From: Acidimicrobiaceae bacterium | GTDB lineage: Bacteria > Actinomycetota > Acidimicrobiia > Acidimicrobiales > Bog-793 | Reading direction: 5' to 3' | Assembly (NCBI GenBank): GCA_025463965.1 | Contig: JAODBN010000394.1 | Location: 1 to 39,932, forward strand | Length of the DNA stretch: 39,932 nucleotides | In this document: one piece after another, positions 1-39,932 of the stretch | How positions within the stretch are numbered: position 1 is the stretch's first letter | Layout: each line of letters starts with the position of its first letter | Made by a program: the position numbers and the translations under genes | The notes under the pieces: generated by a model | Told to the model about the DNA's origin: nothing | Database searches by the model: none | What the model saw: only the letters and a program-made list of their open reading frames with translations

Positions 1-1
1 C

Positions 2-1648
2 CTGATCAAGACGAACCGGCCGCGCTTCAACATCCGCCTGGTCGACGACAAGAGCTACCCCTACCTGGCCGTCACGGTGGGGGAGGAGTGGCCGAAGGCC
101 ACCGTCATGCGCGGCGCCAAGCGCAAGGGCACCCGCTACTTCGGCCCGTACGCCCACGCGTACGCCATCCGCGAGACCCTCGACCTCCTGCTGCGGTCCT
201 TCCCGATCCGGACCTGCACCGAGACGAAGTTCCGCCGCCACGAGCGCCTCGGTCGGCCCTGCCTGTTGCACCACATCGAGCGGTGCTCAGCGCCGTGCGT
301 GGGCGCGGTGAGCCCGGAGAAGTATCAAGAGCTCGTCGAAGAGCTGATGGCCTTCCTCGACGGGGACACGGCCCCCGTGGTCGCCCGCCTGACAAACGAG
401 ATGGCCGAAGCCGCCGACGCCCTCGAGTTCGAGCTGGCGGCCAGGGTCCGGGACCGGTTGAGCGCGGTCCGGCTCGCCAGCGAGCGCCAAGAGATGCTCG
501 TCTCCAACCAGGAGGACCTGGACGTCGTCGGGATGGCGGAGAGCGAGCTCGAGGCGGCCTTCCAGATCCTGCACGTGCGCCGGGGGCGCCTCGTCGGACG
601 CCAGGGTTTCGTGCTCGAGAAGGTCGAGCCGCTGACGCCGCCCGCGCTCGTCGCCCGCGCCCTCGAGCAGCACTACGCGGAGACCCCCCTCGGGGTGCCG
701 AAGGAGATCCTTGTCCCCGAGATCCCGGAGGACTTCGAGACCTACGGCGAGTGGCTGTCCGAGCGCCGTGGATCCGCGGTGCGGATCCGCCTCCCCGTGC
801 GCGGCCGCAAGCGGGCTCTGGTCGAGATGGCAGCGAAGAACGCGACCGAGCAGCTCCAGCGTCACGGGATGCGCCGAGCGAGCGACCTGACGAGCCGCGC
901 CCAGGCGCTCGACGAGCTGCAGGAGCACCTCGGCCTCGAGGAGGCTCCGCTTCGGATCGAGTGCTACGACATGAGCCACCTCCAGGGCACCGACTACGTC
1001 GGCTCGATGGTGGTCATGGAGGACGGGCTTCCCAAGCGCAGCGACTATCGACGCTTCAAGGTGAGCGCCGTGCAGGGAAACGACGACTACGGAGCGATGC
1101 ACGAGGTGCTGTACCGGCGCCTGCGCCGCCTCCTCGAGGAGGACACCGCGCCGCCCGATCCGACGCGCCGCCCTTCGCGCTTTGCCTACCCGCCCCAGCT
1201 GCTGTTGCTCGACGGGGGAAAGGGCCAGCTCGGGGTGGGCCTCAAGGTGCTCGAGGAGCTCGGGCTCACCGACCAGCTCGAGGTGGCCTCGCTCGCCAAG
1301 CAGTTCGAGGAGGTGTTCGTCCCCGGGCGTGAAGCCCCGGTCCGCATCCCCCGGGACTCGGCCGCCATCTACCTCCTCCAGCAGATCCGTGACGAGGCCC
1401 ACCGCTTCGCCATCAGCTACCACCGCGAGCTTCGGGGAAAGCGCATGCGCACGAGCGCCCTCGACGGCGTGCCCGGTCTCGGACCCGGTCGGCGAAAGCG
1501 CCTCGAGTCCGAGCTCGGCGGGGTGCGGGCGGTGCGCGCCGCCACCTTGGAGGAGCTGCTCGCGCTGTCGTGGCTGCCGGAGAAGGTGGCCCGCGCGCTG
1601 TTCGCCCGCCTGCACCCCGAGGCGCGACCCCAGGCCGTCTCGGCGTGA
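2..1648 (+). CDS. uvrC: Excinuclease ABC subunit C (UvrC), 5' end cut by window edge
   Basis: The frame is open from nt 2 (LIKTNRPRFNIRLVDDKSYPYLAVT...) and is continuous with ORF 77..1648. UvrC-typical GRPCLLHHIERCSAPCVG and IECYDMSHLQG motifs, plus a C-terminal HhH (LDGVPGLGPGRRKRL). Confidence 0.93.
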   Translation: MIKTNRPRFNIRLVDDKSYPYLAVTVGEEWPKATVMRGAKRKGTRYFGPYAHAYAIRETLDLLLRSFPIRTCTETKFRRHERLGRPCLLHHIERCSAPCVGAVSPEKYQELVEELMAFLDGDTAPVVARLTNEMAEAADALEFELAARVRDRLSAVRLASERQEMLVSNQEDLDVVGMAESELEAAFQILHVRRGRLVGRQGFVLEKVEPLTPPALVARALEQHYAETPLGVPKEILVPEIPEDFETYGEWLSERRGSAVRIRLPVRGRKRALVEMAAKNATEQLQRHGMRRASDLTSRAQALDELQEHLGLEEAPLRIECYDMSHLQGTDYVGSMVVMEDGLPKRSDYRRFKVSAVQGNDDYGAMHEVLYRRLRRLLEEDTAPPDPTRRPSRFAYPPQLLLLDGGKGQLGVGLKVLEELGLTDQLEVASLAKQFEEVFVPGREAPVRIPRDSAAIYLLQQIRDEAHRFAISYHRELRGKRMRTSALDGVPGLGPGRRKRLESELGGVRAVRAATLEELLALSWLPEKVARALFARLHPEARPQAVSA

Positions 1649-2475
1649 GCGCCGAGTCCGACCCGGGCGCGGACTGGGACGAGCTCGCCCCGTGGTGGAA
1701 GGCCACCTTCACGGGGGGAGCGGATCCCGAGTACGACCTCGAGATCCTGCCCATCGTGCGAAACGCCCTCGCCGGCTGTCGGCGCGTGCTCGATCTCGGC
1801 TGTGGCGAGGGCCAGGTCTCCCGGGCCGTCTCGGCCGAGATCGGCCGCGGTGCGGTCGTCGTCGGGCTCGACCCCTCGGCTGCGCAGCTCGCCAACGCCT
1901 GGGTGGCGGGGGGCCCTCCGCAGTACGTGCGGGGCAAGGGCGAGCAGCTGCCCTTCGCCGACGGCACCTTCGACGGGGTGTGCTGCTGTCTCGTCATCGA
2001 GCACGCCGACGACGTCGACGCGGTGCTCGCGGAGGTGGCCCGCGTCGTGGCGGTCGGGGGCCGCTTCGTCCTCCTCGTGAACCACCCGCTCTACCAGGGC
2101 CCGGCTTCGGGACTGATCGACGACCGGATCCTGGACGAGCGCTACTGGCGCGTTGGCCCCTACCTCACCGAGTCGCGCGGGCCCGAGGAGGTCGACCCGG
2201 GCGTCGCGGTGGTCTTCGCCCACCGGCCACTGTCGCGCTACATCAACCCGCTGGCAGCCGCCGACCTCGTACTCGTGGAGATGCTCGAGCCCCCGCCGCG
2301 CCGCGAGCTGCTCGAGGGCTCTCCCGCCCCCGAGCTTGAGGGCGCGATCCCGCGGCTGTTGGCGATGTGCTTCGAGCGCCGTCCCCGGTCGGGCGCGAGA
2401 ATCGGGTGGTCCGACGCCGGAGAGGCGCCGGCAGGAGCGGTCCAGGAGGGCGGGCGGCGGTGGCCGAGTACCTGA
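1645..2475 (+). CDS. Class I SAM-dependent methyltransferase
   Basis: Part of ORF 1570..2475. GTG at 1645 overlaps the uvrC TGA (GTGA). Motif I is VLDLGCGEG, and FADGTFDGVCCCLVIEHADD is typical of Methyltransf_11/25 proteins. The start is inferred, not certain. Confidence 0.75.
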   Translation: MSAESDPGADWDELAPWWKATFTGGADPEYDLEILPIVRNALAGCRRVLDLGCGEGQVSRAVSAEIGRGAVVVGLDPSAAQLANAWVAGGPPQYVRGKGEQLPFADGTFDGVCCCLVIEHADDVDAVLAEVARVVAVGGRFVLLVNHPLYQGPASGLIDDRILDERYWRVGPYLTESRGPEEVDPGVAVVFAHRPLSRYINPLAAADLVLVEMLEPPPRRELLEGSPAPELEGAIPRLLAMCFERRPRSGARIGWSDAGEAPAGAVQEGGRRWPST

Positions 2476-3314
2476 TCGTCGCGGGGATGTCGGGGGCCGG
2501 GCGCTCCTCGGCCGCGGCGACCCTCGAGGACATGGGCTGGTTCGTGATCGACAACCTGCCGCCGTCGCTGATCGGCAAGGTCGCCGACCTGGCCAGCCAC
2601 CCCGGCTCCGAGCTCGACCGCTTCTGCTTCGTGGCCGGCCGCGGCGGGCTCGAGTCGATGAACGAGCTCGTCCCCGCCATCGAGACCCTGCGCTCGAGCG
2701 GGGCGCGGGTGCGGGTGCTCTTCCTCGACGCCTCCGACGAGGTCCTGGTGCGCCGCTACGAGGGCAGCCGGCGCCGCCACCCGCTCGAGGCCGACGGGGT
2801 GCTCGAGTCGATCCGCCTCGAGCGCGACCTCCTGCGCCCCATCCGCGAGAGCGCCGAGGTCGTGATCGACACGAGCTCGGTGAACGTCCACCAGCTGCGG
2901 GACCGCCTCCAGGAGCTGTTCTCGAGCAAGGAGTCGCCGGGGGGCATGGAGACGAGCGTGGTCTCCTTCGGCTTCAAGCACGGGCTGCCGCTCGACGTGG
3001 ACCTCGTGCTCGACTGTCGCTTCCTGCCCAACCCCCACTGGGTGGAGGCGCTCCGGCCGCACACCGGTCTCGACGAGGACGTGCGCGAGTACGTGTTGGA
3101 GCGCCCCGAGGCCCAGGAATTCCTGGCCAGGATCACGGACCTGCTCGAGTTCCTCTTGCCCGCCTACGCGAAGGAGGGCAAGTCCTACCTGTCGATCGCC
3201 ATCGGCTGCACGGGGGGCCGGCACCGCTCGGTGGCGATCGCCGAAGAGCTCGCCAAGGCGATCCGCGCGCAGGGCTTCGCGCCCACCGTGCACCACCGGG
3301 ACATCGATCGTTGA
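2460..3314 (+). CDS. rapZ: RNase adapter / nucleotide-binding protein RapZ (YvcJ)
   Basis: C-terminal 285 aa of ORF 2367..3314, from GTG 2460 (VAEYLIVAGMSGAGRSSA is the P-loop). Conserved FGFKHGLPLDVDLVLDCRFLPNPHW and IGCTGGRHRSVAIAEEL motifs. Confidence 0.9.
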   Translation: MAEYLIVAGMSGAGRSSAAATLEDMGWFVIDNLPPSLIGKVADLASHPGSELDRFCFVAGRGGLESMNELVPAIETLRSSGARVRVLFLDASDEVLVRRYEGSRRRHPLEADGVLESIRLERDLLRPIRESAEVVIDTSSVNVHQLRDRLQELFSSKESPGGMETSVVSFGFKHGLPLDVDLVLDCRFLPNPHWVEALRPHTGLDEDVREYVLERPEAQEFLARITDLLEFLLPAYAKEGKSYLSIAIGCTGGRHRSVAIAEELAKAIRAQGFAPTVHHRDIDR

Positions 3315-4213
3315 CCGGGCCTCGGGCGCTTGTTCTCGGCGGCCCGAAGGTGACGGCGATCGGTGGCGGGCACGGCCTTGCCCGCAGCCTCGGCGCCGCC
3401 CGGCGCTTCGCCGGCGAGCTGGCAGCGGTGGTGTCGGTGGCGGACGACGGGGGATCGTCGGGCCGGCTTCGCGACGAGCTCGGGATCCCGGCCCCGGGGG
3501 ACGTGCGTCGGGCGATCGGGGCGATGCTCGTCGAGCCGGACCGGCTCGGGCCGCTCCTCGAGTACCGCTTCAGCGGCGGGGACCTCGACGGCCACGCCTA
3601 CGGCAACCTTCTCCTCGCGGCGCTCGCCGCCACCACCGGCGACTTCGCCGCGGCGGTGGCCGAGGCGTGCTCCCTCCTCGGCACGCTCGGGCCGGTCTTC
3701 CCCGCCACGACGGAAGCGGTGGTGCTGCGCGGCGAGGCGGGATCGCTGGCGGTGTGCGGCCAGGTGGCGGTGATGGGGACCGCCGGGCTCGAGCGCGTGG
3801 CGATCGAGCCAGCCGACGCCCGAACGCCGCCCGGGGCGCTCGACGCGGTGGAGCGAGCCGACCTCGTCGTGCTCGGCCCCGGTTCGCTGTTCACGAGCGT
3901 GCTCGCCGCGCTCGCCGCCCCCGAGCTCGCCGCGGCGGTGGGGGAGTGCAAGGGCAAAGTGGCCTACGTGTGCAACCTGCACGAGCAGCGGCCCGAGACG
4001 GAGGGCTACGACGTGGCGACGCACCTCTCGGTGCTCGCCGCCCACGGCGTGCGCCCGGACGTCGTCGTCGTGGACCGCGCCACGATCTCGCTCGGCGACG
4101 TCCCGCCCGGCGTCGAGCTGGCGTTCGGCGACCTGTGTGGGCCGAGCGGGCGAGCGCACGACGAGCGACGTCTGGCGGTCCTGCTCGCCGGGCTCGCCAA
4201 ACGGCCCTCCTAG
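3311..4213 (+). CDS. yvcK: YvcK/CuvA-like gluconeogenesis factor (CofD-related, UPF0052)
   Basis: Only the C-terminal ~300 aa of the 686-aa ORF 2153..4213 is credible. TTG 3311 overlaps the rapZ stop; GTG 3350 is an alternative start. Motifs VTAIGGGHGLARSL and SVADDGGSSGRLRDELGIPAPGD. Confidence 0.85.
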   Translation: MTGPRALVLGGPKVTAIGGGHGLARSLGAARRFAGELAAVVSVADDGGSSGRLRDELGIPAPGDVRRAIGAMLVEPDRLGPLLEYRFSGGDLDGHAYGNLLLAALAATTGDFAAAVAEACSLLGTLGPVFPATTEAVVLRGEAGSLAVCGQVAVMGTAGLERVAIEPADARTPPGALDAVERADLVVLGPGSLFTSVLAALAAPELAAAVGECKGKVAYVCNLHEQRPETEGYDVATHLSVLAAHGVRPDVVVVDRATISLGDVPPGVELAFGDLCGPSGRAHDERRLAVLLAGLAKRPS

Positions 4214-4346
4214 CCGCCCGAGGCGCGAATACGTCCTGCTCAGGGGGCTAGTTGCACTCCGGTCTCTGCTGCGTCACATTGGAGGCTCCGAATTCAAGGG
4301 GTGGGTGCTCGCGCGGGCGCTCGCCGGAAAGCCGGAGGGCGATGCG

Positions 4347-5366
4347 ATGACGGTTCGAGTAGCGGTGAACGGCTTCGGCCGGATCGGCAGGAACTTCCTC
4401 CGCGCGGCCCACGAACAGGGCGCGGACCTCGAGATCGTCGCCGTGAACGACCTGGTCAGCCCCGAGACCAACGCCCACCTGCTGCGCTACGACTCGACGC
4501 ACGGGCGCTTCGCCGGCGAGGTGGTCGTCGACGAGCGCGGCATCGTCGTCGACGGCAAAGTCACTCAGGCCTTCGCGGAGCGGGACCCGAGCCAGCTCCC
4601 CTGGAAGCAGCTCGAGGTCGACGTGGTCATCGAGTCGACCGGCCGCTTCACCAAGCGTGCCGCGGCGGAGGCCCACCTGCAGGCGGGTGCGGGCCGCGTG
4701 ATCATCTCCGCCCCCTCGGACGACGCGGACGCCACCTTCGTCGTCGGCGTCAACGACGACACCTACGACCCCGACGCGCACCAGATCGTGTCCAACGCCT
4801 CGTGCACGACGAACTGCTTCGTGCCGATGATCAAGGTCCTCGACGACGCCTTCGGCGTGCACAAGGGCCTCATGACGACGGTGCACGCCTACACGAACGA
4901 CCAGGAGCTGCTCGACCTCGCACGGGACAACCTGCGTCGGGCGCGAGCCGCGGCCGTGAACATCGTTCCCTCCTCGACCGGGGCTGCCCGGGCCACCGGG
5001 CTCGTGCTCTCCTCGATGAAGGGTCGTCTCGACGGCTCGTCGCTACGCGTGCCGGTCCAGGACGGCTCGATCACCGACTTCACCGGCATCGTGAACGCCG
5101 CGGTCGACAAGGCGGCGGTCAATGCCGCCTTCGCCGAGGCCGCCGCCTCCGGGCCGCTGTCCAAGGTGCTGGTGTACACCGAGGACGAGATCGTCTCGAC
5201 CGACATCGTGGGGTCGGCTGCCTCCTGCACCTTCGACTCCAAGCTGACGATGGTCATGCCCCTCGACGACAACAGCACGCTGGTCAAGATCTTCGGCTGG
5301 TACGACAACGAGTGGGGCTACTCGAGCCGGCTCGTGGACCTGGTCGGCATCGTCGGGGCTCGGTGA
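4347..5366 (+). CDS. gap: Type I glyceraldehyde-3-phosphate dehydrogenase
   Basis: ATG 4347 is preceded by GGAGGG (4334-4339). MTVRVAVNGFGRIGRNF Rossmann N-terminus; catalytic SNASCTTNC; WYDNEWGYS near the C-terminus. Confidence 0.95.
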   Translation: MTVRVAVNGFGRIGRNFLRAAHEQGADLEIVAVNDLVSPETNAHLLRYDSTHGRFAGEVVVDERGIVVDGKVTQAFAERDPSQLPWKQLEVDVVIESTGRFTKRAAAEAHLQAGAGRVIISAPSDDADATFVVGVNDDTYDPDAHQIVSNASCTTNCFVPMIKVLDDAFGVHKGLMTTVHAYTNDQELLDLARDNLRRARAAAVNIVPSSTGAARATGLVLSSMKGRLDGSSLRVPVQDGSITDFTGIVNAAVDKAAVNAAFAEAAASGPLSKVLVYTEDEIVSTDIVGSAASCTFDSKLTMVMPLDDNSTLVKIFGWYDNEWGYSSRLVDLVGIVGAR

Positions 5367-6532
5367 GCCCGACCACCGGCGGCATCCCGGTCCTCGAGGA
5401 CCTCCCTCCGCTCTCCGGCAAGAAGGTCCTGCTGCGGGCCGACTACAACGTGCCCCTCGCCGAGGGGCGCGCCGGCGAGCGGGTGGTGGTGGACGACTTC
5501 CGCATCCGCGCCACCCTGCCGACGATCCAGTGGCTGCTCGCACAGGGCGCCGAGGTCACCGCCTGCACCCACCTCGGGCGGCCGAAGGGCGCTCCGGACC
5601 CCCGCTACGACGTCGCTCCGGTGCGGGCGCGCCTCGCCGAGCTCGCACCCGGGGTGTCGCTCGAGCAGAACCTGCGCTTCGACCCGGGCGAGGAGGCGAA
5701 CGACCCCGCCACCGTGCAGCGCCTGATCGCCGGATTCGACGCCTACGTGAACGACGCCTTCGGCGCCGCGCACCGGGCGCACGCATCGGTCGTCGGCCCG
5801 CCGAAGTTCCTGCCGTCCGCGGCGGGGCGTCTCCTCCAGCGCGAGGTCGAGGTGCTCGGCGGACTGCTCGGCTCGCCCGAGCGGCCCTTCATCGCGGTGG
5901 TGGGCGGTGCCAAGGTCGCCGACAAGCTGGCGGTGCTTCGCAGCCTGATCAAGAAGGTCGACACGGTGCTCGTCGGCGGGGGGATGAGCTACACGGTCCG
6001 CGCCGCGCTCGGGCACCCGATCGGTGCCTCCCTGTTCGACGCCTCCAAGGTCGAGGAGTGCCGCGAGCTGCTCGACGGGGACACCGAGATCCTGCTTCCC
6101 ACCGACATGGTGGCGCTGTCGCCCGACGGAAAGATCAACTTCGGGGGCCACCCCGAGCTCGAGGCGACCGGCTCCACGCGCGTCGTCGGGCGCGACGTCC
6201 CCGACGGCTGGGAGGCGATCGACATCGGCCCCGAGACCCGGGTCCGCTACCGAGAGCGCATCCTCAAGGCGCGCACGGTGCTGTGGAACGGGCCGATGGG
6301 CGCCTTCGAGGACGGCCGCTTCGGCGAGGGCACCCGCTCGGTTGCCGAGGCGGTGTCCGAATGCCCGGGCTTCACGGTGGTCGGCGGCGGCGACTCGGCC
6401 GCGGCGCTCGACAAGTTCAACATCGCAGGCGAGATCGACCACGTCTCCACCGGCGGTGGCGCCTCGCTGGAGTTCCTCGAAAAGGGCGACCTGCCCGGCC
6501 TGGCGGCACTGCGCGCCGGCCGGACCGGTTAG
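5363..6532 (+). CDS. pgk: Phosphoglycerate kinase
   Basis: GTG 5363 overlaps the gap TGA (GTGA). KKVLLRADYNVPL, WNGPMGAFE and VVGGGDSAAA motifs. This is the real part of the 743-aa ORF 4301..6532. Confidence 0.95.
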   Translation: MSPTTGGIPVLEDLPPLSGKKVLLRADYNVPLAEGRAGERVVVDDFRIRATLPTIQWLLAQGAEVTACTHLGRPKGAPDPRYDVAPVRARLAELAPGVSLEQNLRFDPGEEANDPATVQRLIAGFDAYVNDAFGAAHRAHASVVGPPKFLPSAAGRLLQREVEVLGGLLGSPERPFIAVVGGAKVADKLAVLRSLIKKVDTVLVGGGMSYTVRAALGHPIGASLFDASKVEECRELLDGDTEILLPTDMVALSPDGKINFGGHPELEATGSTRVVGRDVPDGWEAIDIGPETRVRYRERILKARTVLWNGPMGAFEDGRFGEGTRSVAEAVSECPGFTVVGGGDSAAALDKFNIAGEIDHVSTGGGASLEFLEKGDLPGLAALRAGRTG

Positions 6533-6542
6533 GGGCCCGGCC

Positions 6543-7322
6543 TTGGGAGGAGCCGAGCGGGGGATCCTGGTCAGCGGCAACTGGAAGATGAACGAGAACC
6601 ACTTCGAGGCGCTCAAGCTCATCCAGGAGCTGGCTGCCCTGCTGCGCAGCGGAGGCGTGCCCGAGGGACGCGAGGCGAGCGTGCATCCGCCGTTCACCTC
6701 CATCCGCACCGTGCAGACCGCCGTCGAGACCGACCACGTGCCGCTCTCGCTCGGCGCCCAGGACTGCCACCATGCCGATCGCGGCGCTTTCACCGGAGAG
6801 GTGAGCGCCGAGATGCTGGCCAAGCTGAACGTGGTCTACGTGATCGCCGGGCACTCCGAGCGTCGGACCTACTGCGGGGAGACCGACGAGCAGGTGCGCG
6901 CCAAGGTGGACGCCATCTACCGCAACGGCATGCGCCCGATCGTCTGTGTCGGCGAGCACCTGGCCGAGCGCCAGGCGGGCGAGGCCGTGGCAAAGGTGCG
7001 CAGCCAGGTCGCCGCGGTGTTCTCCGGGCGCTCCGCCGAGCAGGTCGCCGCTGCGGTCGTCGCCTACGAGCCGGTGTGGGCGATCGGGACGGGGGAGAGC
7101 GCCACCCCCGAGGACGCCGAGACGATGTGCGCGGAGATCCGGGCCGAGCTCGTGGCCCAGGCCGGCGCCCAGGCGGGCTCGGCGCGTGTGCAGTACGGAG
7201 GATCGGTAGGGCCCGACAGCGCCGGCGAGCTTCTGGCGCAGGAGAACGTCGACGGCCTCCTCGTCGGGGGAGCGAGCCTCGACGCAGGAAAGTTCGTGGC
7301 GATCCTCCACGCCGGGGCCTGA
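6543..7322 (+). CDS. tpiA: Triose-phosphate isomerase
   Basis: TTG 6543 in the frame of ORF 6024..7322. SGNWKMN, IAGHSERR and AYEPVWAIGTG motifs. Confidence 0.92.
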   Translation: MGGAERGILVSGNWKMNENHFEALKLIQELAALLRSGGVPEGREASVHPPFTSIRTVQTAVETDHVPLSLGAQDCHHADRGAFTGEVSAEMLAKLNVVYVIAGHSERRTYCGETDEQVRAKVDAIYRNGMRPIVCVGEHLAERQAGEAVAKVRSQVAAVFSGRSAEQVAAAVVAYEPVWAIGTGESATPEDAETMCAEIRAELVAQAGAQAGSARVQYGGSVGPDSAGELLAQENVDGLLVGGASLDAGKFVAILHAGA

Positions 7323-7481
7323 GACCCCAGCACCCGAGGCATAGCGCTAGAGGCATGCACCCGAGCCGCAGCAGACGGGCCACGGCGCTTGATCCGAAGG
7401 GGACGGGGCGGTCGGCGCTTCGCCGAATGGTCCTCAGGTGCCGCAGCTTTGCCGCCAGGCCCGACTGCTAGCCTGCTCAGC

Positions 7482-7712
7482 GTGCTGACGGACGTGCTTG
7501 TCGGGGTCGAGGTTCTCTGTAGCTTCGCCCTGATTCTCTTGATCCTGCTCCACTCGGGGCGAGGCGGCGGTCTTTCGGACATGTTCGGATCGTCGGTCGG
7601 ATCGGCCGCCGCGGGTTCCACCGTGGCCGAGAAGAACCTGGACCGCCTGACGGTGACGGTCGCGGTGCTGTTCGCCTTCAGCACCGTGATCATCGGCCTG
7701 CGGTGGGGCTGA
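7482..7712 (+). CDS. secG: Preprotein translocase subunit SecG
   Basis: GTG 7482 within ORF 7389..7712. A ~76-aa two-TM protein with LLHSGRGGGLSDMFG, the typical SecG loop. It sits directly after tpiA, as in many Gram-positive genomes. Confidence 0.8.
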   Translation: MLTDVLVGVEVLCSFALILLILLHSGRGGGLSDMFGSSVGSAAAGSTVAEKNLDRLTVTVAVLFAFSTVIIGLRWG

Positions 7713-9625
7713 GGCCCCGCTCCCTCCTCGCGCTCGGCTCGCTCACCCTCGCCGGGACCGTCGCGCTCGCCGGCGCCGCCGTCGCCGGATCCCGCACACC
7801 CCCCACGAAGCGCTCCGGCACGACCTCGACGTCGAGCACCACGACGACGTCGCCCGGTGGCTCGACCACCACGACTGTCCCCTCGGGGCCGATCAAGCTG
7901 AAAAAGGGCGGGACCGTCGTCGTCGCGGTCCCGAGCCTGCCCACCCAGTTCAACCCCAGCACGCCGGCGGGATCCAACGCCGCGACGGCGATGGTCACCG
8001 CGCAGATCTGGCCCTCTCCGTTCGTGGTCGGCCCGAACAACGCCGAGCTGCCGTCGGTCGAGCTCGACTCGGCGGAGCTCGTCGGGGTCAAGCCCGAGAC
8101 GGTCGTCTACACGATCAACAAGGCGGCGGTGTGGTCCGACGGGGTGCCGATCAGCGCGGCGGACTTCATCGAGCAGTGGCACGAGGAGCTCGCCGTCGGC
8201 GCACAGCTCCCGGCCAACACGCCGGTCGCCGGATACCGCGACATCGCCTCGATGAAGAGCTCGTCCAAGGGCAAGGTGGTGACGGTCGTGTTCACCAAGC
8301 CCTACGCGGACTGGGAGGCCCTGTTCTCCGGTCTCATGCCGGCGCACGTCGTCGCCCGCTACGGGTGGGAAAGCGCCTTCGCCGGCGCCGATCCGGCGCA
8401 CCTCGTGTCGGGCGGCCCCTACGAGGTGACCGCCGTCGTGCCCGGCAAGGAGGTCGTGCTCGGTCGCAACCCGCACTATTGGGGCCAGTCCCCGACGCTC
8501 GATCGCATCGTGTTCCTGGTGGTCCATGGTGCGTCGAAGATCATCGCCGGGCTCCAGCACGGCCAGATCCAGGTGGCGGCGCTCGCGCCGAGCCGCACCC
8601 TCGACGAGGCCATCTGGGGCGTCAACACGCTCGGTGACGAGGTCGTCCAGTCCCCGATGCAGTGGCAGCTCGACTTCAACCTGAACGACCCGACACTCTC
8701 CTCGCTGGTGCTTCGCCAGGCGCTCGTCGAGGCGATCAGCCGCACCGAGCTCGCCGCGGACTCGGTCGACTTCGAGAACGGGAACAACCCGCTGTCGGGC
8801 AACCGGCTCTTCACCATCGGGGCGCCTGGCAGCCAAGGCAACGCCGGCGGCTATCCCGCCGTGGACGACACCCTCTCCGCCAAGGTGCTCGCTCTCGCTG
8901 GCTACCGCCTCGGACCCGACGGGCTCGTGCACCGAAGCGACGGCACCGCGCTCGTGCTCCAGCTGGTGGGGCCCACCGGGAGCCTCCTCGTGCGCCAGGT
9001 CGAACAGCAGCTCCAGGCCCAGTTCCAAGACGTCGGGGTGACCCTCCAGGTGAAGAACGTCCCGGCGGGCGAGCTCCTCTCGAGCACGCTTCCCTCCGGC
9101 GCCTACCAGCTGGCGCTGGCGCCCTATCTGCTCTCCCCCTATCCGGCGGAGAACGCCTCGTTCTACGAGAGCCCGGTGGCTCCCGTTGCCTCCACCCCCT
9201 TCGAGGCGAAGAGCTCAAGCTCGGGCGTGGAGACGGCCACCCTGCTCAAGCCGTTGGCGCCGGGCTCGGGAACCGAGCCTTCGGCGGTCCAGGCGGGGAC
9301 GGTGACCCGGGACGTCACCGGCTATCAGGACCCCGCGGTATCGGCGCTGTTCGACCAGGCCGAGCAGCAGCTCAACCCGCTCTCGATGGAGAGCCTCTAC
9401 AACCAGGCCGACTCCCAGCTCTGGCTGGACCTTCCGACCCTGCCGCTGTTCCAGGTCCCCGTCGAGCTCGTGAAGTCGAACCTTTTGGTGAACGTGCATG
9501 AGTCCTCGACGCTGGCCGGCCCGCTGTACAACGCGCAGAACTGGGCGATCCAGCTCCCGCCACCACCGACCACCACGACGACGACATCCACGACGACGAG
9601 CACGACGCTCGCCAAGAAGGGATAG
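7703..9625 (+). CDS. ABC transporter substrate-binding protein, family 5 (peptide/nickel type), with Thr/Ser-rich N- and C-terminal linkers
   Basis: ORF 7703..9625. Hydrophobic signal/anchor (LLALGSLTLAGTVALAGAAVAG, no lipobox Cys), a poly-Thr/Ser tract, then a ~550-aa domain resembling SBP_bac_5 proteins. The C-terminus is PPPPTTTTTTSTTTSTT. The family call comes from overall sequence character, not a search. Confidence 0.7.
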   Translation: MGLRPRSLLALGSLTLAGTVALAGAAVAGSRTPPTKRSGTTSTSSTTTTSPGGSTTTTVPSGPIKLKKGGTVVVAVPSLPTQFNPSTPAGSNAATAMVTAQIWPSPFVVGPNNAELPSVELDSAELVGVKPETVVYTINKAAVWSDGVPISAADFIEQWHEELAVGAQLPANTPVAGYRDIASMKSSSKGKVVTVVFTKPYADWEALFSGLMPAHVVARYGWESAFAGADPAHLVSGGPYEVTAVVPGKEVVLGRNPHYWGQSPTLDRIVFLVVHGASKIIAGLQHGQIQVAALAPSRTLDEAIWGVNTLGDEVVQSPMQWQLDFNLNDPTLSSLVLRQALVEAISRTELAADSVDFENGNNPLSGNRLFTIGAPGSQGNAGGYPAVDDTLSAKVLALAGYRLGPDGLVHRSDGTALVLQLVGPTGSLLVRQVEQQLQAQFQDVGVTLQVKNVPAGELLSSTLPSGAYQLALAPYLLSPYPAENASFYESPVAPVASTPFEAKSSSSGVETATLLKPLAPGSGTEPSAVQAGTVTRDVTGYQDPAVSALFDQAEQQLNPLSMESLYNQADSQLWLDLPTLPLFQVPVELVKSNLLVNVHESSTLAGPLYNAQNWAIQLPPPPTTTTTTSTTTSTTLAKKG

Positions 9626-9776
9626 GACCGGCCGAGACTGGTCGGAGGGCCTCCAGTGGCTCTACTCGCCGGGCCGTTCGAGGGCTGGTGCGGGCCGCGC
9701 CCTTCTGGAGCCCGCGAGTGGCCGCGCTAACATGCTCGCTGCTCCAGGAACGGCTCCGGCCGCCCCGGGAGGCCAC

Positions 9777-9860
9777 GTCGGAGTGGCGGAATAGGTAGAC
9801 GCGCTAGCTTGAGGGGCTAGTGCCCGAAAGGGCGTGGGGGTTCAAGTCCCCCCTCCGACA
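9777..9860 (+). tRNA. tRNA-Leu (anticodon GAG), class II with long variable arm; CCA not encoded
   Basis: Acceptor GTCGGAG (9777-9783) pairs with CTCCGAC (9853-9859); discriminator A at 9860. Anticodon stem CTAGC/GCTAG with loop TTGAGGG gives anticodon GAG. Long variable arm TGCCCGAAAGGGCG. T-arm GGGGG-TTCAAGT-CCCCC. Confidence 0.9.
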
Positions 9861-9861
9861 C
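9843..9861 (+). repeat. attL-like direct repeat (CAAGTCCCCCCTCCGACAC), inside the tRNA-Leu 3' end
   Basis: This exact 19-mer recurs at 15125..15143. Confidence 0.85.
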
Positions 9862-9869
9862 GAATGTCC

Positions 9870-9904
9870 TGTCGCGAGACAGCGTTCACACCTGTCTCGC
9901 GACA
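9870..9904. repeat. 13-bp inverted repeat (TGTCGCGAGACAG / CTGTCTCGCGACA, 9-nt spacer) beside attL; probable IS end or terminator
   Basis: Read directly from the sequence. GTTCACAC is also directly repeated at 9884-9891 and 9907-9914. The repeat lies just 3' of the transposase-fragment stop (minus strand). Confidence 0.6.
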
Positions 9905-9908
9905 CAGT

Positions 9909-10181
9909 TCACACCACCAGCGGTTGATAGTCACGCGAGAGGTCAAGCGCCAGCTCGCGTAGGCATTCGCCGTCCTCGGTGATCACCCGGACGTGCAGAT
10001 CGTGGACGAGCAGGATCACCCGCTGTCCCGCGAACGCCCTTCCGATGTCAATGTGGTGAAGCTGGCTGCCCACACGCAGCGTCACCTTGCCCGTCGTCCC
10101 GACGACATCGCGCCGGGTTCGGAAGTGACTGATCGGGATCGGTTCGTCTGACGGCTGCGCCGCAAAGGCTTTGGCTAAGAC
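9909..10181 (-). pseudogene. C-terminal fragment (~90 codons) of an IS481-family (DDE, rve-type) transposase
   Basis: Manual minus-strand translation: ...AQPSDEPIPISHFRTRRDVVGTTGKVTLRVGSQLHHIDIGRAFAGQRVILLVHDLHVRVITEDGECLRELALDLSRDYQPLVV*. This matches from memory the conserved C-terminal tail of actinobacterial IS481-type transposases (...GxVTLRxxGRLHHIGIGRxxAGxxVxLLVxDLxVRVIxxxTGELLRELTLDPxRDYQP). There is no start codon, and an in-frame TAG lies at 10182-10184. Confidence 0.6.
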
Positions 10182-10202
10182 CTACCCGCCGTTGCTCACG
10201 AA

Positions 10203-11954
10203 CTAGGAATCGCCGCCTTCCGCCCCACCTGACTGGGTGGATTCGGACTCGGTTTCCGGCGGCTGGCTTTCTGGGAGCGGCCCTCCGGACTCGACAACCT
10301 TGTTGCCTTCGAAGCTGACCCGGACGCGGCCGCCGGAGAGCTGCTCCACGCCGAGGATGCGGGCATCGGCGCATCGAAGCAAGCAGGAGCCAACGAGGAC
10401 TTCGTTGCCGCCATTGGACACGGTAAGTGGTTCGGTGCGCTGGAAGCCGCCGTCGCCCTCGATGCACTCGCGCAGTGCAGGAAGCTCCTCCTCGCTCCCC
10501 TCGGACGCCCCCGTCCAGTGCTCCTCGAATTCGTAGGTCTCCCCGCGAAGTAGCGCGATGGCGCGGCGCACTGACTGCCGTTCTTCATCAGATTCCGGGA
10601 ATACGAGCGGCGTTGTCGTGAACTTCTGCAACTGCTCCAGAAGGTCGAGGTGCCAGAGCCCGGACTCCCAGTTCGATAATGGCGGCTCACCCAACGGCAG
10701 TTCGGCCTGCGTCATCACGTTGAATGTGCTGCGCAGTCGGAATCTCAGCAAGTGAGGTCGCCGGATGTTCGCCACCAGTCGGTACCCGGGGCCGACAGTC
10801 GCGACGGGAGCGCCGGGAACGCGCTCGAGCTGCAGCGAATACTCGAGCCTCAGTCGGCCATGGACCGGGAATTCCAGTCGAAGCTCAAGATGAAGGTGTC
10901 CTGTTGACTCCGAGGCGCGCAGCTCCAGACCCTTCTGCCCCTTGCTGAGCGTTGCGATTGGGAGGAGTGCTGAGCCGATCGCCGTCCCGTCTTCTGCGAT
11001 GACTTCGATGTCAGCCCACAGAGGAATGTCGGGCTGCGTTGCAGGCGCGTGGACTTGGATCTGCCAAGCGCTCCTCTCGCTTGTTGAACCAAGGCCACCG
11101 GGAACGTTGAACGCGACGGCGTGGACAGCCTCTGGAGGGATTTCGAAGGCAGTCCCGTAGTCCTGATGGGCCTGGAATGCGTCGCGCAGGTCTACCCCCG
11201 CTTCCTGGTCGAGCACCGCGAACGTGAAGTTCCCGCCGATGGGACGGTCGAGGACTGCCTGAGGGAATCTCGCGTAGACGTCGACGGTCACAAAGGACCC
11301 GTTCTCGACCGGCATCGTGGTGGTCATCACCGCCTGTGGATCCACTGATGGGCGCGCTGACGTGACGCGTAGGTCGTAGCGGTAGTACGGGTCGGTGCGG
11401 TTGAGCTCCTGATGCAGATCGCCAAGGGATGTGACCACATCGACCGGCCGCACGGGGTCTGTTGGTCGTCCGAGTAGTTGTGCGAGGGTGCGAACCTTCG
11501 CCTCGAGTTCCGCCTTGCCGTTCTCGAGGAAGTAGCTAATGACGAACCAGTATTTGGAGGCCTCCGAGTGCCAGAACGTGAGGCCACGCCAGTCGCAGGC
11601 AAAGCCTGCATCGGCCGTCAGCTCGTTGAACCACTCGTCGTCTCCACTCGTCGGGTTGAGGGGGATCACGAGTGACCACTGAACGACTGGTCCATCGAGC
11701 CTCGGGTTGATCTTCACCCGCTCGAGCGACTCGGCGATCTTGGCCTTGTCGTTCGCCGATAGTGACTCAGTGAACCGCTTGATCTGGAAGACGTGATAGT
11801 CGCCTGCGACCGGTTCGTAGACGTCCACACCGCCGTCACCCTGCGACGGGCGGCGATGTTGGGCAGTGGGCCGCTCCTGGAGGAGGAGCACCGCCATCAC
11901 ATCCTCGATGAGCTCACCTGGATAGCTGCCCCAGTGCACAGGACCGACTGTCAT
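10203..11954 (-). CDS. Mrr-type PD-(D/E)xK restriction-endonuclease-like domain fused to a ~430-aa uncharacterised C-terminal region
   Basis: ORF 10203..11954 (583 aa). The N-terminus ELIEDVMAVLLL...SQGDGGVDVYEP...YHVFQIKRF mirrors the Mrr_cat pattern (FE..v..LL...GDGGIDG...IQAKRW). No P-loop or other recognisable motif in the rest. Acidic Ser/Glu-rich C-terminal tail. Confidence 0.65.
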   Translation of the reverse strand: MTVGPVHWGSYPGELIEDVMAVLLLQERPTAQHRRPSQGDGGVDVYEPVAGDYHVFQIKRFTESLSANDKAKIAESLERVKINPRLDGPVVQWSLVIPLNPTSGDDEWFNELTADAGFACDWRGLTFWHSEASKYWFVISYFLENGKAELEAKVRTLAQLLGRPTDPVRPVDVVTSLGDLHQELNRTDPYYRYDLRVTSARPSVDPQAVMTTTMPVENGSFVTVDVYARFPQAVLDRPIGGNFTFAVLDQEAGVDLRDAFQAHQDYGTAFEIPPEAVHAVAFNVPGGLGSTSERSAWQIQVHAPATQPDIPLWADIEVIAEDGTAIGSALLPIATLSKGQKGLELRASESTGHLHLELRLEFPVHGRLRLEYSLQLERVPGAPVATVGPGYRLVANIRRPHLLRFRLRSTFNVMTQAELPLGEPPLSNWESGLWHLDLLEQLQKFTTTPLVFPESDEERQSVRRAIALLRGETYEFEEHWTGASEGSEEELPALRECIEGDGGFQRTEPLTVSNGGNEVLVGSCLLRCADARILGVEQLSGGRVRVSFEGNKVVESGGPLPESQPPETESESTQSGGAEGGDS

Positions 11955-12020
11955 AGGGACAAGGATGCCCGAGCGGTGAGACAGTCGGCAGGTGCTTCAC
12001 GATGACGAAGGGCGGCGGCG

Positions 12021-12725
12021 ATGGCCTACTGGACCAACTCGGAAGTGTTGGAGGCAGTCAACCAGGAGATTGAAGCCCACACCGCCGCGTGGGTGTTAGA
12101 AGAGCAGCCCATTGGGTGGGACGAGGTTCGATGGCGCAAGTCATGGTCCAAGTACGAGATGCCTGCCGACGCCCCAATCCTCGACGCTCTTGCCCTCGAG
12201 CTGGTGCAGTACGGGCTCATCCGTCGCAGCTTCGTCTTTGCTCACGCCCACGAGGACCCGACCGACCTCGTTACGGCCGTCATGGCTTGGGGTTCGGGCG
12301 ACGAGGACAACCGCGGTGCCTGGCGGGCCGCCGAGGCAATTGGTGGCCCCGTAGACGATGTCTTCGCAGACGTGACGGCGGCACTCGGCCAAGGGCAGGG
12401 CGCAATCACGGAAGCGTTCCGGGCCCTTTTCCACAACGGACAAGCCCGGCTACCTCGCTGCAACGTGTCCTACGGGACGAAGGTCCTGCACTTCTTCGCT
12501 TACCAGGGCCAAGTACGACCTCGGCCGCTGATTTACGACCTGCGTGTGGCGAACGCCCTCGCACGCATGCCCTCCGCTCCTTACGTTCCCCACCAGGGCA
12601 GTGTCATCCGGGGCGACCAGTACGAGCGGTACTGCTCCTGGGCTGAGGCCTACGCCGAGGACAAGAAGACTGAGCCGATAGTCGTCGAATACGCGCTGTT
12701 CGCGGTTGGAGGACGATTGACCTGA
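12021..12725 (+). CDS. OGG-fold (HhH-GPD superfamily) DNA-glycosylase-like protein
   Basis: ORF 12021..12725 (234 aa). The segment LPRCNVSYGTKVLHFFAYQGQVRPRPLIYDLRVANAL parallels hOGG1 [30 protein letters not shown]. The GTK lysine (K154, nt 12480-12482) and an Asp exactly 19 residues later (D173, nt 12537-12539) match the K249/D268 spacing. The upstream MAWGSGDEDNRGAWR resembles the WG.G..G.GP.R signature of proteins annotated as '8-oxoguanine DNA glycosylase OGG fold protein'. Confidence 0.6.
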   Translation: MAYWTNSEVLEAVNQEIEAHTAAWVLEEQPIGWDEVRWRKSWSKYEMPADAPILDALALELVQYGLIRRSFVFAHAHEDPTDLVTAVMAWGSGDEDNRGAWRAAEAIGGPVDDVFADVTAALGQGQGAITEAFRALFHNGQARLPRCNVSYGTKVLHFFAYQGQVRPRPLIYDLRVANALARMPSAPYVPHQGSVIRGDQYERYCSWAEAYAEDKKTEPIVVEYALFAVGGRLT

Positions 12726-12762
12726 CCAGGCCCCGTGACACCCCTCTGGCATCCTCGTACTC

Positions 12763-13815
12763 GTGGATGCACGGTGGGATGCCGCCAAGACGGTCTGGGG
12801 CGCCGTCCTCGGCCCGGTCGTCAAGGGCACGCTGCCCTACAACGACCTCCGGCAACGGCGTCAGGTACGGCGCGAGACTCGACGCCTGATCACGTGTGAA
12901 CCCTGGCGGGGGAACGATGCAACACCTATCCAGCTTGCGCAGCTTGCCCTCGCGCGCTCGTTGGCCCTGCAGACGAACACACGCCGCGCAGTACGTCATG
13001 GCGAAGCGGTAGCGCTGCTGGCCAGATCTGCGCTCGAGACCTGCTTCGTCGGCCTCTATTGCCTCTATGGCGATGACCCCCTGACCGCGATGCGCGGTGG
13101 TAACGCCAAGGCGCTGCGCAGGATGCTCGTGAACCTAGGGCACGAGGACATCATCACCGAAGACGTCCTGAAGGCGATCGAGGCGGACATAGGGGGTGAC
13201 GGCAAGCTCCCCGACGCACGGAAGATGGCGGAATCCATCTCGGCTGGACTCAACGACGCCCCGTTCCCGCTCAACCTCTACTGGCGGGTGTACGTGCCCC
13301 TGTCGGAGTTCTTCGCCCACGCGAATGGGATGTCGCTGATGCGCCACGTAGGCGACAAGGGAGTGCTCCTTGAAAAGGCGGCGTACCCTTGGGCTCGCTG
13401 GTCAGCCGTCCATACAGCAGATGGCTGTGTTGGGCTTCTCGCCGCCGCGATCGCGCACAAGGACGGGCACCCCAACGAACTATTCGGCAGCTACGCCGAT
13501 CACCATCTGCTGCGGTCACTCGCTCCACTGGCAGTTGTGAGCGGCAAGGGCATGTTCCGATCGCTCGGACCGCGACGACTGTTGGCGCTTGTCAAGGGTG
13601 TCGTGGACCTGCGCGCCTACAAGGCTTCCGGTCGCGCCGAGGCCGACAGCTTCGATGACCGGGTGGCATATCTCCGCTCTTGGTTCGAGCGTCACGTCGG
13701 CAACTTCGACGACATCTCCGAGGAGATCTGGGATATCTACGTCGAGCGGGTCGTGACAGTGCTCGCCACGAACGAGCCGGCTTCGGACCCCCCGTCTCCA
13801 GGAACATCCGCTTAG
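12763..13815 (+). CDS. Hypothetical protein (predicted mostly helical), co-directional partner of the OGG-fold gene
   Basis: ORF 12763..13815 (350 aa). The GTG start lies 38 nt after the upstream stop. No family is confidently recognised. There is a weak resemblance to DUF5677/AbiV-like helical proteins (LLARSALETCFVGLYCLYGDDP; YVPLSEFFAHANGMSL) and an R-x4-H string (RRAVRH). Coding status is supported by length and an island-typical context only. Confidence 0.5.
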   Translation: MDARWDAAKTVWGAVLGPVVKGTLPYNDLRQRRQVRRETRRLITCEPWRGNDATPIQLAQLALARSLALQTNTRRAVRHGEAVALLARSALETCFVGLYCLYGDDPLTAMRGGNAKALRRMLVNLGHEDIITEDVLKAIEADIGGDGKLPDARKMAESISAGLNDAPFPLNLYWRVYVPLSEFFAHANGMSLMRHVGDKGVLLEKAAYPWARWSAVHTADGCVGLLAAAIAHKDGHPNELFGSYADHHLLRSLAPLAVVSGKGMFRSLGPRRLLALVKGVVDLRAYKASGRAEADSFDDRVAYLRSWFERHVGNFDDISEEIWDIYVERVVTVLATNEPASDPPSPGTSA

Positions 13816-13979
13816 GTCTGCGCCAATGTCCGCTCGGTGACCAGAGCTGGGCAGCTCACGGCGAGCCGCCTTTGACACCTGGCTCGAGCAAGTGGCCAGA
13901 CCAAGTAGCGCCTGCGGCTGCGCCTCGAACCCAGGCGCTGAGCTGGGTAACAACGGCTCTCTGGTGCCGGCTTTACCAC

Positions 13980-15044
13980 CTAGGTCGGGTCCGGGAAATC
14001 GGCCCAGTTGATTTGATGACCTCCAGGCGACATCGGGTGCGGCTCGTCAGGGTGCTCGGCCGCGTACTCCGCCATCACCTTCAGGCGGTGCTGAAGCCGT
14101 CGGACGTGGGCGGTCTCGTACGTCACCGACTGCGGCATCGGGAGCGATGCTCTGGGCCCCAGGAGCTCGGCGAGCGAGTCGTCAGGATGGTGATAGAGCC
14201 AGCGCGTGGCGTTCTCCGCCATCATCCGGCTAACCGCCCGCGCACTCGTCGTCGTCCCGTGGATCTCCCGGCCGTTGGGCACGTCCCAGTCTGGGTCGAC
14301 CCGGTTCCTGAGTAGGAGACAGCACGAGCGAGAGACCGGGAAATAGATGACCTGGGCGTTTGCCATGCCCACGCCGTAGATCTGCGGCATCTCGGGATTC
14401 GCAGCGAGGATTATCGGCGAGTCTGAAGTGAGGAGATGCCGGCGATCCCACCGCATGACGTGCCAGCTGTAGGTCATGGTGAACGGCTCCAAGAACTCGT
14501 CGAGCAACTTGAACGAGTCGACTAGGTGAGCTTCGCTCTGGCGCGAGACGTTCCAGTTGAGGTCCCCCACCGAAACCCAGGCCTCGGTCACCTCCTCTTC
14601 GGTCGGCGGACGTCCCAGGTGGTTCTCGAGGGACCTCCGCATCCCCATAGGTCCTTCGGCCGCGACAGTCAGCTTCATAAGGAGGTCGGCGAGTGCGTCC
14701 CCCTCGTCCCTACGGGTCGGGACTCGCAGCAGTTGGAATAGCACGAGCCGGGCAACGACCTCTAGTTCGTCCTCCTCCATCCATCCACCGCGGGCGATGC
14801 GAGCAATCACTGCACCGGCGGGTCCCTCGACACGGTTGGCGATGGCGACCTCCGCCTCATCCGAGAGGCTCCCGTTCTTGAGCTCGATGGTGTTGTAGTC
14901 GTTTTCGGCCGCAGCGTCGTCGATCGACCGCGGGAACGACCTGCCGTCCGCCCGGAGGTCGACCACTTGGATGACGCCAACCTTGGCGAACTCCCGAAGG
15001 ACGAGCTTCGACACGAAGTGGTGGCGGACTCGTCGCTCGGCCAT
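13980..15044 (-). CDS. DUF4238 family protein
   Basis: ORF 13980..15044 (354 aa). The N-terminal RHHFVSKLVLREFA matches the hallmark HY(V/I)PQFYL(K/R)xF opening of DUF4238. Size is typical of that family, which includes a single-gene anti-phage system (Rst_DUF4238). Confidence 0.6.
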   Translation of the reverse strand: MAERRVRHHFVSKLVLREFAKVGVIQVVDLRADGRSFPRSIDDAAAENDYNTIELKNGSLSDEAEVAIANRVEGPAGAVIARIARGGWMEEDELEVVARLVLFQLLRVPTRRDEGDALADLLMKLTVAAEGPMGMRRSLENHLGRPPTEEEVTEAWVSVGDLNWNVSRQSEAHLVDSFKLLDEFLEPFTMTYSWHVMRWDRRHLLTSDSPIILAANPEMPQIYGVGMANAQVIYFPVSRSCCLLLRNRVDPDWDVPNGREIHGTTTSARAVSRMMAENATRWLYHHPDDSLAELLGPRASLPMPQSVTYETAHVRRLQHRLKVMAEYAAEHPDEPHPMSPGGHQINWADFPDPT

Positions 15045-15124
15045 AGCGTGATCTTCGCAGCACCCCCGTCACCCGCGAAGTCAAGCGAACTAACTCCCAC
15101 GTGATCCCGCGGGTCGCAGGCGGC

Positions 15125-15143
15125 CAAGTCCCCCCTCCGACAC
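15125..15143 (+). repeat. attR-like direct repeat = displaced original 3' end of tRNA-Leu (followed by CCA)
   Basis: CAAGTCCCCCCTCCGACAC is identical to 9843..9861. Here it continues ...ACACCA, an encoded CCA, whereas the functional tRNA copy continues ...ACACGA. Confidence 0.85.
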
Positions 15144-15149
15144 CATATA

Positions 15150-15182
15150 AAGCCCAGCTCAACGAGCTGGGCTTCTTGATTT
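15150..15182 (+). terminator. Rho-independent terminator-like hairpin (probable original tRNA-Leu terminator)
   Basis: AGCCCAGCTC (15151-15160) pairs perfectly with GAGCTGGGCT (15164-15173), followed by TCTTGATTT. It sits 7 nt after the displaced tRNA end. Confidence 0.65.
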
Positions 15183-15216
15183 GCCAACGCAAAGTCATCC
15201 CTCCGGCCACCGTCTT

Positions 15217-15249
15217 GGACACGAGGTGGACACGAGGTGGACACGACAC
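15217..15249 (+). repeat. Tandem 11-bp repeat GGACACGAGGT x2 plus a degenerate third copy (GGACACGACAC); a further GGACAC at 15255
   Basis: Read directly from the sequence. Lies immediately upstream of the integrase remnant. Confidence 0.7.
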
Positions 15250-15264
15250 CTCACGGACACCGTC

Positions 15265-15900
15265 CGGGCACGGAGGAGCTGTGGAGCGTGGGCGAGAACG
15301 TCGCGCGGCCGGGGGGCGGCTACTACCGACTCGAGCTCTCCCGGGCCTGGCGGTCGGCGACGCCAGAAATGGGTCGGCGCGTTCGAGGCCGAGCACAACG
15401 CCAGGGCGCCCTCGCCGCCGTCCAGGTGGACGTGTCCCCCGGGAAGGAGGCGGCGCGCACCTTCGCTGACCTCACCGAGGAGTGGCTGGAGGTCGTCGGG
15501 TCGTGACGGAGACTGGACCGACTCTCGAGTGCCCAGATCCAGCGTTTGTACGTCGCGCACAGCGCTCGTGGAGCGCCCGCGGGACGACTCGAGGGAGCGG
15601 CCGGTCTACTCGCCGGACCAAGTGCGACGCTTCCTCGGGGCAGTGGGCAGCGACCGGTTGCGCGCCCTGTGGCAACTCGTCCCTTACCACGAGGGCTCCG
15701 CCGAGAAGAACTCGCCCGGACTGCGCTGGAGAGACCTCGACCCCGCGGCGTCGCCGCCGCTGCTGACCGTCCGGTCCACCCGCACCACTGCCGGCAACAA
15801 AGTTGTTGAGGGCGATCCGTAGACGCGTTCGGGGCGTCGCACCCTGGTGCTGATGGCCAGAACACGGCGCTGTTGCAGTGATCCCCTGAGCGTGCCTGAC
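15265..15900 (+). pseudogene. Tyrosine recombinase (phage-type integrase) pseudogene: multiple frameshifts, one in-frame TAG, catalytic C-terminal domain missing
   Basis: Integrase-like pieces are spread over three frames: GAVERGRERRAAGG / GGYYRLELSRAWRS / KWVGAFEAEHNAR / VDVSPGKEAARTFADLTEEWLEVV / RPVYSPDQVRRFLGAVGSDRLRALWQLV / GLRWRDLDPAASPPLLTVRSTRTTAGNKVVEGDP-TAG(15820-15822)-TRSGRRTLVL. The R..H..RH..Y catalytic region was not found downstream. The 3' limit is approximate. Confidence 0.6.
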
Positions 15901-16129
15901 CAGAAATCGCGAACTTCCGGTGACCCCTGGCAGTGGTGGTGGTGGCCGGTGGCCTGCACTCGGTGGCGATTCGACCCTTGATGTACGTGAGCAGGTGTTC
16001 GTCGCCTGTGGCCAGCTCCTGGTCCACCTGTTGCTCGGCCGGGGTCGAAAGGGTCTCCTTTTGGATCGGGCGTCAGCTAATCGATCTCATGCAGCAGGCG
16101 CTCTTGATCCGCCAGGTCGCGCTCGTAGG

Positions 16130-16158
16130 TTGACTAGACAACTCATCTGTCCTATTTT
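16130..16158 (+). promoter_or_regulatory. Promoter-like TTGACT-N17-TATTTT with an ACTCATCT operator half-site in the spacer
   Basis: TTGACT at 16130-16135, TATTTT at 16153-16158, ACTCATCT at 16141-16148. Lies 52 nt upstream of the PhyH-family ATG (16210). Confidence 0.5.
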
Positions 16159-16209
16159 CGGACGGATGGACAGACGGCAGCAGCACATCCGTGTTGATGG
16201 GGACCATAA

Positions 16210-17022
16210 ATGACGCACCTTGGCCTGCTGGACGAGCCCCTATCGCTGGACAATCATGTCCGGCAGAGCTTCGACGACGAGGGCTTTGTCAAGATCAAGG
16301 GCGTACTGGATCAAGACGTCATCCGGGCGCTCGAGCCGGAGATCACCGAGAAGGTGATCGAGCTCAACACGATCCATCTGCCAATGGAGCAGCGCTCGAC
16401 CTATGACAAGGCATTCCTCCAGGTCGGCCAGCTGCGGTTCCAGAGTGCTGCGGCGCGGGCGTTCGTGTTCTCCAAGCGCCTAGCCCGAGTTGCTGCAGAA
16501 CTGCTCGGCGTGCGTGGCGTGCGGCTCTACTCGGATCAGGCGCTGTACAAGGAAGGTGGCGGTGGGATCACGCCATGGCACGCGGACCAGTACTACTGGC
16601 CCTTCGCGTCGGACCGCGCTTGCACCGTATGGATCCCGCTGCAGGAGACGCCGCTGGAGATCGGCCCCCTCTCTTTCGCTGTGGGAAGTCACCGCTTCTC
16701 CTTCGGCCGCGACCTAGGAATCAGCGACGAATCCGAATCAGCGCTCCAAGGAGCGGTAGAGGCACAGAATTTCGAGGTGGTTGAAGAGCCCTATGAGGTG
16801 GGTGAGGTGAGCTACCACCTCGGCTGGACGTTCCATAGGGCCAGCCCCAATCGCACTTCCATCCCACGACGCGTGATGACGGTCATCTATATGGACGTCG
16901 ACATGGTCGTCGCCGAGCCCTCCAACACCTCTCAAGCCAACGACCTTCGCTTCGAGATGCCCGGTGCCGTTCCCGGGGCGGTGCCCGACACGCCGTACAA
17001 CCCGGAGCTCTACGCGCGCTGA
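16210..17022 (+). CDS. Phytanoyl-CoA dioxygenase (PhyH) family Fe(II)/2-oxoglutarate oxygenase
   Basis: ORF 16210..17022. FDDEGFVKIKGVL N-terminus, WHADQYYW (HxD iron ligands) and a later GSHRF, all typical of PhyH family proteins. Confidence 0.8.
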   Translation: MTHLGLLDEPLSLDNHVRQSFDDEGFVKIKGVLDQDVIRALEPEITEKVIELNTIHLPMEQRSTYDKAFLQVGQLRFQSAAARAFVFSKRLARVAAELLGVRGVRLYSDQALYKEGGGGITPWHADQYYWPFASDRACTVWIPLQETPLEIGPLSFAVGSHRFSFGRDLGISDESESALQGAVEAQNFEVVEEPYEVGEVSYHLGWTFHRASPNRTSIPRRVMTVIYMDVDMVVAEPSNTSQANDLRFEMPGAVPGAVPDTPYNPELYAR

Positions 17023-17281
17023 GACAGTTCCTCGTCGACATGCGTCTCGTCTTCCGACCGGCACACCAGCTGCAGCGCACATGGTGCGCCAACCAACCGC
17101 CGGCGACAACCCGGCGGAACCGGGCGTCATCCTCGTCGCCGGAACCATCTGCCCCCAGCGACGACGGCTCTCGCGCCGCTTCGCGCGAGAGCCGATGTCC
17201 ACGGCATCGACGCCCGCAGCAGGTCTCAAAGCGCGGGCGCGGTCACTGTGGCGGTAAGAGTTGCGGAGATGAGGTGCCAAA

Positions 17282-17977
17282 GTGATGTCTGGGGAGACTG
17301 TTGACGGCAGCGCCCGTGGCGTGCATCTGTCTGCGTCCATCATGTGTGGGGACTTGGGCGCACTACGAGACGAAGTTTGTCGACTGGAAGAGTCAGGCGT
17401 GGACTCGCTCCACGTCGACGTAATGGACGGCAACTTCGTCCCGAACTTGACGTTCGGCCCGGACACCGTCCGAATGCTTCGGGAGGCGACAAGGCTGCCG
17501 CTGCACGTGCACATGATGGTGACTCAGCCAGAGCGCCTCGTCGCTCCATTCGCCGACGCGGGCGCCGATGTGTATCTCTTCCACGTCGAGGCCGAGCCGT
17601 TTCCTGGTCGACTTTCGAACCAGATTGTCAATTCCGGCATGGTGCCCGGCGTGGCAATCAATCCCTTCACCCCGGTTGGGCCGGCGGCAGATCTCGCGCT
17701 TCCCTACGTGCTCGTGATGTCGGTCGAGCCTGGCTTCGCCGGCCAGAAGTGGATCGCCACGACGGAGCGACGAGTCGGAGAGCTCCGAGAAGCGGTGGGG
17801 TCGGCCTCGGTAATCGGCATCGACGGCAACGTGAATCTTGAGCATGCCGCTGGCGCGCGCGACCAGGGTGCGACGCTGTTCGTATGCGGCACCTCGAGCC
17901 TCTTTGGCCGGCCGAACTATCATGCTGCCGTCGACGAGTTCCGCACGCGTCTGATGGCGAGCGCCGGAGTCCGGTGA
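17282..17977 (+). CDS. Ribulose-phosphate 3-epimerase family protein (Rpe/AlsE-like)
   Basis: ORF 17282..17977. LHVDVMDGNFVPNLTFG, MSVEPGFAGQKW and IDGNVN motifs. Confidence 0.85.
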   Translation: MMSGETVDGSARGVHLSASIMCGDLGALRDEVCRLEESGVDSLHVDVMDGNFVPNLTFGPDTVRMLREATRLPLHVHMMVTQPERLVAPFADAGADVYLFHVEAEPFPGRLSNQIVNSGMVPGVAINPFTPVGPAADLALPYVLVMSVEPGFAGQKWIATTERRVGELREAVGSASVIGIDGNVNLEHAAGARDQGATLFVCGTSSLFGRPNYHAAVDEFRTRLMASAGVR

Positions 17978-18002
17978 CGGAGCCGGCAACGGCACGATCG
18001 GA

Positions 18003-18986
18003 TTGACCGCGGTGATCGACGAAGGAGAAACGGAATCGCGCCGTGTCGCGCTCGGCATCGACGTCGGGGGCAGCACCATCAAGGCGGGGGCTGTCGATGC
18101 CTTGGGCCACGTGCTCGAGGTGCTGCGGATCCCCACACCGACAAGCACCACTCGTCCCGAAGAAGTCATTGCGGCGGTGGTCGAGGCGGCATCGCGGACT
18201 ACGGCACGACTGCAGCAGCCGCCGGTCGGCATCGCCGTCTCCACGCCAGCATTTTCCGAGGGCCCGGAGTGGACGCAGCGTCTGTGCTCAAACGTGCCCG
18301 CCCTCGATAACTTTCCGATCCGAGGGCCGCTCGTCGAGGCCTTCGGGCCGTCCGTCCGCTGGGAGTACGACACCAACGCGGCGTTACTCGCCGAGCTGCG
18401 ATTTGGGCAGGCTCGGCAATTCGAGCGCGTCATGTATATGGGCATCGGCACCGGCATTTCTTCGGCCGTGGCAATCGGTGGCGAGCTCGTGCGCCACACG
18501 TTCGCAACCTGCGGGAATACCGGCCATGTGATCGTCGATGCGTCCGGACCACCATGCACGTGCGGCGGTACCGGCTGCCTCGAGGCGGTCACGACTGCCT
18601 GGGCGCTGCGCCGCTCGGCGTCCGAGCTGGCCCGCGCCGGACAGAGCGAACAGCTCGCCGCGCTGTACGCGAAAGGCTGTGAGGTCGACGTGGCGGACAT
18701 TCACCGCGCGGCGGTGGACGGGGACGGCGGTGCCACCCGCCTCCTTGCGACAGCAGGACGTGCGCTCGGCGTAGCGCTGGCCTCCTTGATCCACATCTAC
18801 TTTCCCGACGCCATCATCTTCGGCGGCGGCGTTTCTGGTGCAGGTGAATTCCTTCTCGGTCCGGCACGTGTGGCGCTCGAGCAGCACGCTGCCCCTGACT
18901 GCTACACGCGCCTGCAGGCGTTCGAGCAGGGAAGGCTCGGTCCCGACGCCGGCGTCATCGGTTTGGCGTCCCTTTTCTTCGGATGA
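18003..18986 (+). CDS. ROK family sugar kinase (no N-terminal HTH)
   Basis: ORF 18003..18986. GIDVGGSTIKAG ATP-binding motif and zinc motif GHVIVDASGPPCTCGGTGCLE. The start could be TTG 18003 or GTG 18012. Confidence 0.8.
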   Translation: MTAVIDEGETESRRVALGIDVGGSTIKAGAVDALGHVLEVLRIPTPTSTTRPEEVIAAVVEAASRTTARLQQPPVGIAVSTPAFSEGPEWTQRLCSNVPALDNFPIRGPLVEAFGPSVRWEYDTNAALLAELRFGQARQFERVMYMGIGTGISSAVAIGGELVRHTFATCGNTGHVIVDASGPPCTCGGTGCLEAVTTAWALRRSASELARAGQSEQLAALYAKGCEVDVADIHRAAVDGDGGATRLLATAGRALGVALASLIHIYFPDAIIFGGGVSGAGEFLLGPARVALEQHAAPDCYTRLQAFEQGRLGPDAGVIGLASLFFG

Positions 18987-19208
18987 GGCTGAGGCGCACC
19001 CCGGGCCGCCCGGCTACGTCGGTGGGGCGGCGTACCAAGTCGCCGTGGTCTGCTCGTCCGCGGTGAGAATCCCTCCCGGCGGTTACGCCACGGTGGCTCA
19101 CGACTCACCGCTCGGCTCGCGTTGCAGGTGAGGGAGCGGGGCTCCTCCACGAGGTCTCCCTGCTTCTTTACGGTTCGTTGTAGCTCCGTCCGAGCAGCCG
19201 GTGTGGGA

Positions 19209-19233
19209 TAGAGTAGTGAGCTAGATGAGTACC
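19209..19233 (+). promoter_or_regulatory. Operator-like CTAGATGAGT (19221-19230) overlapping the predicted ATG of the FAD oxidase; TAGAGT -10-like hexamer at 19209-19214
   Basis: An exact copy of the recurring 10-mer. The ATG at 19225-19227 lies inside it. Confidence 0.5.
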
Positions 19234-20628
19234 TGGGAAAAGCAATTCATCGAGCAGTTTCCTGAGTGCGCCCGGCCGCTCGAGGACCAGCTTCTCGACG
19301 TCTGGCCGGTCTCGCTCAAGCGCCTCCGATCGGGACACGGTACGCGCCTTTCTGGCGTCGTCGCCTCGCCGAGGAGCAGCGATGAGGCGGCGGTCATCAT
19401 TCGGTGGTCAGCTCGCCATGAGGTACCCGTCGTCCCACGAGGCGGTGGCTCCTCGGTGACGGGCAGCCCGCTGCCATCGGCCGGGTTCGTGCTGCTCGAC
19501 ACCCGTAGCCTGAATCGGATCGTCGACATTGACGCCGTGGACGGCCTCGTCCACGTCCAAGCCGGCGTCCTCGGTAGCGACCTCGAAGAGGCGTTACAGG
19601 CCGAAGGGCTGACGACGTGGTTCTCGCCGCAGTCGCTCGACCGGTCGACGGTCGGCGGCTGGGTCGCGACGAGGGCGAGCGGACAGTTCTCGTCGCGCTG
19701 GGGTGGGATCGAGGACGCGGTCGTCTGCCTCACCGTCGTGCTGGCGAACGGCGCGATCGTCCGAGTCGGCACGCCGCCCCGAGGTGCAGTGGGCCCCGAC
19801 CTACGGTCGCTGTTCATCGGCAGCGAGGGCGCCTTAGGCGTCATTACGGAGGTCACGTTGCGGGTCTATCCGCTGAGCCCGGTGGCGTTGTCGACGTTCG
19901 CGCTGAAGGACATTCCCTCGGGCCTTGAGGTGATCCGTCGGCTCATGCAGTCAGGTGTGAGTCCTGCCCTACTGCGGCTCTACGACAAGGACGAGGCGTA
20001 CCACCTACAAGCGCCATCACCGGGTTCCGCTCCGATTCTCATCGCCGGCTTCGCCGGTCAGGAGGAGATCGCTGCCGCCGAGCAGCGTGTCGCTCGACGG
20101 TTGCTCGTCGACGCAGAGGCAGAAGACCTCGGTCCGGATGCCGCTGAGGCGTGGTTCAAGAACCGCTATGACTTCTCGCGTCTCGAGGCGCTCCTGGACA
20201 AGCCAGGGGGCTACGCGGAGACGATCGAAGTCGCCTTCGGCTGGCGTCGGGCGCACGGCTCCTACCTCGAGCTGAAGGAGGCACTCCGACCCCGCTCGGA
20301 TGAGGTGCTCGGCCACTTCTCGCATGCGTACAGCGACGGGATCTCCTGCTACCTCATCGCCACCGGTGAGCTCGACACCGACCCTGCGGCGCTCGAGCGG
20401 CTCGAGCAAATCTGGCGGGTGACGATGGAGACGGCGCTTGCATGTGGGGCGGTCATCTCGCACCATCACGGGGTGGGGACGGCCCGACTGCCGTACCTGG
20501 CCCGCCAGCTCGGTGGCGGCTACGACATCCTCACGACGCTGAAGCACGCGTTGGACCCTCGACAGCTCTGCCACCCGGGCAGCCTCGTCGACCCGGAAGG
20601 CCAAGGTAAACCGCCATGCGGACTGTGA
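19225..20628 (+). CDS. FAD-binding oxidoreductase (FAD_binding_4 / GlcD-, alkyl-DHAP-synthase-like)
   Basis: ORF 19225..20628. VVASPRSSDEAAVIIRWSARHEVPVVPRGGGSSVTG is the PCMH-type FAD-binding signature. C-terminal HHHGVG motif. Confidence 0.8.
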   Translation: MSTWEKQFIEQFPECARPLEDQLLDVWPVSLKRLRSGHGTRLSGVVASPRSSDEAAVIIRWSARHEVPVVPRGGGSSVTGSPLPSAGFVLLDTRSLNRIVDIDAVDGLVHVQAGVLGSDLEEALQAEGLTTWFSPQSLDRSTVGGWVATRASGQFSSRWGGIEDAVVCLTVVLANGAIVRVGTPPRGAVGPDLRSLFIGSEGALGVITEVTLRVYPLSPVALSTFALKDIPSGLEVIRRLMQSGVSPALLRLYDKDEAYHLQAPSPGSAPILIAGFAGQEEIAAAEQRVARRLLVDAEAEDLGPDAAEAWFKNRYDFSRLEALLDKPGGYAETIEVAFGWRRAHGSYLELKEALRPRSDEVLGHFSHAYSDGISCYLIATGELDTDPAALERLEQIWRVTMETALACGAVISHHHGVGTARLPYLARQLGGGYDILTTLKHALDPRQLCHPGSLVDPEGQGKPPCGL

Positions 20629-22493
20629 CCAGAGAACACGTCCTTCACCGGCTGCGCATGGCAACCGATAGCGGACGCGCCCTGCTCGCCTGTGGCGCAG
20701 CCAACGGACTCGTCGCCGCGGCGGCCGAGGCGGGTGGCGCCGACCTCATCGTCGTCTACAGCTCGGGCAAGTTCCGGGCGGCGGGGCGCAGCTCACTCAG
20801 TGCGCTGATGCCGTATGGCAATGCCAACGAGATCGTCCTCGCCATGCTGCCCGAGATCCGAACTGCGCTCGGCGACTGCCCCGTCGTCGCGGCGCTATGC
20901 GGTACCGACCCGACGACCTCGCTCGAGGCGCTTGTCAGGGCGGCGGCAGAGCGCGGTGCGAGCGGCGTGCAGAACTTCCCGACGATCGGTATGTTCGGCC
21001 ACGAATTCCGAGAGGATCTGGAAGCGACCGGCATCTCGTTCGAGCAGGAGATCGAGTTGCTCCGAGCGGCGCGTCGAGCGGATCTCCTCACCTGCGGCTA
21101 CGTCACCAACGAAGAGGACGCAGCTGCGATGGCACTGGCGGGCGTCGACGTGATCGTTCCCCTCCTCGGCGTGACGCGATACCGGAACGGCGACGACGCT
21201 GTCGCGGACGCGGCGGCTCGCATTTCGGCGCTGGCGGACGCAGCGCTCGCTGTTCGCGACGACCTGCTGCTCCTGTTCCACGGCGGACCGGTTGCAGAGC
21301 CGTCCCAGGTGCAACGCTGCTTGAAGCTGGTCCCCGCTCTTCATGGGTATATCGCGGCATCCTCGGTCGAGCGCACGCCGGTGGCCCGTGCCGTTTCCGC
21401 GGCGGCGCGGGCCTTTGTCGAGGTGCGTCGCGCTGCAGGCGAGCATCCCATTGCCGAGGCGTCGCCCGACTTCAGCACGCCGCCGCCGGACCTCCCGCTC
21501 GAGCTGACCGCGGACACCCTCGCGGAGTACCTGGCGAAGAAGGGAATTGTCGCAGCGGCTGACAACGTCGAGGTGGACGAGCTCAGTGGCGGCCTCTCGA
21601 ACGTCGTGCTGAGGTGGCGTTCCAGTGGGCAGTCGGGCGTGATCAAGCAGTCGAGACCGAGGTTGCGGGTCGCCGAGGAATGGCGCGCCGACGTCCGGCG
21701 CATCGTGAACGAGTACGAAGCCATCAGCTACCTTGCCCCCCGAGTTCACCGCGGTCGCCTGCCGACGATCACTTTCACGGACCCGACGCTGCTCGCGTTC
21801 GGAATGGAGGAGGTTTCCGCCGACGCACGGCTCTGGAAACCGGAGCTGCTTGCCGGCACCATCCACGAGGAGCGCGCGCAACAGGCGGGAGCCTTGCTCG
21901 CCGACATCCACAATGCGACTCGAGACGAGCCGACCTTGCGACGGCGCTTCCTCGCCGAGCCGCTGCTGACGCAGAATCGACTGGACCCGTGGTACCGGGC
22001 GGCCGCTCGTTGCCACCCCGACCTCGCCGCATCCTTCGAGTACGCGATCTCCCGGCTGCTCGAGGTGAAACAGGTCCTCGTGCACGGTGACTTCGTGCCG
22101 AAGAACCTCTTCCTGCTCGAGGGAGAGCTCTTTGTCGTCGACTTCGAAGTCACGCACTTCGGCAATCCGGGCTATGACGTCGCGACGTTTGTCAACCACA
22201 TGATGCTGAAGGGGTTCGCATTGCCCGAGCACCGTCAGGCCTTCGGCCGGTTGGCCTCGACCATGTGGGAGAGCTACCGCAACCTCTGGGACGGCGACCA
22301 GGCCGTGGTCCAACAGGAAGCGCTCGTACAGCTGGGCGCGCTCATGCTCGCCCGCGTCGACGGAAAGTCCAAAGTCGAATACCTCGCAGGCACAGAGCAC
22401 GCCGCCGAGGCACGTGACTTCGGGCGGTGGCTGCTGCGGAACCGCCCGGCATCCGTCGGTGAAGTACTCACTCGCTACGCCGGTCATCTCTAG
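20616..22493 (+). CDS. Fusion protein: N-terminal phosphoenolpyruvate-hydrolase-like TIM barrel (PF09370-like) + C-terminal APH/methylthioribose-kinase-like kinase domain
   Basis: ORF 20616..22493 (625 aa) overlaps the upstream gene by 13 nt. N-terminus: GAANGLVAAAAEAGGADLIVVYSSGKFRAAGRSSLSALMPYGNANEIV...GVQNFPTIG...HGGP. C-terminus: ELSGGLSNVVLRW...VLVHGDFVPKNLFL...VVDFEVTHFGNPGYDVA (Brenner HGD and DFE motifs). Confidence 0.75.
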   Translation: MRTVTREHVLHRLRMATDSGRALLACGAANGLVAAAAEAGGADLIVVYSSGKFRAAGRSSLSALMPYGNANEIVLAMLPEIRTALGDCPVVAALCGTDPTTSLEALVRAAAERGASGVQNFPTIGMFGHEFREDLEATGISFEQEIELLRAARRADLLTCGYVTNEEDAAAMALAGVDVIVPLLGVTRYRNGDDAVADAAARISALADAALAVRDDLLLLFHGGPVAEPSQVQRCLKLVPALHGYIAASSVERTPVARAVSAAARAFVEVRRAAGEHPIAEASPDFSTPPPDLPLELTADTLAEYLAKKGIVAAADNVEVDELSGGLSNVVLRWRSSGQSGVIKQSRPRLRVAEEWRADVRRIVNEYEAISYLAPRVHRGRLPTITFTDPTLLAFGMEEVSADARLWKPELLAGTIHEERAQQAGALLADIHNATRDEPTLRRRFLAEPLLTQNRLDPWYRAAARCHPDLAASFEYAISRLLEVKQVLVHGDFVPKNLFLLEGELFVVDFEVTHFGNPGYDVATFVNHMMLKGFALPEHRQAFGRLASTMWESYRNLWDGDQAVVQQEALVQLGALMLARVDGKSKVEYLAGTEHAAEARDFGRWLLRNRPASVGEVLTRYAGHL

Positions 22494-22553
22494 GACATGC
22501 CGCCGCATCGGCGCGCCTACCACGGGCATCGGCCACCCAGTGATCTTTCCGCG

Positions 22554-22608
22554 TTGACACCATCACGACGAGCTGTACACTCACTCATCTAGCTCGGCGA
22601 GCTAGATG
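22554..22608 (+). promoter_or_regulatory. Promoter-like TTGACA-N16-TACACT followed by a perfect 10-3-10 palindrome CATCTAGCTC-GGC-GAGCTAGATG
   Basis: TTGACA at 22554-22559, TACACT at 22576-22581, palindrome at 22586-22608 (contains ACTCATCTAG at 22583-22592). Lies upstream of the SBP gene, whose RBS is GGAGGGGGAG. Confidence 0.65.
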
Positions 22609-22726
22609 GCATCGGTGCCTGAGCCGAGGGGCGCAGAGGAAGGATTCACGCCACTCCGGCCGAACCCAGCGCCGACGTCCGGCTGGGTACTTTTTCGTAA
22701 GCGCTGCTTGGACTAGGAGGGGGAGT

Positions 22727-24067
22727 ATGAGAAGGCTGAAGAGAGCCGCCATCTCGGCGGGAGTAGCGGTCGCATCGCTCGCCGGTATGGGCGGGATCGC
22801 TGGGGCGAGCCAGGGATCCCATCACAAGAACGTCACTGAGCCGACGATCACGGTCTGGGACCAGAACACGACGAGCAACCTGGACCCGATCTACAACCAC
22901 CTCGTCTCACTGTTCGAGAAGCAGTACCACGTGAAGGTCGATCGCATCACGAAGCCCTTCACGCAGATCCTGCAGCAGCAAAAGCTGGCGCTGTCGGGCC
23001 CGAATCCCCCGGACATCGTCCAGTCGAACCAGGGCTACGGTGCCGAAGGCCCAGAGGCCGCTGCCAAGCTCATCGTCCCGCTAGACAAGTATGCCAAGCA
23101 GTACCATTGGGCGAGTTGCCAGCCCTCGTCGATCTTGAATGGCGGGGATTTCAGCTCGGACGGCAAACACTTCGGCAGCGGCCGGCTCTACGGGGTTTCC
23201 GACATCCTCAATTTAGTTGGGGTGTACTACAACAAGGCGCTGCTGAATAAGATCCACGTCTCCCAACAGATTTCGACGCTCACGGATTTCCAGTCCGTGC
23301 TCGCCAAGGCCAAGAAGGCTGGCATCACACCGATCGCCTTCGGCGATCTCGAGCAGTGGCCCGGCATCCACGAGTACCAGAGCCTCTGGGATGTCTACGC
23401 CCCGAGCGCCCAGGCCCTGACCCGCTACGTCTACGGCACCGGCCCAGCCACCGCCGTCACGCCATACGCGAAGCAGGCGGCCACCACGCTGCAGACCTGG
23501 GCCAAGGACGGCTACTTCGAAAGCGGCTTCAACGGGGTCACCTACGAGAACGGCACGAACGCGTTCCTACACGGGAAGGCGCTGTTCTACATCGACGGCA
23601 ACTGGGTGAATGGCTCGGTCGCCCCGGTCCTGGGCAAGAACGTCGGCGTAATGCTCATGCCCGAGGCGAAGGCGGGGGCACCGGTCCTTGCCACGGGCAG
23701 CGGCGGCAATGCGTACGTGATTGCAGCCCGTTCCAAGCACCAGGCCCTCGCGGCGGAGTATCTGAACTTCATCGCCTGCTCGAGCACGGCGGCCAAGTAC
23801 TTCATCTCGCAAGGGCAGGTTCCGCTGTACCTGCCGAAGTCCGTCGTCGCAGGAGTGCAGTCCGGCACCACGCTGGCACAATGGATCCACCTGTACAACC
23901 AGGTCGCCGCTGACAACGGCGTAATCATGTTCATGGACCTCTCAACAGACGACGGCACCACGTACATCGGCCAGCAGCTTCAGTCGCTGCTTGGTTTGAA
24001 GATGCAGCCGAGCAGCTTCGTCCAGGCAATCGAGTCCGACTACTCGCATTTCCACAGCTCGCTCTGA
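22727..24067 (+). CDS. ABC transporter extracellular solute-binding protein, family 1 (carbohydrate type)
   Basis: ORF 22727..24067. Signal peptide, then ITVWDQNTTS...; size and composition are typical of sugar SBPs. Two MalFG-type permease genes follow. Confidence 0.8.
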   Translation: MRRLKRAAISAGVAVASLAGMGGIAGASQGSHHKNVTEPTITVWDQNTTSNLDPIYNHLVSLFEKQYHVKVDRITKPFTQILQQQKLALSGPNPPDIVQSNQGYGAEGPEAAAKLIVPLDKYAKQYHWASCQPSSILNGGDFSSDGKHFGSGRLYGVSDILNLVGVYYNKALLNKIHVSQQISTLTDFQSVLAKAKKAGITPIAFGDLEQWPGIHEYQSLWDVYAPSAQALTRYVYGTGPATAVTPYAKQAATTLQTWAKDGYFESGFNGVTYENGTNAFLHGKALFYIDGNWVNGSVAPVLGKNVGVMLMPEAKAGAPVLATGSGGNAYVIAARSKHQALAAEYLNFIACSSTAAKYFISQGQVPLYLPKSVVAGVQSGTTLAQWIHLYNQVAADNGVIMFMDLSTDDGTTYIGQQLQSLLGLKMQPSSFVQAIESDYSHFHSSL

Positions 24068-24085
24068 GACACTGAGCATTCGACG

Positions 24086-25003
24086 GTGAGCACTCTGATT
24101 TTGTCAGACACGCCACGCCGGGTGCTGACCATTCGACGCGTGAGCGCCGGCTGGACGGGCTATGTGTTCGTCCTGCCGGCGCTCGCCGTCTTCGCGGCGT
24201 TCGTGCTCTACCCTTTGTGGCAGACGGTGTGGCTCAGCTTCTACAGCTGGGACGGTCTGACGGCGCGGCGGTGGATCGGGCTCGCCAATTATCGGGCCCT
24301 CTTCACGGACCCGACGTTGCGGAGTGCATTCCTTCACTCAGCGATACTTGTCATCTTCATCTCCCTCGTTCCGATCGCGCTCGGCCTGCTCCTTGCTGCC
24401 GTGCTTTCGTATCGCAAGATCCGCGGCCTGACGTTTTTTAGAACCGTGCTGTTCCTTCCCCAGGTCCTGCCCCTGGTCGTCGTGGGAGTGATCTGGGATT
24501 GGCTCTATCAACCAAATGGACCAATCAACAGCCTCTTGAGCGACATCGGCCTCGGGTTCATCGCACGGGCATGGCTGGGGGATTTCACCTGGGCGCTGCC
24601 GTCAGTCGGCATCGTTGGAACCTGGGTGACGTACGGATTCGCAATGGTGCTGTTCATCTCCGGCGTCCAGAAGATTCCCTCAACCCTCTATGACGCGGCA
24701 CGGGTCGACGGCGCGGGCCCCGTCCGAGAATTCTTCGCCGTCACGCTGCCTGGTCTCCGGAGCGAGATGACCGTCGCCTTTACGTTGACGGTCATCGCGG
24801 CGCTTCGGACGTTCGACGTGATCTACGTCACCACGCTCGGCGGCCCGGGAACCTCGACCACTGTGCCGTCGCTCAAGATCTACCAGATGGCCTTCGAGTA
24901 CAACCAGATCGGGGCGGCGGCTGCCGTCAGCGTTGCGCTCGCGGTGATCATCGTGGTGGTGACCTTCGCAATCATTCGCCGGGGAGATCGGGGCGACGCA
25001 TGA
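24086..25003 (+). CDS. Carbohydrate ABC transporter permease (MalF/UgpA-like)
   Basis: ORF 24086..25003. Six hydrophobic segments and the EAA loop YDAARVDGAGPVREFFAVTLPGL. Confidence 0.85.
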   Translation: MSTLILSDTPRRVLTIRRVSAGWTGYVFVLPALAVFAAFVLYPLWQTVWLSFYSWDGLTARRWIGLANYRALFTDPTLRSAFLHSAILVIFISLVPIALGLLLAAVLSYRKIRGLTFFRTVLFLPQVLPLVVVGVIWDWLYQPNGPINSLLSDIGLGFIARAWLGDFTWALPSVGIVGTWVTYGFAMVLFISGVQKIPSTLYDAARVDGAGPVREFFAVTLPGLRSEMTVAFTLTVIAALRTFDVIYVTTLGGPGTSTTVPSLKIYQMAFEYNQIGAAAAVSVALAVIIVVVTFAIIRRGDRGDA

Positions 25004-25824
25004 TCGCTCGATTGCGTGGCAACACGAACTACGTCATTCTCTCGTTCTTCGCGGTGGTTGCGCTCTATCCTCTGATCGGAAGTGCGTTCGTCGCCCTTTC
25101 TCCGCAGGGCTCAGTGACATCCGGCATTTTTCCTTGGCCGTCACACTTCACTTTTTCGAACTTCAGCGCTGCCTGGCACCAGGCGTCGCTCGGAGGCGCC
25201 CTCGCGAATAGCGCCGTGGTCGCCATAGCCGTTACCGTGGCGGCGACCGTGCTTTCGACGCTTGCCGGCTACGCCTTTGGAACCTTGAAGCTGCCTGCCG
25301 GACGAGTGGTCTTCTACCTCTTCCTCACGGGTCTGATCATGCCGTACGAGTCGATGATCATTCCGTTGTACTTCGACATGCGCCGTCTCAATCTCGTCGA
25401 CAGCTACTGGTCCCTGATCTTGCCGGAGACCGCGCTGTACCTCGCATTCGGGATCTTCTGGATGCGCGCCTTCTTCCAGTCGATCCCGTCGGAGCTCCTC
25501 GAGGCGGCTCGGATCGACGGGGCTTCCAACGTGACGATCCTCAGGCGGGTGCTCGTCCCGATCGCACGCCCGGCGATCTCGACCATGACGGTCCTGTTCT
25601 TTGTATTCTCATGGAACGAGTTCCTCCTGCCGCTCGTAATGCTCTCGTCCTCGGCGAAGCAGACCGCCACGCTGGCACTCGGTGTGTTTCAAGGCCAGTA
25701 CAACACGAACGTCTCGCTGCAGACGGCAGCAGCGCTCTCGGTCGCCATCCCGGTAATCGTCATCTACGTGCTCTTTCAGCGCCAATTCATCCGTGGGATG
25801 CTCTCGGGATCCCTAACGGGGTGA
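25000..25824 (+). CDS. Carbohydrate ABC transporter permease (MalG/UgpE-like)
   Basis: ORF 25000..25824. ATGA overlap with the upstream permease. EAA loop LEAARIDGASNVTILRRVLVPIARPA. Confidence 0.85.
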   Translation: MIARLRGNTNYVILSFFAVVALYPLIGSAFVALSPQGSVTSGIFPWPSHFTFSNFSAAWHQASLGGALANSAVVAIAVTVAATVLSTLAGYAFGTLKLPAGRVVFYLFLTGLIMPYESMIIPLYFDMRRLNLVDSYWSLILPETALYLAFGIFWMRAFFQSIPSELLEAARIDGASNVTILRRVLVPIARPAISTMTVLFFVFSWNEFLLPLVMLSSSAKQTATLALGVFQGQYNTNVSLQTAAALSVAIPVIVIYVLFQRQFIRGMLSGSLTG

Positions 25825-25854
25825 CCCGAAGCTCATCGAGCTCGCTGACCGAGC

Positions 25855-27381
25855 ATGAGCACGACCCTCCGGTCATCGCTGCCGTTGCGGCCCGCGAAGC
25901 CAGGTGTTGAGCCGATGCAGACGCCCAGTTCCTCGCGAGCGTACCGGCGCGTTCTGATCTACGGGGCGAGCCGCGACACGGCAACGCTCGGCTCGGTACT
26001 CGCAGCCGGCGGCGCCGATGTGGACTTCGTCCAGCCGACGCCGGTTTCCGGTTCGCTCGCCGCGGAGTTTCCCGCCTTGCGGACGAAGCTTCGAGTCGCC
26101 GAGCCCGCTGAGATGGCTGAACACCCGTTTGACTATGACGCCGTCTTTGTGGACGCGTCGTACGACGGGATCGTTCCACCGGAGAAGCTGTGGTGCGCGA
26201 TCGGGGCGCAGCGAGCAGGCGTCCTCGTCTCCTCCGTCGCAGATTACGTGTTGGCGCATTCGAGTGCGCTCACGATTGGCGTCACCGGCTCGGCCGGTAA
26301 GACCACGACAGCCTCCCTGATCGCCCACATCTTGGACTCGGCTGGCCGGACTGTGCACATTGCTTCTGACCTGCGACCGCAGACGAACCGCTGCCCGAAC
26401 TACGAGATCCTACGGGCGCTCCCGGAAATGGCTCCCACCGACGTGCTCGTCGCTGAGCTGACGAGCGTCTATCTGTCCTTCATGCAGACGAGCCCGAAGA
26501 TCGCGGTCGTGACGAACCTGTGGCCGGAGCATCTGGAGTGGCATGGCTCGATGGCCGCCTATGTAGCGGCGAAGCAGACCATCCTCCGCCATCAGCAGAG
26601 CGATGATTGGGCGGTCTTGAACGGCGACGATCCCGCAGTCCGAAAGCACTTCGCGTCGCCGTGCAGGCGGTTGGCACTCTTCGGACGTCAGGACCTCGAC
26701 CATCCCAACTGCGTCTTCCTCTCGGGGGACATCGTCTATGTCCGTTGGGGTGGTGACGATGAACAGATCATGCTCGGGCAAGAGCTGCACGACGACGACC
26801 CGTACGCACTTAACGTGTTGGCGGCGGTTGCCGCGGCGAAGGCGGCAGGCGTCCAAAACGAGGCGTTGGCCGGGACGCTGGCGACGTTCACCGGCGTCGC
26901 GCAGCGTGGTGAGCTCGTTGGTGAGGTCGCCGGGGTCCGGGTGTTCAATGACGCAATGGCGATGTCGCCGGTCAAGGTTAAGCGCAGCCTCGAGTCGTTC
27001 AGCGATGGGTCCGTAGTCCTCATTGCCGGCGGGGAGGCGACGTTCCCGAACGAGGTGCTGCACAGCTCGCCGGAGGCACGGGCGCAACTGGAGCAGTTGG
27101 CGGACACCATTTCGAACAAGACCGTCGCCGTGATCCTTTACGGTGAGGGGGGTCGCCTCCTGCGGAGCGTGCTACTCGACCGGCAGATCGAGAGTCCCGA
27201 GTTGGTCGAGGTCGCCGACCTCTCTGCGGCCGCCGCTGCGGCCGCCGCTGCGGCCGCAGCGCGGGGCAGAGATGGAACGGCGCTTCTTTTTGCTCCGCTG
27301 TTCTATGTGCCGCTCGAGGAGCGTTCGCAGATGGGTCGACGGCTGCTCCGCGGGCTCGCGCTCGTGCAACGCGAAGGCTGA
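25855..27381 (+). CDS. Mur ligase family protein (MurD-like paralogue) with C-terminal poly-Ala tract
   Basis: ORF 25855..27381. Rossmann-like N-terminus (RVLIYGASRDTATLGSVLAAGGADVDF), ATP-binding GVTGSAGKTTTASLIAHIL, and a central TNLWPEHLEWHGSMAAYVAAK typical of Mur ligases. ATG 25915 is an alternative start. Confidence 0.75.
   Translation: MSTTLRSSLPLRPAKPGVEPMQTPSSSRAYRRVLIYGASRDTATLGSVLAAGGADVDFVQPTPVSGSLAAEFPALRTKLRVAEPAEMAEHPFDYDAVFVDASYDGIVPPEKLWCAIGAQRAGVLVSSVADYVLAHSSALTIGVTGSAGKTTTASLIAHILDSAGRTVHIASDLRPQTNRCPNYEILRALPEMAPTDVLVAELTSVYLSFMQTSPKIAVVTNLWPEHLEWHGSMAAYVAAKQTILRHQQSDDWAVLNGDDPAVRKHFASPCRRLALFGRQDLDHPNCVFLSGDIVYVRWGGDDEQIMLGQELHDDDPYALNVLAAVAAAKAAGVQNEALAGTLATFTGVAQRGELVGEVAGVRVFNDAMAMSPVKVKRSLESFSDGSVVLIAGGEATFPNEVLHSSPEARAQLEQLADTISNKTVAVILYGEGGRLLRSVLLDRQIESPELVEVADLSAAAAAAAAAAAARGRDGTALLFAPLFYVPLEERSQMGRRLLRGLALVQREG
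27226..27261 (+). repeat. 12-bp tandem repeat GCGGCCGCCGCT x2 plus a degenerate third copy (three NotI sites) encoding an 11-Ala run
   Basis: Read directly from the sequence; lies inside the Mur ligase-like CDS. Confidence 0.8.
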
Positions 27382-27392
27382 CGCGGATCCCG

Positions 27393-27427
27393 TTGCAACT
27401 CATCTAGATCTCTGATAGAGATGACAA
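27393..27427 (+). promoter_or_regulatory. Operator-like imperfect palindrome ACTCATCTAGATC-TCT-GATAGAGATGAC with TTGCAA -35-like hexamer
   Basis: ACTCATCTAG at 27398-27407 is an exact copy of the recurring 10-mer, in reverse orientation. The second half-site, GATAGAGATGA, is degenerate. Lies directly upstream of the PdxA-family gene (27429). Confidence 0.55.
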
Positions 27428-27428
27428 C

Positions 27429-28445
27429 ATGGGATCTGACGTGATGGCACCTCCGCTAATTGCGCTCACCCTGGGCGACGTCAGCGGCGTTGGCCCCGAG
27501 CTCATTGCGTTGGCTCTTCGGCGCCAAGAAGACATCGCGATTTGCCGGCCGGTGGTCATCGGCTCGGCGAAGATCTTCGCCGAGCGCGCTGAGGCGGTGG
27601 CTGCGCCGGTCGAAGTGCGCGTCATCGGCGACCTCGACGAGGCACGCTTCGAGCCCGGCGTCGTCGATCTGATCGATCCCTTCGGAAGCAATGTCGAGGT
27701 CCCCTCTGTCGGGCAGGTCGATCCGGCGGCAGGCAAGTTCGCCGCTCGCTGCCTCGAGGTCGCGTTCGAGCTCGCGCTGGAGGGCAGGATCGCAGGCGTC
27801 GCCGGTGCACCGCTCAACAAGGAAGCATTCCGCCGCGCCGGGTACAACTACATCGACGAGATCGCCTTCCTGAGCGAGTTCACGCGAAGCGAGGAACCGC
27901 GGTTATTCGGGGTGCTGAGGGGCATGATGACGACCAACGTGACCCTGCACATCCCCTTCAAGGACGTCCCGGCGCAGATAACGCAGCCCAACGTCGAGGC
28001 CTCGATCGAGGCGATGCTCGCCGTGCTGGCCAAGGCCGGCAAGTCCTCCCCGAAGGTGATCGTCGCCGCCCTCAACCCCCACAACGGCGAGGGCGGTCTC
28101 TTCGGCAACGAGGAGATCGACTTCATTCGGCCTGCCGTCGAAGCGAAGCGTGCTGCCGGCTTCGATATCACCGGTCCCTTCCCCGCGGACACCCTGTTCC
28201 CGATGGCACTCGCTTCAGGGATGGACGGGGTCGTCTGCATGTACCACGACCAGGCGAACATTGCTCGCAAGCTCGGCGGCTTCACCGGAAGCGCGAGTGC
28301 CTTCATCGGCCTGCCGGTGCCGTACGCGACGACGGCGCACGGCACGGCATTCGACCTCGTTGGCACCGGCAAGGCGGACCCCTCCAGCTTCCTCACCGCT
28401 TTGAGCTTTGTGGTCGACCAGTCCCAGGCGCGCACGGACGCATGA
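27429..28445 (+). CDS. PdxA family NAD-dependent 4-hydroxy(thre)onate-4-phosphate-type dehydrogenase
   Basis: ORF 27429..28445. LIALTLGDVSGVGPELI N-terminus, ALNPHNGEGGLFG, and HDQANIARK and TTAHGTAFD motifs characteristic of PdxA/PdxA2 proteins. Confidence 0.8.
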   Translation: MGSDVMAPPLIALTLGDVSGVGPELIALALRRQEDIAICRPVVIGSAKIFAERAEAVAAPVEVRVIGDLDEARFEPGVVDLIDPFGSNVEVPSVGQVDPAAGKFAARCLEVAFELALEGRIAGVAGAPLNKEAFRRAGYNYIDEIAFLSEFTRSEEPRLFGVLRGMMTTNVTLHIPFKDVPAQITQPNVEASIEAMLAVLAKAGKSSPKVIVAALNPHNGEGGLFGNEEIDFIRPAVEAKRAAGFDITGPFPADTLFPMALASGMDGVVCMYHDQANIARKLGGFTGSASAFIGLPVPYATTAHGTAFDLVGTGKADPSSFLTALSFVVDQSQARTDA

Positions 28446-29311
28446 CCGTCGAGGCGCTGCACGGCGCCGAGGTGGCGATCGACGTCCGCTGTCTGCTCGG
28501 TGAGTCTCCCGTCTGGCACGCCCCGGCAGAAGAGCTGCTCTGGGTGGACATTCGCAACGCCACGCTGCACAGGTGGTCGTACCGCAGTGGCAACACCACG
28601 ACCGTCGAGGTCGGCCACTCCCTCAGCGCGGTCGCGCCCCGGGCGTCCGGCGGCTATGTGGTCGCGACGCGTCTCGGCTTCGGCACCGTGGACGAGGAGG
28701 GCAAGTTCGACATGCTCGCGTTGGTCGATGCCGGTCTCGCCGAGCATCGCATGAACGACGGAAAGTGCGACCGACAGGGGCGCTTCTTTGCTGGGACGAT
28801 GTCCGAGCGCCGCTTGCCCGGTGCCGGCTCCCTCTACCGACTGGATCCGAACGGGAGCGTGGCCCGCGTGCTCCGTGGCGTCACCATCTCCAATGGGCTC
28901 GACTGGAGCCCGGACGACTCGATCATGTACTACGTCGACAGCGAGGCGGCCGGTCTCGACGCCTTCGACTTCAACCACGACACTGGCGAGGTCACGGGAC
29001 GGCGGCGACTCGTCGAGATCGATCGCCGTCTTGGCCTCGCGGACGGGATCGCTGTCGACGAGGACGGGTGCATCTGGGTGGCGCTGCACTCGGGCGGTGC
29101 GGTGCATCGCTACAGCCCGACCGGCGCGCTGCTCGCACGGCTTGAGCTCCCCGTCGCAGTGGTCACGAGCTGCGCCTTCGGGAGCAGCGACCTCGGCGAT
29201 CTCTACATCACCACCGCTGTCCGCCCGAACGAGCACGAAGATCTCGCTGGGGCATTGTTTCGCTATCCGGCCGGGGTGAAGGGCTTCCCCGGTCGGTCCT
29301 ATGAAGGTTAG
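28442..29311 (+). CDS. SMP-30/gluconolactonase/LRE family lactonase
   Basis: ORF 28442..29311. ATGA overlap with the upstream gene. LGESPVWH, NDGKCDRQGRFFAGTM, SNGLDWSPD and ADGIAVDEDGCIWVA motifs. Confidence 0.85.
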   Translation: MTVEALHGAEVAIDVRCLLGESPVWHAPAEELLWVDIRNATLHRWSYRSGNTTTVEVGHSLSAVAPRASGGYVVATRLGFGTVDEEGKFDMLALVDAGLAEHRMNDGKCDRQGRFFAGTMSERRLPGAGSLYRLDPNGSVARVLRGVTISNGLDWSPDDSIMYYVDSEAAGLDAFDFNHDTGEVTGRRRLVEIDRRLGLADGIAVDEDGCIWVALHSGGAVHRYSPTGALLARLELPVAVVTSCAFGSSDLGDLYITTAVRPNEHEDLAGALFRYPAGVKGFPGRSYEG

Positions 29312-29319
29312 GAGTCGTC

Positions 29320-29952
29320 GTGACAACCATCGTTGACGAGGAGCGGCGGAACCAGCTCGCGAGCCTCGGCGCGGCTGCCGTGTACGAGTCGCTCGGGCGC
29401 CGCAACGCACTTTCGCCCGCTATCAAGCCGCTGTGGTCACCCGCTGTTCTTGCGGGGCCGGTGTTCACGGTCGAGGCCGTCGTCGCCGACAACCTTGCCC
29501 TGCACCACGCCGTTGCAGAGGCACCGGCGGGAGCCGTCATCATCGCCTCGGTGTCCGAGCCGGGCCCGGTGCCGCTGTGGGGCGATCTCCTGTCCACGAT
29601 CTCCAAGGAGAAGGGCATCGCCGGCTTGGTCATCGACGCGATGGTGCGGGACTGCGACCGCATTCGCGCCCTCGAATTTCCGGTCTTCGGCCACGGCACC
29701 TCCCTCTATGGACCCTCGAAGAACGCCTGGGGAAGGCTCGGCGTGGACATCGCGATTGACGGCGTCACGATCCGACCGGGGGACTGGGTCCTCGCCGATG
29801 GCGACGGCGTCGTGATCATTCCCGCCGACGAACTCGAGTCGGCGCTCGTCGCCGCCAGCGCGGTGCGCGACCGGGAGCGCGAGATCGTCCGCCGAGCAGC
29901 GCTCGGCGAGAGCACGCTCGTGCAGCTCAATCTCGGCCAGCCGCCGGCATGA
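29320..29952 (+). CDS. RraA family protein (4-hydroxy-4-methyl-2-oxoglutarate aldolase / oxaloacetate decarboxylase-like)
   Basis: ORF 29320..29952. WGDLLSTISKEKGIAGLVIDAMVRD and GDWVLADGDGVVIIP are typical of the RraA/HMG aldolase family. Confidence 0.8.
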   Translation: MTTIVDEERRNQLASLGAAAVYESLGRRNALSPAIKPLWSPAVLAGPVFTVEAVVADNLALHHAVAEAPAGAVIIASVSEPGPVPLWGDLLSTISKEKGIAGLVIDAMVRDCDRIRALEFPVFGHGTSLYGPSKNAWGRLGVDIAIDGVTIRPGDWVLADGDGVVIIPADELESALVAASAVRDREREIVRRAALGESTLVQLNLGQPPA

Positions 29953-29992
29953 CGCCCCGCTGCCGCAAGGTGCTGACCCACACCGATCTGTA

Positions 29993-31075
29993 GTGGGAGC
30001 ACACCCCGTGCACGGCGAGAGCGATCCCGTGCCGCCGCAGCTTGAGACGAGACACGTCGGCAGGTCTGGCCTCGTCGTCACCGAACTCGGCTTCGGTGCG
30101 GGACCGCTGGGTGGTTTCGCCGGTCGTCCCGTCGACGAAGCGAGTGCCGAGACGACGCTCGGCGCGGCATGGGATGCCGGCATCCGTTACTTCGACACTT
30201 CGCCGTGGTACGGCCTCGGGATGAGCGAGCACCGCGTCGGGCAGTTCTTGCGCGGAAAGCCCCGAGATGCGTTCGTCATCTCGACCAAGGTCGGGCGAGT
30301 TCTTCACCGGCCGGGTCCGGGCAAGGCATCCACTGCGACGTTCTGGACAAGCGCGCTCCCGTTCGACGCTCACTTTGACTACCGTCACGACGCAATCCTG
30401 CGTTCCTACGAAGACAGCCTCCAGCGCCTCGGCCTTTCACGCGTCGACATTCTGTTTGTGCACGACCTCGAGCCGGAGGCACACGGCGGTGATGAAGGTT
30501 TCGACCGCCGCGTCGAGGAGCTGGAGGCGGGGGGCGGCTTTGCGGCGCTCGAGGCGCTACGGACCGCCGGCGAGATCGGGGCAATCGGTGCCGGCGTGAA
30601 TGACGCGACCGCTGCATTGGCGCTTGTCCGACGTTTCGACCTGGACGCCGTGCTGATCGCGGGTCGCTACACGCTGCTCGAGCAGGGCGCGCTCGAGGCG
30701 CTCTTGCCGGTCTGTGAGGAGCGCAAGATCGGGGTCGTCATCGGCAGCGTGTTCAACTCGGGCATCCTCGCAGGTGGGGGAGCCGAGACCAGCACCTACG
30801 AGGGCGAGCCTGCTCCCGAGGAGATCGCCGAGCGAGTGGGTCAGCTGCAGCATGTGTGCTCGCGCCATGGCGTCGCCCTCGGTAGCGCTGCCCTTCGCTT
30901 TCCACTTGCCCACCCCGCGGTCTGCAGCGTGATTCCCGGCGCAGCCCGCCCCTCCGAAGTCACCGAGAATGCCCGGCGCCTGCATTGGTCGATCCCGCCG
31001 GCACTTTGGGAGGAGCTGCGGTCATCGGGGCTCATCGCCAGGGAAGCACCAATACCGGCTGACGACGTCGGCTGA
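29993..31075 (+). CDS. Aldo/keto reductase (D-threo-aldose / L-fucose 1-dehydrogenase-like)
   Basis: ORF 29993..31075. LGFGAGPLGG, IRYFDTSPWYGLGMSEHRVGQFL and ISTKVGR motifs. The true start is probably a little downstream (GTG 30008). Confidence 0.8.
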   Translation: MGAHPVHGESDPVPPQLETRHVGRSGLVVTELGFGAGPLGGFAGRPVDEASAETTLGAAWDAGIRYFDTSPWYGLGMSEHRVGQFLRGKPRDAFVISTKVGRVLHRPGPGKASTATFWTSALPFDAHFDYRHDAILRSYEDSLQRLGLSRVDILFVHDLEPEAHGGDEGFDRRVEELEAGGGFAALEALRTAGEIGAIGAGVNDATAALALVRRFDLDAVLIAGRYTLLEQGALEALLPVCEERKIGVVIGSVFNSGILAGGGAETSTYEGEPAPEEIAERVGQLQHVCSRHGVALGSAALRFPLAHPAVCSVIPGAARPSEVTENARRLHWSIPPALWEELRSSGLIAREAPIPADDVG

Positions 31076-31083
31076 GCAGTTGC

Positions 31084-31899
31084 TCAGCGCTTGGCGGCTC
31101 CGCCGTACGGCCAGCTGTGTGGATCGATCGGCGAGTTGAAGCTGAGCTTTACCCGCTCACTCTGGTAGTAGGCGAAGCCACATTCAATCGGGTCGTCCTC
31201 GAGCCCGTACATCACCGCCTTGCTGACAAGCAGGGGGTCGTTCGGTGCGGCGCCGAGGAGGTCGCCGCGCTCGCCCGCGAGTTCAGCTCCGAGCTCGGTC
31301 GTGACTCGTGCAATCTGTATGCCGAACATCGTGTACAGCAATTCGAGCAGCGACGTCTGTCCTAGATCCGCCCCGAGCAACCGACTGAACCGCTCCGAGT
31401 CGTAATACGCCTCGTCGATCGCGACCGGCCGGTCGAGGACTGAGCGCAGCCGGGTGATCCGGACCGTCTCGGATCCGCGGCGCAGACCGAGCGCATCGGT
31501 CACCTCGGCCGTCGCTGTCACGAGCTCGGCATCAAGCACCTTGGTGGTGGTGTCCAGCCCGAGATCCCGCAGGTAGTGCGAGAGGCTCGCCGTGGTGAGG
31601 AACTCTGCCGACAGCGTCGACGAGGTGACCTGGTAGCCGCGGCCATGTAGCGGGCGCACGAACCCCTGGTTCGCGAGCATGTGAACCGCCTGTCGCACCG
31701 TCAGGCGGTTGACGCCGAAGTGCTCGCTGAGGTCGCTCTCGGAGGGGAGCAGATCGCCGGGGCGGTAGATCCCGCGCCAGATGTCCGTCAGAACCGAGCG
31801 GCGAATCTGCTCGTAGAGCGATGTCGTGCCGCGTCGCAACGGCGACTCCCGCCGGGATCCGGTGCCTTCTGTCGTCTTGCGCGGACGGGTCGCCATCAC
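31084..31899 (-). CDS. GntR family transcriptional regulator, HutC subfamily (wHTH + UTRA effector domain)
   Basis: ORF 31084..31899. LPSESDLSEHFGVNRLTVRQAVHMLANQGFV wHTH followed by a ~150-aa UTRA-like region. Confidence 0.85.
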   Translation of the reverse strand: MMATRPRKTTEGTGSRRESPLRRGTTSLYEQIRRSVLTDIWRGIYRPGDLLPSESDLSEHFGVNRLTVRQAVHMLANQGFVRPLHGRGYQVTSSTLSAEFLTTASLSHYLRDLGLDTTTKVLDAELVTATAEVTDALGLRRGSETVRITRLRSVLDRPVAIDEAYYDSERFSRLLGADLGQTSLLELLYTMFGIQIARVTTELGAELAGERGDLLGAAPNDPLLVSKAVMYGLEDDPIECGFAYYQSERVKLSFNSPIDPHSWPYGGAAKR

Positions 31900-31970
31900 T
31901 GTCTTTCTTCGCGCGAGCTCGGTACTCGCTACCCACCTATCTCAGCACATTGTGCATGTGGACTGGAGAC

Positions 31971-32000
31971 CTTAGGCTAACATAGCTAGATGAGTTATAT
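31971..32000 (+). promoter_or_regulatory. Divergent control region: CTAGATGAGT (31986-31995) inside TTAGGC-N17-TTATAT promoter-like spacing
   Basis: An exact copy of the recurring 10-mer, between the GntR gene (start 31899, minus strand) and the serine-hydrolase gene (32034, RBS GGAGGA). Confidence 0.55.
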
Positions 32001-32033
32001 CGATCTCTCGAGTCGTCGAAACGGAGGACCGCG

Positions 32034-33098
32034 ATGAAGAGGTATTTCCCTCCCGCAGATGCTGCCGGCGGCTGGAAGCATGCCGGGAATGCTGACGAGG
32101 TGCGGGAGCTCGCTGGGCTCGAACCTGACGTGCTCGCCCTCGCGGAGCGAGAGCAGGAGTGGGAGTTCGGGGGGGACGCTTGGGCCATCTCCATTGTCCG
32201 TCACGGGGTCCTGGCGGCCGAGTTTAGGACGTACAACGTTCTCGACGCCTCAAGGTTCGACATGTGGTCGGTCACGAAGTCGTTCACGTCCCTCGCATTC
32301 GGAATGCTGATCGGTGACGACCCCGATGCGTCGAAAATCGGACTCGACAGCTTGGTGTACGAGTACATCCCCGAGGGCTACCCGCTTACCGATGGGCGCA
32401 AGAGCCGTGTCACGGTGGGGCACCTGCTGTCGATGACCGGCGGCTTTATCGGCGGCATCCGGGGCGTCTCATTCGGCACCCCGACGCGGCTCGGCGAGGG
32501 GCTCTACGAGTACGCCATCGGTCGCACGGCGAACCGCTACGGCTACGACGCCGGGCGACTGATCGGAGAGCCGGGCGCGCAGTGGGAGTACTCAGACCCG
32601 GGGTTCTCGCACCTCTCGCTCGTCTTCTCCCGCGTCGCCGGCATGGAGATCGATGACTTCCTGAATGAGCGGCTGTTCAAAAAGATTGGCGTTCCGCCGG
32701 TGGCCTGGACTCGCGCCGGGGGCGGCGACCTGCTGGGGCCACATCCCGTCCCGCACACCGGACTGCTGCTTGCTGCTCGCGAACTCGCCCGCGTCGGCTA
32801 CCTCCTCATGAACGACGGCGCCTGGGAAGGCGAACAAGTCGTACCGAAGTGGTGGATCGAGAAGGCGACGAAGCCGTCGCAAGAGTTCAATCGGGACTAC
32901 GGCTACGGCTTCTGGAGCAACGCCGTCGGCGGCCTGTGGCAGGAGTTGCCGCGGGACGCATTCGCGATGATGGGGTTCCGCGGCAACCGCTGTTGGGTGG
33001 TGCCTTCCCTCGACCTCGTCGTGGCGCGCACTGGAACAGGGCCAGCGCTCATCGACGACCGATATTTCCCCGGTCGGATCATCGACGCACTCTTGTAA
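32034..33098 (+). CDS. Serine hydrolase, beta-lactamase/transpeptidase fold
   Basis: ORF 32034..33098. S-x-x-K nucleophile motif MWSVTKSFTSLAFG; size is typical of class C-like esterases/aminopeptidases. Confidence 0.75.
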   Translation: MKRYFPPADAAGGWKHAGNADEVRELAGLEPDVLALAEREQEWEFGGDAWAISIVRHGVLAAEFRTYNVLDASRFDMWSVTKSFTSLAFGMLIGDDPDASKIGLDSLVYEYIPEGYPLTDGRKSRVTVGHLLSMTGGFIGGIRGVSFGTPTRLGEGLYEYAIGRTANRYGYDAGRLIGEPGAQWEYSDPGFSHLSLVFSRVAGMEIDDFLNERLFKKIGVPPVAWTRAGGGDLLGPHPVPHTGLLLAARELARVGYLLMNDGAWEGEQVVPKWWIEKATKPSQEFNRDYGYGFWSNAVGGLWQELPRDAFAMMGFRGNRCWVVPSLDLVVARTGTGPALIDDRYFPGRIIDALL

Positions 33099-33206
33099 CC
33101 CGCACACCACGTGACGCTGGCGCGGCACGGTCCGTTGTCGCGTCTGAGCATCTTCCACCGCGTCCTGGTCGAAACGATGACGTCGAGCACCTAAGGAGAG
33201 AGATCC

Positions 33207-34295
33207 GTGAGCACAACCACCGAGCACCGAATGTTGTCGTACATCTTCGAGGACGCCGATGCTCTCGATCGCACCTTGAAGGCTTCCACGGAGCAGGTCG
33301 CCGACATCGTCGCGGAAGCGAAGAAGCGCGGTTGTAAGCGCGTCATCCTGAGCGGCGTCGGGAGTTCCTATACGGCCGCGCTTGCCGCACGCCCCGTGTT
33401 CGACAACCTGGTCGACCTCCCGACGTACGTCCTGCCGGCAACGGAGCTTGCGCTCTTTCCCAAGCTCGTGAACGCGGACGCCCTTCTTCTCCTGCTCTCG
33501 CGCTCTGGGGAGCGCAAGTTCCTGCTAGATGCTCTCGCCACGGCGGAGAAGGCCCAGGCACTCACTGTCGCCGTGACCGGCGCTGCAGAGAGCCTGCTCG
33601 CGCAGCGGGCGGACCGGGTGGTCCTGACGGCGGAGGGGCCCGAGGCCTCGTTTCCGAAGACTAAGAGCGTCATCGCTGGGATTGGTGTGTTCACTGCCTT
33701 TGGCTTGGCGCTTGCAGGCCGCGGTGCGGAGGAGTTGGGCCTTCCGCTCATCTCAGGCTTGATCAACGAGGCTCTCGCTGACGCCCGACCGGCGCTCGAT
33801 GCCATGGCAGCCGAGCTGTTCGCCTGCGACCAGGTGATCATCGCCGGCACCGCAGGCAACTTCGGCGCCGCGATGGAGATGCAAATCAAGCTCCAGGAGA
33901 GCGCGCTTGTCACGGCGCAGTTCATGGACACCGGCAATCTCTTCCATGGGCCGTTGTGCGTGCTCAACGAGAAGTGGCTGATCATTCTTGCCGTCACTGC
34001 TGGCGATGCGGATGTCTCGTCTGAGACGATTCGCCTGGTCCGCGAGCTCGGCGCCAAGTCGCTTGCGCTGGTACCGAGCGGCGTCGTGCTCGAGCATGCA
34101 GCCGACTTCACGATTGAGCTGCCCAAGACGCCGAGTGACCTCTTCGCGCCTCTTGTCTCCCTGCCCGTCCTCCAGTTGTTGTCCTATCTCTGGACCGTGG
34201 CGAAGGGTGTGAACCCAGACTCGCCCCCAGGTTCGGGGGTGATCATGAGCGCGCTCCTTCCGGACGGGCGAGTCGAGGCCGAGGCCCGGCCGTGA
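33207..34295 (+). CDS. Double SIS-domain sugar-phosphate isomerase/deglycase-like protein (GlmS C-terminal / AgaS / FrlB-like), copy 1
   Basis: ORF 33207..34295. VILSGVGSSYTAA and LLLSRSGERK (SIS 1), then IIAGTAGNFGAAMEMQIKLQE (SIS 2). Confidence 0.8.
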   Translation: MSTTTEHRMLSYIFEDADALDRTLKASTEQVADIVAEAKKRGCKRVILSGVGSSYTAALAARPVFDNLVDLPTYVLPATELALFPKLVNADALLLLLSRSGERKFLLDALATAEKAQALTVAVTGAAESLLAQRADRVVLTAEGPEASFPKTKSVIAGIGVFTAFGLALAGRGAEELGLPLISGLINEALADARPALDAMAAELFACDQVIIAGTAGNFGAAMEMQIKLQESALVTAQFMDTGNLFHGPLCVLNEKWLIILAVTAGDADVSSETIRLVRELGAKSLALVPSGVVLEHAADFTIELPKTPSDLFAPLVSLPVLQLLSYLWTVAKGVNPDSPPGSGVIMSALLPDGRVEAEARP

Positions 34296-34326
34296 ACGAG
34301 GGCCGAGGCCGGGCTCCGACCGCATC

Positions 34327-35241
34327 ATGGCCCGACTTTGGAAGCTGCTGGGGCCACCTAGAGCAAGGGAACATCGTGTTGTGCTGAGTCCCGAGCTGCC
34401 GTGGGTCTCGGCAGCGGCGCTCGGCTCGTCGTTGACCGGTGGTGCGGCTGACTATTTGAGCGGGACGCTGTCCCGGCGCATCGGCGTACTGAGGTTCCTG
34501 CTTGGGTCGCGACTTATCGCCGTCACGGCGCTCGGAGCTTGCCTCTTGGTTGTCCGTCGTACGCCGTCACCCATGGCCGCACTCGAAGGTGTCGCAGCCG
34601 GCATTGCGTCGACCGTCGGGTTATACGCGTTCATCCGCGCCTCCGTAGAGGGTCGGATGACCATCGTTGCTCCCGTTACCGCAACTGGGGTCATTGTCCC
34701 CATCGCGGCTGGGTTGGTGGCGGGCGCACGACCGAGTGCCGTGCAGCTCGGAGGCATCTTCGCCGCGGCGGCCGGCGTCGCGTGCGCCGGCTACTCGCCG
34801 GACACCGACACGGACACCGGCCCGCGCTCGACTGGACTGGCCTGGTCAATCCTGGCGGCTCTTGGAACTGGCGTGTTCTTCTGGCTCATGGCGCTGGCGA
34901 GCCGCGGCGATGTGCTGTGGTCGCTGTTTATCGTCCAGGCCGTCCCTGCGGCGTGCTTCATGGCCGTCGGTCGAGTGCACGGCGTGCGGCCATTTGACGC
35001 TATGCGCATCGCCGGCGCTCGCGGGGTGCTTTGCTGCTCCCTGTTGGGCTTGAGCAGCATCGTCTTGTACTCTCTCGCAACCAGCCGTGGCCAGCTCGTG
35101 AGCGTGTCTGTGCTCGCATCGCTCTTTCCGGTAGTGCCCGTGGTTCTCGCATATTGCTTCCTCAATGAGCGTGTGGCGCGTACGCAATACGCGGGCATTG
35201 GCGTCGTCCTCATGGGCATCCTGATGATGGCGGCCGGCTAG
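34327..35241 (+). CDS. EamA/DMT superfamily transporter
   Basis: ORF 34327..35241. About 10 hydrophobic segments and a C-terminal FLNERV...GIGVVLMGILMM typical of EamA repeats. The start is uncertain; a GTG near 34375 is possible. Confidence 0.7.
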   Translation: MARLWKLLGPPRAREHRVVLSPELPWVSAAALGSSLTGGAADYLSGTLSRRIGVLRFLLGSRLIAVTALGACLLVVRRTPSPMAALEGVAAGIASTVGLYAFIRASVEGRMTIVAPVTATGVIVPIAAGLVAGARPSAVQLGGIFAAAAGVACAGYSPDTDTDTGPRSTGLAWSILAALGTGVFFWLMALASRGDVLWSLFIVQAVPAACFMAVGRVHGVRPFDAMRIAGARGVLCCSLLGLSSIVLYSLATSRGQLVSVSVLASLFPVVPVVLAYCFLNERVARTQYAGIGVVLMGILMMAAG

Positions 35242-35656
35242 CTGCGCATGAGCGAATCGCGGGCAACTGTGCACAGTGCAGGCGAAGGAGCGCGGCCAAA
35301 AAACTCAGGTGCGCTCAGCTCGAGATGAACGGAAACGGAGAGAACGACGATTCATGACGAGACAAATTGACGACAACAGGCCCTAGAGGAGTGTTCTGAG
35401 GCATACCCGGTGAGTTGGCCCCGCACCGCGTCGCTCCCAGCGAGGGCGGTGGTTCGCCGCTGCAGTGGTGGTGATCAGCCTCGCCGGTCGCGAAATATGC
35501 GGCTGATAGACATCGTCCGCCACCGAACTGGTCCATTCCTTGGAGCCTGACCTGCACGGCGGTCCACCACTTTGCCAAGAGAGCGCAGTTCGAGGTCCTC
35601 GGCGAGGTGTCCTCCGCAGCGCCGCCAATCCGATCCAGAGAAGATGAGGTTGACCG

Positions 35657-36748
35657 GTGACCGAACCCCGCATGCTCGGCTACATCCGCGAGATGCCCGA
35701 GGCCGTAGCCGCCACCTTGCGGGCCTCGGCACCTGGCGTCGAGCAGCTACGCGTATTGGCCACAGAACGGCGCCCCTCGAACGTTGTATTCGCGGGCCTT
35801 GGCAGTTCCTATACCGCCGCCCAAATCGCGTCACCCTTGCTTCGTCAGTGTCTGCCGTGGCCTACCACCATCACGGTCGCCACGGAGGTTGGGATCGACC
35901 GGGGCATTGCGCTTGGTCCGGACACTCTTGTCATCCTGATCTCACGGTCGGGGGAGCGAGGCGGAATCGCCGATGCTCTCAAGGCAGCGCGCCGGGCCGG
36001 CGCTTTGTGCGTGGCCGTCACAGCCGTCGAATCCAGCATGCTGGCCACGGAATGTGACCAAGTGGTGGTGACTGGGGAAGGGCCCGAGAGCGCCTACCCG
36101 AAGACGAAGAGCGTCATCGCGAGTGCAGCTCTTCTCATGGCTCTCGGGATAGCCCTCGATCATGACGATGCTCGACAGACCCGCCTCGCGCAGCTAATCG
36201 GCGACATGCCGCGCCTGCTCGGTGAGGGACTGGCAGACGCCGAAGCAAGCTTCGACAGACTCCCTGACTCACTCACGCTTCATCGCTCGGCCTTCTTCAC
36301 CGGCACAGCCGGGAATCAAGGCGTCGCCCAAGAGGGCGCGCTCAAGATCCAGGAGGCTGCCGCGGTCACTGCCGAGTGGGACGAAACGGGTAGTGCGTTC
36401 TACGGAACCATCAACATCCTTAGCCCCGGCTGGCTCCTTGTCCCGTTGATTACGCAGGACGACCTTGAGCTCAACAGAAACCTGTTGCGCGTGGCCGGCC
36501 GTTTCGGAGCGCACCGCCTCTGTATTGCCGAGTCGACGGTCTCACTCAAGGGCGAGTGCGAGGCAGTGATCCCCGTGCCGGCGAGCCCCGAACCGCTCCT
36601 GGCACCGCTGCTCTACCTGCCTCCGGTCCATCTGCTGACGTATCGCTGCGCTGTAGGCCGAGGACTGAATCCAGACTCACCGGTGTTCGCCCAGATGATG
36701 TTGAAGGAGATGCTTCCTCCTGGGAGGGAAGAACCCGACTGGGCGTGA
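35657..36748 (+). CDS. Double SIS-domain sugar-phosphate isomerase/deglycase-like protein, copy 2 (paralogue of 33207..34295)
   Basis: ORF 35657..36748. It aligns by eye with copy 1 along its length (EPRMLGYIREM vs EHRMLSYIFED; GLGSSYTAA; ISRSGERG; EGPESAYPKTKSVIA vs EGPEASFPKTKSVIA; GLNPDSP vs GVNPDSP). Confidence 0.8.
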   Translation: MTEPRMLGYIREMPEAVAATLRASAPGVEQLRVLATERRPSNVVFAGLGSSYTAAQIASPLLRQCLPWPTTITVATEVGIDRGIALGPDTLVILISRSGERGGIADALKAARRAGALCVAVTAVESSMLATECDQVVVTGEGPESAYPKTKSVIASAALLMALGIALDHDDARQTRLAQLIGDMPRLLGEGLADAEASFDRLPDSLTLHRSAFFTGTAGNQGVAQEGALKIQEAAAVTAEWDETGSAFYGTINILSPGWLLVPLITQDDLELNRNLLRVAGRFGAHRLCIAESTVSLKGECEAVIPVPASPEPLLAPLLYLPPVHLLTYRCAVGRGLNPDSPVFAQMMLKEMLPPGREEPDWA

Positions 36749-36933
36749 GCCGTCTGAAAGATACCGGTTGAGGCAAGACGATGGCGAGCCAGCGGCGAGA
36801 AATCGTGCGATGTCGTGCCGGTCTGAGTACACGACGTAGTGCCGGGCGGTATCAGGCGTTCGCTGACCATCGGATTGGAGACAAGCGGCTCGAGCTTGGA
36901 CTGCATAACCGTGTGAGAAAGGGCGTGAGAACG

Positions 36934-37332
36934 ATGGCAGAACGCGTGGCAGTGGAGGGGCTCGGCGTTGACCCGGTCCTCCACCGGTTCCTCGTCGAGG
37001 AGGCGCTCCCATGCTCGGGTGTTGAGCCGACCGCGTTCTGGCGCGGGCTTGCCAGGTTCGTTGCGGACAAGAGCGGTAGGAATCGCCAGCTGCTCGAGCG
37101 ACGAGCAGAGCTGCAGCGGCAGATTGACGGCTGGCACCTTGAGCGCCGCGGTCATGGCCTTTATCCCGCCGCCTATCGGGAAATGCTCGAATCGATCGGG
37201 TACCTCGACGCCGAGGGCCCTGACTTCCATATCGAGACGTCCGGCGTTGATCCGGAGATCGCCGAGCTCTCCGGTCCCCAGCTCGTCCTGCATGCCGCGC
37301 GCAGAGAGGAAAAGGAGAGGCGGTCCCGATGA
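36934..37332 (+). pseudogene. glcB: Truncated malate synthase G (N-terminal ~118 aa of ~720) with an unrelated 15-aa tail
   Basis: MAERVAVEGLGVDPVLHRFLVEEALPCSGVEPTAFWRGLARFVADKSGRNRQLLERRAELQRQIDGWH...IGYLDAEGPDFHIETSGVDPEIAELSGPQLV aligns with the GlcB N-terminus (M. tuberculosis GlcB, from memory, up to ...AGPQLVVP). Similarity then ends and the frame stops at 37332, overlapping the glcG ATG. Confidence 0.7.
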
Positions 37333-37760
37333 GTGTGCTGACGCTCAACCAGGCGCGGCGGATCATCGCCGCCGCGTTCGCCGAAGGGGAGCGTCTGCAG
37401 CTCAAGCCGCTTTCGGTCGTCGTGCTCGACGCGGGCGGTCACCTGAAGGCCTTCGAACGACAAGACGGCGCCTCAAACCTGCGGTTCCAGGTCGCCTTCG
37501 GCAAGGCGTACGGAGGCCTCGGACTCGGGGTGGGCTCGAGGGCGCTGATGGCCCGAGCCGAACAGCAGCCGTATTTCATCGCGGCGGTGAACGGCGCGAT
37601 CGGCGGCGGTCTCGTCCCCGTACCGGGCGGCGTCCTGGTGCTAAGCCCGGAGCAGGAGCTGGTCGGCGCCGTCGGGGTATCGGGCGATACCTCGGACAAC
37701 GACGAGCTGGCGGCGGTCGTTGGCATCGAGGCTGTGGCACTCGTCGCCGAGACGGGGTAA
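37329..37760 (+). CDS. glcG: GlcG/HbpS-like heme-binding protein (DUF336)
   Basis: ORF 37329..37760 (143 aa). LVGAVGVSGDTSDNDELAA is the characteristic DUF336 motif. Confidence 0.8.
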   Translation: MSVLTLNQARRIIAAAFAEGERLQLKPLSVVVLDAGGHLKAFERQDGASNLRFQVAFGKAYGGLGLGVGSRALMARAEQQPYFIAAVNGAIGGGLVPVPGGVLVLSPEQELVGAVGVSGDTSDNDELAAVVGIEAVALVAETG

Positions 37761-38191
37761 CCGCCCTGCACATCCGTCGACGCGTCCGCGCGTCGGCACT
37801 GGGAATTCCGGAGTCGCCGCCGCCCGAACTCGTCGCGGCGTTCGATGCGGACGCGTGCGCGTCGACCGCGCCGAGCGGGAGTAAGGATCCCAGCATGGAT
37901 GACCGTCCTGCCCACTTGACCGCGACGGGCCACTTCTCGTCGGTGGACACGGAGCGGACACAGCGCAGAAGCTCGACCAGCTGAACAGACAAGCCCGCGA
38001 AGTCGCTCTTCAGCACAAAGTAGCCCACTTCCCGCCAGCCCTTCTCCCGCATCCTCGCCTACGCTCGCCCGACAGGGCTCGGCTTCCCGCCGTGGGCCGA
38101 CGAGCTGAAGCTCCGGTCGGTGCCCGAAGCGCCAACGAGAGAGGAGAAGGGGGCAGAGGGTGGTCCGTCCATTCCCCGGTTCCCTCTCGCC

Positions 38192-38561
38192 ATGCCGATC
38201 GAGGACCTCTCGCCGGGTCCGCTCTTTCTACGGCGACGTTCTGGACCGTGAGCTAGGGCGCCTGAGCGACCGCAGGAATCTCCGCGGACACGAGGTCGTC
38301 AGCCGGGTCGTGCGGCGGGGGGCAATCGAACAGCACAACGCGGCGGACGGCCACGACGGGGCTAACTGGCACCTGCTCTTGACCGTCTTTGAGTTCCAGG
38401 TGTTCGCGCGGCGCCTGCGCGAGGCGAAGGTGGCTTCATGATCGAGCCCTGCCTTCTCCTGCAGAAAGGGGGGCGAGTATTTGGCCATGCTCCTTCGCGA
38501 CCCCGCAAGGAAGGCGACGGAGTTCAAAGCCTGCGCCGACACCCGGGCCTTCGCCGTCTGA
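38192..38561 (+). pseudogene. VOC (glyoxalase/bleomycin-resistance fold) family pseudogene: one frameshift near the N-terminus plus one in-frame TGA
   Basis: ATG 38192 gives MPIEDLS..., which shifts by 1 nt into RRVRSFYGDVLDRELG...NWHLLLTVFEFQVFARRLREAKVAS. An in-frame TGA (38439-38441) then precedes SSPAFSCRKGGEYLAMLLRDPARKATEFKA...*. The reconstructed ~123 aa has the VOC pattern (DL..s..FY.dvLG ... H.a..V ... fRDPdGn..E). Low certainty. Confidence 0.4.
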
Positions 38562-38613
38562 GGCGCTCGGAGCGAAGCCTTTGAGTTCGGCTGCTCACGC
38601 CCCGGCCGCCGAG

Positions 38614-39932
38614 ATGGACGCGGCGTCACGCGGGCCATCGCGCCCGGCCGGCAGCTCGCGTGGGAACGGTGGAGCGCTGACATCGGCTGAAGTCGCGCTT
38701 GCCGGGGTCATGGCTGGCGTGACGGTCGTCGTCGCCGTGTTCGGCTCGCTCGTACCTCACGCCGGTCCGGTGGGTCTGCTCGCCGCTCTTCCCCAGGCGC
38801 TCGTGGCCGAGCGGCACCGATTCCGAGCGGTGCTGGCCAGCGCGTTCGCGGCAAGCCTCGTGGCCTTCATCGTGGCCGGCCTCGGACCAGTGCTCATCGT
38901 GGTGGCCTGCGCCACCGTCGGAGCCATCGTCGGAAGCCTCAAGCGGCGACACCGCTCCACGGCGTGGGTGCTCCTAACCGCCCTCCTCTTGGCGCCAGCG
39001 TTCGCGGCGCTCGCCGACGCCGCCCTGCTGGTGCTCACGTTCGCGCGGCGCCTCGCCCTCGATCAGGTGAAGATCGCCGTCAACGGGCTCGCCGCGATCC
39101 TTCGCCGCGTTGGGCTGTCTGCGGCAGCCCGTTGGTGCCAGCACCTGGTGGACCTGTTCGTGAAGGACTGGTGGATCGTCGTGGCCGCAGCGGTCGCGCT
39201 CGGCGTCCTGGCAACGATCGTGGTGACGTGGCTCGTGCTCGGAGCGGTTCTCGGCCGTCTGGATTGGGTCCCCACTGAAGACCGCTTCGCATCGGTGGGG
39301 CGCGCCGGATCCGGCGAGGGGGCCGAAGTCTCGCCGCTCCCGCTGCGGCTGAAAGGCGTCGGATACCGCTACCCCGGAGCTGCGACAGAGGCGCTCAATG
39401 GCATCGACCTCGAGATCGGCCCCGGTGAGTTCGTCGGGATCGTCGGGCCAAACGGATCGGGAAAGTCCACTCTCGCCCGGATCCTCGGCGGGGTCGCCCC
39501 AACCTCTGGAAGCGTCGAGCGCCCAGGAGCCACTGGCCTCGGCTCGCCAGGCGGAGTTGCCATCGTCAGCCAGCGCCCCGAGAGCCAGATCCTCGGGGTG
39601 CGGGTAGACGACGACGTGGCCTGGGGCGTTGCTGAGGAGGATCTCCCAGACACCGCCTCGATTCTCGCCATGGTTGGCCTCGAGGGCATGGAGAGCCGGG
39701 AGACAGCAACGCTCTCGGGGGGTGAGCTTCAGCGTCTCGCGGTCGCCGCGGCGCTGGCCCGGCGACCTCGACTGCTGATCTCCGACGAGTCGACGGCGAT
39801 GATCGACGCCCAAGGCAGCGAGGTACTTCTCGAAGTCCTCGGAGAACTGGTGCGCCGCTACCCCTTGGCGGTGGTGCACGTGACGCATCGTGAAGCTGAG
39901 GCGGCCTTCGCCGATCGGCTCATCCGGCTCGA
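38614..39932 (+). CDS. Membrane-domain / ABC ATPase fusion (ECF-CbiO-like ATP-binding domain), 3' end cut by window edge
   Basis: Not in the ORF track because it has no stop in the window; translated manually. About 190 aa with 4-5 hydrophobic helices (VTVVVAVFGSLV..., LVAFIVAGLGPVLIVVACATVGAIVG, WVLLTALLLAPAFAAL..., WWIVVAAAVALGVLATIVVTWLVLGAVLG). Then LRLKGVGYRY..., Walker A GPNGSGKST, signature LSGGELQR and Walker B LLISDEST. The start is uncertain: ATG 38614, ATG 38710, or further upstream. Confidence 0.75.
   Translation, partial: MDAASRGPSRPAGSSRGNGGALTSAEVALAGVMAGVTVVVAVFGSLVPHAGPVGLLAALPQALVAERHRFRAVLASAFAASLVAFIVAGLGPVLIVVACATVGAIVGSLKRRHRSTAWVLLTALLLAPAFAALADAALLVLTFARRLALDQVKIAVNGLAAILRRVGLSAAARWCQHLVDLFVKDWWIVVAAAVALGVLATIVVTWLVLGAVLGRLDWVPTEDRFASVGRAGSGEGAEVSPLPLRLKGVGYRYPGAATEALNGIDLEIGPGEFVGIVGPNGSGKSTLARILGGVAPTSGSVERPGATGLGSPGGVAIVSQRPESQILGVRVDDDVAWGVAEEDLPDTASILAMVGLEGMESRETATLSGGELQRLAVAAALARRPRLLISDESTAMIDAQGSEVLLEVLGELVRRYPLAVVHVTHREAEAAFADRLIRL

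Follow-up and report, generated by a model that had tools for sequence, protein, structure and literature searches.

How did the genes that follow a tRNA-Leu(GAG) gene of an uncultured Acidimicrobiaceae bacterium come to lie there, and do they form a defence system? The window, the whole stretch of DNA analysed (39,932 nucleotides), contains this tRNA gene intact at 9777-9861 (or 9860) on the + strand (ARAGORN; Rfam RF00005, 55.4 bits). An earlier note had described a perfect 19-bp direct repeat of its 3' end enclosing about 5.3 kb, and this is borne out: CAAGTCCCCCCTCCGACAC occurs exactly twice, at 9843-9861 (+; the left copy and att core at attL) and at 15125-15143, no dinucleotide shuffle (0/100) held two matches with up to three mismatches allowed, and the chance expectation for a second 19-bp copy is 0.01. 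At the right junction, attR (15112-15143, +), 13 nt of imperfectly tRNA-like sequence stand before the repeat copy, a weak upstream extension of the similarity with 7/13 bases matching. The proximal copy, where the tRNA 3' end is rebuilt and the first C alone of CCA is encoded, runs into GAA and then foreign sequence; CCA (15143-15145) and a terminator are present at the distal copy only, the latter as a hairpin at 15150-15174 with an 11-bp stem, scored as an intrinsic terminator by terminator scan and folding (dG -18.5, z -4.8). Their presence there fits a displaced original tRNA 3' end (15143-15174, +). The interval holds four intact ORFs in the order < > > <, as the earlier note had it: p1 (10203-11954, -), p2 (12021-12725, +), p3 (12763-13815, +) and p4 (13980-15044, -), with p1 and p2 divergent across a 66-nt spacer and p3 following p2 in the same orientation after 37 nt.

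We compared the site with that of four synteny-sharing relatives. The tRNA-Leu(GAG) and its place after an SBP gene are conserved in all four, and upstream synteny matches as far as the tRNA and stops exactly there. None of the four has p1-p4, and all have mobile-element genes at this tRNA site. In three of them a large serine recombinase lies directly against the tRNA, after the same ...GACAC junction; TraG/TrwB-like, Rep, FtsK/SpoIIIE and HipA genes are found near the tRNA across the four. The absence of all four genes from these relatives and the other mobile elements in their place uphold the proposal of an inserted island outside the core genome. Exact copies of the p1-p4 proteins came from one sample only, and no empty site was found, since even in the closest genomes available the flanking SBP protein is only 51-56% identical. 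GC content undergoes a real drop at the tRNA, from 0.71 to 0.62-0.65, without recovery at 15143; it stays low until ~39 kb, with low GC3 for 24 kb past the repeat, and the 5.3 kb are therefore not delimited by composition.

Next to the left repeat copy lies a truncated IS481-like element (9865-10175, -, with inferred end coordinates), recognised by tblastn, TRF and the end architecture of its relatives. The remnant, likewise described earlier, is real: it matches an annotated IS481 family transposase at 38% identity across 86 aa (tblastn, E 3e-8). Preserved are the right end (TGT terminus) and the last ~86 transposase codons (to ~10172), while the 5' part is deleted. A subterminal 23-nt repeat stands twice in tandem at 9868-9913 (TRF), and intact relatives share this end architecture. 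The 19-bp repeat could then be a target-site duplication of this element, and the 5.3 kb IS-borne or IS-associated instead of site-specifically integrated. Only 3 bp lie between the tRNA end and the IS end, and a related Arthrobacter IS is flanked by a 15-bp tRNA-3'-like repeat in the same orientation. However, the duplications of intact relatives, of 15 bp (locus L034) or up to 17 bp (locus L116), abut or overlap their TG/CA ends, whereas the repeat here is 19 bp long and excludes the 3 bp beside the IS end, a separation that argues against an IS duplication. Near 15125 there is neither a left IS end nor an inverted copy of the 23-nt repeat, a Mycolicibacterium copy of the IS sits in a target that is not tRNA-like, and recombinase-borne elements of relatives occupy exactly this tRNA junction; we consider a target-site duplication very improbable. 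That the repeat arose by chance or as a duplication artefact, the genes being ordinary lineage-specific chromosomal ones, would agree with the long downstream run of low GC3 and the lack of an empty site, but is scarcely credible against the rarity expected of a second repeat copy, the CCA and terminator precisely at the distal copy, the IS remnant here and mobile elements at the same site in relatives, and the confinement of exact protein copies to one sample.

The reading that we favour, and hold to be probable if far from certain, is that the interval is a decayed tRNA-integrated mobile element with four intact genes that act separately, three of them in defence-type roles. An integrative element would have recombined site-specifically into the 3' end of tRNA-Leu(GAG), so that the 19-bp att core came to stand at either junction and the original CCA and terminator were displaced downstream by 5.3 kb. 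The IS481-like element would then have inserted 3 bp from the left junction, and a later deletion would have taken most of it together with the recombinase and transfer module of the integrative element. By analogy with the relatives, the lost enzyme was probably a large serine recombinase; we infer its type in this way because the window has no recombinase and no relic of one was found within the island. Four independent accessory genes would have survived this decay intact, each acting on its own and not as one system.

The best lead of the island is p1 (583 aa), to which motif and fold assign an N-terminal Mrr/Cap4/Avs4-like PD-(D/E)xK domain (about residues 1-190; E17, D40, D44, Q57, K59), followed by an uncharacterised, beta-rich C-terminal region whose ~370 residues have no match among solved structures. 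The motif does not vary in alignments A1 and A6, GDGxD/QxK being the same in all of 35 family members (20-50% identity), and the AF2 model (pLDDT 84) gave local Foldseek matches to Avs4 (8dgf_B, prob 1.0), Cap4 (prob ~0.9) and a viral 'restriction endonuclease' (prob 1.0). No match to p1 was found in Pfam, NCBIfam or PHROG, its scores lying below the Pfam Mrr_cat and DUF4297 thresholds; one member of the family does match Mrr_cat (5e-4), and the PADLOC match of p1 to LmuA is not significant (E 0.02). The earlier assignment to Mrr-type nucleases thus holds by invariant motif and local folds, but not by a Pfam match. With Cap4 (CBASS), Avs4, LmuA (Lamassu) and Mrr_cat type IV nucleases p1 shares the restriction-endonuclease fold and E...GDGxD...QxK, and, as in those, a larger portion with a regulatory or sensor role is attached to the nuclease; unlike these, it is without a SAVED domain, STAND NTPase or SMC partner, and its neighbourhood lacks a cyclase gene. 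Its family is large and unannotated (3,391 clusters), with variable neighbours that include DISARM, type II and type IV restriction, reverse transcriptase, QatD and PDC candidates (in a survey without background control), and also transposases and relaxases. We propose that p1 acts as a single-protein nuclease, in which the C-terminal region most likely recognises a sign of infection or of foreign DNA and thereby allows the Mrr/Cap4-like endonuclease to cleave DNA.

The OGG fold earlier attributed to p2 (234 aa), a stand-alone OGG-like HhH DNA glycosylase, is confirmed by its match to Pfam PF21790 (5.5e-32, profile positions 4-201 of 201). GTK(154)...D(173) are invariant columns in alignment A4, and the K-to-D spacing equals that of hOGG1 K249/D268, in a pairwise alignment that by itself is not significant (809/2000 shuffles score equally well). 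Homologues of p2 adjoin relaxase, transposase, TIR-TPR, Vsr and GmrSD genes, in a survey likewise without background control. Defence-associated stand-alone HhH DNA glycosylases, Dag1, Dag2 and others related to them, have recently been described from Vibrio integrons (Getz et al. preprint, 10.1101/2025.10.29.685425), with Brig1 as a UDG-fold analogue (PMC11078745). Like them, p2 is a small stand-alone glycosylase of the HhH superfamily that lies on mobile DNA, has a conserved Lys-Asp pair and is predicted to excise modified bases from phage DNA, although p2 belongs to PF21790 and is likened to the Dag families by description, not by sequence. END nucleases combine an OGG-like fold with an McrB GTPase or a nuclease (PLD or NucS-like PD-DExK), and the C-terminal domain by which they sense modification most resembles PF21790, EndoIII and Ogg1 (10.1101/2025.03.31.646159). 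The OGG-like domain of END has no catalytic activity and is fused to the nuclease, whereas p2 is a separate protein that keeps the K/D pair, with the p1 nuclease gene as a non-conserved neighbour. Most likely p2 is an active, probably bifunctional HhH glycosylase that, like Dag, would remove non-canonical, probably modified-purine, bases from invading DNA. With PF21790-like domains serving as END sensors and Dag glycosylases as validated defences, the sensing or excision of modified phage DNA can, for this fold, no longer be called undescribed, as it had been for this locus.

For p3 (350 aa, all-helical) no Pfam family was found, DUF5677 being below the cut-off (E 0.11), and the AF2 model (pLDDT 63) gave an uninformative fold search. 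Its 21 homologues have many invariant polar residues and occur alone or after a sigma-70-like gene, unlinked to OGG genes; there is no evidence at all for its suggested part in a defence system. In p4 (354 aa), the DUF4238 protein named earlier is verified by a full-profile Pfam match (PF14022, 1.3e-31, 1-281 of 281). No match to p4 was found in PADLOC or PHROG, nor by tblastn in 50,697 phage records; its remote homologues (24-29% identity) are on actinobacterial plasmids. Of the DUF4238 family, one member has a validated anti-T7 role, namely Rst_DUF4238, which acts as a single gene and comes from a P2-like prophage of E. coli (Rousset et al. 2022, PMC9122126). Both are single proteins covering the full Pfam profile on acquired DNA, but they are very distant in sequence.

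The earlier note had proposed the OGG/helical pair and the nuclease fusion as candidates for an undescribed system. In one such system, with p4 or without it, modified bases would be flagged or excised by the OGG-fold protein and DNA would be cut by the nuclease, the helical protein coupling the two. Tight packing across the 66-nt and 37-nt spacers speaks for this, and the functional logic exists in END nucleases, where a PF21790-like sensor and a nuclease are fused. Against it, our co-occurrence survey (111 fetched loci; tblastn and family HMMs) never found the p1, p2 and p3 families together: 83 loci with p1 relatives held no OGG-like or p3-like gene, seven with OGG homologues held no p1 or p3, and p3 homologues stood alone or behind the sigma-70-like gene; a single element had DUF4238 close to a p1 homologue. 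Moreover, p2 retains the catalytic pair, whereas END sensor domains are inactivated, and one multi-gene system appears very improbable. For separately acting genes, a defence cargo agrees with defence-type hallmarks in three of the four and with the mobile or defence-rich neighbourhoods of p1 and p2 homologues, but not with PADLOC, which gave no significant match for any of the four proteins. They might instead be ordinary accessory genes that serve the mobile element itself and have no anti-phage role, for example by repairing or processing the transferred DNA, by keeping out rival plasmids, or through anti-restriction or addiction, as the lack of significant PADLOC matches would allow. Homologues of p1 adjoin relaxase and SSB genes (loci L004-L006) and OGG homologues adjoin TrwC relaxases (L015, L016), positions that would suit establishment or leading-region functions in a conjugative element, and repair is the primary role of HhH glycosylases. 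We regard this as unlikely, though worth keeping in view, against the strict conservation of nuclease residues across very variable p1-family neighbourhoods, several clearly defence loci, the experimentally shown defence members among DUF4238 proteins and HhH glycosylases, and the persistence of intact genes in an element that lost transfer and integration functions.

The small island is thus real and its defence cargo plausible, and it has known counterparts. Defence-gene hotspots occur on tRNA-integrated elements such as P4-like satellites and in P2 prophages (Rousset et al. 2022, PMC9122126), and defence loci are also associated with serine recombinases (PMC12632615). Unlike these, the island has lost its recombinase, its host is an uncultured high-GC actinobacterium, and its genes, undetected by PADLOC, are known from sequence alone. 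With both classes it shares a small acquired block at a tRNA 3' end, att repeats and unrelated single-gene modules that include DUF4238, and its relatives have serine recombinases at the same site.

The sole tRNA gene of the window is tRNA-Leu(GAG) at 9777-9861 (ARAGORN and Rfam), and its last 19 bases, CAAGTCCCCCCTCCGACAC, occur exactly (19/19) at 9843-9861 and again at 15125-15143, with no third site in the window. Allowing up to three mismatches still gave two sites only, and two copies arose in 0 of 100 shuffles of the window, so that the perfect direct repeat of the tRNA 3' end reported earlier to bracket about 5.3 kb stands. A further tRNA-like match upstream of the distal copy (7/13 bases) carries little weight by itself. 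Past the proximal copy come GAA and foreign sequence, and past the distal one the remainder of the CCA (15143-15145) and, six bases later, a terminator hairpin with an 11-bp stem and a T-rich tail (15150-15174; dG -18.5 kcal/mol, z -4.8). This layout of repeat, CCA and terminator is the pattern expected of integration into a tRNA 3' end, which would have rebuilt tRNA-Leu(GAG) at the left junction (attL) and pushed the original end and its terminator to the right junction (attR). At the tRNA, GC drops from ~0.71 to 0.62-0.65, and GC3 from 0.91-0.95 to 0.75-0.82, with values of 0.73-0.85 in every gene of the 29 kb downstream (9862-39000). Neither recovers at 15143: both stay low for another 24 kb of metabolic operons, among them the sugar, PdxA, gluconolactonase and SIS operons past attR, and hence the 5.3 kb are delimited by the repeat and not by composition. 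The entire region downstream of the tRNA may represent an older acquisition or highly variable DNA; synteny with relatives also stops at the tRNA. The ORFs at 15181-16027 have no Pfam match, so nothing points to a second island module immediately past attR. Just past the displaced tRNA terminator lies a perfect 11-nt tandem repeat, TGGACACGAGG (2.8 copies, 15216-15246).

Scanning genomes with the SBP protein, encoded upstream of tRNA-Leu(GAG), identified as nearest species-level genomes four uncultured Actinomycetota MAGs with SBP 51-56% identical. The upstream block uvrC, rapZ, gap, secG, SBP and tRNA-Leu(GAG) is common to the window and all four relatives; downstream of the tRNA nothing is shared, and the four island genes (p1-p4) are absent from all four. 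The earlier note had named lineage-wide core genes at a locus lacking the repeat as a refuting finding; the genes are missing from these distant relatives, and the repeat is present in the window. All four relatives diverge directly after ...GACAC and continue with mobile-element genes: large serine recombinase ORFs extending into the tRNA 3' end (L018 11877-13691, L020 11840-13334 and L021 11806-13604), near a TraG/TrwB-like gene in L018 and a Rep gene in L020, or HipA and FtsK/SpoIIIE genes after the tRNA (L019 11222-18582). With mobile-element genes at the same tRNA in every relative, tRNA-Leu(GAG) is therefore a recurrent integration site of the lineage, and it looks like a hotspot for serine-recombinase elements. 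The window's island has neither a recombinase ORF nor a vestige of one; with the serine recombinase of a relative as query, tblastn matched 9807-10010, an artefact of that ORF running into the tRNA. An empty site, with tRNA-Leu directly joined to CCATATAAAGCCCAGC, was seen neither in exact-protein look-ups nor in the four relatives, which do lack the four genes but have their sites filled by other elements.

The spot beside the tRNA where relatives have the serine recombinase is held in the window by an IS481-like remnant, whose presence in the interval is borne out by a C-terminal 86-aa transposase fragment 38% identical to an annotated IS481 family transposase. The remnant, which retains one end only (the right), runs from 9865 and comprises a TGT terminus (9865), two tandem 23-nt repeats (9868-9913) and the last ~86 transposase codons. 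Intact relatives in Arthrobacter (L034 484-1849) and Mycolicibacterium (L116 982-2446) show full IS481 architecture with doubled 23-25-nt subterminal repeats at both ends, and their duplications, of 15 bp and up to 17 bp respectively, abut or overlap the TG/CA termini. Because the window's 19-bp repeat ends 3 bp before the IS end, and no left IS end lies near 15125, the repeat is not the IS's own duplication. The target of the Arthrobacter copy, TGGTGCCCCGGGCGG, resembles a tRNA 3' end, and the copy is oriented like the window's remnant, a hint that this IS clade prefers tRNA ends; the Mycolicibacterium copy is not in such a target.

The most economical history has three steps, whose order, like the recombinase type, we infer: an element would have integrated at tRNA-Leu(GAG), an IS would have inserted beside the rebuilt tRNA end, and a deletion starting within the IS would have taken away the recombinase and transfer genes, ending between about 10175 and 10203. 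We hold it very probable that the interval is the remnant of an integrated element. The att-bounded tRNA-Leu insertion carries, besides the IS remnant, four independent genes, all intact and, compared with their homologues, of full length. As a whole, we read the locus as a decayed integrative element with a small island of defence-type genes, a known kind; if the genes work as proposed, it shows that defence cargo can outlast the element that delivered it.

The first gene, p1 (10203-11954, minus strand), encodes a 583-aa protein with no match in Pfam (E<=1), NCBIfam or PHROG and a weak PADLOC match to LmuA (E 0.02, residues 29-81). A word-indexed search found 26 relatives, and an exhaustive profile search 3,391 cluster representatives (clusters defined at 50% identity), 819 of them at E<=1e-30, ranging from soil actinobacteria to human-gut bacteria; the 150 best are nearly all full length (about 560-600 aa). 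In 35 members at 20-50% identity G39, D40, G42, D44, Q57 and K59 are invariant and E17 nearly so, and E17, D40, D44, Q57 and K59 are conserved in the family alignments A1 and A6. By sequence, this E...D...QxK signature is that of a predicted Mrr-type PD-(D/E)xK nuclease. Pfam Mrr_cat and DUF4297 thresholds were not reached by p1, and one of the 35 relatives matched Mrr_cat (5e-4). The good AF2 model (pLDDT 84) matched Avs4 (8dgf_B, probability 1.0), Cap4 (~0.9) and phage or viral 'restriction endonuclease' models (probability 1.0, rmsd 3.8) in Foldseek, so that alignments and fold together place an E...D...(E/Q)xK motif on a restriction-endonuclease fold and sustain the Mrr-type assignment of the earlier note. 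The credible matches were all local, of 124-220 columns, the size of a nuclease domain (the output does not place these columns on the p1 sequence). The other ~370 residues, beta-rich, matched nothing, in agreement with the long C-terminal region having been described as without assigned function; whole-chain Foldseek rows to DnaK, MHC and PCNA (probability <0.25) were set aside and do not resolve this region. The p1 profile found nothing among PDB sequences, nor were family members found on IMG/VR viral contigs. We infer that p1 would act as a self-contained effector, its C-terminal region sensing a cue and releasing the nuclease, and its nuclease part working like those of Cap4, Avs4 and LmuA. 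Neither p1 nor its neighbours include CBASS, Avs or Lamassu modules (CD-NTase and SAVED, STAND NTPase, or LmuB SMC), and p1, without these partner or fused modules, therefore falls outside those systems.

The earlier description of the second gene product, p2 (12021-12725, plus strand; 234 aa), as an OGG-fold glycosylase-like protein also stands: it matches PF21790 'OGG-like' over nearly the whole profile (positions 4-201/201; 5.5e-32, 111.5 bits against a cut-off of 27), and T153, K154 and D173 are invariant among 16 homologues in the arrangement GTKV...(19 residues)...D. The K154/D173 spacing equals that of K249/D268 in human OGG1, and the catalytic assignment is putative because the pairwise motif alignment is not significant alone. 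The p2 profile retrieved nothing from PDB sequences, and its family was not found on IMG/VR viral contigs. Phages with 7-deazaguanine DNA are countered by stand-alone HhH glycosylases, namely Dag2, 17 further families and Dag1, which relies on a Lys-Asp pair and appears to be bifunctional (10.1101/2025.10.29.685425). By analogy with these enzymes, p2 may excise non-canonical, most likely modified-purine, bases from invading DNA and nick it. The domain with which END nucleases sense modification resembles PF21790 most closely, lacks catalytic activity and is joined to a nuclease in one protein (10.1101/2025.03.31.646159), whereas p2 is a separate protein retaining the K/D pair; being neither fused nor inactivated, it is not an END nuclease, and Pfam finds no OGG-like domain in p1. 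If p2 is an active stand-alone PF21790 glycosylase, it ties the inactivated END sensor domain to its enzymatic ancestor and extends glycosylase-based immunity beyond Vibrio integrons.

The third gene, p3 (12763-13815, plus strand), encodes a 350-aa all-helical protein with 21 homologues and many invariant polar residues, and it remains the helical protein of no known family or fold that it was first said to be (AF2 pLDDT 63, no meaningful Foldseek or PDB match). A DUF5677 identity reached E 0.11 only and was discarded; a DUF5677 candidate assayed elsewhere was not among the positives (PMC12632615). Homologues of p3 stand alone, except that distant ones (38% identity) overlap by ~10 nt the end of an upstream, sigma-70-like gene of ~327 aa (L009 2678-4736, L010 1-2062), for which precomputed Sigma70_r2/r4_2 matches exist in L009 and none is on record for the cut L010 copy. 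The overlap points to translational coupling with a sigma-factor-like protein in this part of the family. The window's PhyH has no relation to the PhyH gene adjoining another p3 homologue (L008).

The fourth gene, p4 (13980-15044, minus strand; 354 aa), does encode a DUF4238 protein, covering the full PF14022 profile (1-281/281, 1.3e-31). Its nearest relatives, 24-29% identical, are on Streptomyces, Rhodococcus and Amycolatopsis plasmids, and tblastn found no match in phage records. Like Rst_DUF4238, p4 is a single gene with this domain; one protein of the family defends E. coli against T7 (PMC9122126), and p4 may act as other DUF4238 proteins do. No PADLOC model matched p4 even at E<=10, and since a second DUF4238 protein likewise had none, the library may lack a model. 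On a Rhodococcus erythropolis plasmid (L033 3440-8002) two DUF4238 genes flank a 569-aa hypothetical gene, which is not a p1 relative, and on a Streptomyces plasmid (L032) one overlaps an upstream 455-aa hypothetical gene, an overlap suggesting that some DUF4238 genes have partners.

The proposal that the OGG/helical pair and the nuclease fusion make up one undescribed system found no support. We compared neighbourhoods of p1 (83 loci), p2 (7) and p3 homologues (3, and a fourth known without its DNA) as well as DUF4238 loci on plasmids, searching all their ORFs by tblastn and with HMMs derived from the alignment of each family. No p1 relative had an OGG-like or p3-like neighbour (83 loci), and neither p1 nor p3 occurred near OGG homologues (7 loci), where a 583-aa gene after one homologue (L016) is not a p1 relative. 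In a single element (L004/L005), a p1 homologue has a different DUF4238 gene 1.5 kb away, whose L005 copy carries a frameshift. As the p1, p2 and p3 families do not co-occur in these loci, the window's cluster is a chance assembly of independent modules and not a conserved system.

Whether this cargo is for defence is judged from the context of homologues and by analogy. Homologues of p1 were found beside a HEPN ApeA gene, beside an Mrr_cat/NA-iREase1 gene and in a relaxase-SSB-Tn3 element, and the 127 immediate neighbours of 37 non-redundant homologues, which comprise no recurrent partner, include DISARM DrmA/DrmB, a BstXI-type restriction-modification pair, type IV enzymes, a reverse transcriptase, QatD and several PADLOC candidate families, together with transposases and plain metabolic genes (a survey without background control). 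OGG homologues adjoin TrwC relaxases, transposases and an integrase, and are near TIR-TPR, Vsr and GmrSD genes. The positions next to relaxase and SSB genes also fit functions that serve a conjugative element itself instead of defence. In a Tn3-bearing element a p1 homologue sits just downstream of the relaxase (NikA-like/MobC and relaxase) and near SSB genes (L004 5559-13956, L005 4152-12552), and another adjoins SSB (L006 9146-11720); in these long-read assemblies it is truncated or split (493 aa; 444 + 143 aa). The neighbourhoods and the DUF4238 and Dag precedents speak for the defence cargo proposed earlier; against it, the PADLOC search advised for it gave no significant match for any island protein. 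PHROGs gave none; the advised Foldseek comparison led from p1 to nucleases but from p3 to nothing meaningful. That at least one island gene is a working anti-phage defence has, in our judgement, an even to slightly better chance, and we lean a little more firmly towards the account as a whole, an island remnant of independent genes with p1, p2 and p4 acting as proposed. If so, they are actinobacterial examples of three single-gene defences.

The real novelty potential lies in the p1 family, which is large, conserved over its full length and absent from Pfam, NCBIfam and PADLOC. A bolder and rather doubtful reading is that p1 represents a widespread single-protein defence-nuclease family (~3,400 clusters), neither annotated nor tested, whose Mrr/Cap4-like endonuclease would be governed by a new C-terminal sensor of ~370 residues with no need of a partner gene, here beside an active OGG-like glycosylase attacking modified phage DNA. 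The family is easy and cheap to test, and a positive result would make it a new defence family with a new sensor domain.

Exact-protein look-ups yielded no sister strain, and located exact copies of the island and flank proteins in one public sample only (SRR13312996), on broken contigs. Its short-read contigs break at 9826 (in the tRNA), 10083 (IS remnant), 14881 (DUF4238 gene) and 15156 (just past the distal repeat), positions compatible with repeated IS copies or population heterogeneity at the locus.

Follow-up and report, generated by a model that had tools for sequence, protein, structure and literature searches.

In probable mode of action, the closest described counterparts of the gene product analysed here are 17 families of HhH-superfamily defence glycosylases, Dag1-Dag17 (Getz et al., bioRxiv 10.1101/2025.10.29.685425). 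Dag1 and the 16 other families, found in Vibrio integrons, defend against phages that carry 7-deazaguanine; Dag1 breaks down modified DNA in vitro, with K118, D184 and W188 being essential, and about 45% of Dag homologues have defence or mobile markers in their vicinity (bioRxiv 10.1101/2025.10.29.685425). Their homologues are rare in Actinomycetota, with 136 in Table S5 of the same report. A second group is formed by the END nucleases END-PaCF1 and END-Mag, in which a C-terminal domain that matches PF21790 by HHpred decides which hypermodified phages are restricted and has been described as a catalytically inactive sensor (Yee et al., PMC12191111). As this PF21790 match reads hypermodified phage DNA, the domain family is already tied to defence. 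Brig1, Brig2 and Brig3 follow the same defence logic, namely excision of a phage-specific modified base to give abasic sites, but they do so with an alpha/beta UDG-like fold and on pyrimidine substrates (glc-hmC, hmC and modified T).

The repair enzymes that bear most closely on the present protein are those of the Ogg2 family (PF22175; MjOgg 3FHF/3KNT, SsOgg 3FHG and TmOgg 3N0U). In MjOgg, Trp198 stacks on 8-oxoG, and the structural counterpart of Asp194 in hOGG1 is Gln315, a residue that hydrogen-bonds the base N1; Ogg2 enzymes discriminate 8-oxoG by means of a strictly conserved Lys at the C-terminus, whose carboxylate reads N7-H (PMC3397491). The lesion pocket of hOGG1 is lined by both Lys249 and Cys253, and a mutant in which these two residues are swapped handles 8-oxoG like the wild type; in the account of Dalhus et al. 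(2011), Asp268 serves monofunctional excision and Lys249 aligns the base (PMC3397491).

We analysed a 39,932 nt stretch of DNA from an Acidimicrobiaceae bacterium (GCA_025463965.1, JAODBN010000394.1:1-39932), hereafter the window, which encodes an OGG-like protein of 234 aa. A first-pass annotation had proposed from the sequence that this protein retains the Lys/Asp geometry of the hOGG1 active site in a defence context, and that an HhH-GPD/OGG-fold version of glycosylase-based defence would be new. It rightly named Brig1 as a precedent with a different fold, since Brig1-3 use UDG-like folds, but its claim of novelty is out of date given the reports of Dag1-17 and of PF21790-like END sensor domains in 2025. 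The use of HhH-fold glycosylases in defence is thus already known as a general idea, and the points of interest in the OGG-like family are a relocated Lys and an actinobacterial range.

A four-gene islet at tRNA-Leu

The first 9.6 kb of the window consists of core genes (uvrC, a methyltransferase gene, rapZ, gap and a solute-binding protein gene) with a GC content of 0.70-0.74. At tRNA-Leu the GC content falls from about 0.70-0.74 to about 0.62-0.65, and the 19 nt at the 3′ end of the tRNA recur as an exact direct repeat further downstream, for which 0 occurrences were expected in 100 shuffles. The 5.28 kb islet between the two repeats contains four genes only, and transfer genes are absent from it (Table 1). 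The uvrC gene, at a distance of 10 kb, belongs to the core region and not to the islet, and was not regarded as linked to the OGG-like gene.

Table 1. Features of the tRNA-Leu islet and of the OGG-like gene, numbered from the first nucleotide of the window
Feature	Position	Strand	Basis or remarks
tRNA-Leu (anticodon GAG), islet integration target	9777..9861	+	ARAGORN
att repeat copy 1 (CAAGTCCCCCCTCCGACAC), tRNA 3′ end	9843..9861	+	exact 19-nt direct repeat
583-aa protein gene, divergent from OGG-like gene	10203..11954	-	no Pfam match
OGG-like protein (PF21790) gene	12021..12725	+	234 aa
HhH region, residues 143-173	12447..12539	+	hhalign register to SsOgg 121-146, DSSP of AF2 models, column counts
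S150, canonical Lys position	12468-12470	+	hhalign register
K154	12480-12482	+	hhalign register
D173	12537-12539	+	hhalign register
C-terminal pocket helices, residues 201-227 (Y201, E223, F227)	12621..12701	+	aligned to Ogg2 Y172, D194, W198
350-aa protein gene, 37 nt downstream of OGG-like gene	12763..13815	+	weak DUF5677 match, E=0.11
DUF4238 protein gene, 354 aa	13980..15044	-	PF14022 full length, E=1.3e-31
att repeat copy 2 (CAAGTCCCCCCTCCGACAC), right islet end	15125..15143	+	exact 19-nt direct repeat

The OGG-like gene had been placed by the first-pass annotation between a restriction-like nuclease gene and a DUF4238 gene. Both neighbours are real, although the gene for a 350-aa protein that lies before the DUF4238 gene had gone unmentioned. 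This 350-aa gene follows the OGG-like gene closely on the same strand and could be co-transcribed with it. DUF4238 is a validated single-gene defence that gives strong T7 resistance (Rousset et al., bioRxiv 10.1101/2021.01.21.427644). The 583-aa protein has a weak PADLOC match to LmuA (0.021), and its N-terminal GDGGVDV...FQIKRF motif looks like that of Mrr-type PD-(D/E)xK nucleases. Homologues of this protein were found on 11 actinobacterial plasmids, where two are annotated as 'restriction endonuclease' and one lies beside a MobF relaxase gene; none of the 11 plasmids carries an OGG-like gene. We also considered a decayed tyrosine integrase as a reading of the open frames at 15.2-15.9 kb, and a transposase remnant for the segment 9909-10085 (minus strand), but neither assignment gained support from Pfam, plasmid tblastn or PDB searches.

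The OGG-like protein is a stand-alone member of PF21790

The open reading frame and the motif string on which the first-pass annotation was built are both real: YGTKVLHFFAYQGQVRPRPLIYDLRV begins at residue 151, and its YGTK...YD residues include K154 and D173, which are 19 residues apart. Third-position GC of the frame is 0.76, which fits a real gene in DNA of ~65-70% GC. Residues 27-227 match positions 4-201 of the 201-position Pfam model PF21790 'OGG' with E=5.5e-32 and a score of 111.5 bits, against a gathering cut-off of 27, and all 99 aligned relatives match the same model. The full Pfam name of this family is 'Putative 8-oxoguanine DNA glycosylase OGG-like protein'. The 234 aa protein consists of the PF21790 domain alone, with no fused nuclease or McrB module.

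A word-indexed search returned 19 relatives at 30-70% identity, all of them PF21790 proteins of about 230-250 aa. A profile search of 1.84 billion representatives recovered 2,028 50%-identity clusters at E≤1e-3 (817 at 1e-10), and most of the best 150 of the 2,028 clusters are stand-alone proteins of 200-250 aa. Actinomycetota contribute the bulk of genome matches for the stand-alone family. Searches of NCBIfam, PHROGs and PADLOC with the OGG-like protein gave no model match, and neither phmmer with the protein nor hmmsearch with the 99-sequence profile found a relevant structure or a glycosylase in the PDB. The Pfam HhH-GPD model (PF00730) likewise gave not even a weak match in any of the 99 PF21790 members.

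Residue counts were taken from an HMM alignment of 169 family sequences. The column of K154 holds Lys in 150/151 sequences and that of D173 holds Asp in 147/148; conservation of this pair across homologues had been set as a test in the first-pass annotation, and as both residues are conserved the proposal does not fall on this point. Other near-invariant positions are R69 (138/141), W90 (145/151), G91 (147/151), Y201 (144/144), E223 (140/141) and F227 (130/140). R69, W90, G91, K154, D173, Y201 and E223 are each at least 96% conserved over about 140-150 diverse sequences, and the protein encoded in the window retains all of the family invariants. The column occupied by S150 is of a different composition, with Ala in 95, Ser in 45, Gly in 4 and Lys in none of 149 sequences; it is this column that aligns with the canonical Schiff-base Lys, as described below.

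Relationship to Ogg2 and the register of the catalytic residues

To compare the family with Ogg2 we collected 120 Ogg2 (PF22175) proteins by a motif-based search, from which a 90-sequence alignment was used for hhalign; the MjOgg motif, with K129 and D147, was confirmed from the PDB. The 99-sequence OGG-like alignment matched that of Ogg2 with a score of 26-27.6 (P=0.002-0.003, probability 10-13%) over 78 columns, placing query residues 143-227 on SsOgg 121-198. By comparison, 100 column-shuffled Ogg2 templates scored 12.5 ± 2.3 with a maximum of 20.4, and a reversed template scored 14.4. The OGG assignment of the first-pass annotation is supported by the PF21790 match and by an alignment of the C-terminal half to Ogg2 that lies well above shuffled controls. 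Confident alignment is limited to residues 143-227, and the N-terminal half of the protein is not confidently alignable. Alignments by hhalign to single E. coli Nth or hOGG1 sequences were noise (probability about 0.5%), and the relatives recovered by searching with E. coli Nth were all at least 86% identical and of no use as a profile.

In the hhalign register, S150 corresponds to SsOgg K128, the Schiff-base Lys position, T153 to S131, K154 to H132 (MjOgg His133), D173 to D146, the catalytic Asp (MjOgg D147), Y201 to Y172, E223 to D194 and F227 to W198. Y172, D194 and W198 show little or no variation in Ogg2, and none of them lies in the motif that was used for collecting the Ogg2 sequences. 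Together with the catalytic Asp, the invariant positions of both families thus coincide at a Tyr, an acidic pocket residue and a stacking aromatic. On this alignment, D173 is the catalytic Asp of HhH-GPD enzymes.

The Lys that the first-pass annotation had paired with this Asp is another matter. A gapless motif match between the OGG-like protein and MjOgg (GLGVAFGTKLLYFAGY in the pair) also puts the canonical Lys on Ser150, and because the hhalign register, the gapless match and the helix boundaries of the AF2 models agree, we assign the canonical position to this residue. In hOGG1, K249 and D268 are 19 residues apart, the spacing seen here for K154 and D173. Counting along K249-V-A-D-C253 in hOGG1, K154 falls on the position of Cys253, one helical turn beyond the canonical Lys. 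The Lys register proposed in the first-pass annotation is therefore probably off by one helical turn: its claim of catalytic geometry holds for the Asp, while the claim of the same Lys/Asp geometry as hOGG1 is not supported. With K154 four residues past the canonical position, the likeness of 'GTK' to 'GVGTK' of hOGG1 is most likely a coincidence of register. A Lys at this +4 position is nevertheless compatible with activity, as the swap mutant of hOGG1 processes 8-oxoG like the wild type.

The resemblance to Ogg2 extends to overall size and layout. Both are all-alpha proteins of about 200-230 aa that lack the OGG1 A-domain, and the HhH hairpin, helix, loop and Asp motif are colinear between them. 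They differ in that the OGG-like family has Ser or Ala in place of the Schiff-base Lys two residues past the hairpin (K129 in MjOgg, K128 in SsOgg), has an invariant Lys in place of the invariant Ogg2 His four residues beyond that position, and carries an RPRP insertion of five residues ahead of the Asp. The C-terminal tails are also distinct. In Ogg2 the tail after Trp198 is 9 residues long in 83/90 sequences and ends in Lys in 89/90, whereas tails in the OGG-like family vary from 4 to >20 residues and end in Lys in 4/99, and the protein in the window ends in ...GGRLT; the family is thus without the fixed C-terminal Lys that senses 8-oxoG. Finally, the OGG-like genes are found in mobile and defence surroundings, not in a housekeeping context.

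Predicted fold

AF2 predictions of the OGG-like protein reached a pLDDT of 87 with 18 sequences and of 95.7 (pTM 0.92) with 99 sequences, giving an all-alpha model of 13 helices. Foldseek comparison with the PDB produced no significant match (E 0.36-0.8, with best values of 0.36-0.46, and TM 0.29-0.39), but HhH-GPD glycosylases head both result lists, with 5 of the first 8 entries in one and 3 of the first 4 in the other. Taken in absolute terms, the evidence for an HhH-GPD fold is weak. The top matches were TmOgg 3N0U, MagIII 1PU7, DrEndoIII-3 4UOB/8A5G, MjOgg 3KNT, Mag2 4HSB and MutY 6Q0C, so that Ogg2 structures are among the best matches of the model.

Within the HhH region the family consensus reads h-P-G-L-G, helix, RPRP-L-I-Y-D. 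In the protein encoded in the window the hairpin is degenerate (L144-P-R-C-N148), with the hairpin glycines of the family replaced by R146 and N148 (RCN versus GLG). Helix 149-160, as delimited by DSSP in the AF2 models, begins directly after the hairpin position and carries both S150 and K154. In both AF2 models, D173 N-caps helix 174-180, after the Pro-rich RPRP loop.

Distribution and neighbourhoods of homologues

We examined 33 loci of homologues and tallied 146 neighbours from 29 of them. Resolvases, relaxases and transposases were found, together with BrxL, DruE (two neighbours), PD-T4-6 and mad6. In about a dozen of the 29 loci tallied, a recognised defence gene lies no more than three genes from the homologue, and the remaining loci include relaxases, resolvases or transposases. 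Individual surroundings comprise BrxL and PglZ of BREX (L029, L030), a helicase, DUF1156 methylase and HEPN-DUF499 module (L005), an OLD-type ATPase-TOPRIM (L019), a STAND-TPR gene (L018), a Ser/Thr kinase gene (L012), TrwC relaxases and TIR-TPR genes (L024-L026), T4SS and relaxase genes (L027), AbiE and a large methyltransferase on a Gordonia plasmid (L033), and a GmrSD_N gene immediately upstream on the same strand (L008). No base-excision-repair gene was found among the 146 neighbours of the 29 loci. The mobile or defence context expected by the first-pass annotation, as opposed to residence in repair operons, is thus borne out by this tally of homologues as well as by the att-bounded islet.

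No neighbour family is conserved, and none recurs in more than 2-4 loci. A homologue that is 70% identical occupies four different neighbourhoods, with an MFS transporter, a GerE regulator and transposases among the neighbours. By tblastn and clustering, homologues of the 583-aa, 350-aa and DUF4238 proteins were found beside none of the OGG-like homologues in 30 or so loci. A 583-aa gene that adjoins the homologue in L025 is unrelated to the gene of that length in the window. As the neighbours in the window accompany no homologue, we did not adopt a 'split END nuclease' as the main reading. The absence of a conserved neighbour, together with the stand-alone state of most relatives, suggests that the OGG-like protein acts without an obligate partner.

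A tblastn search located the PF21790 family on 6 Gordonia plasmids, 5 of them mobilizable, and found 0 copies in 50,697 phage records. A structural search of BFVD with the OGG-like model gave no significant match.

Function of the OGG-like protein

The explanation we favour, at roughly even probability, is that the OGG-like gene encodes a stand-alone, mobile glycosylase derived from Ogg2 that serves as a single-gene defence against invading DNA with modified bases. We infer its catalysis, substrate and defence phenotype as follows. The HhH region would grip the DNA backbone while a base is flipped into the pocket, where F227 would stack on it in the manner of MjOgg Trp198 and E223 would read the Watson-Crick edge of a guanine-like base, as proposed from the equivalent Asp194 in Ogg2 and Gln315 in hOGG1. 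Y201 and K154, the latter at the position of hOGG1 Cys253, would also line this pocket. Asp173, capping the N-terminus of the helix that follows the Pro-rich loop, would catalyse hydrolysis of the glycosidic bond, and the invader would be destroyed by host AP endonucleases or by stalled replication at the resulting abasic sites, as shown for Brig1 and Dag1. With Ser150 in place of the canonical Schiff-base Lys, the enzyme is probably monofunctional, and with the C-terminal Lys sensor of Ogg2 absent its substrate is probably not 8-oxoG. Our best guess is a modified guanine, of the 7-deazaguanine type. The retention of an Ogg-type purine pocket and of the catalytic Asp, combined with a natural 'swapped' Lys and loss of the 8-oxoG sensor, plausibly describes an active glycosylase whose substrate is a guanine-like base, though not 8-oxoG.

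Three other readings were weighed against this explanation. As the main rival, the protein might be a non-catalytic sensor that, in the manner of the inactivated EndoIII/Ogg domain in END nucleases, recognises and binds bases that are modified or damaged and relies on an effector in trans, for example the divergent 583-aa nuclease-like protein or a GmrSD-type enzyme as in L008. In END-PaCF1, the C-terminal domain that resembles PF21790 has been described as just such an inactive sensor (PMC12191111), the canonical Lys is missing throughout the OGG-like family, and a possible effector gene is adjacent both in the window (the 583-aa gene) and in L008 (the upstream GmrSD_N gene); the fusions to SIR2_2 and, weakly, HEPN effectors fit a sensor as well as an enzyme. 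We nonetheless hold this reading to be unlikely. There is no conserved partner: neither the 583-aa nor the 350-aa gene occurs in the 30 or so loci, and the sets of plasmids that carry homologues of the 583-aa and OGG-like proteins do not overlap. Most PF21790 members stand alone, and an Asp at the catalytic position in 147/148 sequences is needless for a pure binder, although it could be a structural helix cap.

A role in repair or maintenance of the mobile element, with removal of oxidised, alkylated or otherwise damaged bases from element or host DNA and no part in conflict, would follow naturally from descent from Ogg2 repair enzymes, from the Pfam and NCBI naming of the family and from the resemblance of E223 and F227 to a guanine-lesion pocket. 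It appears quite improbable given that the neighbours are mobile-element and defence genes with no repair gene among the 146, that the 8-oxoG sensor of Ogg2 has been lost (terminal Lys in 4/99 versus 89/90), and that the family is patchily distributed on islands and plasmids, in contexts that differ even at 70% identity. To a benefit for the mobile element itself, through plasmid or ICE establishment, anti-restriction or competition between elements, such as the stripping of modifications added by a host or rival, we assign only a slim chance. TrwC/MOBF relaxase and T4SS genes do adjoin the gene in L024, L025 and L027, and MOBF plasmids of Gordonia carry it, one of them with a large orphan DNA methyltransferase gene nearby. 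However, the gene is found equally often inside chromosomal defence clusters (BREX, Druantia, OLD and STAND), and the islet in the window has a DUF4238 defence gene and is without transfer genes. As plasmids carry defence genes too, plasmid location cannot separate this reading from one of defence.

Under the favoured explanation, a defence glycosylase acting on modified bases, the OGG-like protein is most likely an actinobacterial member of the kind of defence glycosylase described in 2025. Like Dag1-17, it is the product of a single small gene that is carried on mobile elements and in regions of atypical GC content, and it has a probable HhH-superfamily fold with an active site of Lys/Asp plus an aromatic residue; the targeting of modified-guanine phages by base excision makes the Dag families, compared by description, the closest match to its probable mode of action. 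The differences are that the Dag families come from Vibrio integrons and are rare in Actinomycetota, and that Dag1 appears bifunctional (K118, D184, W188) with an active-site layout unlike that of the OGG-like protein. With the END nucleases it shares the PF21790-like domain, but in END-PaCF1 and END-Mag this domain is joined with PLD, PD-DExK or McrB modules in one protein and described as inactive, whereas the OGG-like protein stands alone and retains the Asp. Modified-guanine actinophages exist, as in Mycobacterium phage Rosebush, where about 28% of G carries dPreQ0 (PMC6884629). A more specific proposal, which we put forward tentatively and at less than even probability, is that the PF21790 stand-alone proteins are active defence glycosylases of 'swapped' layout, with a small residue in the Schiff-base position and the Lys one turn further along the helix, inside the base pocket; they would be distinct from Dag1-17 and would target an actinophage modification such as dPreQ0.

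If the favoured explanation is correct, glycosylase-based immunity would extend to Actinomycetota (mycobacteria, Gordonia and relatives of Streptomyces), hosts for which modified-DNA phages are known and phage therapy is under development, and the PF21790 family would offer a compact reagent that reads a modified purine. Should the 'swapped' layout also hold, Actinobacteria would have their first described defence of the glycosylase type, and the engineered hOGG1 K249C/C253K enzyme would have a counterpart in nature. The relocated Lys is in itself a natural experiment that bears on a debated question in OGG chemistry, namely whether this Lys is a nucleophile or a mere base aligner. A comparison of the Asp-retaining stand-alone proteins with the reportedly inactive END domains could show how a repair enzyme became an immune effector or sensor. 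Fusions are rare. Those examined among the best 150 clusters (P0053, P0071 and P0061) involve SIR2, HEPN (weak) and MazG, and in the sequences of the SIR2_2 and MazG fusions both the Lys and the Asp are retained, the conserved Lys and Asp motifs being visible in the HEPN-fusion sequence as well.

Boundaries of the islet

The OGG-like gene (Pfam PF21790) lies in a four-gene islet of 5.28 kb that is enclosed by a 19-nt repeat of the 3′ end of tRNA-Leu, and no recognisable integrase was found among the four genes within it. Another element might also begin at the right-hand att copy, using it as its left boundary. A strong hairpin lies just past each att copy: a perfect inverted repeat of 13 bp (TGTCGCGAGACAG/CTGTCTCGCGACA) after the first, and an 11 bp stem followed by a T-run after the second; these could be terminators or the arms of recombination sites. 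A short tandem repeat of GGACACGAGGT (approximately 2.5 copies, window ~15217-15245) was also noted just past the second att copy, and may represent arm-type binding sites. Broken frames lie near both ends of the islet. The one on the right (15181-15900, +; …TFADLTEEWL…, …GLRWRDLD…) resembles a tyrosine integrase in its N-terminal half, and the one on the left (9909-10085, -) a C-terminal scrap of a transposase, readings that were unsupported by Pfam, tblastn and PDB searches.

Features of the islet, of the part of the window to its right and of loci and proteins related to the OGG-like gene
Feature	Location	Strand	Description
att direct repeat	window 9843-9861 and 15125-15143		tRNA-Leu 3′ end; 19 nt, exact
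Hairpins	window 9870-9904 and 15150-15174		one within about 10 nt past each att copy
DUF4238 gene	window 13980-15044	-	full-length protein
625-aa ORF	window 20616-22493	+	PEP_hydrolase-like (PF09370) and APH-type kinase (PF01636) domains
Mycolicibacterium vanbaalenii locus (L008)	5422-8615 and 9933-14567		flanks of OGG-like gene
583-aa gene of L025	6247-7998		follows OGG-like homologue
P0053			706 aa; OGG-like domain and SIR2_2
P0071			447 aa; OGG-like domain and HEPN (weak match)
P0061			314 aa; OGG-like domain and N-terminal MazG-like pyrophosphohydrolase

Gene content and associations of the OGG-like domain

A single gene of the DUF4238 family has been shown to protect E. coli against T7 (bioRxiv 10.1101/2021.01.21.427644); no PADLOC 2.0.0 model matched the DUF4238 protein of the islet.

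At the M. vanbaalenii locus the OGG-like gene is directly preceded on the same strand by an 828-aa gene of GmrSD_N, a type IV restriction family, which possibly overlaps it, and is followed by a 1,544-aa gene. DruE accounted for two of the neighbours in the PADLOC tally pooled over homologue loci. The 583-aa gene of L025, another homologue locus, was rejected as a conserved partner: it has no detectable similarity to the 583-aa gene of the islet, and their equal length is thus a coincidence. Only rarely is the OGG-like domain fused to another domain (SIR2_2, a weakly matched HEPN or MazG), and inspection of the three fusion sequences, found among PF21790 relatives, showed that all retain the conserved K and D.

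Sequence beyond the right end of the islet

GC content is 0.61-0.68 throughout window 16000-37000, compared with 0.70-0.74 in the first 9 kb. Encoding sugar-catabolism, ABC-transporter, PdxA, SMP-30, RraA-like, GntR and beta-lactamase-like genes, this segment may have been acquired as well, as a second region larger than the islet.

Follow-up and report, generated by a model that had tools for sequence, protein, structure and literature searches.

The window analysed here, a 39,932-bp contig, derives from a soil metagenome, its source being an uncultured soil actinobacterium. Between 16 and 36 kb it carries a locus composed of five putative gene units and a regulator gene:

16210..18986, plus strand: putative unit 1, encoding a PhyH dioxygenase, a ribulose-phosphate-3-epimerase-like protein and a ROK kinase (Pfam)
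19225..22493, plus strand: putative unit 2, encoding an FAD-linked oxidase and a PEP-hydrolase-like/APH-kinase fusion protein (Pfam)
22727..27381, plus strand: putative unit 3, encoding a solute-binding protein (SBP), two permeases and a MurD-like ligase (Pfam)
27429..31075, plus strand: putative unit 4, encoding a PdxA-like dehydrogenase, an SMP-30/gluconolactonase-like protein, an RraA-like aldolase and an aldo-keto reductase (Pfam)
31084..31899, minus strand: GntR/HutC-family regulator gene, likely start ATG 31896, 270 aa
32034..35241, plus strand: putative unit 5, encoding a beta-lactamase-fold hydrolase (Blac), a two-domain SIS protein (SIS1) and an EamA transporter (Pfam, NCBIfam)

The ROK kinase of unit 1 is a glucokinase-like protein of 327 aa with no N-terminal HTH. 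The two genes of unit 2 overlap by 13 bp, and the intergenic gaps of unit 4 measure -4, 8 and 40 bp. The MurD-like ligase of unit 3 matches the NCBIfam murD-like model at 1.8e-46, which is below the curated cutoff, and SIS1 is similar to the C-terminal part of GlmS. A nagA gene was not found in the locus, and the SIS proteins score far below the NagB-II cutoffs. No second DNA-binding regulator gene and no sigma-factor gene were detected in the locus.

The regulator contains a winged helix-turn-helix (wHTH) domain (PF00392, GntR; 5.7e-17, residues 28–91) and a UTRA effector domain of the chorismate-lyase fold (PF07702; 1.7e-27, residues 113–251). The closest solved structures over its full length are NagR/YvoA (1.3e-22) and then DasR (1.2e-18). 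Its family comprises 21 members at E<=1e-40, among which the wHTH hardly varies, and the phosphate-clamp residues T90, R133, R135 and S165 of NagR align with the family-invariant S107, R150, R152 and S183. By sequence, the gene product is classified as a NagR/DasR-type HutC protein with conserved phosphate-clamp residues.

A 10-mer, CTAGATGAGT, recurs in the promoter regions of this locus. All four of its exact copies lie there, at the positions at which the preliminary description of this DNA had reported them:

19221-19230, plus strand: exact copy of CTAGATGAGT
22583-22592, minus strand: exact copy of CTAGATGAGT
27398-27407, minus strand: exact copy of CTAGATGAGT
31986-31995, plus strand: exact copy of CTAGATGAGT

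Only 0.03 copies are expected in the window by chance, none of 100 shuffles reached four, and 648 kb of unrelated control loci held 0 exact copies. Intergenic DNA makes up ~12% of the window, and all four copies are centred in it (P ~2e-4). With up to two mismatches the bare 10-mer shows no enrichment in the window (19 found vs 16.3 expected), so it is the exact and extended sites that carry the signal. When 7-mers were ranked by unbiased enrichment in non-coding versus coding DNA across nine loci, AGCTAGA ranked first; ACTCATC, AGATGAG, CATCTAG and ATCTAGC were all in the top 30 of this ranking.

The window was also scanned with a weight matrix trained solely on 11 sites from other loci; in the frequency matrix, the columns of the CATCT core are partly fixed by the manner of site collection. 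The top four matches (S5, S4, S2 and S3) are all intergenic, and the fifth site considered here, S1, is at rank 7:

16141..16168, plus strand: S1, weak composite of ACTCATCTGTCC and CGGATG, forming CATCTG-N13-CGGATG, 14.6 bits
19215..19230, minus strand: S2, ACTCATCTAGCTCACT, 19.6 bits
22583..22611, plus strand: S3, composite, 17.6 bits, CATCTA-N11-TAGATG with 0 mismatches; S3a is ACTCATCTAGCTCGGC (22583-22598) and the inverted S3b is TGCCATCTAGCTCGCC (reverse complement of 22596-22611)
27398..27426, plus strand: S4, composite, CATCTA-N11-TAGATG with 1 mismatch; S4a is ACTCATCTAGATCTCT (27398-27413, 21.2 bits) and the inverted arm S4b is TGTCATCTCTATCAGA (reverse complement of 27411-27426)
31980..31995, minus strand: S5, ACTCATCTAGCTATGT, 22.6 bits, the best matrix match in the window

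No strong copies were found outside the locus within the 40-kb window. Moderate matches fall in coding sequence at 14516-14533 (16.1 bits) and 16879-16896 (14.3 bits), and about 1.4 chance matches of at least 14 bits per 40 kb are expected, judged from controls. The earlier statement that the copies occur in the gaps and never inside coding sequence has to be qualified by these moderate matches and by the copy at 19221-19230, which overlaps the ATG of the FAD-linked oxidase gene (19225).

The unit-site consensus, aACTCATCTAG(C/A)Tna, is a pseudo-palindrome of 14–16 bp centred on CTAG. The window sites are strongly asymmetric: the left half (-8 to -1) is conserved, while the right half keeps +1, +2, +4 and, weakly, +6, and matches the palindrome at 4.0 of 8 positions on average vs 1.8 by chance. 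The ideal 16-bp palindrome that had been derived from these sites does not occur in the window, but it is nearly realised in an orthologous locus, L016, where 16546-16561 reads GTTCATCTAGATGAGT and agrees with it at 15 of 16 bases. The TCTAGA core that this palindrome was said to share with NagR/DasR operators is borne out (PMC4333415).

S5 lies where the regulator gene and the Blac gene diverge, as had been described for the copy at 31986. From its centre it is 46 bp to the Blac ATG (32034) on one side and ~91 bp to the GntR ATG on the other; upstream of both genes, S5 is a predicted operator for both autoregulation and the Blac operon. S4 occupies the spacer and the -10 of a promoter-like TTGCAA-N17-TAGAGA and is followed by the ATG of the PdxA-like gene at 27429. 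S3 starts 2 nt after the -10 of the TTGACA-N16-TACACT promoter at 22554-22581, which was noted before and was recovered independently by the promoter scan; because it starts there, S3 would cover the point at which transcription of the ABC-transporter/Mur-ligase-like operon is predicted to begin. It contains a perfect palindrome, CATCTAGCTCG-G-CGAGCTAGATG, at 22586-22608; this had been written as 10-3-10 and is better given as 11-1-11. S2 lies just downstream of a -10-like hexamer, TAGAGT (19209-19214), and the TAG within its exact copy is an in-frame stop directly before the oxidase ATG. S1, the weakest site, precedes the PhyH gene (16210) and occupies the spacer and the -10 hexamer of TTGACT-N17-TATTTT (16130-16158). 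The promoters at S1 and S3 were the only two sigma-70-like promoters found by the scan in the 16–36 kb region.

At both S3 and S4 two sites abut and form a 29-bp inverted repeat, CATCTA-N11-TAGATG; no convincing second half or arm is seen at S1, S2 and S5. The three degenerate copies listed in the preliminary description do exist, but they are not of one kind. Those at 22599-22609 and 27414-27425 are the second, inverted arms at the transporter and PdxA promoters. The third, at 16141-16148 (ACTCATCT), is weak; it has the conserved half intact (8/8 bases) but no central TAG, and the arm spacing of S1 exceeds that of S3 and S4 by 2 bp.

The regulon had been proposed to extend from PhyH to at least the serine hydrolase/SIS genes. 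S1 is the one site that assigns unit 1 to the regulon, and no site was found in the 259-bp gap that follows PhyH. The genes for PhyH, the FAD oxidase and the PEP-hydrolase/APH protein are absent from orthologous loci, so their memberships rest on single sites. In unit 5 a site precedes the first gene only, and SIS1 and EamA are included on the assumption that they are co-transcribed with the beta-lactamase-fold gene. The right boundary is set by no site, and none supports the inclusion of a second SIS gene (SIS2).

Independent metagenomic loci, their regulators being 55–86% identical, carry a box of the form AC[T/A]CATCTA[G/T] in front of orthologous genes. The promoters bearing it belong to orthologues of the regulator, PdxA-like, solute-binding protein, beta-lactamase-fold and SIS genes, and the box is kept there although the locus proteins are only 50–70% identical. 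In L002–L006 the position orthologous to S5 (GntR/Blac) holds GCTCATCTAGCTAGGC, and the SIS/GntR regions of L001 and L007 contain ACACATCTA-N11-TAGAT(G/A)TGT. PdxA orthologues with upstream sites are found in L007, L016 and L013. L016 carries sites upstream of PdxA, SBP (192 bp upstream of the gene), Blac and SIS1, and SIS1 orthologues have a site of their own in L001, L007 and L016. L011 has a site upstream of GntR. Sites outside the matrix training set occur at PdxA, MFS/Ldh2 and kinase/GntR in L013 and at PfkB in L014. Sites before orthologous genes, the regulator gene included, were thus found in L001, L002, L007, L011, L013, L014 and L016, and single boxes without a partner are also conserved. 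No clear site was found in L010 (regulator 56% identical), and none in the ~150–195 bp of upstream sequence present in L017 and L018 (regulators 66%). L013 encodes two paralogous HutC regulators within one locus. ATCTAGAT palindromes also stand beside the genes of distant HutC regulators with the same FGVNRLTVRQA helix; four were found in 48.5 kb near such genes vs one in 554 kb elsewhere.

The regulator shares the two-domain GntR wHTH and UTRA architecture of NagR (YvoA) of Bacillus subtilis, with an overall identity of only ~30%. The NagR palindrome is GTGGTCTAGACCAC; NagR does not read the TCTAGA at its centre in a base-specific manner. Natural dre sites show asymmetry, in that both halves retain position 4 and only one retains the outer positions (PMC4333415). 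The window sites resemble dre in the central TCTAGA, the register and this asymmetry, but their outer half-site is CTCA, compared with GTGG in NagR, and in place of the GG at -5/-4 of dre half-sites they have C and A. NagR Arg38, which reads G-5, is replaced by Ser55 in the window regulator and by Lys in the 50–57% clade, and NagR Ser47 is replaced by Asn. Arg48, which reads G-4, is conserved as Arg65 although position -4 is A, so the NagR contact map is not simply transferable. The sugar-contact residues F89, E145 and Y167 of NagR also differ in the window regulator. Its predicted targets are not nagA, nagB or nagP, and the GlcNAc/chitin-gene control of the NagR/DasR regulon is not seen among them.

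DasR of Streptomyces recognises a dre consensus of the TGGTCTAGACCA type. It is likewise a HutC repressor of an actinobacterium; its regulon spans several operons, and its 16-bp palindrome is centred on TCTAGA. The outer half-site and the targets differ. DasR acts globally through many sites, in contrast to the sites described here, which are confined to one locus of the 40-kb window of this organism. The generic operator of the HutC subfamily is GT-M-TA-K-AC (Rigali et al., as cited in PMC4494728). The M-TA-K centre is matched exactly by C-TA-G in the window sites, with an equal 4-nt distance between the flanking dinucleotides, and the GT/AC flanks are replaced by AT/(A or C)T (PMC4494728). 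Extra boxes adjoining the main site are reported to be common in the family, at 7–12 nt, compared with the 13–14 bp between centres seen here, and a group with a ATCTAGAT core was not found in the part of the survey's site tables that was searched (PMC4494728).

The gene content offers a lead in the frl loci. Loci for Amadori compounds (fructosamines), encoding FrlR, FrlB and FrlD, combine a HutC-type regulator, a two-domain SIS protein, a sugar kinase and an ABC transporter. Similarly, the window regulator lies near a two-domain SIS protein, a ROK kinase (PfkB in the 55% clade) and an ABC transporter. Operons of the frl type are not known to contain MurD-like, beta-lactamase-fold, PdxA-like, RraA-like or SMP-30-like genes, and SIS1 matches the GlmS isomerase domain far better (5.7e-39) than FrlB (3e-6).

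The preliminary description took the sites to be operators of the local GntR/HutC regulator serving several units. Phylogenetic footprinting, cross-validation with the foreign-trained matrix, placement at promoter hexamers and the full-length NagR/DasR homology of the regulator support this reading. On these sequence-based grounds CTAGATGAGT is highly likely to be the high-information half of a predicted operator for the HutC repressor encoded at 31084-31899, which would coordinate the five units. It is very improbable that the sites are real operators bound by another transcription factor encoded elsewhere, possibly a paralogous HutC protein. The two paralogous regulators of L013 are compatible with such a binder, and cross-recognition is conceivable given the similar ATCTAGAT palindromes that adjoin distant HutC genes with the same recognition helix. 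The box, however, accompanies orthologues of this regulator in every informative locus, also immediately in front of the regulator gene itself, and the window locus has a single regulator gene.

The motif might also be a -10/-35 promoter element of a locus-dedicated alternative sigma factor of the ECF type, which is very unlikely. It does always lie in promoter regions, and the four copies share 12 bp with the asymmetric conservation of promoter elements. Against this, it occurs in both orientations (S1, S3 and S4 with the downstream gene, S2 against it), it has no fixed position with respect to the sigma-70-like hexamers, being found anywhere from the spacer to past the -10, and no sigma-factor gene was found in the locus. 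Inverted pairs are present in S3, S4, L001 and L007, together with the near-perfect palindrome of L016. A role of the inverted repeats as RNA, in the form of 5'-UTR hairpins, attenuators or terminators, is more doubtful again. Being downstream of the predicted -10, S3 would be transcribed, and stable hairpins are predicted for S3 (-18.3 kcal/mol, z = -2.25) and S1 (-14.4 kcal/mol, z = -3.46), but S4, S2 and S5 fold no better than shuffled controls (z -0.01, 0.39 and 0.55). The conserved element is a 10–12 nt word on either strand, partnerless single boxes are conserved in orthologues, no T-tract follows, and the positions are absent from the terminator scan. Least probable of all is an origin of the copies as remnants of a short repeat or mobile sequence, or by chance, with no regulatory role. 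A dispersed repeat could in principle yield four identical 10-mers, yet the shared stretch is only 10–12 bp with unrelated flanks, chance predicts a small fraction of one copy, and the box persists at the promoters of divergent orthologues.

For the operator reading, analogy with NagR suggests that one winged-helix domain of the dimer would read the conserved left half (-8 to -1), with the partner domain resting on the degenerate right half. At S3 and S4 two dimers would probably bind head-to-head sites, and S1 may be a looser version of this arrangement. The sites all overlap with the spacer between -35 and -10, with a -10 hexamer, with a predicted transcription start or with a start codon, so repressor binding should block RNA polymerase. 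Five units would be repressed in this manner, as would the regulator gene itself by way of the divergent region, and derepression is expected once a phosphorylated pathway intermediate binds the UTRA domain. We infer the binding, the repressor sign, the double-site stoichiometry, the phospho-sugar effector and the identity of the substrate. The locus is a predicted regulon for a putative sugar-type catabolic pathway, and would represent a new instance of a known HutC kind.

The window has a G+C content of 66.6% and encodes the following genes, listed by position.

Genes of the window
77-9625: uvrC, rapZ, gap and tpi, a conserved actinobacterial core
16210-18986: PhyH dioxygenase, ribulose-phosphate-epimerase-like protein, ROK kinase
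19225-22493: FAD-linked oxidase, PEP-hydrolase-like/APH-kinase fusion
22727-27381: ABC solute-binding protein (SBP), two permeases, MurD-like ligase
27429-31075: PdxA-like dehydrogenase, SMP-30-like protein, RraA-like aldolase, aldo-keto reductase
31084-31899 (-): GntR/UTRA (HutC) regulator
32034-36748: beta-lactamase-fold hydrolase, GlmS-like SIS protein (SIS1), EamA transporter, second SIS protein (SIS2)

No other regulators were detected among the window genes, and the ROK protein lacks a DNA-binding extension. The fusion gene at 20616-22493 (+) encodes 625 aa that combine a PEP-hydrolase-like TIM barrel (PF09370) with an APH-type phosphotransferase (PF01636), an unusual combination that is absent from all orthologous loci examined. 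The G+C content of third codon positions steps down from 0.92-0.95 in uvrC/rapZ/gap/tpi (77-9625) to 0.75-0.85 from about 10 kb onward (10203-39932). The lower stretch takes in the whole regulated locus as well as an OGG-like glycosylase and a DUF4238 gene as its neighbours, and the step raises the possibility that all of these belong to an island gained by horizontal transfer. The window originates from a soil metagenome, and its matches among sequencing runs were to DNA runs only.

A 10-mer, CTAGATGAGT, occurs four times in the window, at 19221 (+), 22583 (-), 27398 (-) and 31986 (+), as the preliminary description had stated. Dinucleotide-preserving shuffles contain 0.03 copies on average and none of 100 reached four; with an intergenic share of ~12%, the probability that all four copies would be centred in intergenic DNA is ~2e-4. 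When up to two mismatches are allowed, the bare 10-mer is not enriched in the window (19 against 16.3 expected), so the signal resides in the exact and extended copies. Read in the same orientation, the four copies have 12 bases in common, ACTCATCTAG(C/A)T, and the copy before PhyH shares ACTCATCT with them. The palindrome described at 22586-22608 (CATCTAGCTCG-G-CGAGCTAGATG) and the promoter TTGACA-N16-TACACT described at 22554-22581 are both present. The preliminary description had also noticed no copies inside coding sequence; the five putative operator sites of the window (S1-S5) do score as intergenic, but the copy at 19221 overlaps the ATG of the FAD-oxidase gene. The TAG within this copy is the in-frame stop immediately before that ATG.

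A promoter scan of the 16-36 kb region identified only two sigma-70-like promoters, and both coincide with motif sites (S1 and S3).

Putative operator sites of the window and their position relative to promoters and start codons
S1, PhyH: occupies the spacer and -10 of TTGACT-N17-TATTTT
S2, FAD oxidase: follows TAGAGT and overlaps the start codon
S3, transporter: begins 2 nt past the -10 of TTGACA-N16-TACACT and spans the predicted transcription start
S4, PdxA-like: occupies the spacer and -10 of TTGCAA-N17-TAGAGA, by direct sequence reading
S5, gap between regulator and beta-lactamase-fold gene: 46 bp upstream of the beta-lactamase-fold ATG and ~91 bp upstream of that of the regulator

These placements would fit repression through occlusion of RNA polymerase. 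In the stretch 27416-27431 only 8 nt separate the -10-like TAGAGA from the PdxA-like ATG (27429), which suggests a leaderless mRNA. In the stretch 19209-19227 the FAD-oxidase ATG (19225) is found 11 nt after TAGAGT without an evident ribosome-binding site, and this transcript also looks leaderless or nearly so.

The regulator family consists of 21 proteins at E<=1e-40. Its winged-helix region is almost invariant (...PGDLLPSE(S/K)...FGVNRLTVRQAVHALANQG...GRGYQV), so DNA specificity should be common to the family and cross-locus footprinting is legitimate. The comparison loci are a GTDB Acidimicrobiaceae MAG (L001) and metagenomic contigs with regulators 55-86% identical to that of the window (L002-L016). 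A scan of the genome collection with the Mur-ligase-like protein returned one locus only. The metagenome scan returned only three further orthologues (L017-L019), located on short contigs with uninformative upstream DNA, and the remaining 77 loci, with regulators ~30% identical, were used as controls. The gene sets of the related loci are kept in content and shuffled in order, and the SBP, permeases, beta-lactamase-fold protein, SIS1, ROK, epimerase, MurD-like, PdxA-like, RraA and SMP-30-like proteins recur at 50-74% identity.

Boxes in related loci (identity of the regulator in brackets)
L002-L006 (86%): GCTCATCTAGCTAGGC, at the place equivalent to S5, in the regulator/beta-lactamase-fold gap
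L001, L007-L009 (66-67%): ACACATCTA-N11-TAGAT(G/A)TGT, SIS/regulator gap
L007 (67%): two copies in direct orientation, 8 and 21 bp upstream of the PdxA-like gene
L016 (68%, partial): ACTCATCTAGCT, upstream of the SBP gene
L016 (68%, partial): one copy, PdxA/epimerase divergent region
L016 (68%, partial): ACTCATCTATCC, upstream of the SIS1 orthologue
L016 (68%, partial): GTTCATCTAGATGAGT, 36 bp upstream of the beta-lactamase-fold gene
L011 (55%): ACTCATCTAT, 42 bp upstream of the regulator gene

No clear site was found in L010. An unbiased comparison of 7-mers in non-coding and coding DNA of nine loci ranks AGCTAGA first and places ACTCATC, AGATGAG, CATCTAG and ATCTAGC within the top 30. The crude gene caller used here mis-called some genes and labelled too much DNA as non-coding, so this enrichment is conservative. 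Locus L013 encodes two paralogous HutC regulators of the same family, P0011 and P0018 (2411-3211 and 5583-6434), and carries a DUF1537-type kinase, an Asp/Glu racemase and an Ldh_2 dehydrogenase beside the Mur-ligase-like gene, a gene set that hints at a D-amino-acid-containing substrate. Within the clade at 55% identity, the DNA upstream of the PfkB kinase gene has a longer conserved block, CTAGACTAACCCACATATCTAGACCTGT (L011 10790-10995, L019 ~1190-1215). This block holds two CTAGAC boxes and thus looks nearer to the classical GTCTAGAC core.

The consensus of 17 sites from the clade with regulators 61-86% identical reads A(-8) C(-7) T(-6) C A T C T in the left half and A(+1) G/T(+2) C/A(+3) T(+4) n A(+6) in the right half, the CATCT columns being partly fixed by the manner in which the sites were collected. 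Across these sites the left half hardly varies. A hand count shows the right half to match its mirror image at 4.0 of eight positions on average, compared with 1.8 by chance, and the agreement falls mainly at +1, +2, +4 and +6. These features make the unit site an asymmetric pseudo-palindrome with CTAG at its centre. The 16-bp ideal palindrome proposed in the preliminary description is approached at 15 of 16 bases by the GTTCATCTAGATGAGT site of L016. S3, S4, L001 and L007 each have two abutting units in head-to-head orientation, with the strong halves outward and the centres 14 bp apart, forming a 29-bp inverted repeat. S1 is a looser inverted repeat (CATCTG-N13-CGGATG), and L007 and L011 feature direct pairs offset by 13 bp. 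A wide palindrome, CATCTA-N11-TAGATG, was considered as the whole operator and fits S3, S4, L001 and L007, but it fails at S1, S2, S5, L002 and most L016 sites; the 29-bp element is for this reason now read as two abutting unit sites.

Cross-validation was carried out with a weight matrix of 18 columns built from 11 training sites, all from loci other than the window. The matrix places S5, S4, S2 and S3 at ranks 1 to 4 in the window (22.6, 21.2, 19.6 and 17.6 bits respectively) and S1 at rank 7 (14.6 bits). The control rate is 22 matches of at least 14 bits in 648 kb, or ~1.4 per 40 kb, and the two coding matches in the window (16.1 and 14.3 bits) are in line with it. The former is the sole strong-looking coding match (AAGCTCACCTAGTCGACT, 14516-14533 (-), within the DUF4238 coding sequence) and is judged a chance hit. 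Matches outside the training set likewise occupy regulatory positions: 25 bp upstream of PdxA and in the Ldh2/MFS and kinase/regulator divergent regions of L013, and 52 bp upstream of PfkB in L014. Two further candidates within the window were set aside. A one-mismatch copy at 35383-35392 (CTAGAGGAGT), absent from the list in the preliminary description and located in the 415-bp gap before SIS2, scores below 8 bits and is probably no site. The sequence AAGCTCATCGAGCTCGCT at 25829-25846, within the 30 bp that separate the second permease gene from the Mur-ligase-like gene, agrees with ACTCATCTAGCT at 10 of 12 bases and scores 11.8 bits, which is non-significant against controls; it could be a weak internal operator.

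The prediction of a HutC regulon is supported by the conserved sites in related loci and by the matrix cross-validation, with S1-S5 as candidate operators, and the architecture of the sites and the boundaries of the regulon are corrected. Its proposed reach through the SIS genes is not supported by any site for the second SIS gene. S1 is a weak candidate site, and the PhyH, FAD-oxidase and PEP-hydrolase/APH genes are putative regulon members.

Other explanations of the motif were also weighed. An alternative-sigma promoter element is rejected based on the mixed orientation of the motif, its variable position relative to the hexamers, and the occurrence of inverted pairs and a palindrome. For an RNA hairpin or terminator, only S3 (z = -2.25) and S1 (z = -3.46) can fold, and S4, S2 and S5 have no folding capacity; RNA folding is therefore not the feature common to the sites, and this explanation is also rejected. 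The flanks of the copies are unrelated, which is at odds with a dispersed repeat, and this reading is rejected as well. A different regulator, perhaps a paralogue, is a less favoured candidate for binding the sites, since the box accompanies orthologues of the local regulator. Operators of the local GntR/HutC protein are thus the preferred reading.

The closest solved structures to the regulator are NagR/YvoA (1.3e-22) and DasR (1.2e-18), both with full-length alignments. In the NagR-DNA structure the palindrome is GTGGTCTAGACCAC; Gly69 contacts G-7, Arg38 contacts G-5 and Arg48 contacts G-4, and the central TCTAGA is touched on the backbone only (PMC4333415). Asymmetry is also seen in natural dre sites, whose two halves share position 4 but of which only one retains the outer bases (PMC4333415). 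The window sites have the same register and kind of asymmetry, but their outer bases are CTCA rather than GTGG. In an ungapped alignment, NagR Arg38 corresponds to Ser55 (Lys in the clade at 50-57% identity), Ser47 to Asn64, Arg48 to Arg65 and Gly69 to Gly86. Operator position -5 is C in sites of the Ser clade and T in most sites of the Lys clade, as in ACATATCTA. A contact between the residue at the NagR Arg38 position and base pair -5 is suggestive only, since Ser/Lys against C/T is a single evolutionary contrast. On these comparisons the regulator belongs to the HutC subfamily without being a NagR/DasR orthologue.

The sites here agree with the general HutC consensus GT-M-TA-K-AC (PMC4494728) in centre and spacing and depart from it in the flanking GT/AC. 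The accessible part of the site tables of PMC4494728 contains no group with a ATCTAGAT core, and searching the literature for the operator word together with GntR or HutC returned nothing relevant. The 77 distant HutC loci were retrieved through the common peptide FGVNRLTVR. In these loci, exact ATCTAGAT has four occurrences, three of them independent, at up to ~350 bp from the regulator gene, compared with one in the other 554 kb. Distant regulators (~30% identical) with an FGVNRLTVR(Q/K)A helix adjoin perfect or near-perfect ATCTAGAT-core palindromes (GATTCATCTAGATGACT, GACATCTAGATATC and CTTATCTAGATAAG), positioned at L084 1866-1883 (identical in sequence to L094 766-783), L027 5896-5913 and L058 340-357. 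The distant loci provide an independent hint that links the FGVNRLTVR recognition helix to the ATCTAGAT core.

The NagR residues contacting the phosphate of GlcNAc-6-P (Thr90, Arg133, Arg135, Ser165-Tyr167) align with Ser107, Arg150, Arg152 and Ser183-Leu184, all of which are family-invariant. The sugar-contact residues are partly kept, with E222 and Y228 conserved and F89, E145 and Y167 differing. From these alignments we infer that the inducer may be a phosphorylated compound other than GlcNAc-6-P, plausibly a product of the regulon's ROK or APH-type kinase.

Systems of a HutC repressor and its operators are well known; the half-site here is distinct. The MurD-like ligase, beta-lactamase-fold hydrolase, GlmS-like SIS protein, ROK kinase and PdxA/RraA/SMP-30-like enzymes are conserved together, which suggests the type of substrate. 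It is possible, but on balance doubtful, that the regulon is an undescribed soil-Actinomycetota (Acidimicrobiia-like) pathway for a glycosylated amino acid, peptide or cell-wall-derived compound, under a HutC clade with a new specificity (CTCATCTAG) that places two abutting dimers on each 29-bp operator and in which a Ser/Lys switch at the NagR Arg38 position tracks C/T at -5. The finding leaves the general understanding of how HutC regulators work unchanged, and the HutC recognition code would gain one operator specificity and a candidate specificity-determining residue. If true, ~17 genes of mixed and partly puzzling annotation would form one co-regulated unit, including a Mur-ligase homologue in a catabolic setting, the PEP-hydrolase/kinase fusion, and PdxA-like and RraA-like enzymes. 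The conserved core marked by sites would be the transporter, PdxA-like, beta-lactamase-fold, SIS and regulator genes, and this would provide a concrete entry to an uncharacterised pathway of uncultured soil actinobacteria and to its substrate.

Follow-up and report, generated by a model that had tools for sequence, protein, structure and literature searches.

Barrels of the PF09370 family span bacteria, archaea, fungi and plants and include that of the tomato virus-resistance protein Tm-1. A literature search returned no biochemical paper on any PF09370 barrel and none assigning a reaction to the family, an older database name for which is 'TIM-barrel signal transduction protein' (PMC5028733). 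The only solved member is 2P10. A UPF0261 gene is present in 97.4% of barrel-bearing bacterial genomes (PMC5028733), and the UPF0261 protein MarK was found in 2025 to be an ATP-to-ADP kinase (PMC12624787). The window analysed here is a whole stretch of 39,932 nucleotides from the genome of a soil acidimicrobial bacterium, itself a fragmented metagenome bin of 438 contigs and 77% completeness. In all five genomes tested from the window's own order, the gene immediately upstream of the stand-alone barrel is UPF0261, a result that, together with the genome survey, bears out the sequence-only reading that UPF0261 is the barrel's normal partner.

In the window, a PF09370 barrel is encoded in one gene with a kinase domain of the APH/MtnK type (Table 1). 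The barrel match covers residues 9-269 and profile positions 2-266 of 267 (E 3e-84, 282.8 bits against a cut-off of 33.8), and the barrel superposes on 2P10 with 41% identity, a Z-score of 36.6 and an rmsd of 2.1 over 268 residues (Foldseek E 3e-22), so that the N-terminal half is PF09370-like as proposed. The C-terminal half matches PF01636 (APH) over residues 322-555 (E 3e-14, 53.8 bits against a cut-off of 23.2). Both Pfam matches lie above their cut-offs and the motifs of both domains are intact, in agreement with the fusion first read from the open reading frame. The linker is poorly conserved among homologues except for a P-D/N-F motif and is disordered, with pLDDT below 50 at residues 274-283 of the predicted model, and the orientation of the two domains in the fusion model is poorly defined (pTM 0.62).

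Table 1. Features of the fused gene and its upstream partner; positions are those of the window.
Feature	Position	Strand	Evidence
Operator-like 10-mer CTAGATGAGT, overlapping the ATG of the flavoprotein gene	19221..19230	.	Motif count
FAD-linked oxidase-family gene, 467 aa, alkyl-DHAP-synthase type (R251, Y376, S-H413-H-H415-G)	19225..20628	+	
13-nt overlap of flavoprotein stop and fusion start (translational coupling)	20616..20628	+	
Fused gene, 625-aa protein	20616..22493	+	Open ORF, 625 codons and stop
PF09370 (beta/alpha)8 barrel domain, residues 9-269	20640..21422	+	Pfam 282.8 bits; 2P10 match E 3e-62; predicted models
Barrel motif N120-F-P-T123, invariant, end of strand 4	20973..20984	+	Alignments
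H222-G-G-P225, invariant, end of strand 7; candidate phosphate-binding glycines	21279..21290	+	Alignments, modelled secondary structure
A248-S-S-V-E-R253, end of strand 8, with short extra helix 249-252, a candidate phosphate-binding helix	21357..21374	+	
Inter-domain linker, residues 270-296	21423..21503	+	Alignment of homologues; predicted model
MtnK-like APH/eukaryotic-like kinase domain, residues 297-625	21504..22490	+	Pfam, NCBIfam, structure and profile matches
Glycine-rich loop G325-G-L-S-N329, aligned with MtnK GDGNLN	21588..21602	+	Alignments
ATP-binding lysine K344, invariant (V-K-Q-S; MtnK I-K-Q-A)	21645..21647	+	Alignments
Catalytic loop H490-G-D492-F-V-P-K-N497	22083..22106	+	Alignments
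Metal-binding D509-F-E511, equivalent to MtnK D-P-E	22140..22148	+	Alignments

The fragmented state of the bin could raise the suspicion that a sequencing or assembly frameshift near 21400-21500 joined two separate genes, and one homologue, at locus L007 of carrier genome G003, itself appears frameshifted inside the barrel. Against such an artefact, 29 full-length homologues, 43-83% identical, can be aligned over their whole length, motifs in both halves are invariant among them, and the start codon and linker match theirs. The same continuous barrel-kinase architecture is found in approximately 35 independent metagenomic clusters from different samples and in four full-length representatives in an exhaustive protein-cluster library. 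A contig from a second assembler covers positions 21042-22792, domain junction included, with no differences; it derives from the same sample, the only run that holds the sequence, and so constitutes an independent assembly rather than independent data. The stretch is present in a single DNA run, probably that of the source sample, and no RNA run is listed for it. A frameshift origin was thus effectively excluded by the homologues and the second assembly.

The conserved architecture is rare. The four full-length representatives stand among 1.84 billion protein clusters, the fusion is carried by four of 185,579 species genomes, and a survey of 300 genomes from the window's order showed no instance of it. 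All fused sequences fall on one side of a single branch in the barrel tree, obtained by a quick tree search (aLRT 100), and likewise in the kinase tree (aLRT 99), where the stand-alone clades that could be sister to them form a polytomy. The fused sequences divide into the same groups of 24 and 5 in both trees, and both topologies are consistent with one fusion event.

The catalytic residues of the kinase half are intact, as the HGD and DFE motifs noted at the outset had indicated: K344, H490-G-D492...N497 and D509-x-E511 are invariant in 29 sequences and align with MtnK. The C-terminal half superposes on the MtnK structures 2pyw and 2pul with target-normalised TM-scores of 0.66-0.72 at 17-20% identity, and its profile matches 2olc with an E-value of 5e-15. 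The best NCBIfam match is the MtnK model TIGR01767, at 62.9 bits far under its cut-off of 275. The fructosamine-3-kinase family was listed neither by Pfam (E <= 0.01) nor by NCBIfam, although HMMER filters can drop weak matches. The original description of the domain as methylthioribose/fructosamine/aminoglycoside-kinase-like thus holds for its MtnK-like part, whereas fructosamine and aminoglycoside families are absent from the Pfam and NCBIfam matches. That the best structural and profile matches are to MtnK and that the Pfam family is APH would suit a genuine methylthioribose kinase, or a phosphotransferase of aminoglycoside or macrolide antibiotics, fused to the barrel by chance. This is very improbable given the low TIGR01767 score, the low identity to MtnK structures, a catalytic loop that reads HGDFVPKN and not HGDLHTGS, and nine neighbourhoods that contain no methionine-salvage genes (MtnA, MtnB and others) or resistance genes.

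Relatives from the same kinase subfamily are either joined to or encoded next to enolase, UxuA, 2-hydroxyacid dehydrogenase, HpcH/HpaI aldolase and FAA hydrolase, and these enzymes all work on small hydroxy or oxo acids. Stand-alone kinases of Phycisphaerae lie in a folate-type operon and were rejected as a hint to the substrate, their function being different. The contexts of the stand-alone relatives are very different, and so the substrate class is not confidently transferable at 30-37% identity.

The barrel half is equally intact. D43, R54, N71, C95, D98, N120, T123, R132, E145, H222, S249, E252 and R253 are invariant across fused, stand-alone and Tm-1 barrels, and a comparison of 29 fused barrels with 45 stand-alone or Tm-1 barrels gives 50 positions at which both sets conserve the same residue to at least 90%. 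Also invariant are G223-G224, which follow strand 7, and the short helix 249-252, which follows strand 8, and this pattern of conserved glycines and an extra helix, read from alignments and a model, suggests a candidate phosphate-binding site. Second among the structural neighbours of the barrel is 4ML9 (Z 22.4), a TIM barrel whose deposited title mentions a conserved phosphate binding site. Counting against the phosphate-site reading, the PEP mutase/isocitrate lyase superfamily, whose members bind substrates via Mg2+ rather than through a phosphate site, is structurally similar to the barrel as well (Z 18-19).

The gene directly upstream of the fusion encodes a flavoprotein in nine of nine neighbourhoods, mostly overlapping the fusion start. 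The 13-nt overlap with an FAD oxidase gene reported for the window is upheld and recurs as overlaps of 4-13 nt at L002, L003, L045, L047 and the P0020 locus, while the generic oxidase is refined to the alkyl-DHAP-synthase type. The best PDB sequence matches of the flavoprotein are alkyl-DHAP synthases (2uuu, 4bby; E 4e-48), and in the alignment R251, Y376 and H413-H415 occupy the positions of the active-site Arg, Tyr and His-His-His loop of these enzymes (ADPS) and are invariant in eight of eight partner proteins. Since many paralogues within the window's order share the HHH loop, the motif is the mark of a broad bacterial clade rather than of a defined chemistry; ether-lipid synthesis is unlikely from the catabolic context. 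A GlcD-type FAD 2-hydroxyacid dehydrogenase was also considered: the flavoprotein has S-H-H-H-G-V-G and S-H-A-Y-S-D-G-I-S where the glycolate oxidase 9qgz has G-E-H-G-V-G and A-H-A-G-D-G-N-L-H, and GlcD models in NCBIfam score far under their cut-offs. Because these motifs are lacking, a D-lactate or glycolate dehydrogenase is less likely. The flavoprotein shares 50-56% identity with partners from other lineages but 42% with its best paralogue among 300 same-order genomes, suggesting that it travels with the fusion and that the two genes form a mobile module. The placement of the fusion in catabolic operons, translationally coupled to an enzyme gene, also weighs against a regulatory or sensor protein whose kinase domain acts on protein. 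Such a role is recommended only by the old database name of the barrel, and it is highly unlikely for a kinase fold of the small-molecule MtnK/PsiK type in a protein in which Pfam finds no DNA-binding or receiver domain.

The neighbourhoods of the fusion are oxidative sugar-acid clusters, often for apionate: lactonases, sugar ABC importers and GntR regulators occur throughout, and apionate lactonase is present in four of nine and apiosidase in one. The first proposal of a sugar-derived substrate is therefore supported in part, in that the clusters point to sugar acids rather than to the Amadori compounds named among the candidates. Neither apionate lactonase nor a 2-Hacid_dh or HpcH/HpaI gene occurs at the fusion locus of the window itself, so that a single substrate may not suit every context, and the queries used found no apionate lactonase, apiosidase or DUF1537 in the 77% complete bin. 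Exact copies of the 10-mer that overlaps the flavoprotein start also lie at 22583-22592, 27398-27407 and 31986-31995; the four exact copies and one copy with a single mismatch compare with 0.83 expected, and none of 100 shuffles reached five. The regulon so outlined comprises a HutC-type GntR regulator, a GlmS/FrlB-like SIS protein, a ROK kinase, a MurD-like ligase and a serine-hydrolase-family protein. This gene set, its transcription units tied together by the common 10-mer, would fit a module that handles a glycated amine or amino-sugar conjugate from the neighbouring ABC importer, with the fusion as an Amadori-compound or amino-sugar kinase. That is improbable, since the set recurs in none of the eight other neighbourhoods, which are sugar-acid clusters, the SIS protein matches FrlB poorly, with 26.7 bits for a cut-off of 430, and the Pfam and NCBIfam searches gave no fructosamine-kinase family.

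UPF0261 is missing from three of five fusion-carrier genomes, all three incomplete metagenome bins. Neither PF06792 nor PF23189 matched the fusion protein in Pfam, PF06792 had no match in the window's genome at its stated completeness, and neither the Chloroflexota nor the Microcella carrier yielded UPF0261. Carriers G001 and G003 do possess UPF0261, the latter within a canonical UPF0261-barrel pair, and absence is thus not universal among carriers. The closest metagenomic stand-alone barrels (L048-L050) adjoin neither UPF0261 nor the flavoprotein; the 402-aa neighbour at L048 is a sigma factor, and the same-order genomes served as the baseline instead. Because UPF0261 is itself a kinase, as MarK illustrates, the APH kinase domain most likely substitutes for it. 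The kinase activity of UPF0261 (PMC12624787) also strengthens the early suggestion that a phosphorylation step is coupled to the activity of the barrel, which we infer here.

The best explanation as a whole, with a probability of about 0.5, is that the fusion is a bifunctional catabolic enzyme in which an MtnK-like kinase takes the place of UPF0261 beside the PF09370 barrel. The kinase domain would phosphorylate a hydroxyl of a sugar-derived hydroxy or keto acid, and the barrel would bind that phosphate at a standard phosphate-binding site and isomerise or cleave the carbon skeleton of the phosphorylated acid. The flavoprotein may share that phosphorylated intermediate or take one of the products as its substrate. 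As a mobile module, the two genes would plug into oxidative pathways that run from sugar to lactone to sugar acid, most often those with D-apionate lactonase. The order of steps and the substrate class given here are proposals, and the rare fusion supports the notion that the orphan PF09370 family works on phosphorylated sugar-derived acids.

A different reading, possible but rather unlikely, is that no partner was replaced and that barrel and kinase catalyse neighbouring pathway steps, the barrel first. The barrel would then need no phosphorylated substrate, making for example a hydroxy acid, and the kinase would be unrelated to the role of UPF0261. Kinase relatives do keep similar company without a barrel (2-Hacid_dh, kinase and HpcH_HpaI at L061; kinase, enolase and FAA hydrolase at L074 and L078), and the same 2-Hacid_dh and HpcH_HpaI genes lie directly downstream of the fusion in three neighbourhoods (L003, L047 and the P0020 locus). 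The order from barrel to kinase is the opposite of that in Tm-1, and G003 retains its canonical pair besides the fusion. In favour of replacement, however, the conserved glycines and extra helix of the barrel fit a phosphate site, its active-site residues are the same as in UPF0261-partnered barrels, and three of five carriers lack a gene that nearly all barrel-bearing bacterial genomes possess (PMC5028733).

A more specific and doubtful reading is that flavoprotein, barrel and kinase constitute a hitherto undescribed pathway in which D-apionate-type sugar acids lose their branch without being decarboxylated. The kinase would phosphorylate a hydroxymethyl group; the barrel would hold the phosphate and perform an isocitrate-lyase-like C2-C3 cleavage to dihydroxyacetone phosphate and a two-carbon acid; and the flavoprotein, alkyl-DHAP-synthase/glycolate-oxidase-like, would oxidise the two-carbon acid or act on the DHAP-like product. 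If true, this would provide a first general reaction type for PF09370 barrels, among them the C-terminal half of plant Tm-1, as lyases on phosphorylated hydroxy acids made by a partner kinase.

If UPF0261 has been swapped for an unrelated kinase with the active site of the barrel unchanged, the fusion is a natural experiment, which argues that the barrel needs a kinase and not UPF0261 as such. Being a single polypeptide that comes with one flavoprotein, the fusion offers a small system, amenable to expression, in which to look for the substrate of the barrel, and the recurrent apionate-lactonase neighbourhoods provide a short list of candidates. The same neighbourhoods hint that soil Actinomycetota and Chloroflexota may process apiose, a sugar of plant cell walls, by a route not yet described.

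Among known systems, the closest solved structure to the fused barrel is Mll9387 from Mesorhizobium loti (2P10), which differs in being a stand-alone barrel from structural genomics without an assigned function. The kinase half has the fold and the G-loop, K-Q, HGD and DxE motifs of MtnK (2olc, 2pul, 2pyw), but differs in its distant sequence, its score far under the equivalog cut-off, the tail of its catalytic loop and the lack of a methionine-salvage context at the fusion loci. The partner flavoproteins keep the Arg, Tyr and S-H-H-H-G active-site loop of alkyl-DHAP synthase but are bacterial, lack an N-terminal extension and occur in a catabolic context. The described D-apionate routes of ApnO, OiaK (DUF1537) and a RuBisCO-like protein (PMC13753588) share the setting of apionate lactonase, sugar dehydrogenase and ABC importer, and share a kinase step on an acid sugar as an analogy of role only. 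Unlike these routes, the fusion-bearing apionate-lactonase loci have no DUF1537 kinase or RuBisCO-like protein listed, and fusion loci instead hold the flavoprotein, the barrel-kinase, 2-Hacid_dh and HpcH/HpaI. MarK (Saro_1862) from Novosphingobium aromaticivorans, the only UPF0261 protein with demonstrated activity (PMC12624787), is a precedent for the usual partner family of the barrel being an ATP-to-ADP small-molecule kinase, but is not homologous to the kinase domain of the fusion, works without a barrel and phosphorylates phenolic lignin monomers. The closest parallels are plant Tm-1 and Tm-1-like proteins and the split bacterial UPF0261-PF09370 pairs, in which the barrel is likewise coupled to an ATP-binding, kinase-type partner and is 41-47% identical to the fused barrel with the same invariant polar residues. 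The fusion departs from them in that its partner has the APH/eukaryotic-like kinase fold, lies on the C-terminal side of the barrel whereas the Tm-1 partner domain lies on the N-terminal side, and has as an obligatory neighbour an alkyl-DHAP-synthase-like flavoprotein, a gene not seen beside the canonical pairs examined.

The protein encoded by the fused gene comprises two domains, with PF09370 (PEP_hydrolase) at residues 9-269 (E 3e-84; 282.8 bits against a Pfam cut-off of 33.8) and PF01636 (APH) at residues 322-555 (E 3e-14); for the C-terminal half, MtnK is the top NCBIfam model but scores only 62.9 bits, far short of its cut-off of 275. The sequence-only reading, which had described a PF09370 TIM barrel joined to an APH/MtnK-type kinase and overlapped by the gene of an FAD oxidase, is thereby borne out in all three respects. 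A sequencing frameshift that merged two genes, the alternative raised in that reading, is contradicted by homologues and by an independent assembly. About 35 clusters sharing this two-domain layout (43-83% identity, nearly all metagenomic) emerged from a search of 5.8 billion proteins, and 29 of them align over their full length, N-terminus and linker included, with invariant motifs in both halves. The GC-rich window (62-74%) belongs to a bin from a soil metagenome (438 contigs, 3.54 Mb, 77% complete). A second assembler, applied to the sole run in which the sequence occurs, gave a contig identical over 21042-22792, spanning the domain junction. The fusion is therefore not an artefact and is one member of a family. 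An AlphaFold model built on the homologue alignment (pLDDT 86) shows two compact domains connected by a linker that is disordered at residues 274-283. Automatic annotation already names both domains of this conserved and rare fusion, which is without description in the literature searched.

When 1.84 billion representative proteins (50% clusters) were searched exhaustively with a profile, four full-length fused representatives and one fragment were recovered, against thousands of stand-alone barrels and kinases. The fused form is present in 4 of 185,579 species genomes (one genome per species), namely a Solirubrobacteraceae bin, a Solirubrobacterales bin, a Chloroflexota bin and a Microcella bin, and none of a further 300 genomes from the window's order carries it. 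All fused sequences lie on one side of a branch in both the barrel-half tree (aLRT 100) and the kinase-half tree (aLRT 99), and their subdivision into groups of 24 and 5 is identical in the two. This pattern fits a single fusion event, after which the two halves co-evolved and spread horizontally. In the Solirubrobacterales bin, the barrel half matches as two pieces in different frames (L007:10001-10737; G003 C6:178549-179318), which points to a frameshift in the gene or to a faulty assembly.

Features of the sugar locus surrounding the fused gene
Feature	Position	Strand	Remarks
PhyH, Rpe paralogue, ROK kinase			one unit
Flavoprotein (FAD_binding_4 + FAD-oxidase_C, Pfam)	19225-20628		in one unit with the fusion, upstream of it; stop overlaps fusion ATG by 13 nt
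Fused gene	20616-22493	+	uninterrupted ORF, 625 residues
Binding protein, two permeases, MurD-like ligase			one unit
MurD-like Mur ligase	25855-27381		last gene of the binding-protein/permease unit
PdxA paralogue, SMP-30-type lactonase, RraA-like aldolase, aldo-keto reductase			one unit
PdxA-family dehydrogenase paralogue	27429-28445		near the fusion
HutC-type GntR regulator	31084-31899		divergent
Exact 10-mer CTAGATGAGT	19221-19230; 22583-22592; 27398-27407; 31986-31995		each at the head of one transcription unit

The window's locus differs in gene content from the other fusion neighbourhoods. Its 16-34 kb span contains four exact copies of the 10-mer, where 0.83 are expected with one-mismatch copies counted, and their placement suggests that the four units form one regulon, the 10-mer probably being the operator of the HutC-type regulator. 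No ABC ATPase gene is present within the binding-protein/permease unit. The Mur ligase that ends this unit scores 159 bits to the murD model, under the cut-off of 212, and lies far from any cell-wall cluster. A PdxA-family paralogue is found near the fusion both in the window and in the Solirubrobacterales locus (L007:16743-17879). PdxA-family enzymes act on 4-phospho hydroxy acids. Given this proximity, and given that a search of the window's genome (77% complete) for a DUF1537 acid-sugar kinase gave no match, the fusion kinase could be the source of a 4-phospho hydroxy acid for the PdxA paralogue.

The fused barrel is a typical PF09370 member. It shares 41% identity with the stand-alone barrel Mll9387 (2P10; Z 36.6) and 41-47% with stand-alone bacterial barrels and the C-terminal half of plant Tm-1. 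In both fused and non-fused barrels, one and the same residue reaches at least 90% conservation at fifty positions, including D43, R54, N71, C95, D98, N120, T123, R132, E145, H222, S249, E252 and R253, and the sequence conservation therefore argues that the chemistry of the barrel is unchanged in the fusion. After 2P10, the nearest structure is 4ML9 (Z 22.4), titled by its depositors as a TIM barrel with a conserved phosphate binding site, followed by PEP mutase/isocitrate lyase enzymes (Z 18-19) and then by IGPS, TIM and NanE (Z 17-18). G223-G224 after strand 7 is invariant, and a short extra helix after strand 8 (residues 249-252) opens with the invariant S249; together these elements match the standard TIM-barrel phosphate-binding pattern and constitute a putative phosphate site.

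The Foldseek neighbours of the kinase half are MtnK (target-normalised TM-score 0.66-0.72, 17-20% identity) and the psilocybin kinase PsiK. Its family profile matches Bacillus subtilis MtnK with E 5e-15, and the motifs align as GGLSN/GDGNLN, VVKQS/IIKQA, HGDFVPKN/HGDLHTGS and DFE/DPE. Its NCBIfam score rules out an MtnK orthologue. Stand-alone relatives are 30-38% identical, and the kinase tree leaves the sister group of the fused kinases a polytomy. One relative (35% identity) is flanked by a 2-hydroxyacid dehydrogenase on one side and an HpcH/HpaI aldolase on the other, the genes overlapping or abutting (L061:6138-8958), a layout that resembles GarR-GarK-GarL of Escherichia coli and by analogy suggests a glycerate-like kinase role. 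Within the window's order, relatives of 33-37% identity are followed by an enolase paralogue, whose start overlaps the kinase stop, and then by an FAA hydrolase (L074:3400-6945 and L078:7687-10866), and elsewhere two proteins of the subfamily are fused to enolase (P0267 and P0317, 745 and 770 aa). These arrangements suggest an undescribed hydroxy-acid kinase feeding an enolase-type dehydration. Further fusions join the subfamily to the mannonate dehydratase UxuA (P0067, 724 aa) and to an FGGY carbohydrate kinase (P0273, 730 aa). A kinase of about 365 aa from the same subfamily is present in 17 Phycisphaerae/Planctomycetota genomes (L009-L039, for example L014:8728-11101), where it immediately follows a dihydropteroate-synthase-like gene and a conserved 125-aa ORF without a Pfam match, and may be a folate-pathway kinase and candidate HPPK replacement. 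With the exception of the Phycisphaerae case, the partners of the kinase relatives all act on small hydroxy or oxo carboxylic acids; by analogy, the likely substrate class of the fusion kinase is therefore acid sugars or fragments of them, function transfer being weak at 30-38% identity.

The flavoprotein is encoded directly upstream of the fusion in all nine readable neighbourhoods, with a gene overlap of 4-13 nt in six. Among solved structures, its closest matches are alkyl-DHAP synthases (E 4e-48 and 1e-45), with glycolate oxidase behind (7e-39). The Arg, Tyr and S-H-H-H-G loop of alkyl-DHAP synthase are present (R251 and Y376) and invariant in 8/8 partner flavoproteins, whereas the E-H-G and H-x-G-D-G-N-x-H motifs of GlcD-type enzymes are replaced. 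HHH-loop paralogues are common in the window's order, and the loop thus marks a broad bacterial clade rather than a particular chemistry. Partner flavoproteins in other lineages are 50-56% identical to the window's copy, whereas the closest paralogue in 300 genomes of its own order reaches only 42%, and so the flavoprotein and fusion travel jointly, as a module of two genes.

Recurrent members of the fusion neighbourhoods are genes for GntR regulators, small glyoxalase-fold proteins, FAA hydrolases, lactonases and sugar ABC importers. The fusion is directly followed by a 2-hydroxyacid dehydrogenase and an HpcH/HpaI aldolase in three of nine, and by an NAD-dependent epimerase/dehydratase-family gene in two others. 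Apionate lactonase domains occur in 4/9 and an apiosidase in 1/9. The published apionate routes, summarised in PMC13753588, include a DUF1537 kinase and a RuBisCO-like protein, neither of which appears in the gene tables of the apionate-lactonase loci with the fusion. Because the module occurs in different sugar clusters, its substrate may be a shared downstream intermediate rather than the imported sugar.

The usual partner of the barrel is UPF0261: 97.4% of barrel-bearing bacterial genomes also possess it and the two co-evolve (Yang et al., PMC5028733). UPF0261 lies directly upstream on the same strand in all five genomes of the window's order with a stand-alone barrel. Two such pairs lie behind LIV-type ABC importer genes (L081:4913-13305 and L079:5263-10751); downstream of the first come a xylose-isomerase-like TIM barrel and a GFO/IDH/MocA oxidoreductase, and the UPF0261 ORF of the second carries about 200 additional N-terminal residues without a Pfam match. 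The sole PF09370 match in the window's genome is the fusion itself, and UPF0261 was not found in that genome (77% complete) or in the Chloroflexota and Microcella carriers. The other two carriers do possess UPF0261, one of them, the Solirubrobacterales bin with the frameshifted-looking fusion, holding an intact canonical pair on another contig. Kinase activity of UPF0261 was demonstrated in 2025: MarK phosphorylates acetovanillone with formation of ADP (PMC12624787). The simplest reading is that UPF0261 has been displaced in the fusion by an unrelated kinase, and therefore that what the barrel needs is kinase activity. At a general level, and with about even odds, the kinase half would produce a phosphorylated sugar-acid intermediate, the barrel would isomerise or cleave it, and the flavoprotein would work on the same intermediate or a product, the order of steps being provisional. 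Compared with the known systems, the fusion is a variant of the pairing of a kinase with a PF09370 barrel, with a non-homologous kinase and an added flavoprotein.
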